From the NCBI RefSeq assembly GCF_006345805.1, contig NC_043021.1, forward strand, positions 8,122,001 through 8,186,000: DNA of 64,000 nucleotides. The letters run 5' to 3'. Positions 1 through 64,000 of the stretch are shown here, one piece after another. The position numbers and the translations under genes were made by a program. The stretch is from Octopus sinensis (taxonomy: Eukaryota). The first letter of the stretch is position 1, and each line of letters begins with the position of its first letter. Under the pieces are notes generated by a model that saw only the letters and a program-made list of their open reading frames with translations, was not told the DNA's origin and did not search any database.

Positions 1-189
1 AAGTTCACTGTACCCCTTTCACTTTTTCTATATTTTTTCAAGTCTTGCTGACACAGAGTTACTAGATTATTGCCTGATTAAAAGAATATATATATGTATG
101 TAGAAGATGTGTAAGGTTTTTAAGGACACCTTTTTCATAAACTCTCAATTTCTTCTAACCTATCTTTTTTAATTTACTTTTCAGATAAA

Positions 190-860
190 CCATCATCATC
201 ATCATCTAACGTGCGCTTTCCATGCTGGTATGGGTTAGATGGTTTGACTGAAAACTGGTAAGCTGGGGTGGGGCTGCACCAGGTTCTGATCTGATTTGGC
301 AAGGTTTCTATGACAGGATGCCCTTCCTAATGCCAACCACTCCGAGAATGTAGTGGGTGTTTTTTACATGCAACCAGCATGGGTGCCAATGACCTGACAC
401 CAGCATCAACCACAACTATGGTCTCACTTGGCTTGACAGATCTACACAAGCTCAGTATATCGCCAAGGGTCTTAGTCATCTGTTACTGCCTCCATGAGGC
501 CCAATGCTCAAACAGTGCTTTTTACGTGCCACTGGCATGGGTGCCAGTCAGACAGCACTGACATCAGCCATGACTATGAATTCACTCGATTCAACAAGTC
601 TTCACAAACACAGCATATTGCCCAACGATTGAAGGGTGCTTTCAACAGGCCAGTTAAGTGACACTAGCATTGGCCACAACTACGATCTTACTTGGCTTGA
701 CACCATAGCCTTTTTGAGACCCAACACTCAAACGGTACCTTTTATGTGCCACCAACATGGGTGCAAGTCAGACAGCACTGGCATTGGCCACGACTACGAT
801 TTCACTCAGTTCAACTGGTCTTTACAAGCATAGCATATTGCCCAATGATTGAAGAATCCC
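190..860 (-). mobile_element. SINE / non-autonomous RTE-related element, family C, with (GAT)n tail and internal GGCACGTAAAAAGCACC-type repeats (representative copy)
   Basis: Shared core GGATGCCCTTCCTAACGCCAACCACTCCGAGAGTGTAGTGGGTGCTTTT; further copies near 3368, 3832, 4611, 10260, 12685, 12980, 15520, 26275, 34000, 40327, 41987, 43172, 44273, 52577, 56215. Confidence 0.8.
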
Positions 861-1129
861 AGATATCAGGTTGACACAGCAAATGAAAAGGCATGCTGTA
901 ATGATTGCCTTAAAAGAGACCTTTTGTTACCAACAAAAGTAGAAGCTCTCTGAACTTTGCCCAACCTATTCATATTCTAGCACTTTGCCCAGCCTACACA
1001 CAAATATTGCTTAGAAACAAATAAGAGTTGGCAATAGGAAGGACATTTGGCCATATAAAAGATACAGAGATAGCTCGCTCCCTGAAAGTGGCTTGATCCT
1101 TCATAGTCAAAGTTTGTAAGAAGCTGGAA

Positions 1130-1440
1130 GCTGCTAAATGCAAAGTGCATGCCCAGGGTCCTAATACAATCAGATCACATAACTTTGTACAAAATGTCCA
1201 AGAAATAATCTATAAAACCTTGGAAAGTCAATCAGAGCCATTGCAAAGGACCTCAAAGTCTCAGAATGCACTATCGGAAGAGTTACTTTGAGGGCATCTG
1301 GTACAAGTTGTATGTAATGCAGAGGGATCAGTTTATGTCAGATGTGACAATAGAGAATCATTTGCTCTGGGTAAAGCACTTGCTAAACAAGTTAAAACAT
1401 CAAGAACCTGGAATGCTTTGGTTTTTCTCTGATGAGAAAA
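1130..1440 (+). mobile_element. Decayed Tc1/mariner-superfamily transposase fragment (maT/DD37D-like)
   Basis: LLNKLKH...LWFFSDEKN (first catalytic Asp); a related 3' end (CRRFRSCLEDMVEDNGNFIE) lies at ~56690-56960. Confidence 0.6.
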
Positions 1441-1786
1441 ACTTAATTGTACACGTATCCCTGAAATGCTTAGCCGCTTACAAGCTAATTCAATGAACTA
1501 GTAATTCAGATGATCTAACAACTGAGTAATCATTGTCGAAAACAGCTGGAGTTTCACTTTTACTTTTTATATGAATGCATGCATGTCGTGGCGTTCTATC
1601 TGCACTTGTTTTTACTTTACGGACAAATCGAAAAAAAAAAAGGAAAAAAATCTCAATAATTCTCAGAATATTGCATAGCATTCTCTGAACGCAGCAATTT
1701 TTACTTTTAAACCCCACCGTTCTTCTCTAATTTGTAGTATAATTGTATGCGCTCCATGCGTTAAATGCTCGATCATAGCATACCTA

Positions 1787-2009
1787 TTTCTTTATTACCC
1801 ACAAGGGGCTAAACATAGATGGAACAAACAAGGACAGACATAGGTATTAAGTCGATTACATCGACCCCAGTGCGTAACTGGTACTTAATTTATCGACCCC
1901 GAAAGAATGAAAGGCAAAGTCGACCTCGGCGGAATTTGAACTCACAGCGTAACGACAGACGAAATACGGCTACGCATTTCGCCCGGCGTGCTAACGTTTC
2001 TGCCAGCCC
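1787..2009 (-). mobile_element. tRNA-derived SINE family B (possibly Meta/MESC-domain type) with 10-bp TSD AGCATACCTA
   Basis: Head (G)GCTGGCAGAAACGTTAGCACGCCGGG, B-box-like GAGTTCAAATTC, core GGTCGACTTTGCCTTTCATCCTTTCGGGGTCGATAAA; other copies 7230-7366, 14324-14531, 48594-48823, 50111-50330, 62161-62390, 62745-63344. Confidence 0.88.
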
Positions 2010-2111
2010 AGCATACCTAGGGCTAAACAGTAAGAAGAAAAGTAACGACAATTTAATCAAGGGAGATAACTCTAAACTCGATACCGACAAGAGGTCAAAA
2101 CGATAAAAAGC

Positions 2112-2166
2112 ATGTTGGAAAACTTGCTCAGAGGTTCTGAACAATCAAAAGTTGTTTTGATACAAG
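2112..2166 (+). CDS. ELP5: Elongator complex protein 5, exon 1 of 8 (MLENLLRGSEQSKVVLIQ)
   Basis: ATG at 2112, donor AG|GTAATT, phase 1; matches the ELP5 N-terminus pattern (human MLDSLL...VLLRD, recalled). All 8 exons join in frame to 909 nt = 302 aa + stop. Confidence 0.88.
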
Positions 2167-4026
2167 GTAATTAATCATTTGGACTTCTTTTTGCGTCTTT
2201 AATATCCTTGATGGAACAGGAATGTTATACCTTCTCAGTTCTCGTCCCCTAAGTATTTCATGCTTCATGCCTGGAAATCGTTTCTGCTGTTAAATTTGTT
2301 TTAAACCTTTTTCTGCTTTGTATTTTCGTGTTTTTTTTTTTTAGAATTATTTTCGTCTGCTGGGAAGAATACTTCGGATAATAGGTTGAAGAATGGTTCT
2401 TTGGATTTGCTTCTCTTAGCAAAGAACAATGTCTTTCCCCCCCCCCCACTTTTTTGTGAAATATACTGGGTCTACTCTACACATATTGTTGATCTTTAAT
2501 CCCATGCCAGTCCCACCGGAACACTTATACTCAAAAACAACCAAATCGGGACTGGCAACCCTTTATATTAATAGTAGCCCTTCATATTACAGTTCTAAAC
2601 TCGCAAAAAGAAAACCAAAAAAAAAACAGAAGCCAGAGTACGAAAAAAACAAAAAACAAACACGAATGTCATTAAATTCTCGAAAGAAACAAACAATAGT
2701 CTCTCATTTATGTATGCGTAATAATGTTTCTTTTTTTTTTGTTAGTATAAAATGTAATTTTGTGTGTGTGCAAAGCAAGGATAACTTCGTTTAATCTAAT
2801 CCAATATGACATCATCACCAATACTCGTTTAATAAGCTACGAAACAAGAAGTCCAGCTTCCTGAAGCGTTGTCCCTCAAAGTCGTGTATTATATAAAGCA
2901 ATACGATTCCTTTGAAATATATATTTTTTTTACGCAGTTATATATTTTATACTGAAGGGAAAAACAACATTAAATATTGTAAACTGTATTTCATTTGGGT
3001 GTGTTTGTAAGCATAACTTTGTTGTGAAGAAGTTCGTTCGCTAGTCAAGGTTTCGTGTTTCGGTCTCCAAGCGTAGCACCTTGAGCAGTTGTCTTCAATT
3101 ATAGGTTTGTGAATGGATTTGGTAGACATTATATATATATAGTTGGCGATGTGTGTGTCTGTTTGTCCCCCACAACTGTTTGACAACCGGTGTTGGTGTG
3201 TAACTTCACGGTTCCTTAAAAGAGACCGATTAATTAAGTAACAGGCTTTAAACAAATAACTACTGGGGTTGATTCATTCAACTAAAAAATTTTCAAGCCA
3301 GTGCCCCATCATATTGCTTTAGTCTAATGACTGAAACAAGTAAAAGATATAAGATATATATATATATATCATCATCGTTTAACGTCCGCTTTCCATGCTA
3401 GCATGGGTTGGACGATTTGACTGAGGACTGGCGAAACAGATGGCTGCACCAGACTCCAATCTTGATCTGGCAGAGGTTCTACAGCTGGATGCCCTTCCTA
3501 ATGCCAACTACTCTGAGATTGTAGTGGGTGCTTTTACGTGCCACCGGCACGGGGGCCAGTCAGGTGGTACAGGCAACGACCTCGCTCAAATGTTTTTTCA
3601 CGTGCCACCAGCACAAGTGTCAGTAAGGCGACGCTGGTAACGATCCCGCTCGAATGGTGCCTCCTATGTGCCACCAGCACGGAAGCCAGTTAGCCGCTCT
3701 GGCAACGATCACGCTCGGATGGTGCTCATAGCGCCCCACTAGCATGGGGCACAAGTGCCAGTAAGGTGACACTGGTAACGATCATGCTTGAATGGTGCCT
3801 TTCGAGCCAGGGAAAAGCACTACTGGTGCTATCATCATCATCATCATCATCATTTAACGTCCGCTTTCCATGCTGGCATGGGTTGGACGGTTCAACTGGG
3901 GTCTGAGGAGCCCGAAGGCTGCACCAGGCCAGTCAGATCTGGCAGTGTTTCTACAGCTGGATGCCCTTCCTATATCTTTTGTCTTTATATATGTATGTTT
4001 GTGTGTGTGTGAAGGCATATACATAC

Positions 4027-4610
4027 ACGGGTTGGACAAAATAACAGAAACACCTTAAAATTTCAAACAAATTTATTTTAATATGAGGTAGGACTGCATT
4101 TGGCAGTAATGACAGCCTGAATTCTATGAGGTCTGAATTCGTACAAAGTTTGAATTGTTTCCAAAGGAATTTTTGTCCATTCTTCAGTTAAAACAGTCTC
4201 CAGTTCTTGTAGTGCTGATGGTGGAGGATATCAACTCCTTAATTGTTTTTCTAAAATGCACCATAAATGTTCAATAATATTGAGATCTAGGGACTGTGGT
4301 GCCCAGATAAGACGTTCAACTTCATTAGAATGTTCCTTGTGCCATTCAGTAACAACTTTAGCTGTGTGAATTGGTGCATTATCATCCTGAAAGATTGTAT
4401 TTCTCTCCAGAAACAGTTCCGCAACCATAAGATGAATTTGATCAGATAAAATGCTTAAATAGTTTTCTGCCATGAAGGGAACCCATTGGGCTAGTGGATT
4501 TCCAAGATATAGCCCCCAGATCACCACAGATCCTCCTCCATGTTTAACATTTAGAAGAAGGCAGTCTGGGTCAAATGCTTCTTTTGGCTGTCTCCATACG
4601 TATACTTGGC
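4027..4610 (-). mobile_element. Tc1-like transposon 3' half, interrupted by a family-C element
   Basis: KHGGGSVVIWG, FQDDNAPIH, WAPQSLDLNIIEHLW motifs; TIR-like CACGGGTTGGACAAAATAA after TA. Confidence 0.9.
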
Positions 4611-5317
4611 CATCATCATCATCATCATCGTTTAGCGTCTGCTTTCCATGCTGGCATGGGTTGGACGGTTCAACTGGGGTCTGGGAAGCCAGAAAGCTGC
4701 ACCAGGCCCAGTCTGATCTGGCAATGTTTCTACGGCTGGATGCCCTTTCTAACGCCAACCACTCCATGAATGTAGTGGGTGCTTTTTACGTGCCACTGGC
4801 ACAGGTGCCAGACGAAGCTGGCAAATGGCCACAATCAGATGGTGCTTTTTAGTGCCTCCGGCGGTTGAAAATAAGGTAAAAGATGACTCATCCGAGAAAA
4901 TAACATCCTTTCAGGTTCAATAAATCAAGTACCAGTGAAACACTGGGGTTGATGTAGTCAACTATACCCCTCCCCCAAATTTCAGGTCTTGTGCCTACAG
5001 TAGAAAAGATTATTATTTTTATTATTATTATTATGGCGGTGAGCTGACAGGATCGTTAGCATGCTGGGTGGAATGCTTGAAGCATTTCTTCCGTCTTAAC
5101 ATTCTGGGTTCAAATTCTGCCTAGGTTGACTTTACCTTTTAGTCTTTCAGGGTCAATGAAATGAATACCAGTTGAGTACTGGGGTTGATGTAATCGATTA
5201 GCCCCCTCCCCCAAAATTTCAGGCCTTGTGCCTATATTAGAAAGGATAGTTATCATCATCATCATCATCATCATCACTTTGTTTAATTAGACTTTAAGAT
5301 ACCAATTTTCATTTCAG

Positions 5318-5378
5318 ATACAGTAAAACAATCTGGTTACCCACTGACTGCATGCTTTCTCAAATTTCTATCGACCAG
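5318..5378 (+). CDS. ELP5: ELP5 exon 2 (DTVKQSGYPLTACFLKFLSTR)
   Basis: tttcAG acceptor, AG|GTTCGT donor, phase 1->2; corresponds to DSVEWEGRSLL of vertebrate ELP5. Confidence 0.88.
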
Positions 5379-5619
5379 GTTCGTATATGGGTCTTTCATT
5401 ATTTATTTTTATTTTTTTAAACTCATTTAACTGTCTCACTCAAGATAGCATTGGAAACATGTAATAAAATATCTTTTTTTCCAGAGTCAAGGATCTTGTC
5501 TTGTTGTCAGGGAGGCTGTCAGAAGGAGAAAGTTATTCTAAAGAAAGTTATCAGTTCCATTGTGGATGACACCAGTCTTTGTGGATATCCAAAGGAATCC
5601 TGTATGGACAATATCCACT

Positions 5620-5832
5620 TTAACCTTTTAGCATTTAAACCAGCTAGATCCAGCCAAAATATTCTATGTGTTTTATGTTCAAACTGGCCAGATCTGGCTT
5701 CTTACAACTGTCCTACTATATCATTCTAAATATAAACAATCATAGCATCAAAGTCTCAAAGCTGGCAGATAATGCGTGATTGATTCAAAACAACATGAAT
5801 AAATAAGAATAATCTGAATGCTAAAGGGTTAA
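5620..5832. mobile_element. piggyBac-like MITE (TTAA-CC(C)TTT ... AAAGGG-TTAA)
   Basis: Short TIRs with TTAA flanks; related copies 12241-12468, 55759-55985, 55981-56195; a second family at 27191-27563 and in the 8225-9025 duplication. Confidence 0.7.
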
Positions 5833-6989
5833 GCTAATTTTTTTTTATATATATTGTTATTTTATACATACATACATACATACACATATGCATACATACA
5901 TATGAATGTACATACATATATGTATTTACATATGTATGTATGTACTACATAGGTATGTATGCACGCACACATATTCATACATACATATATATCATGAACT
6001 AGCTGTTACTTTCTCAGATGCAGCACGAAGCTTTGTCAGTGAACAGGTCGCAGTCTCAAAGCGACAAAAATATTTTAGCAAATTAAATTTAAATGTTGAA
6101 GTGAATCTAATGGTTTTTGTGTGTTTCTTAAATGGCTTATGAACACCTTCCACGCTGCAATTGTTATTTTATTTATTTTTCATAAATTATCATCATCATC
6201 ATTATATTAACACCCACTTTTCCATGCTCACATGGGTTGGATGGAATTTGTTGAGATGGATTTTCTATGACCAGACACCCTTTCTATTATTGATCCTCGC
6301 CTGTTTCCAAGTAAGGTAATATGTTTCTGTGGAAGATTGGGAACAAAGGACATCACCTGCAGAATCTTGGTAAAACTCACAAAGACAACATCATGTGATG
6401 GCAAGGTAAAGAGATAGTAACACATGCCCATACACACACAAATATATATATATATATATATTGGATTGTTCGGAAAGTTTGCACCAATTTATAGTAGCTT
6501 ACCTTTCAACTTATTTTAGAACATGGTTGAGTCCATAAAATAGGATTTTACTAAATCTCCATTTAGAGCACAGGTTAAGCTATCTTTTCATGGAAGAAGG
6601 TTGATGTTCCTATAACCTGTGTTAATTCTGTAACCCTTTAAAATGGAAGATAAGAAAGTTCATTTTCGGCACTTGATGCTTTGGGAACCAGACAAAAATT
6701 GCTGCAGCTCAGCTGGGATGTGTTACCCCACCCTCCATATTAAACAGATATTGCTCCTTCAGAATGAAACAAATAGCAGATAAAGCATTGCGGGTTTATA
6801 CACTTGACTAAAACTCTCAAGCCCAGTGCCCCAGCATGGCCACAGTCCAATAAATGAAGTCATAAAAGAATAGAAAAATGTCTAAGTTAACCCTTCATCT
6901 CTTCGGAACTAATACAGTAAATACCAGTTGTACTCAACTATATCCTTTCCCTTCACATTCTTTATTGTTATTGTTATTATTATCATTAG

Positions 6990-7070
6990 ATATGAGCAAG
7001 TTCATGTGCTGCTTCTTGATCCGAGTGCTGAATGTTTAAGGAACATCGTCCCCGAAGAAAATATATCAAG
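6990..7070 (+). CDS. ELP5: ELP5 exon 3 (YEQVHVLLLDPSAECLRNIVPEENISR)
   Basis: cattAG acceptor, AG|GTACGT donor, phase 2->2; EQVH motif. Confidence 0.92.
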
Positions 7071-7904
7071 GTACGTGTGTTACTTTACATTTGTCAAAAG
7101 TGATTTACTGCAAATCATCAAGTCGGTAGCCAGTCAAATTATTACAGTTAATGAAATGGGTTTTCTCCCTTGTCCTTACCGTATTTCCATCGAAATACTC
7201 TGCCTTAAGTCAAGGCGGAGGTATTGTTTCGACTTTGCCTTTCATCCTTTCGGGGTCGATAAATTAAGTACCAGTTACGCACTGGGGTCGATGTAATCGA
7301 CTTAATACCTATGTCTGTCCTTGTTTGTCCCCTCTGTGTTTAGCCCCTTGTGGGTAATAAAGAAATAGGTATTGTTTGCAGTCTTGTTTGTTTGTCTGTA
7401 GACAAGATATCTCAAGAACTGCTGGATGGATCCGAATGAAACTTTCAGAGATGTTTGGCCTTCTGACTGGCAGGAACTAATTAGATTTTGGGATCGATCC
7501 TGTACCGGACACGGATTCTGGATCATTTGTTATATTTACTTTACTTTGCATGAAGTATTACAATCTTACGTTCTTTAAAGTCTTTTTCTGATTATCTCTT
7601 TTACAAATCATCTCCAGCTAATTGTTGAGAGGATGCTGGTGTTGCTTTAGCGGAGGTTTGTGTTCCTTGAGTGCTCTTGTTTCAATTAATTTTGAAATAT
7701 ATGGTAGCAGGCTGACAGAATCGTTAGCACACCAGGTAAAATGCATAGGGGCACTCTCTCTGTTTTTACATTTTGAGTTCAAATTCTGCCAAGGTCAGCT
7801 TTGCCTCTTGTTCTTTCAGGGTCGATAAAATAAGTACCAGTTTCAGGATTGATTTAATTGATTTAGCCCCTTCTCTGAAATTGTTGGACATATGCCAAAA
7901 TTTG

Positions 7905-8250
7905 AAAGAAATGAAGAATTTAGTATAATTCCAATTGAAGTCGGATGTAGAGGGTTTGTTGGACACAGTGTGAGACGACTGTTGTTATCGTTAGGCCTAA
8001 CTCATTGTAAAGTCAATACCAGCATGACCGATATCCAAACTACAGTGGAGAAGGCTTACCACTGGATTTGGTTAAAAAGAGATGATGAGCAATGGATAGA
8101 GAAATAGTGAGCTTTATTTTATAACCAGTTGATCTAGCAAGCGGGGTCTCATATTAGTGAGGGGGGCCGGTGTGCATTGATGCCGTCAAGAGGTAGGCTC
8201 CGAAACAGTGCGCATTCTCTCCTGATGACCCCATACACTTGCTGGCTTCC
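7905..8250 (+). mobile_element. 3' end of an RLE-type non-LTR retrotransposon (HERO-like)
   Basis: IPIEVGCRGFVG...EKAYHWIWLKR matches the C-terminus of HERO-clade ORFs as recalled; followed by a 3'UTR. Confidence 0.75.
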
Positions 8251-8454
8251 GGTAACCCAGCTGAAACCGGCTCTGGCTCTGAGTACAAATGTCTTGTTTT
8301 CATAAGTTTTGAATTAAAATCTTCCACCAAACCTTAGTCACAATTTATGTTCCTAACACTAGCTTAATGATACACTAAGTTATTTTACTAAATTCTTCAT
8401 TATATTTAAAGTAATTGAAAGAAACACAGAGCATCTCAAAATAAATACAGTAAT

Positions 8455-8733
8455 AATAATAATAATAATAATAAACATTGTGTACAGTGCTCAGGTGCAC
8501 TACAACTCATCGAAAGTGTATATATAATCAGGTGTAGTTTCGGCGGATTTCGGAAACCATGAGGGCCTTAAAGGATGCAGTGTCATGGCAGTCAACAACT
8601 GACGCAGGCAGTTTGTTCCATGCTTCAGCAACTCTGGGCGTGAAAAAATGTTTCCGAAAGTCATGGGAGCTGTGTTGTTTTCTGACTTTGTAGGCATGTC
8701 CACGTGTGTTGGACACATGGAGATCAAAAAGGT
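8455..8733 (-). mobile_element. 5'-truncated CR1-type LINE 3' end with (ATT)n tail, TSD GTAAT
   Basis: TRGH...RKHFFTPRVAEAWNKLP motif; the empty site is present in the adjacent duplicate at ~8990. Confidence 0.88.
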
Positions 8734-9083
8734 GTAATGAAAGGGTTAAAACGATGAGGAGGATGTTATGACCCCATACACTTGCTGGCTTCCGGTAACC
8801 CAGCTGAAACCGGCTCTGGCTCTGAGTACAAATGTTTTGTTTTCAAAAGTTCTGAATTAAAATCTTCCACCAAACCTTAGTCACAATTTATGTTCCTAAC
8901 ACTAGCTTAATGATAACTAAGTTATTTTACTAAATTCTTCATTATATTTAAAGTAATTGAAAGAAACACAGAGCATCTCAAAATAAATACAGTAATGAAA
9001 GGGTTAAAACAATGAGGAGGATGTTTTTTTTTCTTGAACTTTCTCAAAAGAAGTCAATAATTTGTCATTTTCCATTGTTCCAG

Positions 9084-9313
9084 ATGTATCTATCACAACC
9101 TATACTCTGATCCCCTAAACTGGTTAGGCAATGCAGATGTTACAGTTACAAGCACAGATTTCATTGACTTCCTCCGGCGCAGGGTCACCAGTTCAGTTCA
9201 CAATGTTGCCGTTGTCATTTGTTCTCTAACCAGCTTGATAATTCATCGGTCTCCAGCTTATACCTGCCAGTTCTTAGAGAAATTAGGAAACAGACATTCG
9301 TCACCATTTCCTG
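9084..9313 (+). CDS. ELP5: ELP5 exon 4 (CIYHNLYSDPLNWLG...HSSPFP)
   Basis: ttccAG acceptor, G|GTAAGT donor, phase 2->1; YHxxxxDPLNW motif conserved in ELP5. Confidence 0.95.
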
Positions 9314-9624
9314 GTAAGTACATGTGTATGGCTGAGTGGTTAAGAAGCTCACTTGGTAACCGCATGGTTTTGAGTTCAGTCCTATTGTGCAGTACCGTGA
9401 GCTTCGTGATAAAACAAGGTCTTGTGAATGTATTTGGTGGATGGAAACTGTGTGGAAATTCATTGCACACGTGAGTGTGCATGTGTATATGTGCATGCAT
9501 GAGTATGTGAGAAAGTTGGGACAAAAGAGTACAACAGGGGTCACCACCACCCCCTGCCGGAGCCTCCTGGAGCTTTTAGGTGTTTTCGCTCAATAAACAC
9601 CTGTTTGTTTAATAAAATAAAATA

Positions 9625-9870
9625 TATGCGCTCTTTTAAAGCCTAGCCAGGCTCATGGGCCTGGTTTCCCGGTTTCAATGGTCTATGTGTTCCCCAGCTG
9701 GACGTGATGCCAGTCCATCGCAGCATTACCCATTTTTGCCAGCTGAGTGGACTGGAGTGATGTGAAATGAAGTGTTTTGCTCAAAAACACGCGTCGCCCG
9801 GTCCAGGAATCGAAACTACAATCTTACGATCATGATGCCGACACCCTAACCACTAAGCCACGTGCCTCCA
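9625..9870 (-). mobile_element. tRNA-derived SINE family D (V-domain-like CTGCGATGGACTGGCATCCCGTCCAG)
   Basis: tRNA-like head GGAGGCACGTGGCTTAGTGGTTAGGG; related copies 11405-11655, 11850-12150, 35505-35815. Confidence 0.78.
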
Positions 9871-10874
9871 CGTTAGTTTGTTTACATCTCTGTAACTTAC
9901 CAGTTTGACAAAAAAAGACTGATAAAATAAGAGCCAGGCTTAAAATTCTGGACATCACCTTGGAGGACGCAGAGGGGCTGGCACAGGTCCGCCAGCAATG
10001 GAGAGCACTGGTGGATCTAGTCGGCTCTATGCATGATGACATCTTAGGGACCATTAACCTTGGACAACCTCAGCCCCCTCATGCAAGAGCATGAAGCAAG
10101 GCTTAAAATTAGTGTTGCAGTCAATTTGTTCCACTGCCCCTGTTGAATGACCACAAAGAGGTTCTCTTGTTGACTCAACCCTTATCTACTTACTGTTAGG
10201 TGTACAGAGTCAGAAGGAGTTAAATGTTTTGGCCATTGAGACAGTTCAGGTCTAGTGACATCAGACTCCAATCTGATCTGGCAGAGTTTCACCAGCTGGA
10301 TGCCCTTCCTAACGCCAACCACTCTGAGAGTGTAGTGGGTGCTTTTACGTGCCACCGGCATGAGGGCCAGTCAGGCAGTACTGGCAACGGTCATGCTCAA
10401 ATGGTGCTTTTTATGTGCCACCTGCACAGGAGCCAGTCCAGTGGCACTGGCAACGACCTCGCTCAAATGTTTTTACAGCTGGATGCCCTTCCTAACGCCA
10501 ACCACTCTGAGAGTGTAGTGGGTGCTTTTACGTTCCACCGGCACGAGGGCCAGCCAGGCAGTACTGGCAACGGCCATGCTCAAATGGTGCTTTTTATGTG
10601 CCACCTGCACAGGAGCCAGTCCAGCGGCACTGGCAACGACCTCGCTCGAATGTTTTTACTGCTGGATGCCCTTCCTAACGCCAACCACTCTGAGAGTGTA
10701 GTGGGTGCTTTTACGTGCCACCAGCATGAGTGCGAGTATGGTGACGCAGGTAATGATTACACTCGAACGGTGTTTTTTACGTGCCCATCGGCACGGAGGC
10801 CAGCTTCTTGCTCTGGCAACGATAATTAGATGTCACTTATTATGATAGTGATTTGTACTCTTGTATATTTCCAG

Positions 10875-11053
10875 ATGTTTCTATTGGTCAAGTCGTATCT
10901 CTAGTACACCAGGACCTACACAATGAATATACTTTAAAACAACTTCGATATGTTTCAAGCAGTGTGATAAGCCTTCTGGAAGATTCATCAGTGAATCATC
11001 TCACCAACTGCAATGTGGTTCATCGCCGACTTTCTGGAAAGATCTTCAAAAGT
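10875..11053 (+). CDS. ELP5: ELP5 exon 5 (DVSIGQVVSLVHQDLH...HRRLSGKIFKS)
   Basis: tttccAG acceptor, GTTAGT donor, phase 1->0; LxHxDLH and RRxSGK motifs. Confidence 0.95.
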
Positions 11054-12515
11054 GTTAGTACTCACTTAGTTTCATTGGTTTGTTGTTGCTTCTGTTATTT
11101 TATCTGAGCCAATCTGTGGCCATCACACATTTATTTGAGCCTTTTGTGTTACCATTATTTCTATTGAAATATGCCCTCTTTACTACAATTAAGGCAACTT
11201 CATTGTAGTAACCACGTGCGACTCTCCCTTCTGGCACTAGATGTCCGCACTGCGACCGATCTTTTCAAGCAAGAATTGGTCTTATCGGTCACCTTTGGAC
11301 TCACCAGTAAATTTGTGTGAAAACCATCATCCTCGACCTTGAGGGATTGCAATCATCATCACTACAATTAATTTAGAAAATAATAAAGAATATAAAAAAA
11401 AAATAAATGCACCCTTTTAAAGCCTAGCCAGGCTCATGGGCCCGGTTTCCCAGTTTCAATGGTCTATGTGTTCCCCAGCTGGACGGGATGCCAGTCCATC
11501 GCAGCGTTACTCACTTTTGCCAGCTGAGTGGACTGGAGCAATGTTAAATGAAGTGTTTTGCTCAAGAATACAACACGTTGCCTGGTCCAGGAATTGAAAC
11601 CACAATCTTACGATCATGATGTTGACACCCTAACCACTTAGCCACGCGCCTCCACAATAAATAATATAGTAAAATATATATATATTAGCAACAGAGGCAG
11701 TATTCATACTGCAAGGTAATACCTATCCCCACTTAAATATGGATGTTCTGTTAGCACAAGCTATACTGTGGCAGATAGCACGAGAGAAACTCTCATATTG
11801 GCTTTTGGTGCACAATACACTCTTGTTTGTATTCTTCTCTTCTTGCCCTTTTCAAGCCTAGCCAGGCTCATGGGCCTGGTTACCTGGTTTCTATGGAGTA
11901 TGTGCCCCCCCCCCCCAGCTGGACGGGACACTAGTCCATCACAGCGTTACTCAAAAAACAGGAAAAAAGAATGAGAGAAAGTTGGGGCGAAAGAGTACAA
12001 CAGGGGTCACTACTACCCCCTGCTGGAGCCTCGTGGAGCTTTTAGGTGCTTTTGCTCAATAAACACACACAGTGCCCAGTCTGGGAATCGAAACCGCGAT
12101 CCTCCGACCGCTAGTCTGCTGCCCTAACCACTGGGCCATTGTGCCTCCACCTTGTTTATACTGCTGCACCAAAAACCAACATGGGTGTTTCTCTCGTGGT
12201 AACTATTGCAGTAAATTTTTTTCTAACAGAGCATCCATGTTTAACTTTTTAGCATTCAAACTGTCCATATCCAGCCCAAATATTCTGCTTGTTTCATGTT
12301 CAGCATGACCAGATCCTGTCCCTCACACTTAACCTACAATGTCATTCTGAAAATAAGCAATCACATCATCAAGATCTTGAAGCTACAAGATAATTCGTGG
12401 TTAATTCAAAACAATGTGAATAAACAAGCATTACATTTAACAGAGTAATCTGAATGTTAAAGGGTTGAACCTAATTACATTAATTATCTTCATTTACTTT
12501 TTCTCTGTTTTCCAG

Positions 12516-12605
12516 AAAGAACAGTATCAATTATTGAATAGCTTTGAACTGAAAGCTGTTAAAGAACTGCAGACCACAAACCTCAGGCCTAATGATAGAC
12601 CTCAG
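12516..12605 (+). CDS. ELP5: ELP5 exon 6 (KEQYQLLNSFELKAVKELQTTNLRPNDRPQ)
   Basis: Long pyrimidine tract plus cAG, CAG|GTTAGT donor, 90 nt, phase 0->0. Confidence 0.9.
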
Positions 12606-13860
12606 GTTAGTAATTTCTCTTCACAGGCAGCAATACATGGTATCATTAGCGATAGATAGTTCTTGGTATTCTTAATCCACTGAAATCATCATCATCATCA
12701 TCATCAGTGTCGTCATTTAACGTCCACTTTCCAAGCTGGCATGGGTTGGACGGTTTGACTGAGGACTGGCGAGCCAGATGGCTGCACCAGGCTCCAATCT
12801 GATCTGGCAGTGTTTCTACAGCTGGATGCCCTTCCTAACGCCACCCACTACATTGATTTCATGGAGAGAAGTGAGCTGATGTGCGGCACGAACATTTGAT
12901 CACTATAAACAAATCATTTCTGCAGGTCATTCAGCAAAAGCTTAATGCTCATAAGTTGTCTTCAATGGGAGAGTCCATTATCATCATAATCATCATTTTT
13001 AATGCCTGTTTTCCATGCTAGCACAGGTTAGACGGTTCAACCGTGGTCTGGCAAGCCAGGAGGCTGCACCAGGCTCCAATCTGATCTGGCAAAGTTTCTA
13101 TAGCTGGATGTCCTTCCTAACGCCAACTGCTCCGAGAGTGTAGTGGGTGCTTTTACATGCCACTGGCACAAGGGCCAGTCAGGCGGTTCTGGCAACGACC
13201 TCGCTCAGAAGGTGTTTTTTACATGCTACCTACATGAGAGCTAGTCCAGCGGCACTGGCAACAACCATGCTAGGGATAAGAAATTAATGGAAACGATTCT
13301 AAGTAAGTGCTAAAGTTGTTAGAGAAATCTTGGAAAAGAGTCTTCTACTGTAGACCAAGGCTGACCACCAGTACCTAGGTAGTGGAATTGGTTGTTGGGA
13401 TCTGTGCATAAGTCACCATACACGTGTGTGAGTGTGTCCCTGCATTTGAAATTGTGTTTAAACTGGTGTTACATTTAAATTGTATCCCTTTATGTCTCAT
13501 AACTTAGCTGTTTGACAAACAAGTAGTGATAAAATAAGCACCATACTGAAATAAGTACTGGGACAATAACAATCAATGAAACCTTTCAGGTTGGTGCCAA
13601 TGCAGTGATTTTCTCGGTGGACTCAAGATGTAACATAATTTATTTGAAATTGCATTATCTTTTCCCTATTATTCAGTATAATTCTCTTATCAGCCAAAAT
13701 TCATTTTAGTCACCAATATCAACAGTATACCTTATATAACAAACAAAATAAATATTTCGTTGTTCATTTGTACTAGGCCTTCTCTCATTTTCTTACTTTC
13801 TTCATGGAAAATAACAAATTCCCTTTTTTTTCTATCCTTTTAACCAATGGCTTATTTCAG

Positions 13861-13961
13861 GTCGATCCTACAGCTAATTTGACATTCAAACTTAACTTGT
13901 CGGACACAGAAAAAGTTGCACGTAGCCAACAAGTACTACCTCATATTCAAATACAAAACAG
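13861..13961 (+). CDS. ELP5: ELP5 exon 7 (VDPTANLTFKLNLSDTEKVARSQQVLPHIQIQNR)
   Basis: tttcAG acceptor, AG|GTAAGA donor; hallmark DPxxNLTFxLxLSxxExxAR...LP motif. Confidence 0.97.
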
Positions 13962-13997
13962 GTAAGAGACAAAAGTTGTTTGTGTGTCTGATGCATA

Positions 13998-14039
<42 letters not shown>

Positions 14040-14785
14040 CCAATTCTGGTAGGCTTAATTCGCAAGAAAAAAAATATGTTTAGCAAAACTGCTATCACTG
14101 ATGGACAATTTTTGTCTGCTGTTGATAGATTTCTATGTTTTTTAACACTATACATCTGTAAGAGATGCTGTCTTGAGATAAATACCGCAGTTTATAAAGC
14201 TTTTAATGATATATATATACTTTAAGTATGATACACAGATTGCTATTTTGAACTAATACTGCTCCTGTCCCTCATAATGTGTATGTATGTATGTGTGTGT
14301 GTATATGTATACATACATATATATGGCGGCGAGCTGGCAGAAATGTTAGCACGCCGGGCGAAATGCGTTGCCGTATTTCGTCTGCCGTTATGTTCTGAGT
14401 TCAAATTCCGCCGAGGTCGACTTTGCCTTTCATCCTTTCGGGGTCGATTAAATAAGTACCAGTTACGCACTGGGGTTGATATAATCGACTTAATCTGTTT
14501 GTCTGTCCTCTCTGTGGGTAATAAAGAAATAATATGTATACATACATGCACACCAGCATCACCTAGGGATTAACTTGGCAACAAATTCTCTGTATTAGAG
14601 AATCAAATATTTTTCAGTTACTTCTACACCTCAGAAACCAGGGTAAGGTCTGGCATAGTGAGCTTGTAGGCTCAAGAGAAACTGGGGTTGGTTTATTTGA
14701 CCGTACCCTCTCTCAGTATATGATGCTTTGTGTTAAATTTGAACTCTCTTTATTGTGACTAAAGCGGAAAATATCTTTCATGCAG

Positions 14786-14897
14786 GCAACAAGAACTCCA
14801 GTCTTCTACCATGAGTGGACAAGGACAGATTTTCTATGAGCCTGACGATGCAGATGATTTTGATGATGAAGATCCCGATGATGATCTTGATATCTAA
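14786..14897 (+). CDS. ELP5: ELP5 exon 8, terminal (QQELQSSTMSGQGQIFYEPDDADDFDDEDPDDDLDI*)
   Basis: Diagnostic ELP5 C-terminus IFYEPD...DEDPDDDLDI; TAA at 14895-14897; candidate poly(A) signal ATTAAA at 15007-15012. Confidence 0.97.
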
Positions 14898-17357
14898 ATC
14901 AAGTTTCTCACCGACAACCGAATGGCACAACTGTGACACAGTGATGTAAGGGCTGGTTCTGATACATAACTAATGCAACATATTGCTGTATTTGAATTTT
15001 ATATTCATTAAAAAAAGAGAGAAAAAATAACCCTAATCTTTCAAGTTACAACATTCTGTATTTTGTATTCTATATTCATTATCTTCATTTTAAAGGTGGT
15101 GCTCCAGCATGGCCACAGTCAAATTACTGAAACAAGTAAAAGAATAAAAGAGATATCTGATTTTCCATGCTTGCATAGGTTGGATGGAATTTGTTGAGGC
15201 AGATTTTTTACAGCAGGATGCATTTCCTGTTGCCAACCCTCACTTATTTCCAAGTAAGGTAATATTTCCTCTAAGGCCAGACATGTTTTTACGGAAGATT
15301 GGAAATAAACAAATTCACTTGTTTGATGGCGGTGCTTATTTGCAATCATCATGTGATACATAGACATGGATACACACACAAACATAACATGCAAGTACAC
15401 ACATATATATGACAAGCTTCTTTCAGTTCGTGTCTACCAAATCCATTCACAAGGCTTTGGTTGGTCTATGGCTATAGCAGAAGACACTTACCATAGTAGA
15501 AGACTAAACTCAAGACCATCATCATCATCATCGTTTAACGTCCGCTTTCCATGCTAGCATGGGTTGGACGATTTGACTGAGGTCTGGCAAACCAGATGGC
15601 TGCACCAGACTCCAATCTGATCTGGCAGAGTTTCTACAGCTGGATGCCCTTCCACGGTCAGGAAGTAAGTGATGATGATACACTACTTTTGTTTCAAACA
15701 GGCTTTAAAATAATGAAGGATTTATCTTTTCTTTTACCTGTTTCATTCATTAGATTGCGGTACCACCTTGAAGAATTTTTGGTTGAATCAATCAACCCCA
15801 GAATTTTTTTTTTTTTTAAATTAAGTTGGGTACTTATTCTGTTGATCTCTTTTGCTGAACTACTAAGTTACAGGAATGTAAACATACCAACACCAATTGT
15901 CAAGTGGTGGTAAGGAGGACAGACACAGATACATATATCTCTATCTCTCTCTCTCTATATATATATAAAGAGAGAGAGAGACTACACACACACATACACA
16001 TATATATATGCTGGACTCTCCCATTGAAGACGACCGATGAGTGTTTAGCTTTTGTCGAACGACCTGTACAAATGATTTCTTTAAAGTCATCAAATGTATG
16101 TGCCACACATTAGCTCACTTCTCCCCATCAAATCGATGTAGTCTAAACAATTGTATTGTGTACCATGCGTCGGGTGTCAAAGTGATTGCAGAGGAATGTG
16201 AGACGAAGCATTTTGCTCAAGAACAAAATGCACCACCTGGTCTAGGAATTGAAATCATGATCTAGTGATCATAAGTGCAACACCCTAACCACTAAGCCAT
16301 CACACACACATATATATATATATATATATGATGGGCTTCTTTTAGTTTCTGCCTACCGTATCCACTCAGAAACCTTTGGTTGACCTGAGGCTATAGTAGA
16401 AGACACTTCCATCAAAATTTCATGTTAATTTGTTCTAAACACCGGCTTAATGTCAAAGTTATTCCCAGGTGTAGCTGTGATAAGAAGCTTGCTTCCCAAC
16501 CACATGGACTCAAGGTCAGTCCCACTGTGTGGCACCTTGGGCACAAGTGTTTTCTACTATAGCCTCAGGCCAATCAAAGCCGTAAGTGGTTTTGGTAAAT
16601 GGATATATAATATAATATAAAAGGGTAAAGACCCCCTTTGGTCATGACTGACCATGGGATTGCACCTAGAAAGTTCCCCTCCGAGGCCCAAGTCCGGGCA
16701 AGGTTGTTTATGGAAGACCAGCAGTCGCACATCTATACCAGCCTCCCCTGTCCATGCCACCGATGGAAAAGGAAAACACCCAAGCTCCACGCGGCTCCGG
16801 CAGACGGTAATGGCGAACTTCTGCTGACTCTTTCGCCACAACTTTCTCTCACTCTTTCCTCCTGCCACCTTGCAGCTCACCTGCGACGGACCGGCGTCCC
16901 ATCCAGGTGGGGAACCTATACGCCAAGGAAACCGACCCTTATGAGCCAGGCGTGGCTTGAAAAAGAACAAACATATACACAATCACACACACCCATACAT
17001 AAGTTCATGTACATACACATTTTCTTACATATAAATATTTTTGACACAAGGAAAAATATAAAAAAGTTAAATAAATAAAACAAGACACTATTTTGTCATG
17101 GGAGAAGAAAGAAATGTAGATATCTGCATACAATTTTAATAAAAAAAAAAGAACAAAAATAATAAAAACCTATATATATATATATATATATGGCGAAAGT
17201 AAAGAATACGTACACTTGTGTTTAGGGTTTTTGTTACGCCGAAAATGGGTGGTGTATGTATTCTTTACCTCCGCCATATATCTATACAGACAACTATATA
17301 ATTATATGATCTATATACATATACAATATAACGTAAAAATACACATATTATATATGA

Positions 17358-17663
17358 AAGCGCATGACTCAGTGGTTAGAGCGTGGTTAGTTCGATTCCC
17401 GGACCAGGCTGTGTTCTTGAGCAACACATTTTATTTCACATTGTTCGAGTTTACTCATCTGTAGAATAGAGTTGCGATGTCGCCTAGTGCCAAGCTGTAT
17501 CGGTTTTTGCCTTTCGTTTGGGTAACATCAATGGCGTGGAGACGGGAGGCTGGTATGCATGAGCGACTGCTGGTCTTTCATAAACAACCTTGCCCGGACT
17601 TGTGCCTCGAAGGGGAACTTTCTAGGTGCAATCCCATGGTCATTCACGACTGAAGGGGATCTT
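17358..17663 (+). mobile_element. tRNA-derived SINE family E with RTE-like tail
   Basis: Nearly full-length match to 37970-38300; tail also at 16625-16750 on the minus strand. Confidence 0.72.
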
Positions 17664-18936
17664 GATATGCAAATACATATAAACTTTAAAAACTCCCAAT
17701 CGTGGTTTATTCGCAAAGTCAAAGTAACGAAAACTAAAGAAAAAGTGTTGCTTTACACTGAAATAAAAGGATGAATAAGTAATTAGTATTTTGTAATTAA
17801 AATTAGTTTTAGTTTCTTTTCAGCGTCACATACGTCTTGCGTGGGAATGGAGACCTGGGTCTTTTTAACTTTCCTACAAGTGTTACTTTTACAAATTTGC
17901 TAATATCTTCTTTAATCTCAATTAAAGTTCCTGCCCTCAAAGAATGCCAAACGTAGGGGATTTTATTATCGGGATATAAATCGACTTCCTTGCTTGGTTA
18001 GTACTTTATTTTATCGACCTCACCACCTGAATAGGATGAAAGGCAAAGAAGTTGACCTCAGCGGGATTTGAACTCAGAATACAGCCAGGCCTTTTCCTGA
18101 TTCTCTAATGATTCTATTGCCTCTTTAACTCTTCTTCCTCCAACTATCTTCAAAATACATTTTCCCGAGATACGTTTTCGAGGGTGCAGATTACGATTAT
18201 CGTGATAAAATATGAAATAATAATCGGAATGTACACCATCGAAAACGTATTTCTGGAAACTTTCAGTAGGAAATGCATTTAAGGAAGTCTGGTGGGAGAA
18301 TGATCCTAAAAAAAAAAACAAACCTTTTTTAATATTTGCTACACTAAAATGTATCTTAGGAAAATTTCACGGCAAGACTTGTGTCCAAGATATGTATTTT
18401 TCAGAAACACTTCTGAAAAGTTATTCTGTCTACCTTTGTAGAGAAACAAAACTACATTCCCCGCCTTAAAATATCTATCACACACACTATCATTGGCTGG
18501 AGAGGCAGAATTAAAGTAAAGTTATCTCGTAATAGGAAATTTGTTAAAATACCACAAAGAATAATACTAAATAAAGAAATGTTGGGGGACATTGTGACAT
18601 TTATGCGTTTGCCAGGAATATCACTGATGTTAAAGGGAAGTGAAAATGTTTTGAATTGGATATCAAAACAGGTAGCCTGAAGCTTATCTTTCGCTTTATG
18701 GCAACTTTCCTCACAAAAAGTGGAAAGAAAAAAAAAATAGTGTCCCACATTCGACTTCTCACATGAAAAATGTCAAATAAATCAGTGATATTTCAGAATG
18801 TCAAAGTAGAAATATAAATTTAACCCTTTCAATTCATAATGTCAAAACAATCTACATATTTCTGAAAGACAGAAATGAAAATTAAGGCAAAATTTCCAAA
18901 TAATGAAGACAGTTGTAAATTTAAACTTTGAAGTGA

Positions 18937-20433
18937 GAAATGGTTACGAATTTACTGGTTTGTGATGGAATTAAAGAGACATTCAAACGGATAAAAGTTG
19001 GTGCCATTTTATATAAAAATCTCTTCTCCACCAAATAAATTAAAAGAAGGGATGTCAGGAACTTCTGCAAGAAGAGAATCCTCAGAAAGTACCTGGTTCT
19101 TTGAAATGGTTACAAATTTACTGGTTTGTGATGGAATTAAAGAGACATTCAAACGGATAAGAGTTGGGGCCATTTTATATAAAAATCTCTTCTCCACCAA
19201 ATAAATTAAAAGAAGGGATGTCAGGAACTTCTGCAAGAAGAGAATCCTCAGAAAGTTCCTGGTTCTTTGAAATGGTTACGAATTTACTGGTTTGTGATGG
19301 AATTAAAGAGACATTCAAACGGATAAGAGTTGGTGTCATTTTATATAAAAATCTCTTCTCCACCAAATAAATTAAAAGAAGGGATGTCAGGAACTTCTGC
19401 AAGAAGAGAATCCTCAGAAAGTTCCTAGTTCTTTGAAATGGTTACAAATTTACTGGTTTGTGATGGAATTAAAGAGACATTCAAACGGATAAAAGTTGGT
19501 GCCATTTTATATAAAAATCTCTTCTCCACCAAATAAATTAAAAGAAGGGATGTCAGGAACTTCTGCAAGAAGAGAATCCTCAGAAAGTACCTGGTTCTTT
19601 GAAATGGTTACAAATTTCTGGTTTGTGATGGAATTAAAGAGACATTCAAACGGATAAGAGTTGGGGCCATTTTATATAAAAATCTCTTCCCCACCAAATA
19701 AATTAAAAGAAGGGATGTCAGGAACTTCTGCAAGAAGAGAATCCTCAGAAAGTTCCTAGTTCTTTGAAATGGTTACGAATTTACTGGTTTGTGATGGAAT
19801 TAAAGGGACATTCAAACGGATAAGAGTTGGTGCCATTTTATATAAAAATCTCTTCTCCACCAAATAAATTAAAAGAAGGGATGTCAGGAACTTCTGCAAG
19901 TAGAGAATCCTCAGAAAGTTCCTGATTCTTTGAAATGGTTACGAATTTACTGGTTTATGATGGAATTAAAGGGACATTCAAACGGATAAGAGTTGGTGCC
20001 ATTTTATATAAAAATCTCTTCTCCGCCAAATAAATTAAAAGAAGGAATGTCAGGAACTTCTGCAAGAAGAGAATCCTCAGAAAGTTCCCGGTTCTTTGAA
20101 ATGGTTACGAATTTACTGGTTTGTGATGGAATTAAAGAGACATTCAAACAGATAAAAGAGTTGGTGCCATTTTATATAAAAATCTCTTCCCCACCAAATA
20201 AATTAAAAGAAGGGATGTCAGGAACTTCTGCAAGAAGAGAATCCTCAGAAAGTTCCCGGTTCTTTGAAATGGTTACGAATTTACTGGTTTGTGATGGAAT
20301 TAAAGAGACATTCAAACAGATAAAAGAGTTGGTGCCATTTTATATAAAAATCTCTTCCCCACCAAATAAATTAAAAGAAGGGATGTCATGAACTTCTGCA
20401 AGAAGAGAATCCTCAGAAAGTTCCTGGTTCTTT
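18937..20433. repeat. Tandem array of nine near-identical units (166,166,166,166,165,166,166,168,168 bp)
   Basis: GAAATGGTTAC starts at 18937, 19103, 19269, 19435, 19601, 19766, 19932, 20098, 20266; each unit contains the orphan ORF's last ~30 codons, stop and 3'UTR. Confidence 0.97.
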
Positions 20434-20795
20434 GCTGCTGCACACCGTCTTTGGTGAACTTTCTGTCTGTTTGAAGCCTGAACTTGTAAAGTAGTTTTCG
20501 ATGACTGTACAGGAGTTCCTGGAACTTGTTGATCGGATGTGGATGATTCTAGGGAGACGACTGTAGCTTCGCTTTTATTCTTCTCCTGAGATGGAGTTTG
20601 TGAGTTTGGCGCCAAAATTTCCGGGCTTTGAACAGGTGTCCTAATATTCCCGTAAGAAGTGCTTGTTTCTGGCGACCTCCAAGGATCGATATTTGAACTT
20701 CTTGATTGCGGAACAACGGCTGAAGGAGAATTACAATTGTTCTGAGTCACTAAAAGAGGTGTACTGGGAACATTTTGTAACGGAGACTTCGACAT
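20340..20795 (-). CDS. Unrecognised 151-aa Ser/Thr/Pro/Gln-rich, probably disordered protein with an acidic-hydrophobic C-terminus
   Basis: Non-repeat sequence richer in CpG than its surroundings; in-frame TGA 21 nt upstream of the ATG; clean 67-nt GT-AG intron in the 5'UTR; no homology recognised. Confidence 0.6.
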   Translation of the reverse strand: MSKSPLQNVPSTPLLVTQNNCNSPSAVVPQSRSSNIDPWRSPETSTSYGNIRTPVQSPEILAPNSQTPSQEKNKSEATVVSLESSTSDQQVPGTPVQSSKTTLQVQASNRQKVHQRRCAAAKNQELSEDSLLAEVHDIPSFNLFGGEEIFI

Positions 20796-20817
20796 TTCGA
20801 TGAACGAATCAAATCAG

Positions 20818-20884
20818 CTAAAAATCAATATCAAGAGATTTAAGCAGGATTTAATTATCTCGTAATAAACTTAATATAAATTAC
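20818..20884 (-). other. Putative 5'UTR intron (67 nt) of the orphan gene
   Basis: Minus strand GAG|GTAATT ... GATTTTTAG|CTG, ending 22 nt upstream of the ATG. Confidence 0.65.
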
Positions 20885-21539
20885 CTCAGCTTTGGTGTGT
20901 CAATCTTTAACGAAGTTTCTATTTTTCTTCCACTATTTCTTCATGGAAATTTAACAGGAAACATATTTAAATGTTTTATCATAATGACTTTTTTTCTTTA
21001 ATGAATTATGTCGGGATTATCTAAACGAAGGGCAACGGAAAATAACGAGTTTTAAATTACCATTAAAACATTTTAAAGTATTATTTTTTCCTGAGATTGG
21101 TGTTTACTTCGATTTCTTCTTATCAGTAAATAAAAAAAATTATTTTTCTCAAAAATTAACTCTTTCTTGGGAAAAAGAAGTATTTATTTCATAAAGCTAT
21201 TAGTGAACAATAGCGTCGTGAGATACTTAAATGTGTTTATCACTCGTTCACTGTGTTTCTAACGAACTAAATTGTTTGAAACGAGGTACTTATATGGTGA
21301 TTTAAAATTTCTGTTTATAATATATTAAAAATATATATAATGTTTTATATTTCACTAACAGGGTTAGTCTTGAGTTTATGGTAAAACATACTTATTCAAG
21401 ATGCCATGCAGTGGAAACGAACCCAGAACCTCACGAATGTGTGACCATCCTGCATTTCTGGTGATGTTCAGCGAAACCGTTATGCAGGATGAAGTGCAGT
21501 TTAGTGTTGTAAAAAAATTGGAATTAAATAGTGCCGGAA

Positions 21540-21975
21540 ATGAAGATTGCTAAATGCCATAATTGCATAGATACTTGTATAGAATCGCCATGGTAAATAG
21601 TATAAAACAAAATTGGGTATTTGGGACAGTAGAAAGAGGTCAAATGCTGCCTAACTGAGATCCTTGATCGTCCGTGCACAATGGTTATTACATTGCGTCA
21701 TTATTATAGTAATAACGCAATGGTTATTACTAGGGACGCGTATGATACCTGATAGGTAAACGTTTTAAGTTAATTTAGGCCACATACATAAGGTGTGAAG
21801 TTACGAACTATTCTTTAAAATTTGTCGATCCAATGATGAGAACATCTATACACAGACTTATTGAATGGTGGCGTATACTCGCCAAGAAGAAACTCAGATG
21901 ACAATGTGGAACGAGTAATGCTTTTATTAACGTCGTATTTGTACGAGCATATGTGGCAAATTAGGTTCAGAAAAA
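21540..21975 (+). mobile_element. Highly decayed Merlin/IS1595-like transposase remnant
   Basis: Fragments QNWVFGTVER, NYSLKFVDP...TQT, LTSYLYEHMWQ in broken frames. Confidence 0.65.
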
Positions 21976-22439
21976 ATGGAAAAGCTATATGTATGTTCTA
22001 TACATTGTTTTCATGTTATATAAATATGATGGAGATGGGGGTGTTTTGACTGCATTTTTGAATGAGACAGAATATATTTTCCGCAAATGTTCACAACTTT
22101 ACCAAAACAATATCAGCTAAGCAAATGGCCTTCCTTAAACGTATTAAAAGTATTACTCGCCATGCAGTTAAAAGAGAATAAATTATTGAAATTAGACGTT
22201 ACTCATTTTACCCCATTTTAGACGTCATTTTTTTAAATCTTGAAAATGATCAAATTAGACTTAGTGTGAGAAAAAAATTGAGTTGGAATCCAACAGAGTA
22301 AAGAATATCAATTGTTAAACATCAAAATAATCTAGATATTTTATTAAAATCCTCAATTATAATTGGGTCAAAATTGAGGAAAAACTTCTTGGAAAAAGGG
22401 GGCCTACCACCTCTCAACTTCAACAACTATGCTAACCAG

Positions 22440-22700
22440 TTTTTACTCCTAAAGATGATGCTTTTCAACCTCGCTCGCCTCAAAAGTACGTCAAAGACAA
22501 TGGTGCGAAGCTTGCTAGAGTTCCAATATGCCGACGACAACAGTGTAGCAGCTCACAGACTGGATCACCTCCAACAGATCCTAAATGCTTTTCATCATGC
22601 ATATACTAAACTTGGACTGAGCATCAACATCAAGAAGACTCACTTACTCTACCAACCTCCCCCCAATGCCCGTGTTGACAACCCGCCATCGATTCAACCT
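22440..22700 (+). mobile_element. RTE (BovB-like) reverse transcriptase fragment
   Basis: FNLARLK...QYADD...LGLSINIKKT. Confidence 0.88.
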
Positions 22701-23207
22701 GAAATATAATAAATATTAATAAAAATTATTCCGAGTATCACAAACTCCAACAATGATTTATTTGCAGATATCCAGGCAGTCACTAAAAAAAAAATTAATC
22801 CCAAAAAATAAATACAAAAGTATTCAAATATTTTCTCCATAGACAGACCCTACCAAGAAGAAAATGTTTTTTTTCCACCAGAATAACTGTGTGTGTGTAT
22901 ATATATAATTAAGTGAAGTAACTTCTATTAAGCAATTTAATGTTTATTTAATTTATTGATTTTTTAAATAATATTTATTATAGTATATTTAAATTTTTTT
23001 TATATAATATAATGTCTTTCACTATTGTATTGCTTAATAGAGGTTATTTCTCTTAGGTCACAGCTAGTGAGCTGAAACTAGATGAAATGAAATGAAATGA
23101 ATATATTATATATTGTGAAATTTGATTTAGAATGCTAAACTGAATTTTTCCCTTTAAGTTTGGAACTATATTTCCTACTATTATTATTATTATTATATAT
23201 ATAATAT

Positions 23208-23630
23208 ATGCAGGAGTGGCTGTGTGGTAAGTAGCTTGTTTACCAACCACATGGTTCCGGGTTCAGTCCCACTGCATGGCACCTTGGGCAAGTGTCTTCT
23301 ACTATAGTCTCGGGCCGACCAAAGCCTTGTGAGTGGATTTGGTAGATGGAAACTGAAAGAAGCCCGTCGTATATATGTACATATATGTATATGTATGTGT
23401 GTGTGTACATGTTTGTGTGTCTGTGTTTGTCCCCCCAACATCGCTTGACAACCGATGCTGGTATGTTTATGTCCCCGTAACTTAACGGTTCGGCAAAAGA
23501 GGCCGATGGAATAAGTACTGGGCTTACAAAGAATAAGTCCTGGGGTCGATTTGCTTGACTAAAAGGCGGTGCTCCAGCATGGCCGCAGTCAAATGACTGA
23601 AACAAGTAAAAGAGTAAAAGAGTAAAGAGT
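23208..23630 (+). mobile_element. tRNA-derived CORE-like SINE family A (resembles octopus OR-type SINEs), with internal (TA/TG)n
   Basis: GCAGGAGTGGCTGTGTGGTAAG head, GGTTCAGTCCC, GGCACCTTGGGCAAGTG core, GAAACAAGTAAAAGAG tail; copies near 28070, 32065, 33314, 36938, 41250, 50413, 53501, 53893, 54955, 58130, 60130. Confidence 0.88.
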
Positions 23631-24023
23631 ATGTAGTGTGTGTGTTTATTTGGCAAAAAGAAAAAAAGTGAACCTCTTGAAATATAACAATATATTTGCA
23701 TTTATTTTTCTGTATATTTAGCTTCCATTAAAATTAAATTAATTAACGATCAATTATTTTAATCTAATTTTCCCATGGTAACTATGTTGGTATATAATAA
23801 TTGTTTTGAAGCTTTATATATGAAAGAATGCTAAAGAGGACATTATGTATTGTATGTGCAAGAACACACAAAGAACATTGTGTGTTGTGACACATTTTCC
23901 AGTGACATAGTTGGCACAACATATATGGAACATAACGGAACAGTGTGCTTAATGCAGCTTCAAAGGAAAGTGTCCTTATTGTGTCATCAAAGGATCATGT
24001 GCTTATTGTGTTTTCAAATTATA

Positions 24024-24589
24024 TTGGGTTATCCGGAAAGTCCATGCCGATTTTTAAAGGAAAGAAGAAGGTCAATAAATGCTTGCCATTACATTTTTAA
24101 TCAACCAAATATGAACCATTTTGTTACACAATGCATCTCCATCTTTCCTTTAACTTGAAAATACCCTCTTCCCAGAATTGAGGTGGTTTCATGGCAAAGA
24201 ATTCATCAAGGTATCTTTTTATGTTATCCAAGGAATTGAAATTTTTACTATTAAGACTATTCTGCAGAGACCTGAATAAATGGAAATCTGGAGGAGCAAT
24301 ATCTGGTGAATATGGAGGGTAGGGTGACACAACCAAAACAAGCTGCAGCAATTTTTGTCTGGTTCCCAAAGCATCAAGTGCCGAAATTGAACTTTCTTAT
24401 CTTCCATTTTAAAGGGTTACAGAATTAACACAGGTTATAGGAACAGAAATCTTCTTCCACGAAAAGATAGCTTAAACTGTGCTTTAAATGGAGGTGTGGT
24501 CAAATCCTATTTTATGGACTCAACCATGTTCTAAAATAAGTCAAATGGTAATCTACTATAAATCGGCACAAACTTTCCGGACAACCCAA
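24024..24589 (-). mobile_element. Internally deleted mariner element with both TIRs and TA flanks
   Basis: TTGGGTTATCCGGAAAGT / ACTTTCCGGACAACCCAA; YSPDIAPPDFHLF motif; partial copy at ~6460-6762. Confidence 0.9.
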
Positions 24590-24591
24590 TA

Positions 24592-25140
24592 ATTTTCCAG
24601 GTTTTGTGGGTGGTGTATAATTAATATACTTTTCATGCTCCATTGGTGCTAATTTTCTTACCAAAAGTCTAGTCTTTTGGTTCTCTTTCCAATCTGAACT
24701 TTCGTTCTTGAATATTTCCTCAAATTGACTATAATAAGCAGTAAATGTAACACCTTCATCCAAATTATATCTAAATTCATTGATGGAACTTGTCAACAAA
24801 TTTGGTGTAAATGCTTTTGTAGCATTTTTTGTTTCCTTGAGGAGAACCTGTAAAACCTCATGCTGCTGTTTTCACATCTCTATCACAGCTGATAGTAATT
24901 CTTCCATGATAAACAAGATGAATTTTTTGTTCTCATAAACAAAAAAATATACAATTCACAATAATTCGAGTGAGTCTCGAACACTTCTCATTACCAGCTG
25001 TTATATCGCCAGTGACGATATATGATGTATGTGTGTGAAATACTATATCACAGTACCAAATATAACCGTATAACAACAAGCCATGTAACAAGAGTTGGTT
25101 ATCTTATAACCATTCACACAATAACAATCTAATGCCTCCG
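24592..25140 (-). mobile_element. Gypsy gag remnant with probable 5' LTR
   Basis: SINEFRYNLDEGVTFTAYY...RLLVRKL is homologous to the gag at 39100-39330. Confidence 0.7.
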
Positions 25141-25189
25141 TGCAGAATCAATAAGGAGACTAACACTCTCACAGTTTGACTTCAACTGT

Positions 25190-25550
25190 CTCATCATCAT
25201 CATCATTGTTCGACCGTGGTCGAGACAATGGAATTTACCATGCTATGCCAGACTTCATGGTCCATCATGGCATTACGGAGGTCCTGTTGCTGGATGCCTG
25301 TATCTCTGGAGATTACATCAGGGTAGGAGAGTGTGCGCCAGAGGAGAAGAGTAGAAATTACCTCGTTTTCAGCTCTACAACAATGTCCAGCAAACTGGAC
25401 TCTCCTACCTTTCACAAGAGATGACACAGGTGGTAGTTTCCCATATATTTGCATTTTGGTTGGATGGCGCTTCCACGAGAGATTTTGCGCTCTCATAAGG
25501 AGGCGAGTGTAGGTTCCATTCAACCGCCTCTCAAGCTTCTTTGATAACGT
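25190..25550 (-). mobile_element. RTE-group LINE 3' end with (GAT)n tail
   Basis: YTRLL...SWKRH...RRVQFAGHCCR, stop followed by GATGATGATG. Confidence 0.8.
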
Positions 25551-26936
25551 CCAGGTTTATCGATTTATAAGACTTGTCCAGTCCACTGACAGTCATGTGC
25601 AGGGGTGTCAGTTCAATCCACAACAACTTTATGGATGCTACCACCAGTTTCTTTGAACTCCTGAGTTTACCATACATTCTTTGAGATCTTACTTCAGCTT
25701 CAAAACACTGACATTCAGAAATAACACAAATGACCATAAAGATATTCAAGCATTGGTAAGTTATGATTCAAGAAAAAAGAAATAAAAGAAAATTTTAGCA
25801 AAATGAGGTAAACCGCTTTAAGACTGCGACCTGATCACTGACAAAAATCCGTGCAGCACGGATTTTTGTCAGTGATCAGGTTGCAGTCTTCAAATGATGA
25901 AAATATTTTGACAAATTAAACTTAAATGTTGAAGTGAATCGAACGGCTTTTGTGTGTTTCTTAAATGGCTTACAAACACCTTCCACGCTGCAATTGTTTT
26001 CGTTTCAGCACACGATCTCAGATCAAATCACTTGCTATGCAAGTACATCTCCGTTATTTTTTTTAAAATATCTATTCCCTTCATATCAGACATCAATGGT
26101 AAGGAAATTCCTCCAGCCTCTGTAATTCTTTATACAGTTCATTCAGTTATTCGAACATGTTAGTCCTGAAAACACATAAAGGTTATGGAAACTTACCTCT
26201 CACAAAGAAATGTTACCTAGTTTCATAATATTGGTTATTTTAACATTTAACACAGATTCTAAAATAAAGAATTCATTATCATCATCATCATCATTGTTTA
26301 ATGTCTGTTCTCCATGCTAGCATAGGTTGGACGGTTCGACCGGGGATCTGGGAAGCCAGAAGGCTGCACCAGGCTCCAGTCTGATCTGGCAGTGTTTCTA
26401 CAGCTGGGTTCCCTTCCTAATGCCAACCACTCCGTGAGTGTAGCGGGTGCTTTTTACGTGCCACCGGCACAGGTGCCAGGCGAGGCTGGCAACGGCCATG
26501 ATCGGATTGGTGCTTTTTATGTGCCACCGGCACGGAAGCCAGTCAAGGCAGCGCTGGCATTGGCCACGTTCGGACGGTGCTTTAGCAAAATAACAAAACA
26601 AAAAAAAACACAATAATATTTAAATACAGAAAATGCATCAGCATATGAAATTTAAGATTTATATAAAAATATTTTAATTATGTATACATACATATGATAT
26701 TATATTACATATTATTTTCATTCATAAATCTTTGAGCATATTAAATACTTGTTTTAAATTTTAAATTATAAAAAATAAATCTACATCCATAAAATTCATA
26801 ATCTTTAAAAAAATAATATTTAAAAGAAGTTGATTTTTTTTTCCATTAACAATAAGTCACTTCTGTAATGTTCTGTTCAAATACGTGATGGAATATTTCA
26901 ATCAAATATTTTGTGTGGGAACCTATGTAATAGATA

Positions 26937-27140
26937 TTAAAAACAGTTTTGATTTGAACTTGATAGTGAGTCATCGTTTGCGATGATGCTTGGTGACTGA
27001 TCGAGGTGTGTAACAGACATGACGCCAACAACGTTGATCTTGATTTTTTGAAAGTCATGAATAAATGTCAGGAAGTATGCAAGGAATGAAACAGAAAGTA
27101 GCCACTCGCAGCTGGTACTCAGAATATGGTAAGAGAATCC
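26937..27140 (-). CDS. DRAM2: DRAM-like terminal coding exon (GFSYHILSTSCEWLLSVSFLAYFLTFIHDFQKI...NQNCF*)
   Basis: tttcAG acceptor; GxxxHxxSTxxEW...FLTxxxDFQKI motif; TAA stop. Confidence 0.96.
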   Translation of the reverse strand, partial: GFSYHILSTSCEWLLSVSFLAYFLTFIHDFQKIKINVVGVMSVTHLDQSPSIIANDDSLSSSNQNCF

Positions 27141-28500
27141 CTGAAAGTAGACAGAACAAAACAATTATACATCAAAATACTATTCATGGTTTAAACCCTT
27201 TTGTTACCAGCCCGGCTGAAACCGGTTCTGACTCTGAGTACAAATGTTTTGTTTTCATAAGTTCTGAATTAAAATCTTCCACCAAACCTTCGTCACAATT
27301 TGTGTTCCTAACACTAGCTTAATGACAACAAAGTTATTTTACTAAATTCCTTGTTATATTTAACCCTTTTGATACCAACCTGGCTGAAACTGCCTCTGGC
27401 TCTGTAGTACAAATGTTTGAATTAAAATCTTCCACCAAACCTTAGTCACAATTTATGTTCCTAACACTAGCTTAATGATAACTAAGTTATTTTACTAAAT
27501 TCTTTGTTATATTTAAAATTAATTGAAAGCATCTCAAAATAAATACAGTAACGAAAGGGTTAATCCACTTTTAGCTCACTTCGCAACCATGTGGTTTTAT
27601 GTTCAGTTCCACACATCTACTATAGCCCCAGGCCAACCAATGCCTTGTCAGTGACTTGGAAGGTGGAAATTCTGCTTATGTTTGTGTGTGTCTTTGTGCT
27701 TGTGTTTTCCCCCACACCACTGCTTGACAAGCAGTGTTGGTTTGTTTGTTTATAGGCCCATAATATGGTTGTTTGGCGGAAGGAAATGAACAGACTTGAA
27801 AAATAAGTATTGGGGTTGATTTCTTCAGTTAAACCCTTCAAAGCAGTGCCCCACCATGGCAAGAGTCCAACGACTAAAACAAATAAAATTGTTGCAGAAT
27901 GATCACAAGATCAAATGCTGATCAAATGTGACGATTCAAATAAATGTAACAAGTAGAACTTTGGTGGTCAGAAAAGAAAAACTTTGAAAAGCTTAACCCA
28001 AAAGAAGAACAAATTGTAGAATTCCAGAACAGCTACTCATGAACAGACAGAAAAAAAGCAAAGAAAGGAGTGATTGTGTGGAAAGAAGTTTGCTTCCCAA
28101 CCATGAGGTTCTGGGTTCAGTCCCACTATGTGGCACCTTGGGCAAGTGTTTTCTGCTATAGCTTTGGGCCGACCAAAGCCTTGTGAGTGGATTTGGTAGA
28201 CAGAAACTGAAAGAAGCCCATCGTATATATGTATATGTAAATAAGTGTGTGTGTTTGTGTTTGTGCCCCCCCCCGTCACTTGACAACCGATGCTGGTGTG
28301 TTTACGTCCCCCGTAACTTAGCGGTTCGGCAAAAGAGAACCGATAGAATAAGTACTAGGCTTACAAAGAATAAGTCCCGGGGTCGATTGGTTCGACTGAA
28401 AGACGGTGCTCCAGCATGGCCGCAGTCAAATGACTGAAACAAGTAAAAGAGTAAAAGAGAGTAAAGAGAGTAACCTAAGCTGTGTTTCGTTTATACTTAC

Positions 28501-28571
28501 TTCATCCTCTGGGCGCCAAGCTAAAGGGTTACCTTTATATTCTTTGCCAGCTAAGCCGGCTCCAATGAATG
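28501..28571 (-). CDS. DRAM2: DRAM-like coding exon 5 (TFIGAGLAGKEYKGNPLAWRPEDE)
   Basis: ttccAG / GTAAGT, phase 1->0; LxWxPED motif preceding the last exon. Confidence 0.93.
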
Positions 28572-28799
28572 CTGGAAGTTAAAGTTAAGGATTGTTACAA
28601 TACTCTTGTGGGATGGTCAGCATTTGGTTGCTGAACAAATTCAATCAACTCCAGTTTTATAAGAAAGAAAATAAAACTTCAAGGAAAGAGAAACGATACA
28701 CAAGGTATTCAAGACTAGGTTATTAAAATTACCATTTATAACCTCTTCAAAAAGCTAGATGGTAAAGGCTTTTGATACCGATAAACATATTTAAACTGT

Positions 28800-29140
28800 C
28801 CATTAACACCCGTGGACATATTTACAAAGTAAGAAAACAGCACAGCTCCCATGACTTCAAGAAACATTTTTTTCACGCTGAGAGTTGCTGAAGCATGGAA
28901 CAAACTGCCGGCATCAGTTGTTAGTTGTCGGAGCACTGCATCCTTCAGGGCTTCCATGCTTCCTGAGATTCACCGGCACTACGCTTGATTTTCTCCCCTC
29001 CATGCACACACGGGCGTGTATCTGACTCGTGCATTGTTCGCTTTCCAGACATTTCTACATTGCTGCATGTACTTTATATGCACTTTCTGGCGGGTTGTGG
29101 TGCACCTGAGCACTGTATACAATAATTTCATTGTTATATT
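28800..29140 (+). mobile_element. CR1-type LINE 3' end with clustered A->G changes
   Basis: Same family as 29235-29665 (-) and 46838-47320 (+); see findings. Confidence 0.9.
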
Positions 29141-29234
29141 ATTTTATGCAATAGAAGCAGTTTTAAATTAAAGCAGCTACCTGTATGTTATATTTAATAT
29201 AAATACATCACTGCTTTTATATGCTGCTTTTATA

Positions 29235-29665
29235 TAATAATGAAATTATTGTATACAGTGCTCAGGTGCACCACAACTTGTCAAAAGTGCGTATAAAGTA
29301 TATGCAGTAATGTACAAATGTCTGGGAAGTGAACAGGTGTATGAGTCAGATACATGCTTGCGTGTGTATGGAGGGGAGAAAATCAGGTGTAGTGCTGGCG
29401 AATCTCAGGAAGCATGGAAGTTTTGAAGGATGCAGTGTTCCGACAACTAACAACTGATGCCAGCAGTTTGTTCCATGCTTCAGCAACTCTTAGCATGAAA
29501 AAATGTTTCCTGAAGTCATGGGAGCTGTGCTGTTTTCTGACTTTGTAAACATGTCCACGGGTGTTAGACAAGTGGAGTTTGAAAAGGTGCTCAGAGTTAT
29601 TGTTTGTACGATGGTTGATAATTTTATGGGTGTCTGCCAAGTCAGCCGCCAGACGTCGGAGTTTA
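29235..29665 (-). mobile_element. CR1-type LINE 3' end, inverted relative to 28800-29140
   Basis: TRGHVYK...RKHFF.RVAEAWNKL; (ATT) tail. Confidence 0.9.
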
Positions 29666-30355
29666 AAAACACAATATGCATATATGAGGGAGACAAACAG
29701 AGCATGTCCATAAGAGATGTTATCTTTGGATGAACATCACAGTAAATTGCCATTCAACAATGTACTTACATTCAGTATGAATAAAGATAGCTATTCAAAT
29801 TGTTATGTATTCAATGATTTACTATGCTCCACTTATGTCATAAGAGAAAAGGTTAAACTAACAAATGGCTTCAGTAGCTAAATTTCTAGATTCATTAAGT
29901 ATTGAGTTAGTTCAGACTTAAATATCAACATCATCGCCATTCATCTTTTGTGTTTTTTCCAAGGTCATCCAATCATTTTCAGCTTCAATTTATTGAGAAG
30001 AATACCAAATCAAGAAGTTGTCACAGATTATCTGATCCATCAGAGATGATCTGATTCTACCAGTGAAGTGTATTCTTTTTAATGTCGGGAGGGTTGCCAC
30101 TACATATTTCATGATAAATATACAACCTGGGTCTAATGGTAAGGATTTTACACAGATGGTTGTGCATTGTAACTGGTACCTGATGAAAGCAGAATTGCAA
30201 CTAAGATCATTGTTTACATTATTTACATTCGACGGATATTTGTCCTCATCTTGTTTGTTGTTAACACAACGTTTCAGCTGACATACCCTCCAGCCTTCAT
30301 TAGGTGTCTTGGGGAAATTTCGAATCTGGGTTCTCATTCCAAAAGTATTTTTCGA

Positions 30356-30395
<40 letters not shown>

Positions 30396-30884
30396 AATAT
30401 TATCATTATTATTATTCAGGTCACTGCCTGGAATTGAACTCAGAATCTTGGGGTTAGTAGCTCGTGCTCTTAACCACTATGTCATATGCCCATGGGCATT
30501 ATTTTCCTATCCTTCCTTAATACCGGTTCCCCAAGACACCTGATGAAGGCTGGTGGGTATATGAGCCAAAACGTTGTGTTAACAACAAACAAGATGAGGA
30601 CAAGTATCCGTCAAATGTAAATAATGTACATAATCCCTCGTCTCTTAAATATAGAACCGTACAACTATGGTATTTTATATCTGTTCATAAAACATTTTAA
30701 AACCTACAAAAACCTGCCATTAACATTTTAAAAACACAAAAGAGGTGTTAAATGTTCATATATGTTACTGTTTTTCATACATGTATCAATGGTTTCTGAG
30801 ATTTTTGCAGCAAATTCTAAACAAATAGAAATTCATGCATTAACATCCACCCATGTCACCTAATCAATAGTTTAAAAAGGATAC

Positions 30885-31062
30885 TCATAATGAAGAAAAA
30901 TACAGAGAAAATAGATAACACCATTCTAATTATAATAATTTTCTTTCCATTGTACATGGGGTACATCATATAAGACATTATTGTCTGGAAAATTTCGTAA
31001 ACTGAACCAATTCCAAATACCATAAAAGCTCCAATAACGTGCACAACAAGGACATTGGATTC
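30885..31062 (-). CDS. DRAM2: DRAM-like coding exon 4 (ESNVLVVHVIGAFMVFGIGSVYEIFQTIMSY...FFFIM)
   Basis: 178 nt, tttcAG / A|GTATCC; HxxGAxxxFGxGxxY..QT.SY motif. Confidence 0.96.
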
Positions 31063-31497
31063 CTGAAAGTATAAGCAACATCATATCATTTCATTTATTT
31101 ACTAATAGTTGGGGGTTTTTTTGTGTGTGTTTTGGGTTTTTTTTTAATTTTTATTTTGCAAGATGAAAAAAATATTTTTGAAACACTAAAATGTTCCAGA
31201 ACTTTCTGGGAGATAAGTAACAAGAGCAAATTTTTTTTTCTTTTTTTTTTTTCACTAAATGAATTTTCTAGAAAAATGTTTGTGGAATTATTTTTCATTT
31301 GCAAGTTTACAGGAATGGCTGTTTGGTTAAGAAGCTTGCTTCTCAACCATTTGGTCTTGATTTCAGTCCTGCTTCCAAACCACATGGTTCCAAATTAGTT
31401 CCACAGTGTGGCACCTTGGGCATGTGTCCTCTACTTCAGTCTCAGGCTGACAAAAACCTTGTGAGAGGATTTAGTAGATGGAAACTAAAAGAAGCCC

Positions 31498-31535
<38 letters not shown>

Positions 31536-33490
31536 ATTTAAAAGCAGCAGAAATATAACAAAAGCTGTTACTCAGAGTTTCACATTTCCGTTCGTCGGAC
31601 AGCTTTTTTTTTTAACAAAACTGTCCGACGAACAGGAACATGAAACTCTGAGTAACAGCTTTTGTTATGTTTCTGCTGCTTTTAAATAAAGCATATTACT
31701 CTACCTCTGGTATTTGAGTACTCTTTTTACCACCTTGTTTCACATTTATGTGTTTACTCCAGTATATATATATATATATATATATCCTTTATATGTGTGT
31801 GTATGTTTGTGTTTGTTATCACTATCATAAGCAGTGTCTTTCATCTTCAATATTCAGTGAAAATATGCCTAACTATGGGGAAATATTACCTTGCTTGGAA
31901 GCAGATACAGGAAAGGATTTTGGTTGGAAAAAATCTGTTGCAATAAACTCATTTGGCCCAAGCAAACATAGAAAAGTGGATGTTAAAATTACGACAATGA
32001 TGATAATGAAAAATGGAAGAGTTGAGACTTTAGATATGACAGATATAGAGTAACAGTTAATAGTAGGCGTAGGAGTGGCTGTGTGGTAAGTAGCTTGCTT
32101 ACCAACCACATGGTTCTGGGTTCAGTCCCACTGCGTGGCACCTTGGGCAAGTGTCTTCAAGCCGACCAAAGCCTTGTGAGTGGATTTGGTAGATGGAAAC
32201 TGAAAGCCCATTGTATATATATATATGTATGTGTGTGTATATGTTTGTGTGTTTGTGTTTGTTCCCCCAACATTGCTTGACAACCGATGCTGGTTCGGCA
32301 AAAGTGACCGATAGAATAAGTACTAGGCTTACTAGTACTGGGGTCGATTTGCTTGACTAAAAGGCGGTGCTCCAGCATAGCAAGAGTCAAATGACTGAAA
32401 CAAGTAAAAGAGCAGAAGAGTAAAAAAATATAGCACACATGCATATTGTTGTGGAGTGACTTGCATGTGACTGTCAGTGGACTGGATGAGCCAGTAGCCA
32501 GTTGAAGTCAAACTGTGAGAGCTCTAGTCTTGTTATTGATTCTGTGTTGAAGTTGTGGATTATTATTGACCGAATGGTTATAGATTTCTTTATTAGGCCA
32601 TGCAAGGCCGAACACAGAGGGGACAATACAATATAGAACTTTGCAAAACCGATCAATAGGGATAGAAAACATCTTGGGACATGTACACAAAGAGATAACA
32701 CGGTAATGTTTTAACAAAAGAAATTCCCAAAAGGGGAAGAAAATATAACACTGACTTAGGTTATCCGTTTAAAGAAAAACCTATGAAAAAAACCATGGTA
32801 ACCTTGGAAAAAATAAACATAGGCGCAGGAGTGGCTGTGTGGTAAGTAGCTTGCTAACCAACTGCATGGTTCCGGGTTCAGTCCCACTGCGTGGCATCTT
32901 GGGCAAGTGTCTTCTGCTATAGAGTAAAAGAGTATGAGAGCAAAATGCCCTTTCTCTTTTTGTTTTATAGGTTCATGCTCAAAGTGGGTTTGACATTCAT
33001 GCGTACCATCTTAGCTACATTCAATCACCTTTTATTAGACTTTTCATTAGACAAAATTTCCCTCTCTACTCTCACCTTCCTTTTCAAGTATTACTTGAAA
33101 AAGTTGATGAGAGGTTGGTTATAATAAAGTAACCAACTTTTGTTACATTGGTTATTGTTATACGATTGTATTTGCGCCCATGCTGGTGGTACATAAAAGC
33201 ACCTGTTACACTCTTGGAGTGGCTGGCATTAGAAACCATACCCAATCAGACTGGAGTCTGGTGTGGTCCTTTAGCTTGCCAGCCCTGGTCAAACAGATGT
33301 TAAATGATGATGGTGTTTCAGTCATTTGACTGTGGCTATGCTTAAGCACTGCTTTTTAGTCAAGCAAATCGACCCCAGGACTTATTCTTTGTAAGCCCAG
33401 TACTTATTCTATAGGTCTCTTTTGCCGAACCAGCATCGGTTGTCAAGCGATGTTGGGGGAACAAACACAGACACACAAACATATACACAC

Positions 33491-33543
<53 letters not shown>

Positions 33544-34379
33544 ATGGGCTTCTTTCAGTTTCCGTCTACCAAATTCACTCACAAGGCTTTGGTCGGCCTG
33601 AAGACACTTGCCCAAGGTGCCACGCGGTGGGACTGAACCCAGAACCATGTGGCTGGTAAGCAAGCTACTTACCACTCAACCACTCCTACGCCTACTATTA
33701 ACTGTTACTCTATATCTGTCATATCTAAAGTCTTAACTCTTGTTTGTTTATTTACATATTTTACTCTTGTTCAGTTGGCATATATCTTTCATAACATATC
33801 AAACGTTAAGCTGTTTGTTTATGAAGGATTGTATACTTTCTGTCTATTTGCATAGAATCGACACACCCATGAAATCATATAAATGTTTGCATTGCATGTT
33901 TACCTTATAAGTTGCTCATACAACTTTTTTCTCTCTCCAAGTGGAAAGAAGATCATATGATTCCTGTATAGGAACAACAATGCTACATAATAGTGAGACA
34001 CATCATCATCATCATCATCATTTAGCGTCCGTTTTCCATGCTGGCATGGGTTGGATGGTAAAACAGGGGTCTGGGAAGCCAGAAGGCTGCACCAGGCCCA
34101 GTCTGATCTGGCAGTGTTTCTACGGCTGGATGCCCTTCCTAACGCCACATCATCATCATCGTTTAACGTCCATTTTCCGCGCTAGCACGGGTTGGACAGT
34201 TCGACCGGGGTCTGGGATGCCCTTCCTAACGCCAACCACTCCGCGAGTGTAGTGGATGCTTTTTACGTGCCACCTGCACAGGTGCCAGGGGGGTCCGGCA
34301 TTGGCCACGATTGGTTGGAGCTTTTTATGTGCCACCGGCACAGAAGCCAGTCGGGGCAGCGCTGGCATTGGCCACATGG

Positions 34380-34710
34380 GTGCTAAATGCAGAGGACATG
34401 CAAACACTAGAGAGGAATGGGGCTAGAATGCTCTGCTGGATGTGCAGTGTCAGTGTAAATGTGTGACAAAGAGTGTTTGTTTGAGAGAAAAGTTAGGCAT
34501 AAGTAGAATTAGATGCAAAAGAGGAGACTGTACTGGTTTGGTCATGTGATGTGGATGGATAAGTACAGTTGCATAAAAGGTGCTGGTCACGGAAAGTGGA
34601 TGGAACTTGTGGGAGAGGGAGACCCAGGAAGACATAGGACAAAGTATTAAAGACTGATCTCAAGACACTGAGCCTTAGAAAGGAGCTGACAAAAGACTGA
34701 GATATCTGGC
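34380..34710 (+). mobile_element. Decayed RTE-type LINE C-terminal fragment
   Basis: RMLCWMC...LREKLG...RLYWFGHV in broken frames. Confidence 0.7.
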
Positions 34711-36665
34711 ACCCACCACAGCCGAACTGATATCCTCAATCCACCTTGTTAAAGCTTGTTCAATGAGGGGCTCTGCCCCATCCCTGCCCAAGCTGTTCCA
34801 TTATCCTTCTCCCCACATACAACACATTTCATCCCCTAACACCCATCACTTCTCTATCCCTTGAGAGCAGAAAAGGCACATACTACATCCCCCAGTTTTC
34901 TCAGTTACTTCTCTTCCCCACTCCAAACCACTTCCGTTTCCCATTTTCTTCCCCTACCTACTATCACCACCTATCACCCCCCCCCTCTTTGCCCCTTCTC
35001 CCTCTTATGCTGTTCTCCATCATCAACACTTCGCTTATCTGCTATTACCCACAATGCCCTCACATATCTACGGCAACCTCCATCCCCGAGCCTCCCCTAG
35101 GTTTCTTTTCATCATTTTCTACAGTCACCTCTATCCTTCCCACTCACCCCGTCCCAAACTCTGTATCAACTTACCTATTCTCATCACCCCCCCCAGAGCC
35201 CCTCAAGAGCATATCCTGATTCATCTTTGCCATCATCTCACACACTATTGTTCTACTTATCTTACTCTCTAACCCATTCTCCTTTCTTTTCCAACTGGGG
35301 TATCCATGTATCTACAGCAAGATACCCATCTCTGTCCCTCTATAACTTCACTCTCCCAAATGGCACAAAGCTATCATCCCCTTAATAATACTTCCTACTC
35401 CCAGTTGAGGGGTGTTGCTTTTTTGTCTCCCTTTTTCGTCTTGCAAGTTACTTGGTGACCCTGTCGGTGATGGCTCTGCATAAGAAGTACCCAATACACT
35501 CTGTAAGAGGCACAATGGCCCAGTGGTTAGGACAGCGGACTTGCAGTTGGAGGATCGCAGTTTCGATTCCCAGACCGGGCGTTGTGTGTGCTTATTGAAC
35601 GAAAACACCTAAAGTTCCATGAAGCTCCAGCAGGGGGTGGCGGCGACCCCTGTTGTACTCTTTTGCCCCAACTTTCTCTCACTCTTTCTTCCTGTTTCAT
35701 GAGTAACGCTGCGATGGACTGGCATCCCGTCCAGCTGGGGGGAACACATACGCCATAGAAACCAGGAAACCGGGCCCATGAGCCTGGCTAGGCTTGAAAA
35801 TGGCGCATAAATAAAAAACACTCTGTAAAGTGGTTGGTGTTAGGAAGGGCATTCATCAGTAGAAGCCATGCCAAAACAGCTTCTGCTAAGCCATCCAACC
35901 ATGCCAGCATGCAAAAATGGATGTTAAATAACGATGATGATTGTATTTCAAATTATGATGCCTGGAGGTGTGAAGGAACAAGAATAATTTTATTTTATCT
36001 CATTGCATATGTTGCATATATTGTATATATATATATATATACTCTATATTGAGTGAGAAAACGGTATGGACGGATTTTTGGAGTCCAATATTACCCTGTA
36101 CGCCTATTTGATTATGAAGATTTACAAACATACTTTCCCAGTGATACTCAGTTTACCTACCATTATAAATAATACCAAATGTTCTTTCTCAGACCTTTCA
36201 AAATGTGTACCGCGACATCCTTTGTGTCCTGTTTTTCATTTTATTTCATTTGTTACATATATATATATATATATATATAAGGCGCGGGCATGGCTGTGTG
36301 GTTAGGGAGCTTGTTTCTTAGCTACATGGTTTCGGGTTCAGTCCCACTGCGTGGCACTTTGGGTAGGTGTCTTCCACTATAGCCCCGAGCCGACCAAAGC
36401 TTTGTGATTGAATTCGGCAGGCGGAAGTTACTGCCGTGTGTGTATATGTGCATGTAGGTGCTTGTGCCTCTCCGAAAGAGAGAGAGGGTATGCAATAATA
36501 AATGTTCGTTTACTGAAATGATCGTATCTTTGATTTGAATTTCTCTTTTCCTCATTTGAATTATTTACTCTTAATGTAAAGAAACATAACTAAATATTAT
36601 GAAACATTTTACCAATACTAAAGAAAATGCAAAAAAAACAAAAGGCATATTTATATGGGACTGAC

Positions 36666-36808
36666 CTGAAAATTTCCCACAAGGCTCATTCCTAGTGCTG
36701 CTATTATACCAAGACCAAAAGAAACTTTATTGACAACGTGTATCCGTGAATTGTCAACATTGACCAAACTTTGTATCAACTTAAAGCGAATGTACAACGT
36801 AAATAAAG
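36666..36808 (-). CDS. DRAM2: DRAM-like coding exon 3 (ALFTLYIRFK...GMSLVGNFQ)
   Basis: ttgcAG acceptor, CAG|GTCAGT donor; YIRF and GxSxVGNFQ motifs. Confidence 0.96.
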
Positions 36809-37471
36809 CTGCAAAAGAGATAAAAATGAACAGGTTTTCAATAACAATCTTTAGAGTTTAAAACAAAACATTCAACTTCATATTTAGTGACAGACATATA
36901 TTAAAACGAAACGAGACGAATATATAAAATGAATATAGGGTGCAGGAGTGGCTGTGTGGTAAGTAGCTTGTTTACCAACCACGTGGTTCCGGGTTCAGTC
37001 CCACTGCGTGGCACCTTGGGCCAAGTGTCTTCTACAATAGCCTCGGGCCGTCCAAAGCCTTGTGAGTGGATCTGGTAGACGGAAACTGAAAGAAGCCCGT
37101 TGTATATATGTATATATATATGTGTGTGCGTGCATGTTTGTGTGTCTGTGTTTGTCCCCCTAGCATTGCTTGACAACTGATGCTGGTGTGTTTACGTCCC
37201 CGTCACTTAGCAGTTCGGCAAAAGAGGCCGATAGAATAAGTACTGGGCTTGCAAAGAATAAGTCCCGGGGTCGAGTTGCTCGACTAAAAAGGCGGTGCTC
37301 CGGCATGGCCGCAGTCAAATGACTGAAACAAGTAAAAGAGAGTAAAAGAGTAAGTGAGACAATTGGGCATGGCAATTTGGATGCTGGCAATTTGGCACAG
37401 CTGCTTGGATGCCGAACCTTCTTTTGGGACAATATATTTTGGCACTGGAGCAAACAAACATGCAACAAATT

Positions 37472-37533
<62 letters not shown>

Positions 37534-38483
37534 TGTGAGAATATTACAATTTATTAATTGAAAACAATTGAAAACTAAAGGATTTTTTCCAATAATCCCA
37601 GAGTACAAATGCAAAATGTTTTGTGTTGAGAACATCAGTAGTTAAGGCTGCACTACTTAGAAAATAATGGCAGTTTCAGTATTTAATACAAGCTAGAAAG
37701 AATAGCTAAAGATTAGTAAAGACAAGTAAACAGTGCAAAACAAAATTATATCATATTATATCATATAATCCTAAATAGGGTGCAACACCAAATTTCTGAC
37801 AGGAATGGTTCCAGTACCTTACTGAATGAACTGCTTTCCTGCACAAGAAGTGGTCAATCCATATGCCTGTGGCACCTTGGGCAAGTGTCTTCTACTATAG
37901 CCTCAGGTTGACCAAAGCCTTGTGAGTGCATTTGGTAGCCGAAAAAAAAAAATATATATATATAGTTAAAGTGCATGGCTCAGTGGTTAGAATGTCGAGC
38001 TTACGATCGTGAGGTTGTAAGCTTGAATGCCGGACCAGGCTGCGTGTTGTGTTCTTGAGCAAGACACTTTATTTCACATTGCTCCCGTTCACTCAGCTGT
38101 AGAAATGAGTTGTGACATCACAGGTGCCAAGCTGTATCGGCCTTTGTCTTTCCCTTGGATAACACTGGTGGCGTGGAGAGGGGAGGCTGGTATGCATGGG
38201 CAACTGCTGGTCTTCCATAAACAACCTTGCCCAGACTTGTGCTTGGGAGGGTAACTTTCTAGGTGCAATCCCATGGTTTGTGTTGTGACTGAAGAGGGTC
38301 TCAGATATATATATATATATATAGAGAGAGAGGGAGTTTACGAAAAAAAAAAACAAAAGACGAAGACAGGTGGTGTACAAAACAAACAGATGTATTAGTA
38401 TAATGCTCAGGAATAGAAAAAGTCTTTTACGTTTCGAGCCTATGCTCTTCTACAGAAAGGGACACAGAAAAAACAAGGAAGAA

Positions 38484-38534
<51 letters not shown>

Positions 38535-38707
38535 GAAAGAAGAGGTGTATTCCTACTCCCACGCAGGAATAAATATAGTATTAGTTTTGGGAGTTTGAAA
38601 ATGCACCTGAATTTGAAAAACATGTAGCTGTTTTTATATAGATTTAGTCATATACATATCCAACTAGTTTCAGCAATTTTTTGTTTATCAATGGTACAAC
38701 TGTATAT

Positions 38708-41058
38708 TGTTGTGAAAGGATTCCAAACACACCCAAGTGACAAAAGGTAGTCTGACTCATTGTTATAAAACAAAGAACTGTCAAGGATTGGCAGTTTGTG
38801 TTGATAGCAGTTCACTGTGAACTTTCATAGAGAGTATTAAGTCTCATATAATAGTAAAAGTAGTGCATAATGTATATACTTTCTTTCCCACTGCTTTGTT
38901 ATATCATCTATCCAATACGAGGATACAAAAATGGCAATGTGTTGTTTGAAACTTGCATTGGATGTTTGAAATTTATATTGGTACAAAACCAAAAGAAAAA
39001 TTCATTTAACATGGAGAGCTTATTGGCCTCCATGGTACAGTTGCAACAACAACTATAGCAGCAGCAGCTACAACAGCAACAACAACAGAATCAACAGTTG
39101 CTGGAATTAATATTGAAGAAGTTTGAAAATACTTCGGGTTCATACTCGCCAGACAGTGTAGCAAACTCAATTGAAGAATTCAGCTATACTCCAAATGAAA
39201 GGATTACTTCTTCATCATATTTTTGTAGATACAAAGAAATCTTCAAAGAAGTGTGTAAAAGTTGGTCTGATGAGAAACAAGTATGACTACTTTTAAGAAA
39301 GTTATCCCCTGCCAAACACAAAAAATATAGAAGCCAGGTGAGATTTGTTTCAATGTAACAATATTTTATCGAAAATTTTCAGTGAAAGAAGTTCCCTGTT
39401 CCATATACAATAATGTTTAAATTTGGTAAAAAAAGATGAAGATTTTGTCACCTATACCAGAGTGGTTAACAGAGAGTGTGAGAAATTAAAACAGAATAAG
39501 CTGATCTTGGACATGTTCAAGTCTTTAATTTTTGTTCAAGGGCTTACTGTAAGTAAAGATGCTGATAAACGTTCCTGGATATTAACAAAATTAGAAGAGG
39601 ACCAAAATTTAACTCTGCAGGCAGTAGCAGAAAAATATCAGAGGATTATTAATCGATGACATAAGGCAAATAGAATTGAGGAAAAAGATTGCTCTCAGAT
39701 TCAGGCATGTTGACCGGTAATGAATAAGAAACAAGAGAAAAAAATGTCAAGACTGAACCTATGTTATGTCGGTTTAAAAAATAAAATGTCACAAGTATGG
39801 TAAAACAAGCCATAAAAAGTTGCAATGTAGGACAGAAGCTAGAAAACAGTTCAACAGAAAAAAATCATGTAAACAGATTGCTGGGGACATAAAATATGAA
39901 TAAGCCTCGAAGTAAATTTGTGTATGTAAAAATTAATAACACAAAAATAAAGTTACAATTGGATACAGGCAGCAGCATCTCAATAATTAATAAAGATACA
40001 TGGAAAAAGATCGGGAGACCTAAATGAAATGAAACCTCGAAAATTTCCCATGGTGTTTCAGGAAAAAAATTATATTTTAAGGACCAATTGATAAGTAACT
40101 TTACATTTCATAAAAAACCCTTAAAAGCTAAAGTTTTTGTTAAATAATACAACAAACTTGTTCAGATGAACAACAAACTTAACTGGATGAAATTGCTTAA
40201 CTTATGGGACCTCCCCGCAAATCTTTTCTGTAAAAAAGTAAAAGATTTTTTCTCCAGTACAAATAAATCATCAGATGAACTGAAAAAAAATTTTTAATAT
40301 GTTTCCTGAAGTTCTGTCCAATAATGCAGGTGGCACGTAAAAAGCACCCACTACACTCACGGAGTGGTTGGCGTTAGGAAGGGCATCCAGCCGTAGAAAC
40401 ACTGCCAATTCTGACTGGGCCTGATGAAGCCTTCTGGCATCACAGACCCCAGTTAAACCGTCCAACCCATGCTAGCATGGAAAACGGACGCTAAATGATG
40501 ATGATGATGATGATGAATGTAGGTCTGTGTATGAAAATGAAAGTGCAGTTTCAAATACAAGAAAATACCATACCGACATTTAAAGAAAAGAACAAACTGT
40601 ACCATTCGTAGCATTAGAACAGATAAACCTAGAGAGGCTAGAAAAAGTGGGAGTTATCCAAAAAGTGGAATATTCTAAATGGGTAGCACCAGCTGTATTT
40701 GTTAAGAAAAAGAATAATAAAATCAGAGAGTGTGCTGATATTTTTTCCACTGGAATGGAACCCTAGGCGTAAGGGATATTAAAACTCAGCACAGAGTTCA
40801 ATTCTCAAAAGAAGAGAAGATAGGGGAGACTGATTCTAAAAAATGGAAGGATTCCAACCACCCCCCAAGTGACTAAAGGTGGACTGACTTATTGTTATAA
40901 AACAAAGAACTGTGAATAATTGGCAGTTCATGCTGGTAGCAGTCTACTGTGAGCCTTTCATATAGAGAGTTGAGTCTGTGTAATAGTAATAGTAGTGTGT
41001 AATGTATATACTTTCTTCCCCCCTTGCTTTGTTATATATCCAATACAAAGATATAAAA
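38708..41058 (+). mobile_element. Internally deleted Gypsy LTR retrotransposon (two diverged LTRs, gag, protease, start of RT)
   Basis: LTR-like direct repeats ~38708-38928 and ~40845-41058; purine tract ~40807-40830; protease KLQLDTGS at ~39950; RT start WVAPAVFVKKKNNKIRECAD; family-C element inserted at 40327-40517. Confidence 0.85.
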
Positions 41059-42925
41059 TATATAAAACAAAGGGATATTAACAGAGTTTAAAATTACAAA
41101 ACAGAAATTGAACAAACATGTTTAAACAATCAAATGTTCGCATAAAATTCAATGAGTTTCACAGGGAGAGATAATATCAAAGAAAATGTCTGGTGAAGAA
41201 TGTAACAAATGCACATTACTAAAAGTATTGAGTTTTTATAGAATGTATTCTTTTATTCTTTTACTTGTTTCAGTCATGTGACTGTGGCCATGCTGGAGCA
41301 CCACCTTTTAGTCGAGCAAGTCGACCCCAGGACTTATTCTTTGTAAGCCTAGTACTTATTCTATCGGTCTCTTTTGCTGAACCGCTAAGTTAGGGAGATG
41401 TAAACACAGCAGCATCGGTTGTCAAGTGATGTTGGAGGGACAAACACAGACACACAAACATATACATACACACACACACACACACACATATATATATGGT
41501 GTTTCAGGAGGTGTATGGTGTTTTTGTATAGTGATTTGGAGTTGGGGTTTTGAAACCCAGGGGGAACCTATTATTAAAGCTTTCAAATTATGTCTGTCGT
41601 ATGCGGTTATTTTTTTGTGGAAAAATTGAGTTTTTTCTCTTTCTAGTGAATTATTAAAATATATTTAGTTGTGGTTTATATTTTTTTATGAGCATGCTTT
41701 CCTTATTCAGTCGGAATTGGGATGAAGTGTTTCTGGTGCATTGATCTAGGTGTTTGCTTATGAAAATTTTCCTGGTTGTGGGGTTCCAGATTTGTTGTCT
41801 GTGTACTGTCAGTGCTCCTCAAGGTCAAACCAGCCAACTAGGTCAAATTATGTCAAACTAGGTCAAACTATGTAGTCTCCATCACACCCACATTTGAGAA
41901 CATAGATTAAGTTCTTCGATGCACAGGTGAAGTGATTTTTATGGTGAAAGTTGATATACATACATATATACACATACATATATATATCATCATCATCATC
42001 ATCGTTTAATGTCCGCTTTCCATGCTAGCATGGCTTGGACCATTTGACTGAGGACTGGCGAACCAGATAGCTGCACTAGGCTCCAATCTTGATCTGGCAG
42101 AGTTTCTACAGCTGGATGACCTTCCCAACGCCAACCACTCCGAGAGTGTAGTGGGTGCTTTTACGTGCCACTCTGTCAGTACTGGCAACAGCCACGCTCA
42201 AATGGTGTTTTTTAGGTGTCACCTGCACGTTCGAATGGTGCTTTTTATGTGCCACTGGCACGGAAACCAGTTATCTGCTCTGGCAACAATCACACTCGGA
42301 TGGTACTCTTAGCGCTCCACTAGCACGGATGCCAGTCATTGAATTTGATTTCGATTTTGATATATATATACACATACACGCACACACATATATATTAATA
42401 GTAATAGTATGACAACAAAAGAATGAAAGTTACCTCAATATTATGTAAATAGAGGAATTTATCTGTAATATAATATGTGACAATTATTCGGTTACCATAA
42501 TATAAACTCCACATTTCAGATGTTGGGCAGAAATCTGCTCCGGCATCTCGTCAGTTATTAAGACAAATGAAAATGCAACCGAATAATTGTCACATTTTAT
42601 ATAACAGATATATATATATATATCACGTGATCACGTGACCGACCAGACCATCAAATGTTACACATCGCTGGTCACAATGCGTCCGCATTGTTTTAGCCTT
42701 CGAATGACGCCACCCTGGTGGCTAAGCGAGCAGGCCAACAGAATAAAGAGTGGGAGAAAGTGTGGTGAAAGAGTACAGCAGGGATCACCCCCCCCCTGCC
42801 GGAGCCTCGTGGAGCTTTTTAGGTGTTTTCACTCAATAAACACTCACAACGCTCGGTCTGGGAATCGAAACCGCGATCCTACGAGCGCGAAACCGCTGCC
42901 CTAACCACTAGGCCATTGCGCCTCC

Positions 42926-42956
<31 letters not shown>

Positions 42957-44183
42957 CCTAAAAGCTCCACGAGGCTTCGGAAGCGGGTGGTGATCCCTGC
43001 TGTATTCTTTCACCACTCTTTCTTCTGTTGGCCTGCTCGCTTAGCCAGTGGGGTGGTGTCATTCGAAGGCTAAAACAATGCGAACGCATTGTGACCAGCG
43101 ATTTGTAACAACATCTGATGGTCTGGTCAGTCACGTGATCACGTGATATATACATACACACACACACACACGGTGGCACGTAAAAGCACCATCTGTTCGT
43201 GTCCGTTGCCAGCATCGCCTGGCCCCGAGCCGGTGACACGTAAAAGCACCATCCGTTCATGGCCGTTCACCAGCTCTGTCTGGCACCTGTGCAGGTGGCA
43301 CGTAAAAAACACCCACTACACTCGCGGAGTGGTTGGCGTTAGGAAGGGCATCCAGCCGTAGAAACACTGCCAGATCTGACTGGGCCTGATGAAGCCTTCC
43401 AGCTTCACAGACCCCAGTTGACCCGTCCAACCCATGCTAGCATGGAAAACGGACGCTAAACGATGATGATGATGATGATGATATATATATATATTTGTTA
43501 TATTGGGAGAGTCATTATACCAATGTAAAACATGCCCCAGTGCATGTTTTTACTATCAGTATAAAGACCATCCTGAAATACAATAAGCTTCAAGACAAGT
43601 AGATATCAAGTTCATATTTTTTCACTCATTTATTCTTATTCATTTGTTTATCTTCATTTATCTATTTAATTACATGTCTATTTGCTTATTCTATTGGTTT
43701 ATTTTGATTACTTATACATATAATTTTAATCAGTTAATAGATATAAATGAATGTCTGTCGATTGATTATCCTCTCAATTTTCTCATTTGCCTTATAAATT
43801 CTGGGTATATTTCTGTTTTACCCTCACTCATACCTAGTATTTGATTACAAGACAGATATTAGTGACACTGTTTCATATTCTATTAATTGATCCTTAACCA
43901 ACAAAACAATCTTACTAGTAAGACGTTGGTTTTATTGGCATGACACAAAACTATTAAAGCGAACATCATGGAGAGAGTACTTTTGTATTTATGTATATTT
44001 AATGATATTGATAGCGGCAGGCATGGTTGTGTGGTAAGAAGTTCGCTTTGCAACCATGTGGTCTAGGGTTCAGTCCCAGAGCATGGCACTTTGGGCAAGT
44101 GTTTTTTATTATAACCCAGGAGTAATCTCAGCCTTGTGAGTGGATCTGGTCAATGGAAACTTATCTATCTCTGTTCTCACCCT

Positions 44184-44275
<92 letters not shown>

Positions 44276-44617
44276 GGTGGCACGTACTGTGCAGGCGGCA
44301 CATAAAAAACACCATTTCGAGCGTGGCTGTTGCCAGTACCGCCTGAGTGGCACACGTAAAAGCACCCACTACACTCTCGGAGTGGTTGGCATTAGGTAGG
44401 GCATCCAGCTGTAGAAACTCTGCCAGATCAGATTGGAGCCTGGTTCGCCAGTCCTCAGTCAAATCGTCCAACCCATGGAAAGCGGATGTTAAACGACGAT
44501 GACGACGATGATGATGATGATATGCTGGACAAACCTGAGCTTTGTGAGTGGATTTGGTCAATGGAAGTTAAAAGAAGCTTATTTCGTCTAACTATCTCTG
44601 TCCCCACCTCTCTTATA

Positions 44618-45863
44618 TGGGTCATCCCATGAATAATGCATTTTTTTAAATACCTTTTTTATTTTTCAAAATTAAAATAAACAAAGTTTCTTTTTAATCT
44701 AAAATATACTCTCCTTCATTTTCTACAATGCCCTTCCATTTATCTAGTAGACTTACAAGGACCCTCTTCCAAAATTCACTTGCCCATGATGAAAAATACT
44801 CCCCCAGTACTGTTCTGACCTCATCTGCAGAATTCATATTTTTCCTATCCAAATGATAACCAGATAGGGCAATGTCCAGTGGTGGTGGGACATCGTTTCC
44901 CATTCAAACTGCTCCAGCCTTTGGAATGTCAACCTCGCTGTATGTGGCCCAGCATTATCCTGATGGAAGAACACATTTCGTCTTGAAACCAAAGATCATT
45001 TTCCTTCTAGCACTGACTGAAGCCACTCAAGCTGCTCACAATAAATCTCATTTGTTATCATTTGGTTTGGGTGTAAAAGTTCAAAGTGGACTAAACCTTT
45101 CATATCTCACCAAAAAGATAACAACACCTTACATGGGTGAAGACCTGCTTTAGCCTGGGGTGTCAGTGTTTCTCTTTTCTCAACCCACTGTCTTCAGTGT
45201 TTGACATTTTTATAGAGAACCCATCTCTCATTGCCAGTCACTATTCAGTCCAAAAAAAAAGGTTCATTTGTGAGATGTGACAGTAAAGAAGAGTATACAT
45301 TCACTCTAAGTGTGAAATTAGACTTGAAAAGTTTGTGAGGAACCCATTGACCCAATTTGCTGACTTTTCCGATTGCACGAAGGTGTCGATGAATGGTTGA
45401 ATGACCAAATCCAAGCTTTTCTGCTAGTTTCTCAACAGTCACGATGGGATTTTGTTCCACCAGGGTTTGCAGGACATCCTCGTCGAGCACTACAGATCTT
45501 CCCGGACGAGGCTCATCTTCGAGGCTGTAGTTTCCAGCTCGGAATTTCTGGAACCACTGTTGACACTGGCTTATGCCTATTGTCCAATCTCCATATACTG
45601 CATTAATATTTCTCACACTTTCTATTGTCTTGTTGCCTCTATTGAACTCAAAAAGCAAAATATGCGGAATCTGCTCCGTTGTCACTTTCATAAAATAACT
45701 ATTAAAATCGAACTGCACTCTTCAAAACTTGCACTAAGAATAAGTACAAGGTAAAATTATTACCTGCTTTTATCGCAAGTTTATGCAGGTAGTTTATCCT
45801 GTCCCTCTCCGACTTTTAGTTCATGCAACTGAAAAAAACCGCATTATTTATAGGATGACCCAA
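44618..45863 (-). mobile_element. Near-full-length (~1.25 kb) inactive mariner transposon
   Basis: TIRs TGGGTCATCCCATGAATAATGC / GCATTATTTATAGGATGACCCA with TA flanks; WVPHKL motif and degenerate YSPDLAPSDYHL (PPLDIALSGYHL); frameshifts and stops. Confidence 0.93.
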
Positions 45864-45957
45864 TATATATATATATATGTTCAAAATGTGACCTCGTATG
45901 TACCGTTGGCGATTTTTTTCCTCCATCTTCCCTTCTCTGGATCTTTCCTTTTCCTAT

Positions 45958-45992
45958 GTTTCTGACGAAGAGCTCCGCTCGAAACGTAAAAC
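45958..45992 (+). ncRNA. Minimal type-I hammerhead ribozyme motif (Penelope-type) with canonical core
   Basis: GUUU-CUGACGA-A-GAGCuccGCUC-GAAA-CG-UA-AAAC: stems I and II pair; palindromic ACGU in place of stem III. Confidence 0.72.
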
Positions 45993-46091
45993 CCTCCTTC
46001 TTCCCTTCCTTCCTGAGCGTCCAATAATACTATATTTGTTCCACGTCCTCGCGTTGTTGTGTTTTCTCTTTGTGTTTTCATGTTTGGATTA

Positions 46092-46131
<40 letters not shown>

Positions 46132-46837
46132 GTACTAGAGCAACCTGAGCCATGTGAGTGGATTTGGTCGATGGAAACTGAAAGAAGCCTATTTTATCTG
46201 TCTATCTCTGTCCCCACCTCTCTCTCACTTATATATATATATACACTGGAAGTGATCTTCATCCAAGAACAGCTGAGTCAGGCGGATCCCACTGAAGAGG
46301 CTACAGGAAAGCCAAAACTGACCAACCAGTCTGGGAATATCTCAACTGCTGCTTTTCAGGTGATTATGGACCCTGTCAGCACGCATGTATACAATTATGT
46401 GTGTTGACTGCAGCATTAGAACGTTTAGCTCTTATTTCTAGCAATGTTGGTACTCCTAACATCTTTAGTCATATTTAATGGCAGTTATAGTTTTCCTTTT
46501 TGGTACACATTGCTTTCAGCTGCCTATATTAATTATGTGTGTGTGTGTGTGTGTGTGTGCGTGTGTGTGTTACTGTTTCCTTGCCTTAACATCACATGCT
46601 ACTAGTAAATGAATGTTGCCATCCTGGAAGCGGTGTCCTTTGTTTCCAATCTTTTGAGAAAACCTGTCTGCGCATCAGGAAACTTTACCTTACTTGGAAA
46701 CAGGTGGGGGTTGACAAGACTGGAAATGTATATGGCCATAAAAAAAAATCTTCTTCAACAAATTCCATCCAATCCATGGGAACACAGAAAAGTGGATGTT
46801 GTTGTTATAATGATGATGATGATGATGATGATTGCCT

Positions 46838-47288
46838 TACTTCCCTGGGCATGGACACATTGAAACTCCGACGTCTGGCAGCTGACTTGGCAGACACCCA
46901 TAAAATTATCAACCATCTTACAAACAATAACTCTGAGCACCTTTTCAAACTCCACCCATCTAACACCCGTGGACATATTTACAAAGTCAGAAAACAGCAC
47001 AGCTCCCATGACTTCAGGAAACATTTTTTTCACGCTGAGAGTTGCTGAAGCATGGAGCAAACTGCCGGCATCAGTTGTTAGTTGCCGGAGCACTGCATCC
47101 TTCAAAACTTCCATGCTTCCTGAGATTCGCCAACACTACACCTGATTTTTCTCCCCTCCATACACACACAAGCATGTATCTGACTCATACATTGTTCGCT
47201 TTCCAGACATTTGTACATTACTGCATGTACTTTATACGCACTGTCTGACAAGTTGTGGTGCACCTGAGCACTATATACAATAATTTCA

Positions 47289-47320
<32 letters not shown>
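46838..47320 (+). mobile_element. CR1-type LINE 3' end with (ATT)n tail
   Basis: LTSLGMDTLKLRRLAADL...TRGH...RKHFF. Confidence 0.9.
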
Positions 47321-47322
<2 letters not shown>

Positions 47323-47408
47323 GTTGATGATGTTGATGATGATGATGATGAGTTTGAAATAGGGTAAAACACGTAAGTTTCAAAATGACTGTTTTGTTTT
47401 CTTCTTAC

Positions 47409-47476
47409 CTATTATTGTTGAAAAAGTTAATAATTGACCAAATATACAGCTTTCAGGACTTTTAGCACCAGTGTCA
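47409..47476 (-). CDS. DRAM2: DRAM-like coding exon 2 (SDTGAKSPESCIFGQLLTFSTII)
   Basis: 68-nt exon, tttcAG / G|GTAAGA; SDTGxxxPESCIFG motif. Confidence 0.96.
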
Positions 47477-47793
47477 CTGAAAAATATAACATTTTGAACA
47501 TTAATATTTTGTAAAAATTAGCTTTAACACAAATCAAATACATGTTTTAGTTTTAATCAGCTGAAGTATGAATGATTAAGCATTTCAATTAAACATAATC
47601 ATTAAACATGTACTTGTGCTTATCATTTAACAGGTGCAGTCATATGAAGTTAAGAAGCTTATATCACAATCAGGTACTTAGCCACAGTTCAAAACAGTGG
47701 CCCCTTTGGGGCTACTGACTCTTTCTATAGCCTTATGTTAATCAACTGCCTTGTGAATATAATTTGATAGAGAGAAACTGTATGAAAGCCTGA

Positions 47794-48270
47794 TGTGTAT
47801 TTGTGTGAGGTGTGTATAGACGTGTGCATATATATGTATATATATGAGTATGTGTGTGTGTATGTATGTGTGTGTATGTATGTCTGTGTGTGTGTATTTG
47901 TGTGAGGTGTGTATAGACATATGCATATATAAGTCATATATAAGTGTGTGTATGTGTATGTGTGTGCATGTGTGTGTGTATGTCTGTGTGTGTGTGTATT
48001 TGTGTGAGGTGTATATAGACATGTGCATATATAAGTGTGTATGTGTATGTGTGTGTATGTCTCTGTGTGTGTGTATTTGTGTGAGGTGTGTATAGACATG
48101 TGCATATATATGTATATATAAGAGTATATGTGTGTGTGTGTGTATATGTGTGTGTATGCCTGTGTGTGTATGTCTGTGTATGTATGTGTGTGTATGTGTA
48201 TGTCTGTGTGTGTGTATTTGTGTGAGGTGGGTATAGACATGTGCATATATATGTATATATAAGTGTGTGT
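47794..48270. repeat. TG-rich minisatellite, five copies of GTATTTGTGTGAGGTGTGTATAGAC with variable (TG/TA)n spacers
   Basis: Motif at ~47797, 47894, 47996, 48073, 48214. Confidence 0.9.
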
Positions 48271-49209
48271 GTTATATCATCATTTAACATTTATGTTCCA
48301 TGCTGGAATAGGTCGGATAGTTTGACAGGATCCGATGGATTCAAAGACTGCATTGTGCTTCTAAGCTTGCTTTGGCACGGTACCTAGAGCTGGATATCCT
48401 TCCTAATGCCAACCACTATGTATAACTGGGTGCATTTTCCATGCCACCAGCACTAGTGAGGTTGCTATGAAGCCTGAAAGTCTGGGATTCCTTTTTACAA
48501 AGTGGGGCTACAATAGAAAGGGAAGGAGCTTTATGCTCTAAGATGAGGGGTTAAAATGTGAGAGAAAAAGCCAGAACAGAACAGAGCTACACAGCGGTGA
48601 GCTGGCAGAATCGTTAGCACGCCGGCCGGAATGCCTAGCGGTATTTCGGCTACTGTTACGTTCCAAGTTCAAATTCTGCCGAGGTCGACTTTGCCTTTCA
48701 TCCTTTCGGGGTCGATAAATTAAGTACCAGTTACACACTGGGGTCGATATAATCGACTTAATCCGTTTGTCTGTCCTTGTTTGTCCCCTCTGTGTTTAGC
48801 CCCTTGTGGGTAGTAAAGAAACAGATATTGTAGAAGAGAGACTGGGAGTTGTTGGGAAGAGATAAAAAAATAGTGGTGATAAGATATCAAGGCTGATGCT
48901 CAAGATATGAAGTGAGAAAAAGTGAATGAGGGCACAAACCAGGGAGTGTGGATGTGTAGGGTGTACGGGGGGGGGGGTGAGAGATGGTCAGAGATAGGGA
49001 AACGGATGACAGGGTGAATATAATGAAGAAAAGTTGTTGACTGGATGATAAATAAGGAAGGAAAGATAGCGAGCAAAGGAGGTGACAACTGTAAAAGTCG
49101 GGTAGGACTGAGGGGGGTGAACGATGATACATAATTTGGTAGAGAAGAAAGAGGAAAGGAGATGAATGACAGAGCAGAAAAAAGTGGGAGTTAAGAGTAG
49201 CAGAATAGA

Positions 49210-49338
49210 AATAATAATAATAATGATAATAATAATAATAGTAATAGTAATAATAGTAATAGTAATAATAATAATAATATAATAATAATAATAATAGTAA
49301 TAATAATAGTAATAGTAATAGTAATAATAGTAATAGTA

Positions 49339-49374
<36 letters not shown>

Positions 49375-49757
49375 GTAATAATAATAGTAATAGTAATAAT
49401 AATAATAGTAATAATAATAATAATAGTAATAATAATAATAGTAATAGTAATAATAATAATAGTAATAATAATAATGATAGTAGTAATAGTAATAGTAATA
49501 ATAATAGTAATAGTAATAGTAATAATAATAATAGTAATAGTAATAATAATAATAGTAATAATAATAATAATAGTAATAATAATAATAGTAATAGTAATAA
49601 TAATAATAATAGTAATAGTAATAATAATAATAATAGTAATAGTAATAATAATAATAATAATAATAGTAATAGTAATAGTAATAATAATAATAATAATAGT
49701 AATAATAATAATAATAAAATAATAATAATAATAATAATAATAGTAATAGCAATAGTA

Positions 49758-49802
<45 letters not shown>

Positions 49803-49815
49803 TAATAATAATAAT
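49210..49815. repeat. ~600-bp compound (AAT)n/(AGT) trinucleotide microsatellite
   Basis: Directly visible. Confidence 0.98.
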
Positions 49816-50934
49816 TCTTTTGACTATAGGCACAAGGGCTGAAATTTTGGAGGAGGGGGGATTAGTTAGTTACAGTGCTCAACTGGTACTTATTTATTGG
49901 TACTGAAAGGATAAAAGGCAAAACGAACCTTGGTGGAATTTGAACTCGGAACATGAAGCTAGAAGAAATGGCGCTAAGTATTTTATCTGGCGCAGCAACA
50001 ATTCTGCTAGTTCACTGCCTTAGAATAATAATAATAATAATAATAGTGTTTTTTTTTTAATATTTTCCACCAGGGCGAAGGATGAGTGGGGACAATACAA
50101 AGACAGATTAAGGTGGTGAGCTGGCAGAATTGTTAACACGCCGGGCGAAATGCTCAGCTGTATTTCGTCTGAGTTCAAATTCCGCCGAGGTCGACTTTGC
50201 CTTTCATCCTTTCGGGGTCGATGAATTAAGTACCAGTTACGCACTGGGGTCGATAAAATCGACTTAATCCCTTTGTCTGTCATTGTTTGTCCCCTCTATG
50301 TTTAGTCCCCTGTGGGCAATAAAGAAATAAATACAAAGACAGACGTAAAGTGGAAGGGGTTGACACATGATAGAATGATTAAAAAAGAAAAAGAAAATGA
50401 AGAGTGGCGCATAGGCGCAGGAGTGGCTGTGTAGTAAGTAGCTTGCTAACCAACCACATGGTTCCGGGTTCAGTCCCACTGCGTGGCACCTTGGGCAAGT
50501 GTCTTCTACTATAGCCTCGGGCCGACCAAAGCCTTGTGAGTGGATTTGGTAGGCGGAAACTGAAAGAAGCCCATCGTATATATGTATATATATATATATG
50601 TGTGTTTGTGAGTTTGCGTGTCTGTGTTTGTCCCTCCAACATCGTTTGACAACTGATGGTGGTGTATTTACGTCCCCGTAACTTAGTGGTTCGGCAAAAG
50701 AGACCGATAGAATAAGTACTAGGCTTACAAAGAATAAGTCCTGGGGTCGATTTGCTCGACTAAAGATGGTGCTCCAGCATGGCCGCAGTCAAATGACTGA
50801 AACAAGTAAAAAAGAATAAAAAAAAAATAAGAGTATACACAGTATACATAAGAAGAAGGGAAATATGCATGATATATGGCACTAAAAGAAGAAAAGAAAG
50901 AAAAGGTGATAGTGACAGGGTCCTGATACAGAAA

Positions 50935-51410
50935 GACCTCGAGAGATACTCAAGGAACCCCACCGTCCAAGATCACCCTGAATACAAAGGATGAGTGCCC
51001 TCTCTAACTTCTTTCCTCCGACTCACATGTCTACACTGAGCAGGTGCTGCTGTGCATTGCAGCAATCCAGCCTCTGAAATTGGGTCCGAAACTGGCTGCT
51101 TTAAGGATGGCTTCCAAGTAGCAATGGTCAACTCTATCAAAAGTTTTCAACTGATCTAAATTGATCAGGGCCCCACTGAAGCCAGCTTTAGTCTCAGCCC
51201 TCTCTATGATGTATTGCATAAGGTGGAGGTTGCCGTGGATAGACCAGCTCAGGATTGCGCATGTTTGTGCCTCCCCAACCAGACTACTGATGACAAGCAC
51301 CAACCTTGGCCAAAATTTTAAACTCTGTGTCTAGCATGGTTATGGGCTGAAAATTCCCTATTCCGTCCCTATTGTTGGCATCCTTTCTCAGCAGCGTTAC
51401 CACACCCTGG
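50935..51410 (-). mobile_element. L1/Tx1-type reverse transcriptase fragment
   Basis: ALINLDQLKTFDRVDHCYL...FGPNFRGWI, matching the LDQEKAFDRVDH motif. Confidence 0.8.
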
Positions 51411-51856
51411 TTAATAGCACTAGATTTCGAGCAGGAGTAGTGGGGGAGCATCATAACCATGTGCTGAGAGGAATTCTTTGGGGTTTGAACAATTCACCTC
51501 TGGAAACATGGGTGTTTCATTCAAAGACATTTTGAGTGGGACAGGCTACTCAACTTGAAGAAAATTCTAACTGGGCCCCACTTGCAAGGTCATCCTTAAA
51601 CAACCCTTATTCAGGGACCTTTTGATCAGGATGGACTACTCAGCCTAAGAAAACTCTAACAGGGCCCACCCAACCTGCAAGGTCATGTGCTGTTTATCTT
51701 GATATGAGATCATCATGTCACGCACATATGGTTGTGATGCAATGTGCCTGGTGTACCCTTATCAGATGGGCAGTCATGATAGGTATATTGGGCTTCATAT
51801 ATTTGTACTCCAGTGTCACTTTGATGGCATGCACTGCTCCCTCTCACTCAACAATG

Positions 51857-51913
<57 letters not shown>

Positions 51914-51934
51914 GTAATAATAATAACAATTTAC

Positions 51935-52062
51935 CTGATGTATGGTAAATATGGTGTTACATGGCCATTTGAAACAGAAATTACATAGGTAGTAATAAAT
52001 GTCAGGAAGGTTACTACAACCAAAGAAATTGGTAACATTTCCAAACCTAAGAGAAAGCACAT
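51935..52062 (-). CDS. DRAM2: DRAM/DRAM2-like (Frag1/DRAM/Sfk1 family) lysosomal membrane protein, coding exon 1 (MCFLLGLEMLPISLVVVTFLTFITTYVISVSNGHVTPYLPYIS)
   Basis: ttccAG|ATG, donor AG|GTAAAT; HVxPxLPYIS motif. Six exons join in frame to 792 nt = 263 aa + stop. The symbol means DRAM2-like; orthology to DRAM1 vs DRAM2 was not tested. Confidence 0.93.
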
Positions 52063-52916
52063 CTGGAAGAATAAGAAAACAAAAAAACAGTTAAACAAAA
52101 GTTGAAATCAAATTAAAGAAAATAAATTTCAAATGCTTTTGTTCATTTCATATCTTATATATAGCTTTAGTCATAATGTGTAAAACTGACTCAAATATCA
52201 CGGAGATGTACTTGCATAGCAAGTGACCTGATCTGAGATCGTGTGCTGGAACTGGAACGGAAACAATTGCAGCGTGGAAGGTGTTTATAAGCCATTTAAG
52301 AAACACACAAAATCCGTTAGATTCACTTCAACATTTAAGTTTAATTTGTCAAAATATTTTCGTTGCTTTGAGGCTGTGACCTGTTCACCGAGGTCAACTT
52401 TGCTGTTCACTGAGATACAGCATGGAATTTTGTCAGTGAACAGGTCACGGTGTCAAGGCTACGAAGATATTTTGACAAATTAAATTTAAATGTTGAAGTG
52501 AATCTAATGGATTTTGTGTGTTTCTTAAATGGCTTATAAACACCTTCCACGCTGCACACTCAAATATATTTTTGTAATCATCATCATCATCATTGTTTAA
52601 CGTCCGCTTTCCATGCTAGCATGGGTTGGACGGTTCAACTGGGGTCTGGGAAGCTGGAAGGCTGCACCAGGCCCAGTCTGATCTGGCAGTGTTTCTACAG
52701 CTGGATGCCCTTCCTAATGCCAACCACTCCGTGAGTGTAGTGGGTGCTTTTTACATGCCACCGGCACAGGTGCCAGACTAGGCTGGCAAACGGCCACGAT
52801 CGGTTTGCTAGCCCCGTCTGGCACCTAATATTGAAATTAAACTGCTTTGCACTGAAGCTGAGGAGCACTGGTAATGGCCCAAACACTAGAGCCTAAAGCT
52901 TTAGCAAAGCTTACCT

Positions 52917-53390
52917 GTTAGTTAGTTAGTTAGTTAGTTAATTTGGCTCAAAAGCAAATAGCAAGGCCATGTAGGGGGACATGGAGTTAAGTACAGGGTG
53001 GTGTTCATGTAAAGAGTTCAGGCCACTTGAGGTCAAGGGAGGCTTTGAACAAAGCGGTCGTCGGCATCTTCACTATCTCGTCTGGCAGCTTGTTCCACGG
53101 ATCCGCAACCCGGATGGAGAAAGCTCCTCTCCTTCGATTGAGATGAAATCGTCGCAGGTAGAGCTTTTCGGAATGACCCCGCAGCCGACGCTCTGGAGCA
53201 GGAGTGAAGAACAGCTCTTTCGAGAGGTTACACTTTCTGCTTATGATGTTGTGGGCGAGAATGAGATCACCACGGCGGAGGCGTTTTTCAAGAGAATAAA
53301 GGTTGAGCGTCCTCAGCCTTTCTTCATAGGACAAATTTTTGAGACCATGAACCATGCGGGTAGCCAGCTTCTGGACTCTTTCGAGAACTC
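52917..53390 (-). mobile_element. Second CR1 family 3' end with (TAAC)n tail; inverted partner at 54470-54928
   Basis: LSYEERL...LYSLEKRLRRGDLI...RGH...FSIRVADPWNKLP. Confidence 0.9.
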
Positions 53391-53678
53391 AACAGCCATA
53401 AGAAATCTTTCTCTTAATTCTCTCTAGATCTAGTACAATCATCCCTCTTCCATTTACAAAATTCTTAAAAAATATTCTTTCTTTTTAATAATACATTAAC
53501 AGGCACAGGAGTGGCTGTGTGGTAAGTAGCTTGCTTACCAACCACATATTTCCTGGTTCAGTCCAACTGCGTGGCACCTTGGGCTGGTGTCTTCTACAAT
53601 AGCTTCGGGCCGACCAAAGCCCTGTGAGTGGATTTGGTAGACGGAAACTGAAAGAAGCCCATCGTATATATGTATATC

Positions 53679-53711
<33 letters not shown>

Positions 53712-55094
53712 GTTTGTCCTACCAACATCGCTTGACAACCAATGCTGGTGTGTTTATGCCCCTGTAACTTAGCGGTTCGGCAAAACAGACTGATAGAATA
53801 AGTACTAGGCTTACAAAGAATAAGTCCTGGGGTCAATTTGCTTGACTAAAGGTGGTGCTCCAGCATGGCTGCAGTCAAATGACTAAAACAAGTTATGGGG
53901 ATGTAAACACACCAGCATCAGTTGTCAAGTGATGTTGGGGGGACAAACACAGACACACAAACATACATACATACATATATACACACACACACACACAAAC
54001 ATATATACGATGGGCTTCTTTCAGTTTCGGTCTACCAAATCCACTCACAAAGCTTTAGTCAGCCCAAGACTATAGTAGAAGACACTTACTCAAGGCGTCA
54101 CACAGTGGGACTGAACCTGGAACCATGTGGTTGGTAAGCAAGCTACTTACCACACAACCACTCCTACACCTACATATTATATGTATATTATATGTGTGTA
54201 CCAGCTAGCAGACAATATAGCTGCTGAGTTTTTATGATGGATACTACTTAATATTGGTTTAAAATTTTGGCACAAGGCCAGCAATTTCAAAGGAAGTGGT
54301 AAATCAATTACATCCACCCCAGTGTTCAACTATTACTTATTTTATCAACCTCAAAAGGATGAAAGGCGAAGTCAATCTTGGCAGAATTTGAACTCAGAAA
54401 GTAAAGACAGACGAATTGCCACCAAGCATTTTCTCCAGCAAGCTAACGTTTTAGCCACCTTGCTGGCTGCGGAGTCACTCCGTAAAGCTCTATCTGCGAC
54501 GATTTCATCTGAATCGAAGGAGAGGGGCTTTCTCTCTGAAGACGCTCAACCTTTATTATCTAGAAAAATGACGACGCCGTGGTGATCTCATTCTTGCTCA
54601 CAACATCATAAGCGGAAAGTGTAACCTCTCGAAAGAGCTGTTCTTCACTCCTGCTCCAGAGCGCCGGGTGCAGGGTCACTCCGAAAGCTCCATCTGCGAC
54701 GATTTCATCTCAATTGAAGGAGAGGGGCTTTCTCCGTCCGGGTTGCAGATCCTTGGAATAAGCTGCTGGATGAGATAGTGAAGATGCCGATGACCACTTG
54801 GTTCAAAGTCTCTCTTGACCAGAAATGGCCCAAACTCTTTGCATGAACATCCTCCGTGTACATAACTCCATGTCCCCCTACATGGCCTTGCTTTTGGCTT
54901 TTTGAGCCAAAAAATTAACTTAACTTAACTTTATATAGTAAAAGTTTATATAAGTAGCTTGCTAACCAGCCACATGGTTCCGGGTCCAATCCCACTGCGT
55001 GGCATCTTGGGCAAATGTCTTCTGCTATAGCCCCAGGCCGACAAATGCCTTGTGAGTGGATTTGGTAGACGGAAACTGAAAGGAGCCTGTCGTA

Positions 55095-55139
<45 letters not shown>

Positions 55140-56969
55140 TTGTGTGTCTGTGTTTGTTCCCCTAGCATTGCTTGACAACCGATGCTGGTGTGTTTACGTC
55201 CCCGTCACTTAGCGGTTCGGCAAAAAGAGACCAATAGAATAAGTACTGGGCTTACAAAGAATAAGTCCTGGGGTCGATTTGCTCGACTAAAGGCGGTGCT
55301 CCAGCATGGCCGCAGTCAAATGACTGAAACAAGTAAAAAAGAAAGAGAAAGAAAGAGATAAAACTCTGCAGGGTTACCCTCTCTGTTTGCATAAACTCTT
55401 AACGGACACATAAAGAGAAAACATTACAACTATTCTAAAAATTTTTATTAAAAGATAAAACTTTGCAACACCCCCCATGTACATAAGAATGATCCCAAAT
55501 AACTCCATTGCTTTGTTACTGCCAAAGTACTCTAGAGTCAGCATCTCATTCCATATTTCCTCTCCAACAATGTACCATTCTGCACTCACAAAGAACTACA
55601 TTTCAAGCTAGACAATACTCAACTATCAATCACATAAATGAACGAAAATATAAAAGCAAAATAAAAATAACCACTGAAACACAGAAGTGTCCCACTTCTG
55701 AACCCAGAACAATGTGGTTGGGAAGCAAGATTCTTACCCCACAGCCATGCCAGTGGCTTAACCCTTTAGTGTTCAGATTACTCTGTTAAATGTAATACTT
55801 TTTCACTCAAATTGTTTTGAATTAATCATGCATTATCTCATAGCTTTGAGGTTTCAATGATGTGATTGCTTATTTTCAGAATGTCAATGTAGGTTTGGTG
55901 TGAGAGGCTGGATCTGGCCAGTTTGAATATAAAACAAGTAGAATATCTGGGCCAGATATGGCCGGTTTAAACACTAAAGGGTTAAACCGGCCCTATCCGG
56001 CCAAAATATTCTACCTGTTTTATGTTCAAACTAGTCAGATATGGTCATTCATAGCTACCTAATTGTGTCATTTTTAAAAATAAACAATCACATCATTGAA
56101 ATCTCAAAGCCATGAAATGATGCAAGATTAATTTTACATGGTGTGAATACACAAGCTTCATATTTGACAGAATAATTTGAATGCTAAAGGGTTAATATAC
56201 TAGTTTTAGATATATTCATCATCATCATCATCGTTTAACGTCCGTTCTCCATTCTAGCATGGGTTGGACGGTTCGGCCGGGGATCTGGGAAGCCAGAAGG
56301 CTGCACCAAGCTCCAGTCTGATCTGGCAGTGTTTCTACAGCTGGATGCCTTTACTAACGCCAACCACTCCATGAGTGTAGTGGGTGCTTTTTACGTGCCA
56401 CCTGCACAGGTGCCAGGCGAGGCTGGCAACGGCCACGATCGGATTGGTGAATTTTACGTGCTACCGGCATGGAAGCCAGTCGAGGCAGCACTGGCATCGG
56501 CCAGTCGAGGTGGCACTGGCATCGGCCTAATCTTTGCAGAATTTTGACAAAAGCTTTCTGCATTTCAGTGGTTATTTTTATTTTGCTTTTATATTTTCGT
56601 TAACATCTAGCCACCTAACTCCCCATACAGCAACCCCCTTAGTTATTATGTGTGGGGCACAGTTGAACAAGAGAGCAACAAAACTCCTTGTAACACCAAA
56701 GATGAACAAGGAGACAAGGATTCACCAACTTAAGGCTGTCCAGAAGAGTTGCAGGAGATTCCGAAGTTGTCTGGAGGACATGGTTGAAGACAATGGCAAT
56801 TTTATTGAATGAATTTACACTTTAGTATTTCAAGATATTTTTATGAAATTTTGAAATATATCTGTTGAATTTTTATGAAATATATCTGTTGAAATGAGAT
56901 GTCAGTATTATTTTCATTTTTGCGTAATTTAGACGAATTTATTCACTGCACCTTGTATACATACATACA

Positions 56970-57000
<31 letters not shown>

Positions 57001-57228
57001 AGTGGGTGTATTTGTGTCTTTGACTGTCCCCCACCACTATTGAACAACTGGTGTTAGTGTGGTTAGATCCCTGTAACTTAGCGGCTTGGCTAAAGAGACT
57101 AAGCTTTAAAAAAAAAAGTATTGGGGTTGATTTGTTTCAACTAAAACCCTTCAAAGTAGTGCCCCAGCATGGCCGCGCTGAAATGACTGAAATAAGTGAA
57201 AGATAAAACACAATTACTTCAATTATTA

Positions 57229-57525
57229 CTAGCAGTATCGCCCGGTGTTGCTCGGGTTTGTAAGGGAAATAACTATATAAGCATTTTTAAAGAGTTACTT
57301 CTCTTATATAATAGCAAAAAATGCATTAAAAATGGGAAAAAATGATGGTAAATTTTTTTTAAATCGTAGACTCATCGTAGACGCGCGCTAATACCCAGAA
57401 GGGCTCGATATGAATCACGATTATAAGATACCCGCTTTTGGTTAAACTGCACCGCAAAATGTGGGAGTAGTTAGGAATCTAAATCGTAGGAGACAGACAC
57501 ACAACTTCACTTTTATATATAAAGA
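57229..57525 (-). mobile_element. Non-autonomous Helitron (~297 bp)
   Basis: Minus strand 5' TC, subterminal hairpin CCCGAGCAACACCGGG, 3' CTAG; inserted between A and T with no TSD. Confidence 0.85.
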
Positions 57526-60500
57526 TATTACTGCAATTTAAAGCCTCAATTTCTTTATTAAAAAATCTTACTGACAAAGAACTAGACAAAATAATTCCCT
57601 CCACATTTCTACCAAGTTGTTCATGGCATGCATCACAAACTCACATAAACACACGTACACAGCATAACAAAAAACTAAATACTTAGACTTATTGGCTACT
57701 GTAATTTAATACTAGTATCATTCAGTTAGTCATAAACTATTCCCATGAATATGTTTCACAAACTGTAGTGGGTTAACACTCTCGTGCTTTATCTGATAAA
57801 TCTCAAATTTTAGGACTTTGACATAGATGAGGAACAGGAACTAGCCCTCCATTTTCTCAAGTAGTGTATGTGCATGTGAGATAGAGAGCAGGGGGGAGAC
57901 TGAGGGGAGTGAGAAAGGGGGGAAGGGTAAAAGAGAGAGAATGGGTGGGAAGTCAATGATGTGAAAGACTTGTAATAATTTGAAGAATTCGCATCACCAA
58001 ATGCTTCTTTTCAGACATCACTATAATTTTAGGATGTTTACATAGCTTAGGAATTTTAAATTAAAATATAACATTTTGAAATATAAGCATATAAAAATAT
58101 GGAAGCACAAATTTGAAAAGACATGTCTTTTACTCTTTTACTTGTTTCAGTCATTTGAGTGGAGCCATGCTGGAGCACCGCCTTTAGTCGAGCAAATCGA
58201 CCCCACGACTTATTCTTTGTAAGTGTAGTACTTATTCTATCAGTCTCTTTTGCCGAACTGCTAGGTTACAGGGATGTAAACACACCAGCATTGGTTGTCA
58301 AGCGATGTTGGTGGGGGACAAACACAGACACAAAAACATAGACACACACACACAGACACACATATATGGTGTATCAGCATGGCCACAGCTCTGAGCTGAA
58401 ACTAGAGAAAAAAAATACATATATACGACAGACTTCTTTCAGTTTCCATCTACCAAATCCACTCACAAGGCTTTGGTCGGCCCGAGGCTATAGTAGAAGA
58501 CAGTTGCCCAAGGCGCCACGCAGTGGGACTGAACCCGGAACCATGTGGTTGGTAAGCAAGCTACTTACCACACAGCCACTCTTATGCCTATGTATTAATA
58601 ATTGTTTTGAAACCATTAACATTTTCTCTGTATAACACACTTAAGTGAATTTCATAAAATGGTTTGCTGAATAATGATCACATGAACAAACTAAACTGAA
58701 TTATTATATTTCTTAGCAACCAAAGGTATTTTAACTATTCTCATATCTTACACGTGTGTAAGGAAGAAAAACAATTTATCATCTCTTTATGTCAAAATGG
58801 TTTAAAGATAAGCATTTCTAACCAACCGAACCCTTATAAACAATTTATCGTATCACTATGACCAATGAATATTCTAAAAATATCAGCTCAACATTCCCTC
58901 CAAATAAAATTCATGTCAGTTGAATTAGACTAGGGAGGTGGCACAGAAAAAGCATCCAGTACAAACAATTAGGCAGTTGATTTTAGGAAGGTTATCCAGT
59001 CACAGAAACTATATCAAAGCAGACACTGGAGCACAATACAGTCCTTGGACCCATCAGATCCTGTCAAATCATCCACCCCTCTGCTCCCTCTCACATCTTC
59101 ACTATCTTCTCTTTCTCCTCCCTCCCTCCCTCCTTCCACTCACTCTCAACCTGTGGTGGCCCTGTTTCTTGTCTACTGCAAGACACCTTTTTTCTGTCCC
59201 TCAATACTTTCACCCCCAACCTCAGTTGAGGACTCTTATCTTGCAAGTTACTTGGTGAACTCAATGCTGGTGGCATCACATAGATAGCATTCAGTACACT
59301 CTGTAAAGTGGTTGGCAATAATAATAATAATAATAAGGGCATCCTGTTGTGGGGACCATGCCAAAGCAGACAGCTGAGATTGGTGCTGTCTTTTCATTTG
59401 CCAATTCCTGTCAAACCATACAGCTCATGCCGGCATGGAAAAACGAATCTTAAATGATGATGATAATGGTGATGATGATGGTGATAATGATTCTGGCTCT
59501 TGTGCAAATGTTTTGTCCCTTCCATGGTCCATATATAACCATGTGATTTGTAAGCAAGTTATTTACCACACAGCCACACCTGTGCCTAAAAGAATAAAAT
59601 TCTAATAATGTAGACAAACATACAGTTCTCACTGCTAATGACTGGCACTCCATCAGTTATGACAACGAATGTTCCAGTTGATATGATCAATGGGACAGCC
59701 TGCTCATGAAATTAACATGCAAGTGGTTGAGCACTCCACCACATAGACATGTACTCTTAATGTAGTTTTCAAGGAGATTCAGTGCGACACAGAATGTGAC
59801 AAGGCTGATGCTTTGAAATACAGGTGCTATTCATTTTTGCAAGCTGAGCAGACTGGAGCAACGTGAAACAAAGTACCTTGCTCAAAGACACAGTGCACTG
59901 CCAGGAATCAAATTCCAAACCTTCTGATCAAGAGCCAAAAACCCTAACCACTAAACCACACACCTTCACACTGGTCAGAACAATGCTTTTAAAATAGGTA
60001 AACAGAATTTGAAGGGCTTTTAGGTATAAAGCAGTGGATCTCATCCAGGATCCACATGACCCTTGGGGATCCATAGAAGATTTTGTGGTTAAAAATAATG
60101 TGCAATAATTTGGTTATATTTCTGCTATACTCTTTTACTTGTTTCAGTCATTTGACAGCAGCCATGCTGGAGCACCAATTTTAGTCGAGCAAATTGACCC
60201 CAGGACTTATTCTTTGTAAGCCTAGTACTTATTCTATTAGTTTCTTTTGCCGAACTGCTAAGTTACGGGGGAGGTAAATACACCAGCATCGGTTGTCAAG
60301 CGATGTTGGGGGAACAAACACAGACAAACACACACACACACATGCATATATATACACATACATACAACTGGTTTCTTTCAGTTTCCGTCTCCCAAGTCCA
60401 CTCACAAGGCTTTGGTTGGCCCGAGGCTATAGTAGAAGACACTTGCCCAAGGTGCCACGTAGTGGGACTGAACCCGGAACTATGTGGTTGGGAAGCAAGC

Positions 60501-61102
60501 TACTTACCACACAGCCACTCGCAAACAATATATATATATTTTTTTTTTCTCACTATTTACACTTTTTCTTCTGACTTTGTACCTCTTGTATTTTTTTCTC
60601 TTTTTTCTCACCAACTAACCCATTTTCTTCAGTGGTTTTCCTACTCTCCCTTGCACCTTCCTCCCACCTTCATTACATTCACACAGCAGATACTCTCCTA
60701 TATATGCACACGTCGCTCTACCTTCTCTTCCCATACAAGCACATCCCCACCTGGTCACTAAATCATTTGTTTTAAGCATTATACTGATAACACCTTCATT
60801 ATAACTTGTCCCACTCATTTTGTCTTTTTCTTATTTTTACTCATTACCACACACACACACACACACACACCTTCAATGTAGTGATGGGGGGACTACAATA
60901 GTGCTGACATCTGCAACCTTATAGGATTGTATATACTGCACACTTTAATGACGAGGTTCCTGTCAGTCTTCCTTAGTCCATACAGAAATGATGCTTTAAC
61001 CATAGCCATCTCTAGAAGAGCTAATGGATATACCCTAGATAGCCTTCAAAAAGATCTAATTTACATCCTTGGTTCCACTGAATGCAACATTACAATTTAG
61101 AG

Positions 61103-61434
61103 CAGGCCTGGCCAACTTGAATTACATTGCAGGCCACTTTAATCATAGAAAGTTTCTTGAAGGTTGCTTGTACACTGACAGAATTGAAAACATTTTGCTT
61201 CCCTATGCTATTATTACAATAATGAATGAAAGATCAATGATTCAACATGAAATATTATCATTGCAAAAGCAGTAGTATCGTTCTTTTTTACTTCCCACTG
61301 CAATCTTTAATTTTTGATAAAATTTTAAAAAATGTTTGTTTAAATAAACCCATTTCAAGAAAGTATCAAGCAGATCGCAAGATAAAAGTCTGCGGGCCGC
61401 ATGCGACCCACATGCCTCGGGTTGGCCAGCCCTG
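61103..61434. mobile_element. hAT (Charlie-like) MITE with 8-bp TSD
   Basis: TIRs CAGGCCTGGCCAAC / GTTGGCCAGCCCTG; TSD ATTTAGAG / ATTTAGAC. Confidence 0.88.
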
Positions 61435-62744
61435 ATTTAGACCAATCTTACCACTGTCAACTTTTTAAATGTTATGTTGGATCTGGGTAATCTGGGTACC
61501 TGTTCTTACAGACCCTACTACAAACTAAATGAGAGGTTGTCGTACATCAAAATAGTCTCCGGCCACACATCTATTGTGTTCAAGAACCTAGTGAAGGGTG
61601 CCAGCAACAGGATTTTGAACTTGTCCTCCAGGCAAGAGATTTTTGACACCGCAGCCCCCTATAACAATAAGGCTTTAGTGTTCAGTGGGTTTAAGGAAGA
61701 CATCCATCTCCTATATATCAGACCCTAGCACCAGCAAAAGAAGTGCCAATGTAAAGTCATTTGGTTTGCTCCACCTTTCTCACTCAATGTCAAGATTTTT
61801 ATGTGGGAAGGATATTCTATAGATTAGTGGGCAAACACTTCACAGTCACACAGATACGGAAGTTTGTTTTACAGACACAATGTAAGCACCTCTTTTACTT
61901 GTGCATCCAGCATTAAGAAAATATTAGCGAGCACACCTAAGTCACAGGCAGAAGTAAGGTGCTCATGTAGAGTATACAATGAATGCCCAGTAGGTCAATG
62001 CAGTGCTGAGGGAGTAGTGTATGAGGCTGAAGTGGTGATCAGAAGTGGCAGAGTTAGCAACAGCTTGCCAATAACAATCACAACAGCAACAGAAAATAGC
62101 AGTGGTAGGTACACCAGCAACATGTCAAGCGGCAGAGGCAGCAATACCAACAGCTATACCTGTTTCTTTATTACCCACAAGGGGCCAAACACAGAGGGGA
62201 CAAACAAGGACAGACATAGGTATTAAGTCGATTACATCGACCCCAGTGCGTAACTGGTACTTAATTTATCGACCCCGAAAGGATGAAAGGCAAAGTCGAC
62301 CTCGGCGGAATTTGAACTCAGGACGTAACACAGACGAAATACCGCAAGGCATTTTTGCCCTGCGTGCTAACGTTTCTGCCAGCTCGCCGCCTATACCAGC
62401 AGCAACAAAGCAGCTGGCAGTAGTGGCTACACCAGGATTGCATCCAGAAATAGCAGCAACATCAGCAACAGTACCTGTGGCAGTAGCAGCAGCAGAGTTA
62501 ACAATAGCAACTGTAACACTACCAGCACATGAGCACAGACATAGAAATATGTCCCTTCCACAGATGACCCCTTTCAGCAATGTCTGAGGAACCACAAGTC
62601 CTCCATCAGAATACCTGAGAAGTGCAACATCATGTCCCTGGCCAACTAAATATAGTATCTAAAAGAATAAGGCATGCCATACATAACTAAACGGAGGCTC
62701 CTAGAACAACTGGGGCCATACCTCAACAGGAGTATATGATGTAA

Positions 62745-63344
62745 ATGTGGTGAGCTGGCAGAAACGTTAGCATGCCGGGCGAAATGCTTGGCAGTATTTC
62801 ATCTGCCGTTACGTTCTGAGTTCAAATTCCGCCGAGGTCGACTTTGCCTTTCATCCTTTCAGGGTTGATAAGTTAAGTACCAGTTATGCACTGGGGTCGG
62901 TGTAATCGACTTAATCACTTTGTCAGTCCTTGTTTGTCCCCTCTGTGTTTAGCCCCTTGTGGGTAATAAAGAAATAGGTATTTTGTCTGCCGTTATGTTC
63001 TGAGTTCAAATTCCGCCGAGGTCGACTTTGCCTTTCATCCTTTCAGGGTTGATAAATTAAGTACCAGTTACGCACTGGAGTCGATGTAATCGACTTAATA
63101 TCTATGTCTGTCCTTGTTTGTCCCCTCTGTGTTTAGCCCCTTGTGGGTAATAAAGAAATAGGTATTTTGTCTGCCGTTATGTTCTGAGTTCAAATTCCGC
63201 CGAGGTTGACTTTGCCTTTCATCCTTTCAGGGTTGATAACTTAAGTACCAGTTACGCACTGGGGTCGGTGTAATCGACTTAATCACTTTGTCTGCCCTTG
63301 TTTGTCCCCTCTATGTTTAGCCCCTTGTGGGCAATAAAGAAACA
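62745..63344 (+). mobile_element. SINE-B trimer (one head plus three 184-bp bodies) with a single 17-bp TSD
   Basis: TSD AGGAGTATATGATGTAA at 62728-62744 and 63345-63361; bodies restart at 62977 and 63161. Confidence 0.92.
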
Positions 63345-64000
63345 AGGAGTATATGATGTAAGCATTGCTTGGTTAAGAGAGCAAGAATCCTGAAAAACTC
63401 ACTTGAACCAGGGACTTTTTTAATTTCCAGAAAAGAAACATTAAGTCAATGCCTCCATCAAAGGCATTTCCTGTTGCAAGCTTGGAATTCTCATTTGCAG
63501 AATAGGAACATGCCACCAGCTTCGAAACGCATTATGGACATAACTGGAATTGATGTAAGGGGGATAACCCCACCCCACCTGAAAGCTTACTGGTAGGGGT
63601 CATTCCAGATATTTTTGATTTACAAAACTGACATGATGTTTTCCTCCCTCCAGTTGTAGAGAGGTTACGTGTCTCTGCCTATTTGAGTCTGATAAGTCAC
63701 CTATACAGCTGAGTATTCTACAGGTGTGAAAGTAGTGGTCACTCTCTGACCAGCCATAACAAACAACCTTCTAAATATATATATATATTATGGCTGCCCC
63801 CTCGTTATCGAGTATGGCCATTGCACGAAGCTTAACTGTTACTGGTGCTGTGATCAAATGTGACTTTTTAGCCCAGCTAAAGATCTACAATGTCTTGTAC
63901 AAAATTGGCAACTAAAACCTTTACTGGTAATAGTCGGCTGTAGTTGTAACTGGGCTTCATGTACCTTTGCATGTCGTTTAAGTCCTCCTGCCGAATTACA

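Follow-up and report, generated by a model that had tools for sequence, protein, structure and literature searches.

What are the short hammerhead-bearing repeats that recur in this part of the Octopus sinensis genome, and do their unusual catalytic cores belong to whole families or only to single degraded copies? In the window, by which we mean the entire 64-kb stretch analysed (NC_043021.1, positions 8,122,001 to 8,186,000), we counted 12 hammerhead-motif arms at eight sites, belonging to six repeat families, here called A, B, C, D, E and G (Table 1), where a first-pass annotation made from the sequence had recognised about five. All five core types that it named are present by sequence. The CUGUAGA core stands, with 38424 being the low end of its motif rather than the core itself, while the GUGANCA core occurs in five copies and not in four, and the family E arm at 30303- is an addition. 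Inverted duplications, also noticed in the first pass, take the form of inverted arms at five sites.

Table 1. Hammerhead-bearing repeats and host-gene exons, in window coordinates; each core is placed by its position 3
Feature	Coordinates	Strand	Core (position 3)	Remarks
Family G copy	5863..6165	+	GUGANCA (6039+)	3' UTR remnant with (TACA)n, then G3-C8 hammerhead, core 6039-6045; G12 to A; 3' side of stem I damaged
Family G head-to-head pair	25814..26052	both	GUGANCA (25872+, 25838-)	25872+: stem II damaged, optional 3' tail present; 25838-: truncated past stem II
Family E (Penelope/Poseidon 3' end) head-to-head pair	30209..30661	both	CUGAUGA (30540+); second arm 30303-	108 bp arms, 91% identity; 30540+: canonical core, G12 to A; 30303-: G5 to A
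tRNA-like segment within family E element 3' UTR	30424..30491	-		Relaxed ARAGORN call, on locus L180 only
Family C (Hydra-clade-type 3' end) head-to-head pair	31527..31770	both	CCGACGA (31625+, 31598-)	U4C core; 31598-: passes descriptor; 31625+: stem II damaged
Family B solo copy	38331..38490	-	CUGUAGA (38455-)	A6U core 38455-38449; every stem intact
Family D (Hydra-clade-type 3' end)	42407..42613	-	CUGACGA (42554-)	Canonical core; stem-III palindrome broken; inverted arm of 37 bp at 42577-42613
Family A young solo copy in (TA)n	45889..46093	+	CUGACGA (45962+)	Intact canonical minimal hammerhead, core 45962-45968
Family G head-to-head pair	52202..52556	both	GUGANCA (52388-, 52436+)	52388-: 5' side of stem I missing, tail present; 52436+: A15.1 to G
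DRAM gene, exon-bearing frames	52107-51934, 47517-47383, 36857-36654, 31080-30859, 27164-26940	-		
DRAM gene, probable exon	28571-28501	-		

The match rate of a hammerhead descriptor lies above that of shuffled controls, as the first-pass reading would require. A strict type I descriptor gave two matches in the window, where 60 block-wise dinucleotide shuffles averaged 0.017. With one G-U pair allowed per stem there were three, against 0.14 in shuffles, and none of 100 shuffles gave as many. The remaining nine of the 12 arms fail through private mutations or truncation, and intact copies from all six families pass the full series of stem I, CUGANGA-type box, stem II, GAAA, NUH and stem I. An Rfam search of the window returned no hammerhead family among its 68 matches, which extended up to E=5. 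The palindromic stem-III stub noted earlier is common to all six families (ACGU in A, B and E; ACUC-N-GAGU in C and D; AAUAUU in G). The extra purine after A9, also noted, is present in families A, B, E and G but missing from C, and family D has an extra base before G12. An extra nucleotide after A9, a palindromic stem-III stub and the occurrence of solo and inverted copies are the signature published for minimal hammerheads of Penelope-like elements (PLEs) (PMC4209133).

The variant cores belong to families as a whole and not to single copies. Families A (U4 in 49 of 65 copies), D and E have the canonical CUGANGA core, and the other three depart from it consistently, with U6 in family B (A6U; 67 of 69 copies), C4 in family C (U4C; 54 of 63) and a G3-C8 pair in family G (G3 in 73 and C8 in 74 of 75), all in copy sets that come from similarity searches and are hence biased toward the query. 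Across the genome there are 15,699 exact copies of the A6U motif against 189 with A6, at least 6,968 with G3-C8 against 278 with C3-G8, the latter in a distant sister family, and 1,387 exact copies of the U4C motif. The abundance proposed in the first pass is supported. In 400 kb sampled elsewhere in the genome, seven of nine credible intact motifs were non-canonical, the two canonical ones standing among 29 family segments; these nine remained from 14 descriptor matches after five in a single AT-rich 186-bp tandem array (locus L229) were discarded as probable chance hits. Family G also includes genomic copies in which positions 3 and 8 are unpaired (239 G3.G8 and 44 C3.C8). The excess of G3.G8 had suggested an intermediate subfamily, which we rejected when 24 copies examined proved to span all subfamilies. 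Since the unpaired states are scattered across the G subfamilies and often unlike between the two arms of one insertion, we take them to be private mutations.

A Penelope origin, already suggested in the first pass, is supported upstream of the motifs, where families C, D, E and G reach PLE ORFs and family B has an ORF-bearing sister. At the family E locus L180, RT, thumb and CCHH GIY-YIG lie upstream of the motif, and the alignment is unbroken from RT to hammerhead in seven of 29 other RT-selected loci. The family G master has a 511-codon frame encoding RT and GIY-YIG (Pfam GIY-YIG, E=1.4e-4), and a 1.1-kb UTR separates this frame from the G3-C8 motif downstream; a same-strand ORF end stands at five of 30 pattern-picked places. 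Family D and its relative D2 lie downstream of ORFs with a CxCX5C-type linker at four places, and family C does so at two. The sister of family B, about 80% identical, lies at the 3' end of a Neptune-type ORF; a B-like segment stands behind such an ORF at 27 of 30 loci, 23 of them with a descriptor pass and CUGUUGA (two locus pairs overlap). Read by eye, translations of the C and D masters (L330:4321-5799 and L337) have a C-terminal EN without CCHH, a CxCX5C linker, and CxxC and CxH near the end, which would assign them to the Hydra clade of PMC8557442, a clade name that is motif-based. The B-sister (L392/L411) and G (L329) masters have a CX2-5CxxC linker ahead of a CCHH GIY-YIG and, judged by motifs in the same source, are probably of Neptune/Nematis type.

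No ORF-bearing master for family A or for the exact B subfamily was found among their longest copies (25 of A, 19 of B). We considered as A/B master an active Neptune family with 781-codon frames and 19,100 first-look candidates, but rejected it since it ends in its own U3-A8 motif. The long frames in L098, L104 and L044, which adjoin D and G copies, were likewise set aside as LINE-type RT pieces, and L053 was set aside because it resembles a host exon. Metagenome contigs yielded no relative of the G master, and a protein search gave 129 relatives, all without DNA context.

Because PLE ORFs stand upstream of most families, most short copies are 5'-truncated 3' ends, and the earlier description of the repeats as non-autonomous appears mostly wrong, given the ORFs upstream of C, D, E and G and behind the B sister. 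Similarly, the absence of an ORF holds for the window copies, save the last ~10 ORF codons at ~30500-30532 just before the family E tRNA-like segment, but not for the families as a whole. The (TACA)n run at ~5863-5990 is part of the element's own 3' UTR, in which ~300 bp are 80-83% identical to copies that carry ORFs. The repeats are thus very probably the hammerhead-bearing 3' ends of several PLE families, likely pasted into AT-rich or (TA)n DNA by the elements' own RT and endonuclease and likely decaying neutrally. Signatures of PLE insertion are present, namely inverted 5'-truncated copies, two alternative 3' ends (an optional tail) and microsatellite targets. For the decay of genomic copies at non-CpG sites we obtained values of 0.96-0.99 in the core against 0.93-0.98 in the flank, with CpG sites lower everywhere; by this sequence comparison, individual copies likely decay neutrally after insertion.

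Some of the short copies could instead be independent non-autonomous elements, SINE-like or retrozyme-like, that have their own promoters and are copied in trans by PLE proteins, a reading which we consider possible but doubtful. Families A and B are its most plausible cases, being the only ones whose short copies have fixed 5' ends, with upstream extension in none of the 25 longest A copies and in none of the 19 longest B copies; families C, D, G and E instead show graded 5' truncation into ORF-bearing elements. Family A is also young (97-99% identity among the 40 best matches), and three contigs, from runs only guessed to be RNA, weakly connect its 3' part to its 5' side. Contigs from four such runs cover family A but, as they show neither ends nor strand, speak neither for nor against its transcription. 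It occurs eight times in 30 loci of the active Neptune, which has a different hammerhead, against three segments in the 400 kb sampled, but the (TA)n targeting common to family A and Neptune could by itself cluster them. Family E possibly fits through its tRNA-like head: most of the 12 copies without an intact ORF-side flank start at or within ~10 nt of it. In 21 of 33 copies, however, this head lies within an E element that carries the ORF, and it begins at a short palindrome, which could favour fold-back. The head-to-tail tandem arrays typical of retrozymes are absent for these families, with none of hammerhead units in the window and only solo or head-to-head copies in the fetched loci. Alongside the origin from truncated PLEs that we favour, families A and B may have a second route of multiplication, as short non-autonomous forms.

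Seven of the arms read in the sense of a host gene, a member of the DRAM/Frag1 family modelled from sequence and Pfam at 26940..52107 on the minus strand, and five are antisense. Five of its six pieces match PF10277 in order, each with E<=7e-4, and a single piece alone reaches the whole-protein cut-off. There is also a plus-strand gene at ~7-15 kb of the window. The first-pass statement that no copy in host sense has an intact motif is true of canonical cores but carries no statistical weight (0/7 sense against 1/5 antisense, Fisher p=0.42), and two sense copies (38455-, 31598-) are intact with respect to their own family's variant core. That the copies are host-selected regulatory RNAs, either attenuated intronic ribozymes or dsRNA editing substrates, with intact sense ribozymes purged, is highly improbable. 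The lack of canonical intact motifs among sense copies would agree with it, as would the long duplexes predicted for the inverted pairs in DRAM introns (-133 to -211 kcal/mol); in line with the dsRNA hairpins proposed earlier, cores in three modelled inverted pairs are predicted to be paired (mean probability unpaired 0.00, 0.00 and 0.16). However, canonical intact motifs are rare in any case, as the 400-kb sample illustrates, the copies decay at the same pace as their flanks, genome-wide strand counts are even (though not gene-relative), and inversions are a normal product of PLE insertion (PMC8557442).

If the repeats are PLE 3' ends, a PLE protein would nick the DNA and prime RT inside the element RNA, ~100-170 nt downstream of the hammerhead, and two RT start sites, suggested by PMC11167929 and by the two 3' ends seen here, would account for the optional tail. 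RT would then mostly halt soon past the hammerhead, giving the 150-450 bp and often head-to-head copies that we observe. Since the cleavage site lies within these copies, they were templated by uncut RNA. By analogy with published elements (PMC4209133, PMC11167929), the master motif would be a type I minimal hammerhead that would be able to cut only together with a second copy and probably with the PLE protein. Folded as monomers, the motifs score weakly (z +0.2 to -2.3), and when two copies were cofolded freely no double-hammerhead arrangement arose. In a covariation test of the A/B lineages (66% mean column identity), limited to nine related sequences with the structure drawn from those same sequences, 96.9% of cells are paired against 28-42% in slid controls, with compensatory change within stem I. 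The core variants would belong to the master lineages, G3-C8 as a compensatory swap with partial activity predicted, and U4C and A6U with slowed cleavage predicted; selection on the masters seems to preserve the fold and to permit a slow core.

Taken one step further, and with considerable doubt, we raise the possibility that most intact PLE hammerheads here are non-canonical, that the variants were fixed independently in three clades (A6U in Neptune-type, G3-C8 in Neptune/Nematis-type and U4C in Hydra-type lineages), that selection on PLEs favours a slow, protein-gated ribozyme because the RNA must remain uncut until used as template, and that A6U is active. Conversely, A6U, U4C and perhaps G3-C8 could be catalytically dead, with stems kept for protein binding or RT start, or with masters that are simply recent. 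This we judge unlikely, even though in vitro insertion was unaffected by hammerhead mutants (PMC11167929), Naiads spread without canonical hammerheads (PMC8557442), A6C and U4C cause strong loss of activity (PMC3088659) and the form with the highest count here is A6U. Against it, paired G3-C8 is retained in all G subfamilies, the unpaired states being private, and in the B lineages all four bases occur at N7, with the other core positions and GAAA fixed, the pattern expected for a constrained catalytic core.

Many of these features have precedents. The PLE hammerheads of PMC4209133 share the type I topology, a nucleotide between 9 and 10.1 (as in our families A, B, E and G), the palindromic 15.2-16.2 stub, many families per genome, made up chiefly of single copies with kinship to truncated PLEs, pairs on opposite strands at a distance of 100-700 bp and a U3-A8 variant. 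The 56 examples in Fig. S3 of that work, in its machine-read text, have only CUGANGA or UUGAN(A/G)A, with no G3-C8, U4C or A6U and no cephalopod, whereas in octopus the variants characterise whole families and, among intact motifs, seem to be commoner than canonical cores. The Anolis Poseidon element PAc (PMC11167929) resembles our families in its internal RT start downstream of the hammerhead, two start sites giving a tail, AT-rich targets and uncut RNA template; C3G/G8C is there an engineered double mutant with partial rescue but here the natural state of a family. The Penelope/Poseidon, Neptune, Nematis and Hydra clades of PMC8557442 have the same C-terminal GIY-YIG, clade-typical linkers, (TA)n targeting, inverted 5'-truncated copies, tails and hammerheads near the 3' end, but the hammerheads reported for them are canonical; two Octopus rows in its supplement are Naiad families. 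Natural U3-A8 covariation, low-activity A6C and a viroid U4C are described in PMC3088659 as rare single examples, and neither A6U nor G3-C8 was seen among its named variants. Non-LTR retrozymes (PMC7229834; bioRxiv 10.64898/2026.07.22.740005) are also short non-coding repeats with type I hammerheads and PLE pLTR kinship, yet their units, which bear canonical hammerheads, repeat head to tail in tandem and have circular RNAs. The octopus copies instead stand alone or in head-to-head pairs, are minimal, and can for the most part be traced to elements with ORFs. Lunse, Weinberg and Breaker in 2017 are reported to have described many small variants associated with PLEs and cleaving in dimeric form (via the review PMC6765202), and these may already include some of the core variants found here; that variant list aside, we found no report of natural G3-C8 or A6U hammerheads in the literature searched. 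In O. vulgaris, 190 Penelope-like families make up 6.83% of the genome (PMC13282606), with no mention of hammerheads in the supplement.

That an animal genome can hold many hammerhead-bearing PLE remnants has been known since 2014, and what stands out here is that core variants are family-wide. The role of the hammerhead in PLEs is an open question (PMC8557442, PMC11167929). The octopus genome contains sister lineages that differ at single core positions (A6/U6, U4/C4, C3-G8/G3-C8) in otherwise similar motifs, several with ORF-bearing masters, and these therefore provide ready-made natural pairs with which to test whether cleavage rate matters. Searches for canonical cores would miss most intact motifs in this genome, judging by the 400-kb sample. 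If the suggestion of a slow, protein-gated ribozyme is true, A6U, kept while position 7 varies over four bases, would be an active natural core missed by descriptors and Rfam, and tens of thousands of ribozymes per genome would be hidden.

All the cores listed in the first-pass annotation (CUGACGA, CUGAUGA, CUGUAGA, CCGACGA and GUGANCA) were found in the window, at 8 sites carrying 12 motif-bearing arms when both arms of inverted copies are counted. Its hammerhead families are likewise present, but number six (A, B, C, D, E and G) rather than about five, and the GUGANCA core of family G occupies five arms instead of four copies. With a type I hammerhead descriptor that tolerates one core deviation, the strict form found 2 motifs compared to a shuffle mean of 0.017 (60 shuffles), and permitting one G-U per stem (the relaxed form) gave 3 compared to a mean of 0.14, a count attained by none of 100 shuffles. 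The remaining nine arms are each damaged in their own way, and CpG sites (for example C11.1-G12) are often affected. An Rfam search of the window returned no hammerhead, and about 60% of the window matches repeats present in other loci fetched from the assembly.

Hammerhead arms and other features of the window
Feature	Position	Strand	Core or description
Family A	45962	+	CUGACGA
Family B	38455	-	CUGUAGA
Family C (pair)	31625 and 31598	+/-	CCGACGA
Family D	42554	-	CUGACGA
Family E (pair)	30540 and 30303	+/-	
Family G	6039, 25838, 25872, 52388, 52436	+, -, +, -, +	GUGANCA
tRNA-like segment	30424-30491	-	A- and B-box-like motifs, family E 3' UTR
Decayed PLE coding fragment	41663-41952	-	Neptune-type GIY-YIG piece
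Decayed PLE coding fragment	60888-62100	+	Hydra-type RT/EN piece
DRAM/Frag1-family host gene	26940-52107	-	six predicted coding exons
Second gene, candidate exons	~6990-14894	+	acidic tail at 14763-14894
Tandem repeat	18937-20434	-	nine copies of 166-bp unit, 96% identity
Open frame adjoining 166-bp repeat	20340-20813	-	157 codons, Ser/Pro/Thr-rich; no Pfam match
DDE/mariner transposase and LINE reverse transcriptase remnants	4234-4785, 45248-45721, 22302-22706, 51034-51330	-, -, +, -	

As had been proposed, the elements are abundant: all six families are high-copy repeats in the 2.72-Gb assembly. Exact pattern counts, each with a reversed control of 0, gave 15,699 copies of the A6U context (189 with A6), 6,968 of G3-C8, 1,387 of family C with U4C and 1,010 of canonical intact family A. 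Because pattern length and degeneracy vary, the figures serve as minimum values and cannot be compared strictly. In a 400-kb sample (40 stretches of 10 kb at hand-picked round coordinates on large contigs), the descriptor found 14 matches compared to 0.27 in 15 shuffles. Five were dropped, all from one AT-rich tandem array, leaving 2 canonical (CUGANGA), 2 A6U, 2 U4C, 2 U3-A8 and 1 G3-C8. Scaled to the whole genome this is about 60,000 intact motifs, with wide error. Eight family queries matched 29 segments of the same 400 kb, making the window richer than average (12 arms versus about 4 expected), but its arms are paired and the queries were built around its own families. The dropped array (L229:5343-6090) has 186-bp units satisfying the relaxed descriptor with CUGUAGA, probably by chance, possibly as a retrozyme-like array. 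A further family with a U3-A8 core lies in inverted arrangement at L249:1988-2680.

The unusual cores are real lineage states. U6 is present in 67 of 69 family B copies and C4 in 54 of 63 family C copies, the other nine having T, the CpG decay product; among 75 family G copies, 73 have G3 and 74 have C8. U4C further marks D2, a relative of family D, and 16 of 65 family A copies. Genome-wide, the family G context occurs as G3-C8 (6,968), C3-G8 (278), G3.G8 (239) and C3.C8 (44). The C3-G8 set is a distant sister family, as judged from five loci, one with an ORF 30-45% identical to that of the G master (the ORF-bearing element behind the short copies). Copies with the mismatched states G3.G8 and C3.C8 (24 and 4, compared with 35 others) do not cluster but fall in various subfamilies. 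C8 to G (239 copies), spread over all subfamilies of G, is about five times more common than G3 to C (44), an excess that may reflect a hot spot of mutation or of reverse transcription.

The suggested Penelope origin is borne out, with families C, D, E, G and a sister of B tracing to Penelope-like element (PLE) ORFs upstream. Family E forms the 3' end of an element of Penelope/Poseidon type: in locus L180, RT, thumb and a CCHH GIY-YIG are followed by a tRNA-like segment, then (AAC)n and finally the hammerhead. Of 29 further loci selected by RT, 7 give one alignment spanning RT to motif. Upstream of family G lie about 1.1 kb of UTR rich in (TACA)n and, beyond it, a 511-codon RT and GIY-YIG frame (L329); a same-strand ORF end was present at 5 of 30 pattern-picked places, and the copy at 6039 retains about 300 bp of the master's UTR. 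Motifs of D/D2 (four places) and C (two places) stand 0.2-1.9 kb downstream of ORFs with Hydra-clade features as listed in section 11 of PMC8557442. The sister of B (about 80% identical, core CUGUUGA) ends a Neptune-type element in 27 of 30 loci. Families C, D, E and G show head-to-head pairs and, through the optional PLE tail, two alternative 3' ends; these agree with the structures in PMC8557442 and with the pair of internal RT start sites in PMC11167929. The term 'non-autonomous' is not supported for C, D, E and G, which have ORFs upstream, and may apply to A and B. None of the longest copies of A (0 of 25) or of B proper (0 of 19) runs past a fixed 5' end, so these two families may be non-autonomous, or else solo pLTRs (PLE terminal repeats) defined by their start site.

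The tRNA-like segment, also seen at L180 and L182-L210, sits some 150 nt 5' of the hammerhead in the autonomous family E element, and could be the Pol III promoter of a SINE-like sub-element, since many short E copies begin there. A young Neptune-type family (L290:2532-4874 and L259-L297), probably recently active, carries numerous intact frames of 781 codons, with one of 479 codons upstream; its 3' UTR has CCAAT/CRE-like repeats, and its hammerhead, read by eye, is U3-A8. For one PLE protein of this genome, the closest named relative is labelled Octopus vulgaris (50% identity).

Five minus-strand exon frames of the host gene match Pfam Frag1/DRAM in order from 52107 to 26940. Counting this gene with its immediate flanks, and placing 6039 in an unconfirmed plus-strand gene, the arms divide into seven sense and five antisense. 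The claim that no sense copy is fully intact holds for the canonical form (0/7 versus 1/5 antisense, p=0.42) but not for each family's own form (2/7 versus 1/5, p=1.0); neither comparison gives statistical support for an orientation bias. One piece of the candidate second gene on the plus strand has a weak Elongator Iki1 match (E=0.0011). When three inverted pairs were folded, the sense core of each was sequestered by pairing with its own complement over a long duplex. Such copies are therefore expected to be dsRNA, not ribozymes, in agreement with the proposed supply of hairpins.

Across nine A/B-lineage copies, stems are paired in 96.9% of cells versus 28-42% in slid controls, and stem I has one compensatory pair (66% mean column identity among few, related sequences). 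Copies decay neutrally: within a family, core and 3' flank show similar conservation and both lose CpGs, which argues that selection acts on masters, not dispersed copies. The copies include the cleavage site, uncut. According to the literature, PLE hammerheads are dimer-dependent with low activity (PMC4209133), cleavage is protein-assisted, the hammerhead is dispensable for insertion in vitro and C3G/G8C gives partial rescue (PMC11167929), and A6C and U4C lower activity (PMC3088659). Master elements would then retain a foldable yet slow ribozyme. In our judgement, G3-C8 is likely to cut at some rate, U4C somewhat less surely so, and for A6U we would predict cutting with even chances.

Elements of this kind are known, and nearly every feature in the first-pass annotation appears in Cervera and de la Pena 2014 (PMC4209133), whose Fig. 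S3 text lists no cephalopod and none of the cores G3-C8, U4C and A6U. A keyword search, with subscription papers largely outside its reach, returned no natural G3-C8 or A6U hammerhead, and searching with the sequences of families B and C gave no match. In a repeat annotation of octopus, 190 families are classed as Penelope-like (PMC13282606), and its supplement does not mention ribozymes. The original observation is confirmed and its interpretation partly supported, and natural high-copy core variants tied to identifiable masters make the function of PLE hammerheads testable.

What the first reader, a model, noticed from the sequence alone, without database searches (positions are those of the whole stretch)
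28948..29133. CR1 copy with 17 clustered A->G changes: possible genomic fossil of an ADAR-hyper-edited RNA
Seen: against sister copies 46838-47320 and 29235-29665, this copy has G for A at 28948, 28949, 28950, 28975, 28976, 28983, 29004, 29012, 29013, 29016, 29029, 29031, 29062, 29090, 29092, 29093 and 29133 (the 29235 copy shares one). That is 17 in 186 bp against about four other substitutions, and none seen in the preceding ~145 bp. Changes are A->G on the element's sense strand, opposite to the DRAM transcript, and only one has a 5' G neighbour. Established: ADAR hyper-edits dsRNA, disfavours a 5' G, and RT copies inosine as G. Inference: an edited retroelement RNA was written back into the germline. 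Alternative: base-calling or polishing error in an inverted repeat.
Basis: partly seen in the sequence, partly recalled or inferred. Interest (0 to 1): 0.8.

Follow-up and report, generated by a model that had tools for sequence, protein, structure and literature searches.

The report
ADAR-edited LINE copies in octopus genome
A short jumping-gene (LINE) copy in an octopus intron carries 17 clustered A-to-G changes on its sense strand, and 11 other copies in the same genome carry similar clusters, likely because the RNA-editing enzyme ADAR edited the element's RNA before it was copied into germline DNA.

Summary
Copy A (28804-29147, +), a 5'-truncated CR1-like LINE in an octopus DRAM intron, has all 17 G-for-A changes and no T>C. 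Fourteen are absent or rare among 87 unselected copies (none with more than 3 rare A>G); two sit at subfamily-variable sites, one in the tail. Motif scans of the 2.72-Gb genome (family at least 7,549 copies) found 12 copies with 5-34 sense-strand A>G among 26 A>G-motif loci, against 0 clustered among 16 aligned T>C-motif loci. These copies lie on several subfamily backgrounds, share sites in a non-nested way, mostly lack a nearby inverted copy, and follow ADAR's neighbour order (5' U>A>C>G; 3' U lowest). One public contig supports three of A's Gs in read data (inferred); the others were not confirmed. Best reading: ADAR hyper-edited LINE RNA retrotransposed into the germline (0.8). Open points: the dsRNA partner is unknown, and 10 of 12 copies lie on the assembly + strand. 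Ten literature searches found APOBEC G>A fossils and ADAR-edited retroviruses, but no LINE A>G fossils. The scan noted the same pattern before in L1 copies of other genomes (unchecked AI notes).

The parts
28804..29147 (+). Copy A: 5'-truncated CR1-like LINE 3' end (ORF2 C-terminus, 3' UTR, short ATT tail), young subfamily
   Evidence: only 2 G>A from natural copy L013 besides the A>G
28948..29133 (+). A>G tract: 17 sites (14 non-subfamily, 2 subfamily-variable, 1 in the tail), no T>C
28804..28947 (+). Unedited 5' part of copy A (0 of 45 A changed)
29148..29233 (.). AT-rich spacer (about 90 bp) between tail-to-tail copies A and B
29234..29667 (-). Copy B: inverted, more diverged subfamily, no A>G or T>C cluster; with A it would form a long hairpin in DRAM pre-mRNA
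   Evidence: predicted fold pairs 706 of 864 nt
46838..47295 (+). Copy C: unedited sister copy in another DRAM intron
30883..31068 (-). DRAM exon on the 5' side of the host intron
   Evidence: Pfam PF10277; tblastn
28501..28578 (-). DRAM exon on the 3' side of the host intron
   Evidence: tblastn

Best explanation
Copy A is a 5'-truncated CR1-like LINE insertion with a sense-strand A>G tract, one of at least 12 such copies in this octopus genome, and these tracts are likely the record of ADAR A-to-I hyper-editing of the LINE RNA that the element's reverse transcriptase would have copied as G when it inserted in the germline. Steps: (1) a LINE transcript becomes double-stranded over 100-400 nt, most likely by pairing with antisense LINE sequence, since the 3' end folds no better than shuffles (inferred; the partner may be a neighbouring inverted copy at the source or one of the many antisense intronic copies); (2) ADAR deaminates about 30% of the A in the duplex with its neighbour preference (rate and preference shown, enzyme inferred); (3) target-primed reverse transcription reads I as G (established for reverse transcriptases in general, recalled; untested for this element); (4) the insertion is inherited (its 5' junction is present in runs labelled as three organisms). 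The event is rare: 12 found among at least 7,549 copies.
For: Strand: 12 of 26 distinct A>G-motif loci carry 5-34 non-subfamily A>G. 0 of 16 aligned T>C-motif loci carry more than 3 T>C (17 hits, 1 did not align; Fisher p=0.001). About 8 antisense copies would be expected if they were as common as the 12 found (my arithmetic from the power figures). Purity: 155 of 193 non-subfamily changes in 11 copies are A>G, 9 are T>C and 3 are A>T (L108 left out as a likely sister of L115). Context: edited fraction by 5' neighbour T 0.59, A 0.42, C 0.21, G 0.16; by 3' neighbour G 0.37, A 0.39, C 0.28, T 0.21. With motif-fixed sites removed: 5' 0.51/0.40/0.15/0.15 and 3' G 0.36, A 0.27, C 0.24, T 0.14; site-level permutation p=5e-5. 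This matches the metazoan ADAR preference in passages of PMC9989829 and PMC4365171. Unselected copies show neither excess nor context: A>G 0.54% vs T>C 0.70%. Independence: several subfamily backgrounds, unrelated flanks, 138 of 253 site pairs incompatible with a single descent. Orientation opposite to the DRAM transcript rules out editing of the host pre-mRNA. Reads: a 54-nt contig of run X2 at depth 83.5 (flank 53.6) matches 28936-28971 with the GGG and ends exactly where copy A and L006, the only other GGG copy, diverge; predicted depth if both are real is 80.4. Host: an octopus; coleoids edit repeats widely outside the nervous system (PMC9068888 passages).
Against: No RNA was seen and no dsRNA partner found; the 3' end folds at z=-0.41. 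Fourteen of A's 17 Gs have no read confirmation. The largest A>G motif was built on sites already known to be hit, so 12 of 26 vs 0 of 16 is not a blind test. The only fully blind pair gave 2 of 3 vs 0 of 4, and+47 vs 25+48 gave p=0.09. 10 of 12 hyper-edited copies lie on the assembly + strand (p=0.04) although the family splits 3802/3747; unexplained, and the T>C hits lean + too (11 of 17). The 5' T/A preference is also that of polymerase eta (recalled). PMC5224506 found no editing in over 2.5 kb of expressed human L1 RNA by Sanger, but allows for a small edited fraction.
Confidence: 0.8

Rival explanations
1. Error-prone second-strand synthesis of the new insertion by a Y-family polymerase (eta or iota type) puts dG opposite template T, giving sense-strand A>G tracts without any RNA editing.
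For: Gives the same strand and a similar 5' T/A preference (polymerase properties recalled; only the title of the WA-motif paper was seen in a reference list). Needs no dsRNA partner.
Against: 133 of 455 interior A are changed (29%) with only 3 changes to other bases; polymerase eta errs at a few percent of T with many transversions (recalled). Tracts do not start at the 5' junction where second-strand synthesis begins: 0 of 45 A in A's first 148 nt. L098 has two tracts with about 100 unedited nt between them. 3' U is disfavoured, as for ADAR.
Confidence: 0.08
2. Base-calling, polishing or assembly error, favoured by the inverted repeat.
For: Copy A sits 90 bp from an inverted copy. Most Gs lack read support. 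10 of 12 copies lie on the assembly + strand. Clustered mismatch artefacts can enter references (PMC2873906 passages; there G-to-A).
Against: 7 of 10 edited copies have no inverted copy within 5 kb, against 16 of 20 controls. The partner arm B is not affected. Minus-strand copies L103 and L108 show the change on the element's sense strand. The X2 contig carries the GGG with the predicted end and depth. The neighbour preference has no known reason to arise from error.
Confidence: 0.04
3. Change after insertion: an edited local transcript is reverse-transcribed and converts the locus, or a deaminase acts on DNA in a hairpin or RNA:DNA hybrid.
For: A and B can form a long hairpin. 3 of 10 edited copies have a young inverted neighbour, against 2 of 20 controls with a young and 2 with an old one (small numbers).
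Against: This predicts both orientations relative to the element, and changes in B. Only sense A>G was found, B is clean, and editing of DRAM pre-mRNA would read T>C on +. Deamination of the cDNA strand would also read T>C.
Confidence: 0.04
4. An adenosine deaminase other than ADAR1/2 (for example a germline ADAD or a DNA-acting enzyme) made the changes on the RNA or on the sense DNA strand.
For: The enzyme is not identified by any search, and no duplex was found.
Against: The neighbour order at both sides matches ADAR. No such activity was seen in the papers read.
Confidence: 0.03
5. The G states are inherited from an older or minor subfamily, or came in by gene conversion.
For: An 80%-identical older family has G at three of the sites. 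Two sites vary among subfamilies.
Against: A lacks the old family's adjacent T>C and G>A markers. A's G set is unique in the genome. 138 of 253 site pairs are incompatible with one lineage.
Confidence: 0.01

Closest known systems
APOBEC 'DNA editing' fossils in LTR retrotransposons (Knisbacher and Levanon, PMC4866542; passages read)
   Same: Clusters of one substitution type, strand-biased relative to the element, left by a host deaminase at retrotransposition and fixed in the germline.
   Different: Here A>G rather than G>A, a non-LTR LINE, an invertebrate, and RNA rather than cDNA as the likely substrate. That study reports other mismatch types as very rare in ERVs and editing as depleted in invertebrates.
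ADAR hyper-edited RNA in repeats (PMC4365171, PMC9989829, PMC9068888; passages read)
   Same: Dense A>G clusters in young repeats, 5' G and 3' U disfavoured.
   Different: Those are RNA-versus-DNA differences; here the changes are in the genome assembly.
ADAR-linked A>G hypermutation of retroviruses (RAV-1, ALV, HTLV-2/STLV-3; review passage in PMC8586724; originals not read)
   Same: Edited RNA copied into DNA by a reverse transcriptase.
   Different: Exogenous viruses in culture or infection, not heritable LINE insertions. One endogenous MMTV with an A>G excess lacked the ADAR context (PMC12548423 passage).
ADAR1 restriction of human L1 (PMC5224506; passages read)
   Same: ADAR meets retrotransposition-competent LINE RNA.
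   Different: That work found the restriction editing-independent and no edits in the L1 RNA sequenced; here a rare edited fraction appears to insert.

Membership tests
ADAR A-to-I hyper-editing (as genomic fossil) | Dense clusters of A>G with few other changes | tested here: met
   155 of 193 non-subfamily changes in 11 copies; 133 of 455 interior A
ADAR A-to-I hyper-editing (as genomic fossil) | On the RNA (sense) strand only | tested here: met
   12 of 26 vs 0 of 16 loci; one motif was built on known hot sites; blind pair 2 of 3 vs 0 of 4
ADAR A-to-I hyper-editing (as genomic fossil) | 5' neighbour U/A favoured and G disfavoured; 3' G favoured and U disfavoured | tested here: met
   against PMC9989829; with motif sites removed 5' C and G tie at 0.15
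ADAR A-to-I hyper-editing (as genomic fossil) | A long dsRNA substrate | tested here: inconclusive
   276-nt 3' end folds at z=-0.41; source locus and antisense partner unknown
ADAR A-to-I hyper-editing (as genomic fossil) | Inosine at the same sites in the element's RNA; dependence on ADAR | not testable with these tools
   no raw RNA reads were available; enzyme tests need bench work
ADAR A-to-I hyper-editing (as genomic fossil) | G present in genomic DNA reads | tested here: inconclusive
   28948-50 supported by one contig of X2, by inference; other sites not confirmed
CR1-like non-LTR retrotransposon | ORF2 with reverse-transcriptase motifs ending just before a short 3' UTR | tested here: met
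   translations (YADD-type motif seen; CR1-type C-terminus recognised from recall)
CR1-like non-LTR retrotransposon | Variable 5' truncation, fixed 3' end with a short tandem (ATT) tail | tested here: met
CR1-like non-LTR retrotransposon | Placement in the CR1 clade by an RT tree; APE endonuclease and ORF1 | not tested
APOBEC DNA editing of retroelements | G>A clusters on the sense strand | tested here: not met
   4 G>A among 193 changes
Polymerase eta-type A:T hypermutation | WA preference | tested here: met
   shared with ADAR, so not discriminating
Polymerase eta-type A:T hypermutation | Few-percent rate with a substantial A>T/A>C share (recalled) | tested here: not met
   29% of A changed; 3 non-G changes against 133
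TpA-specific two-strand hypermutation (scan note e1-9889545) | TA rewritten on both strands | tested here: not met
   one strand only; AA, CA and GA also changed

The most novel reading that the evidence does not exclude
In the octopus germline ADAR hyper-edits retrotransposition-competent LINE RNA often enough to mark a few per thousand insertions, and edited copies can themselves become sources. L108 and L115 share 5 of 6 non-subfamily edits with unrelated flanks. ADAR would then be a direct mutagen of LINE subfamily evolution and an RNA-to-DNA route for heritable edits.
Probability: 0.3. Interest if true: 0.85.

Novelty: new variant of a known kind. Interest (0 to 1): 0.7.

Why it matters
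If true, RNA edits are written into germline DNA through a LINE, an ADAR counterpart to the APOBEC scars known in LTR elements. Whether ADAR edits retrotransposition-competent LINE RNA, left open by the L1 cell-culture work, becomes testable from genomes alone. Each edited insertion is a single-molecule snapshot of germline editing (rate, tract length, site preference), which could be compared across cephalopods and other animals and dated by subfamily. It has no evident function for DRAM; the value is mechanistic and evolutionary.

Tried and rejected
Reads: the look-up of sequencing runs listed no holder on record as RNA. In some searches, no contig of the four runs laid covered 28972-29025 or 29092-29105 at 99% likeness, and three of four runs had no cover of the spacer. 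Contigs drop rare variants and are filtered, so this is counted neither way. Intramolecular fold as substrate: not supported. Local inverted partner as cause: 3 of 10 vs 4 of 20 over +/-5 kb; L243 and L244 were seen over +/-1.5 kb only and have none. General low-level editing of the family: no A>G excess or context bias in 87 copies (the first 87 of 100 listed exact matches, all on C1). The 2-fold A>G excess came from loci ranked by likeness to copy A and was dropped. Weaker A>G copies with 2-4 non-subfamily changes (L100, L106, L107, L113, L009, L006, L089, L092, L245 and others) were not counted as hyper-edited. Other repeat families: a cluster scan over 140,651 bases with 4 or more votes found only the chosen CR1 copies and one G>A run at 35512-35641, which resolved into mixed, largely CpG-type divergence. 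Literature: ten searches listed no report of genomic A>G hyper-edited LINE copies. The library lacks most subscription papers; Carmi, Church and Levanon 2011 is recalled, not read. No supplements were read; those of PMC4866542 (mismatch-type tables) may bear on novelty. PMC3657764 was not held, so polymerase eta figures are recalled. PMC9115989 passages do not mention CR1. The Atlas look-up did not help to place the host.

Full report
Observation. The window holds three young copies of one LINE 3' end: A (28804-29147, +), B (29234-29667, -, tail-to-tail with A across about 90 bp) and C (46838-47295, +). Against 87 copies taken by position on contig C1 (the first 87 of 100 listed exact matches of a 26-mer), 14 are non-subfamily changes, two (29013, 29031) fall on sites where 4 of 84 and 8 of 80 copies have G, and the tail G is in 0 of 83. 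Those 87 copies show A>G at 0.54% and T>C at 0.70% per site, at most 3 rare A>G per copy, and no neighbour bias. Copy A's count has P=4e-17 at that rate. The tract is sharply bounded: 16 of 39 A in 28948-29093, 0 of 45 upstream.

Setting. The element ends in a reverse-transcriptase ORF, a short 3' UTR and an ATT tail, with variable 5' truncation. I call it CR1-like; no tree was built. A 3' 26-mer occurs 7,549 times with at most one mismatch. The host gene is DRAM on the minus strand, and A and B lie in the intron between exons 31068-30883 and 28578-28501. The nearest DRAM relatives are named from Octopus (98% and 95%) and Argonauta (88%), so the host is an octopus. Editing of the DRAM pre-mRNA hairpin formed by A and B (706 of 864 nt paired in a prediction) would read T>C on the + strand; the reverse is seen, and B has no cluster.

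Is it general? I scanned the genome with three motifs needing at least 2 of 5 fixed A>G and three needing at least 2 of 5 fixed T>C (25, 29, 48). The 28 A>G hits are 26 distinct loci; 12 carry 5 or more non-subfamily A>G: L243 34, L098 23, L103 16, A 14, L101 13, L114 12, L102 11, L244 11, L104 10, L115 6, L105 5, L108 5. Of 17 T>C hits, 16 aligned and none has more than 3 T>C, two of them forced by the motif (p=0.001). The caveat is that the motif used sites already known to be hit, and the window contains three of A's edits. The fully blind pair gave 2 of 3 against 0 of 4. The T>C motifs had estimated power 0.26, 0.66 and 0.70 where a tract covers them, so about 8 antisense copies would have been seen if they were as common as the 12 found. 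Twelve of 7,549 is 0.16%, a lower bound.

Independent events. The 12 copies have unrelated flanks and different 5' ends and several subfamily backgrounds, and 138 of 253 pairs of shared sites cannot be placed on one line of descent. The exception is L108 and L115, which share 5 of 6 edits and a subfamily; L108 was left out of the pooled counts. Tracts differ: L243 spans at least 375 nt, and L098 has two tracts. An inverted family copy lies within 5 kb of 3 of 10 edited copies and 4 of 20 controls.

Signature. In 11 copies 155 of 193 non-subfamily changes are A>G. Inside tracts 133 of 455 A are changed and 3 go to another base. Edited fractions by 5' neighbour are T 0.59, A 0.42, C 0.21, G 0.16, and by 3' neighbour A 0.39, G 0.37, C 0.28, T 0.21. 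Without motif-fixed sites they are 0.51, 0.40, 0.15, 0.15 and G 0.36, A 0.27, C 0.24, T 0.14; permuting 5' labels over sites gives p=5e-5. PMC9989829 (passages) reports U and A favoured and G disfavoured 5', G favoured and U disfavoured 3', across metazoans including an octopus, and young repeats as main targets; PMC4365171 (passages) agrees. Polymerase eta shares the 5' preference but not, from recall, the rate or the purity.

Is it in the DNA? Four runs were laid as contigs. The 5' junction of A is present in X2 and X4 (0 differences over about 380 nt) and in X5 (6 substitutions and one gap), which carry three organism labels. One 54-nt X2 contig matches 28936-28971 exactly, including the GGG, at depth 83.5 against 53.6 for the flank. 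The assembly has one other GGG copy, L006, which differs from A at 28929 and 28972. With 31-letter words, two real loci predict a contig from 28918 to 28971 at depth 80.4, whereas L006 alone predicts about 61 nt at single depth. This is an inference; X2's library is not on record and it may be the assembled animal. The other Gs were not confirmed. Against an artefact, the clusters follow the element's sense strand on both assembly strands (L103, L108). For it, or for a tool bias, 10 of 12 lie on + (p=0.04), which I cannot explain.

Mechanism. Shown: strand, purity, neighbour order, independence, rarity. Inferred: a LINE RNA paired over hundreds of bases with antisense LINE sequence (its own 3' end folds at z=-0.41; antisense intronic copies such as A and C supply such sequence, and PMC9989829 documents sense-antisense pairing in some lineages), ADAR edited it, and the element's reverse transcriptase copied I as G during insertion in a germ cell. 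Coleoids edit repeats widely outside the nervous system (PMC9068888 passages). Confidence 0.8; rivals are second-strand polymerase error 0.08, artefact 0.04, post-insertion change 0.04, another deaminase 0.03, old subfamily 0.01.

Known and new. It works like the APOBEC scars in LTR elements (PMC4866542) but is not one of them, and like ADAR-hypermutated retroviruses (PMC8586724 passage) but is heritable and non-LTR. PMC5224506 saw no editing of expressed L1 RNA and allowed a small edited fraction. Ten searches listed no report of genomic A>G hyper-edited LINE copies; for most listed papers I saw only titles and abstract starts, and for the ten cited or looked up only the passages returned. 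The scan holds two unchecked notes of the same pattern in L1 copies of other genomes, so it may not be special to octopus; none for this genome or sequence. Verdict: real, a new variant of a known kind, interest 0.7.

Noticed in passing
L108 (G000:C6, near 3,134,000) and L115 (G000:C25, near 11,832,800): Share 5 of 6 non-subfamily A>G and a subfamily but have unrelated flanks; both are truncated, which hints at an edited source copy or gene conversion.
   Followed up: partly
L243 (G000:C10:70787661): Most heavily edited copy found: 34 non-subfamily A>G over at least 375 nt, 1 T>C; best target for read validation.
   Followed up: partly
window 29099-29112 and the same stem-loop in other copies: The three A of the 3' terminal stem-loop are unedited in 12 of 12 hyper-edited copies; could reflect selection for RT recognition, but their 5' neighbours are unfavourable, so this is not significant.
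   Followed up: partly
window 29133; L113: The first A of the ATT tail is G in copy A and in L113, and in 0 of 83 unselected copies: edits can reach the tail where priming occurs.
   Followed up: partly
L103, L104, L107, L114: Each has one A>T at a site that is G in other edited copies; could be occasional I:A pairing by the RT, numbers too small.
   Followed up: no
window 28804-29667: A and B would form a hairpin of about 340 bp in DRAM pre-mRNA some 225 nt from a 3' splice site, a likely present-day ADAR substrate.
   Followed up: no
family positions matching window 28916, 29013, 29031: Several subfamily-variable A/G sites coincide with sites often changed in edited copies; might be edits fixed in source elements.
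   Followed up: no
window 35512-35641: Apparent G>A run in a tRNA-like SINE (label from recall); resolves into mixed, largely CpG-type divergence.
   Followed up: yes
window 29210-29233: Short direct duplication next to B's tail, 11 nt of which are missing in run X5.
   Followed up: no
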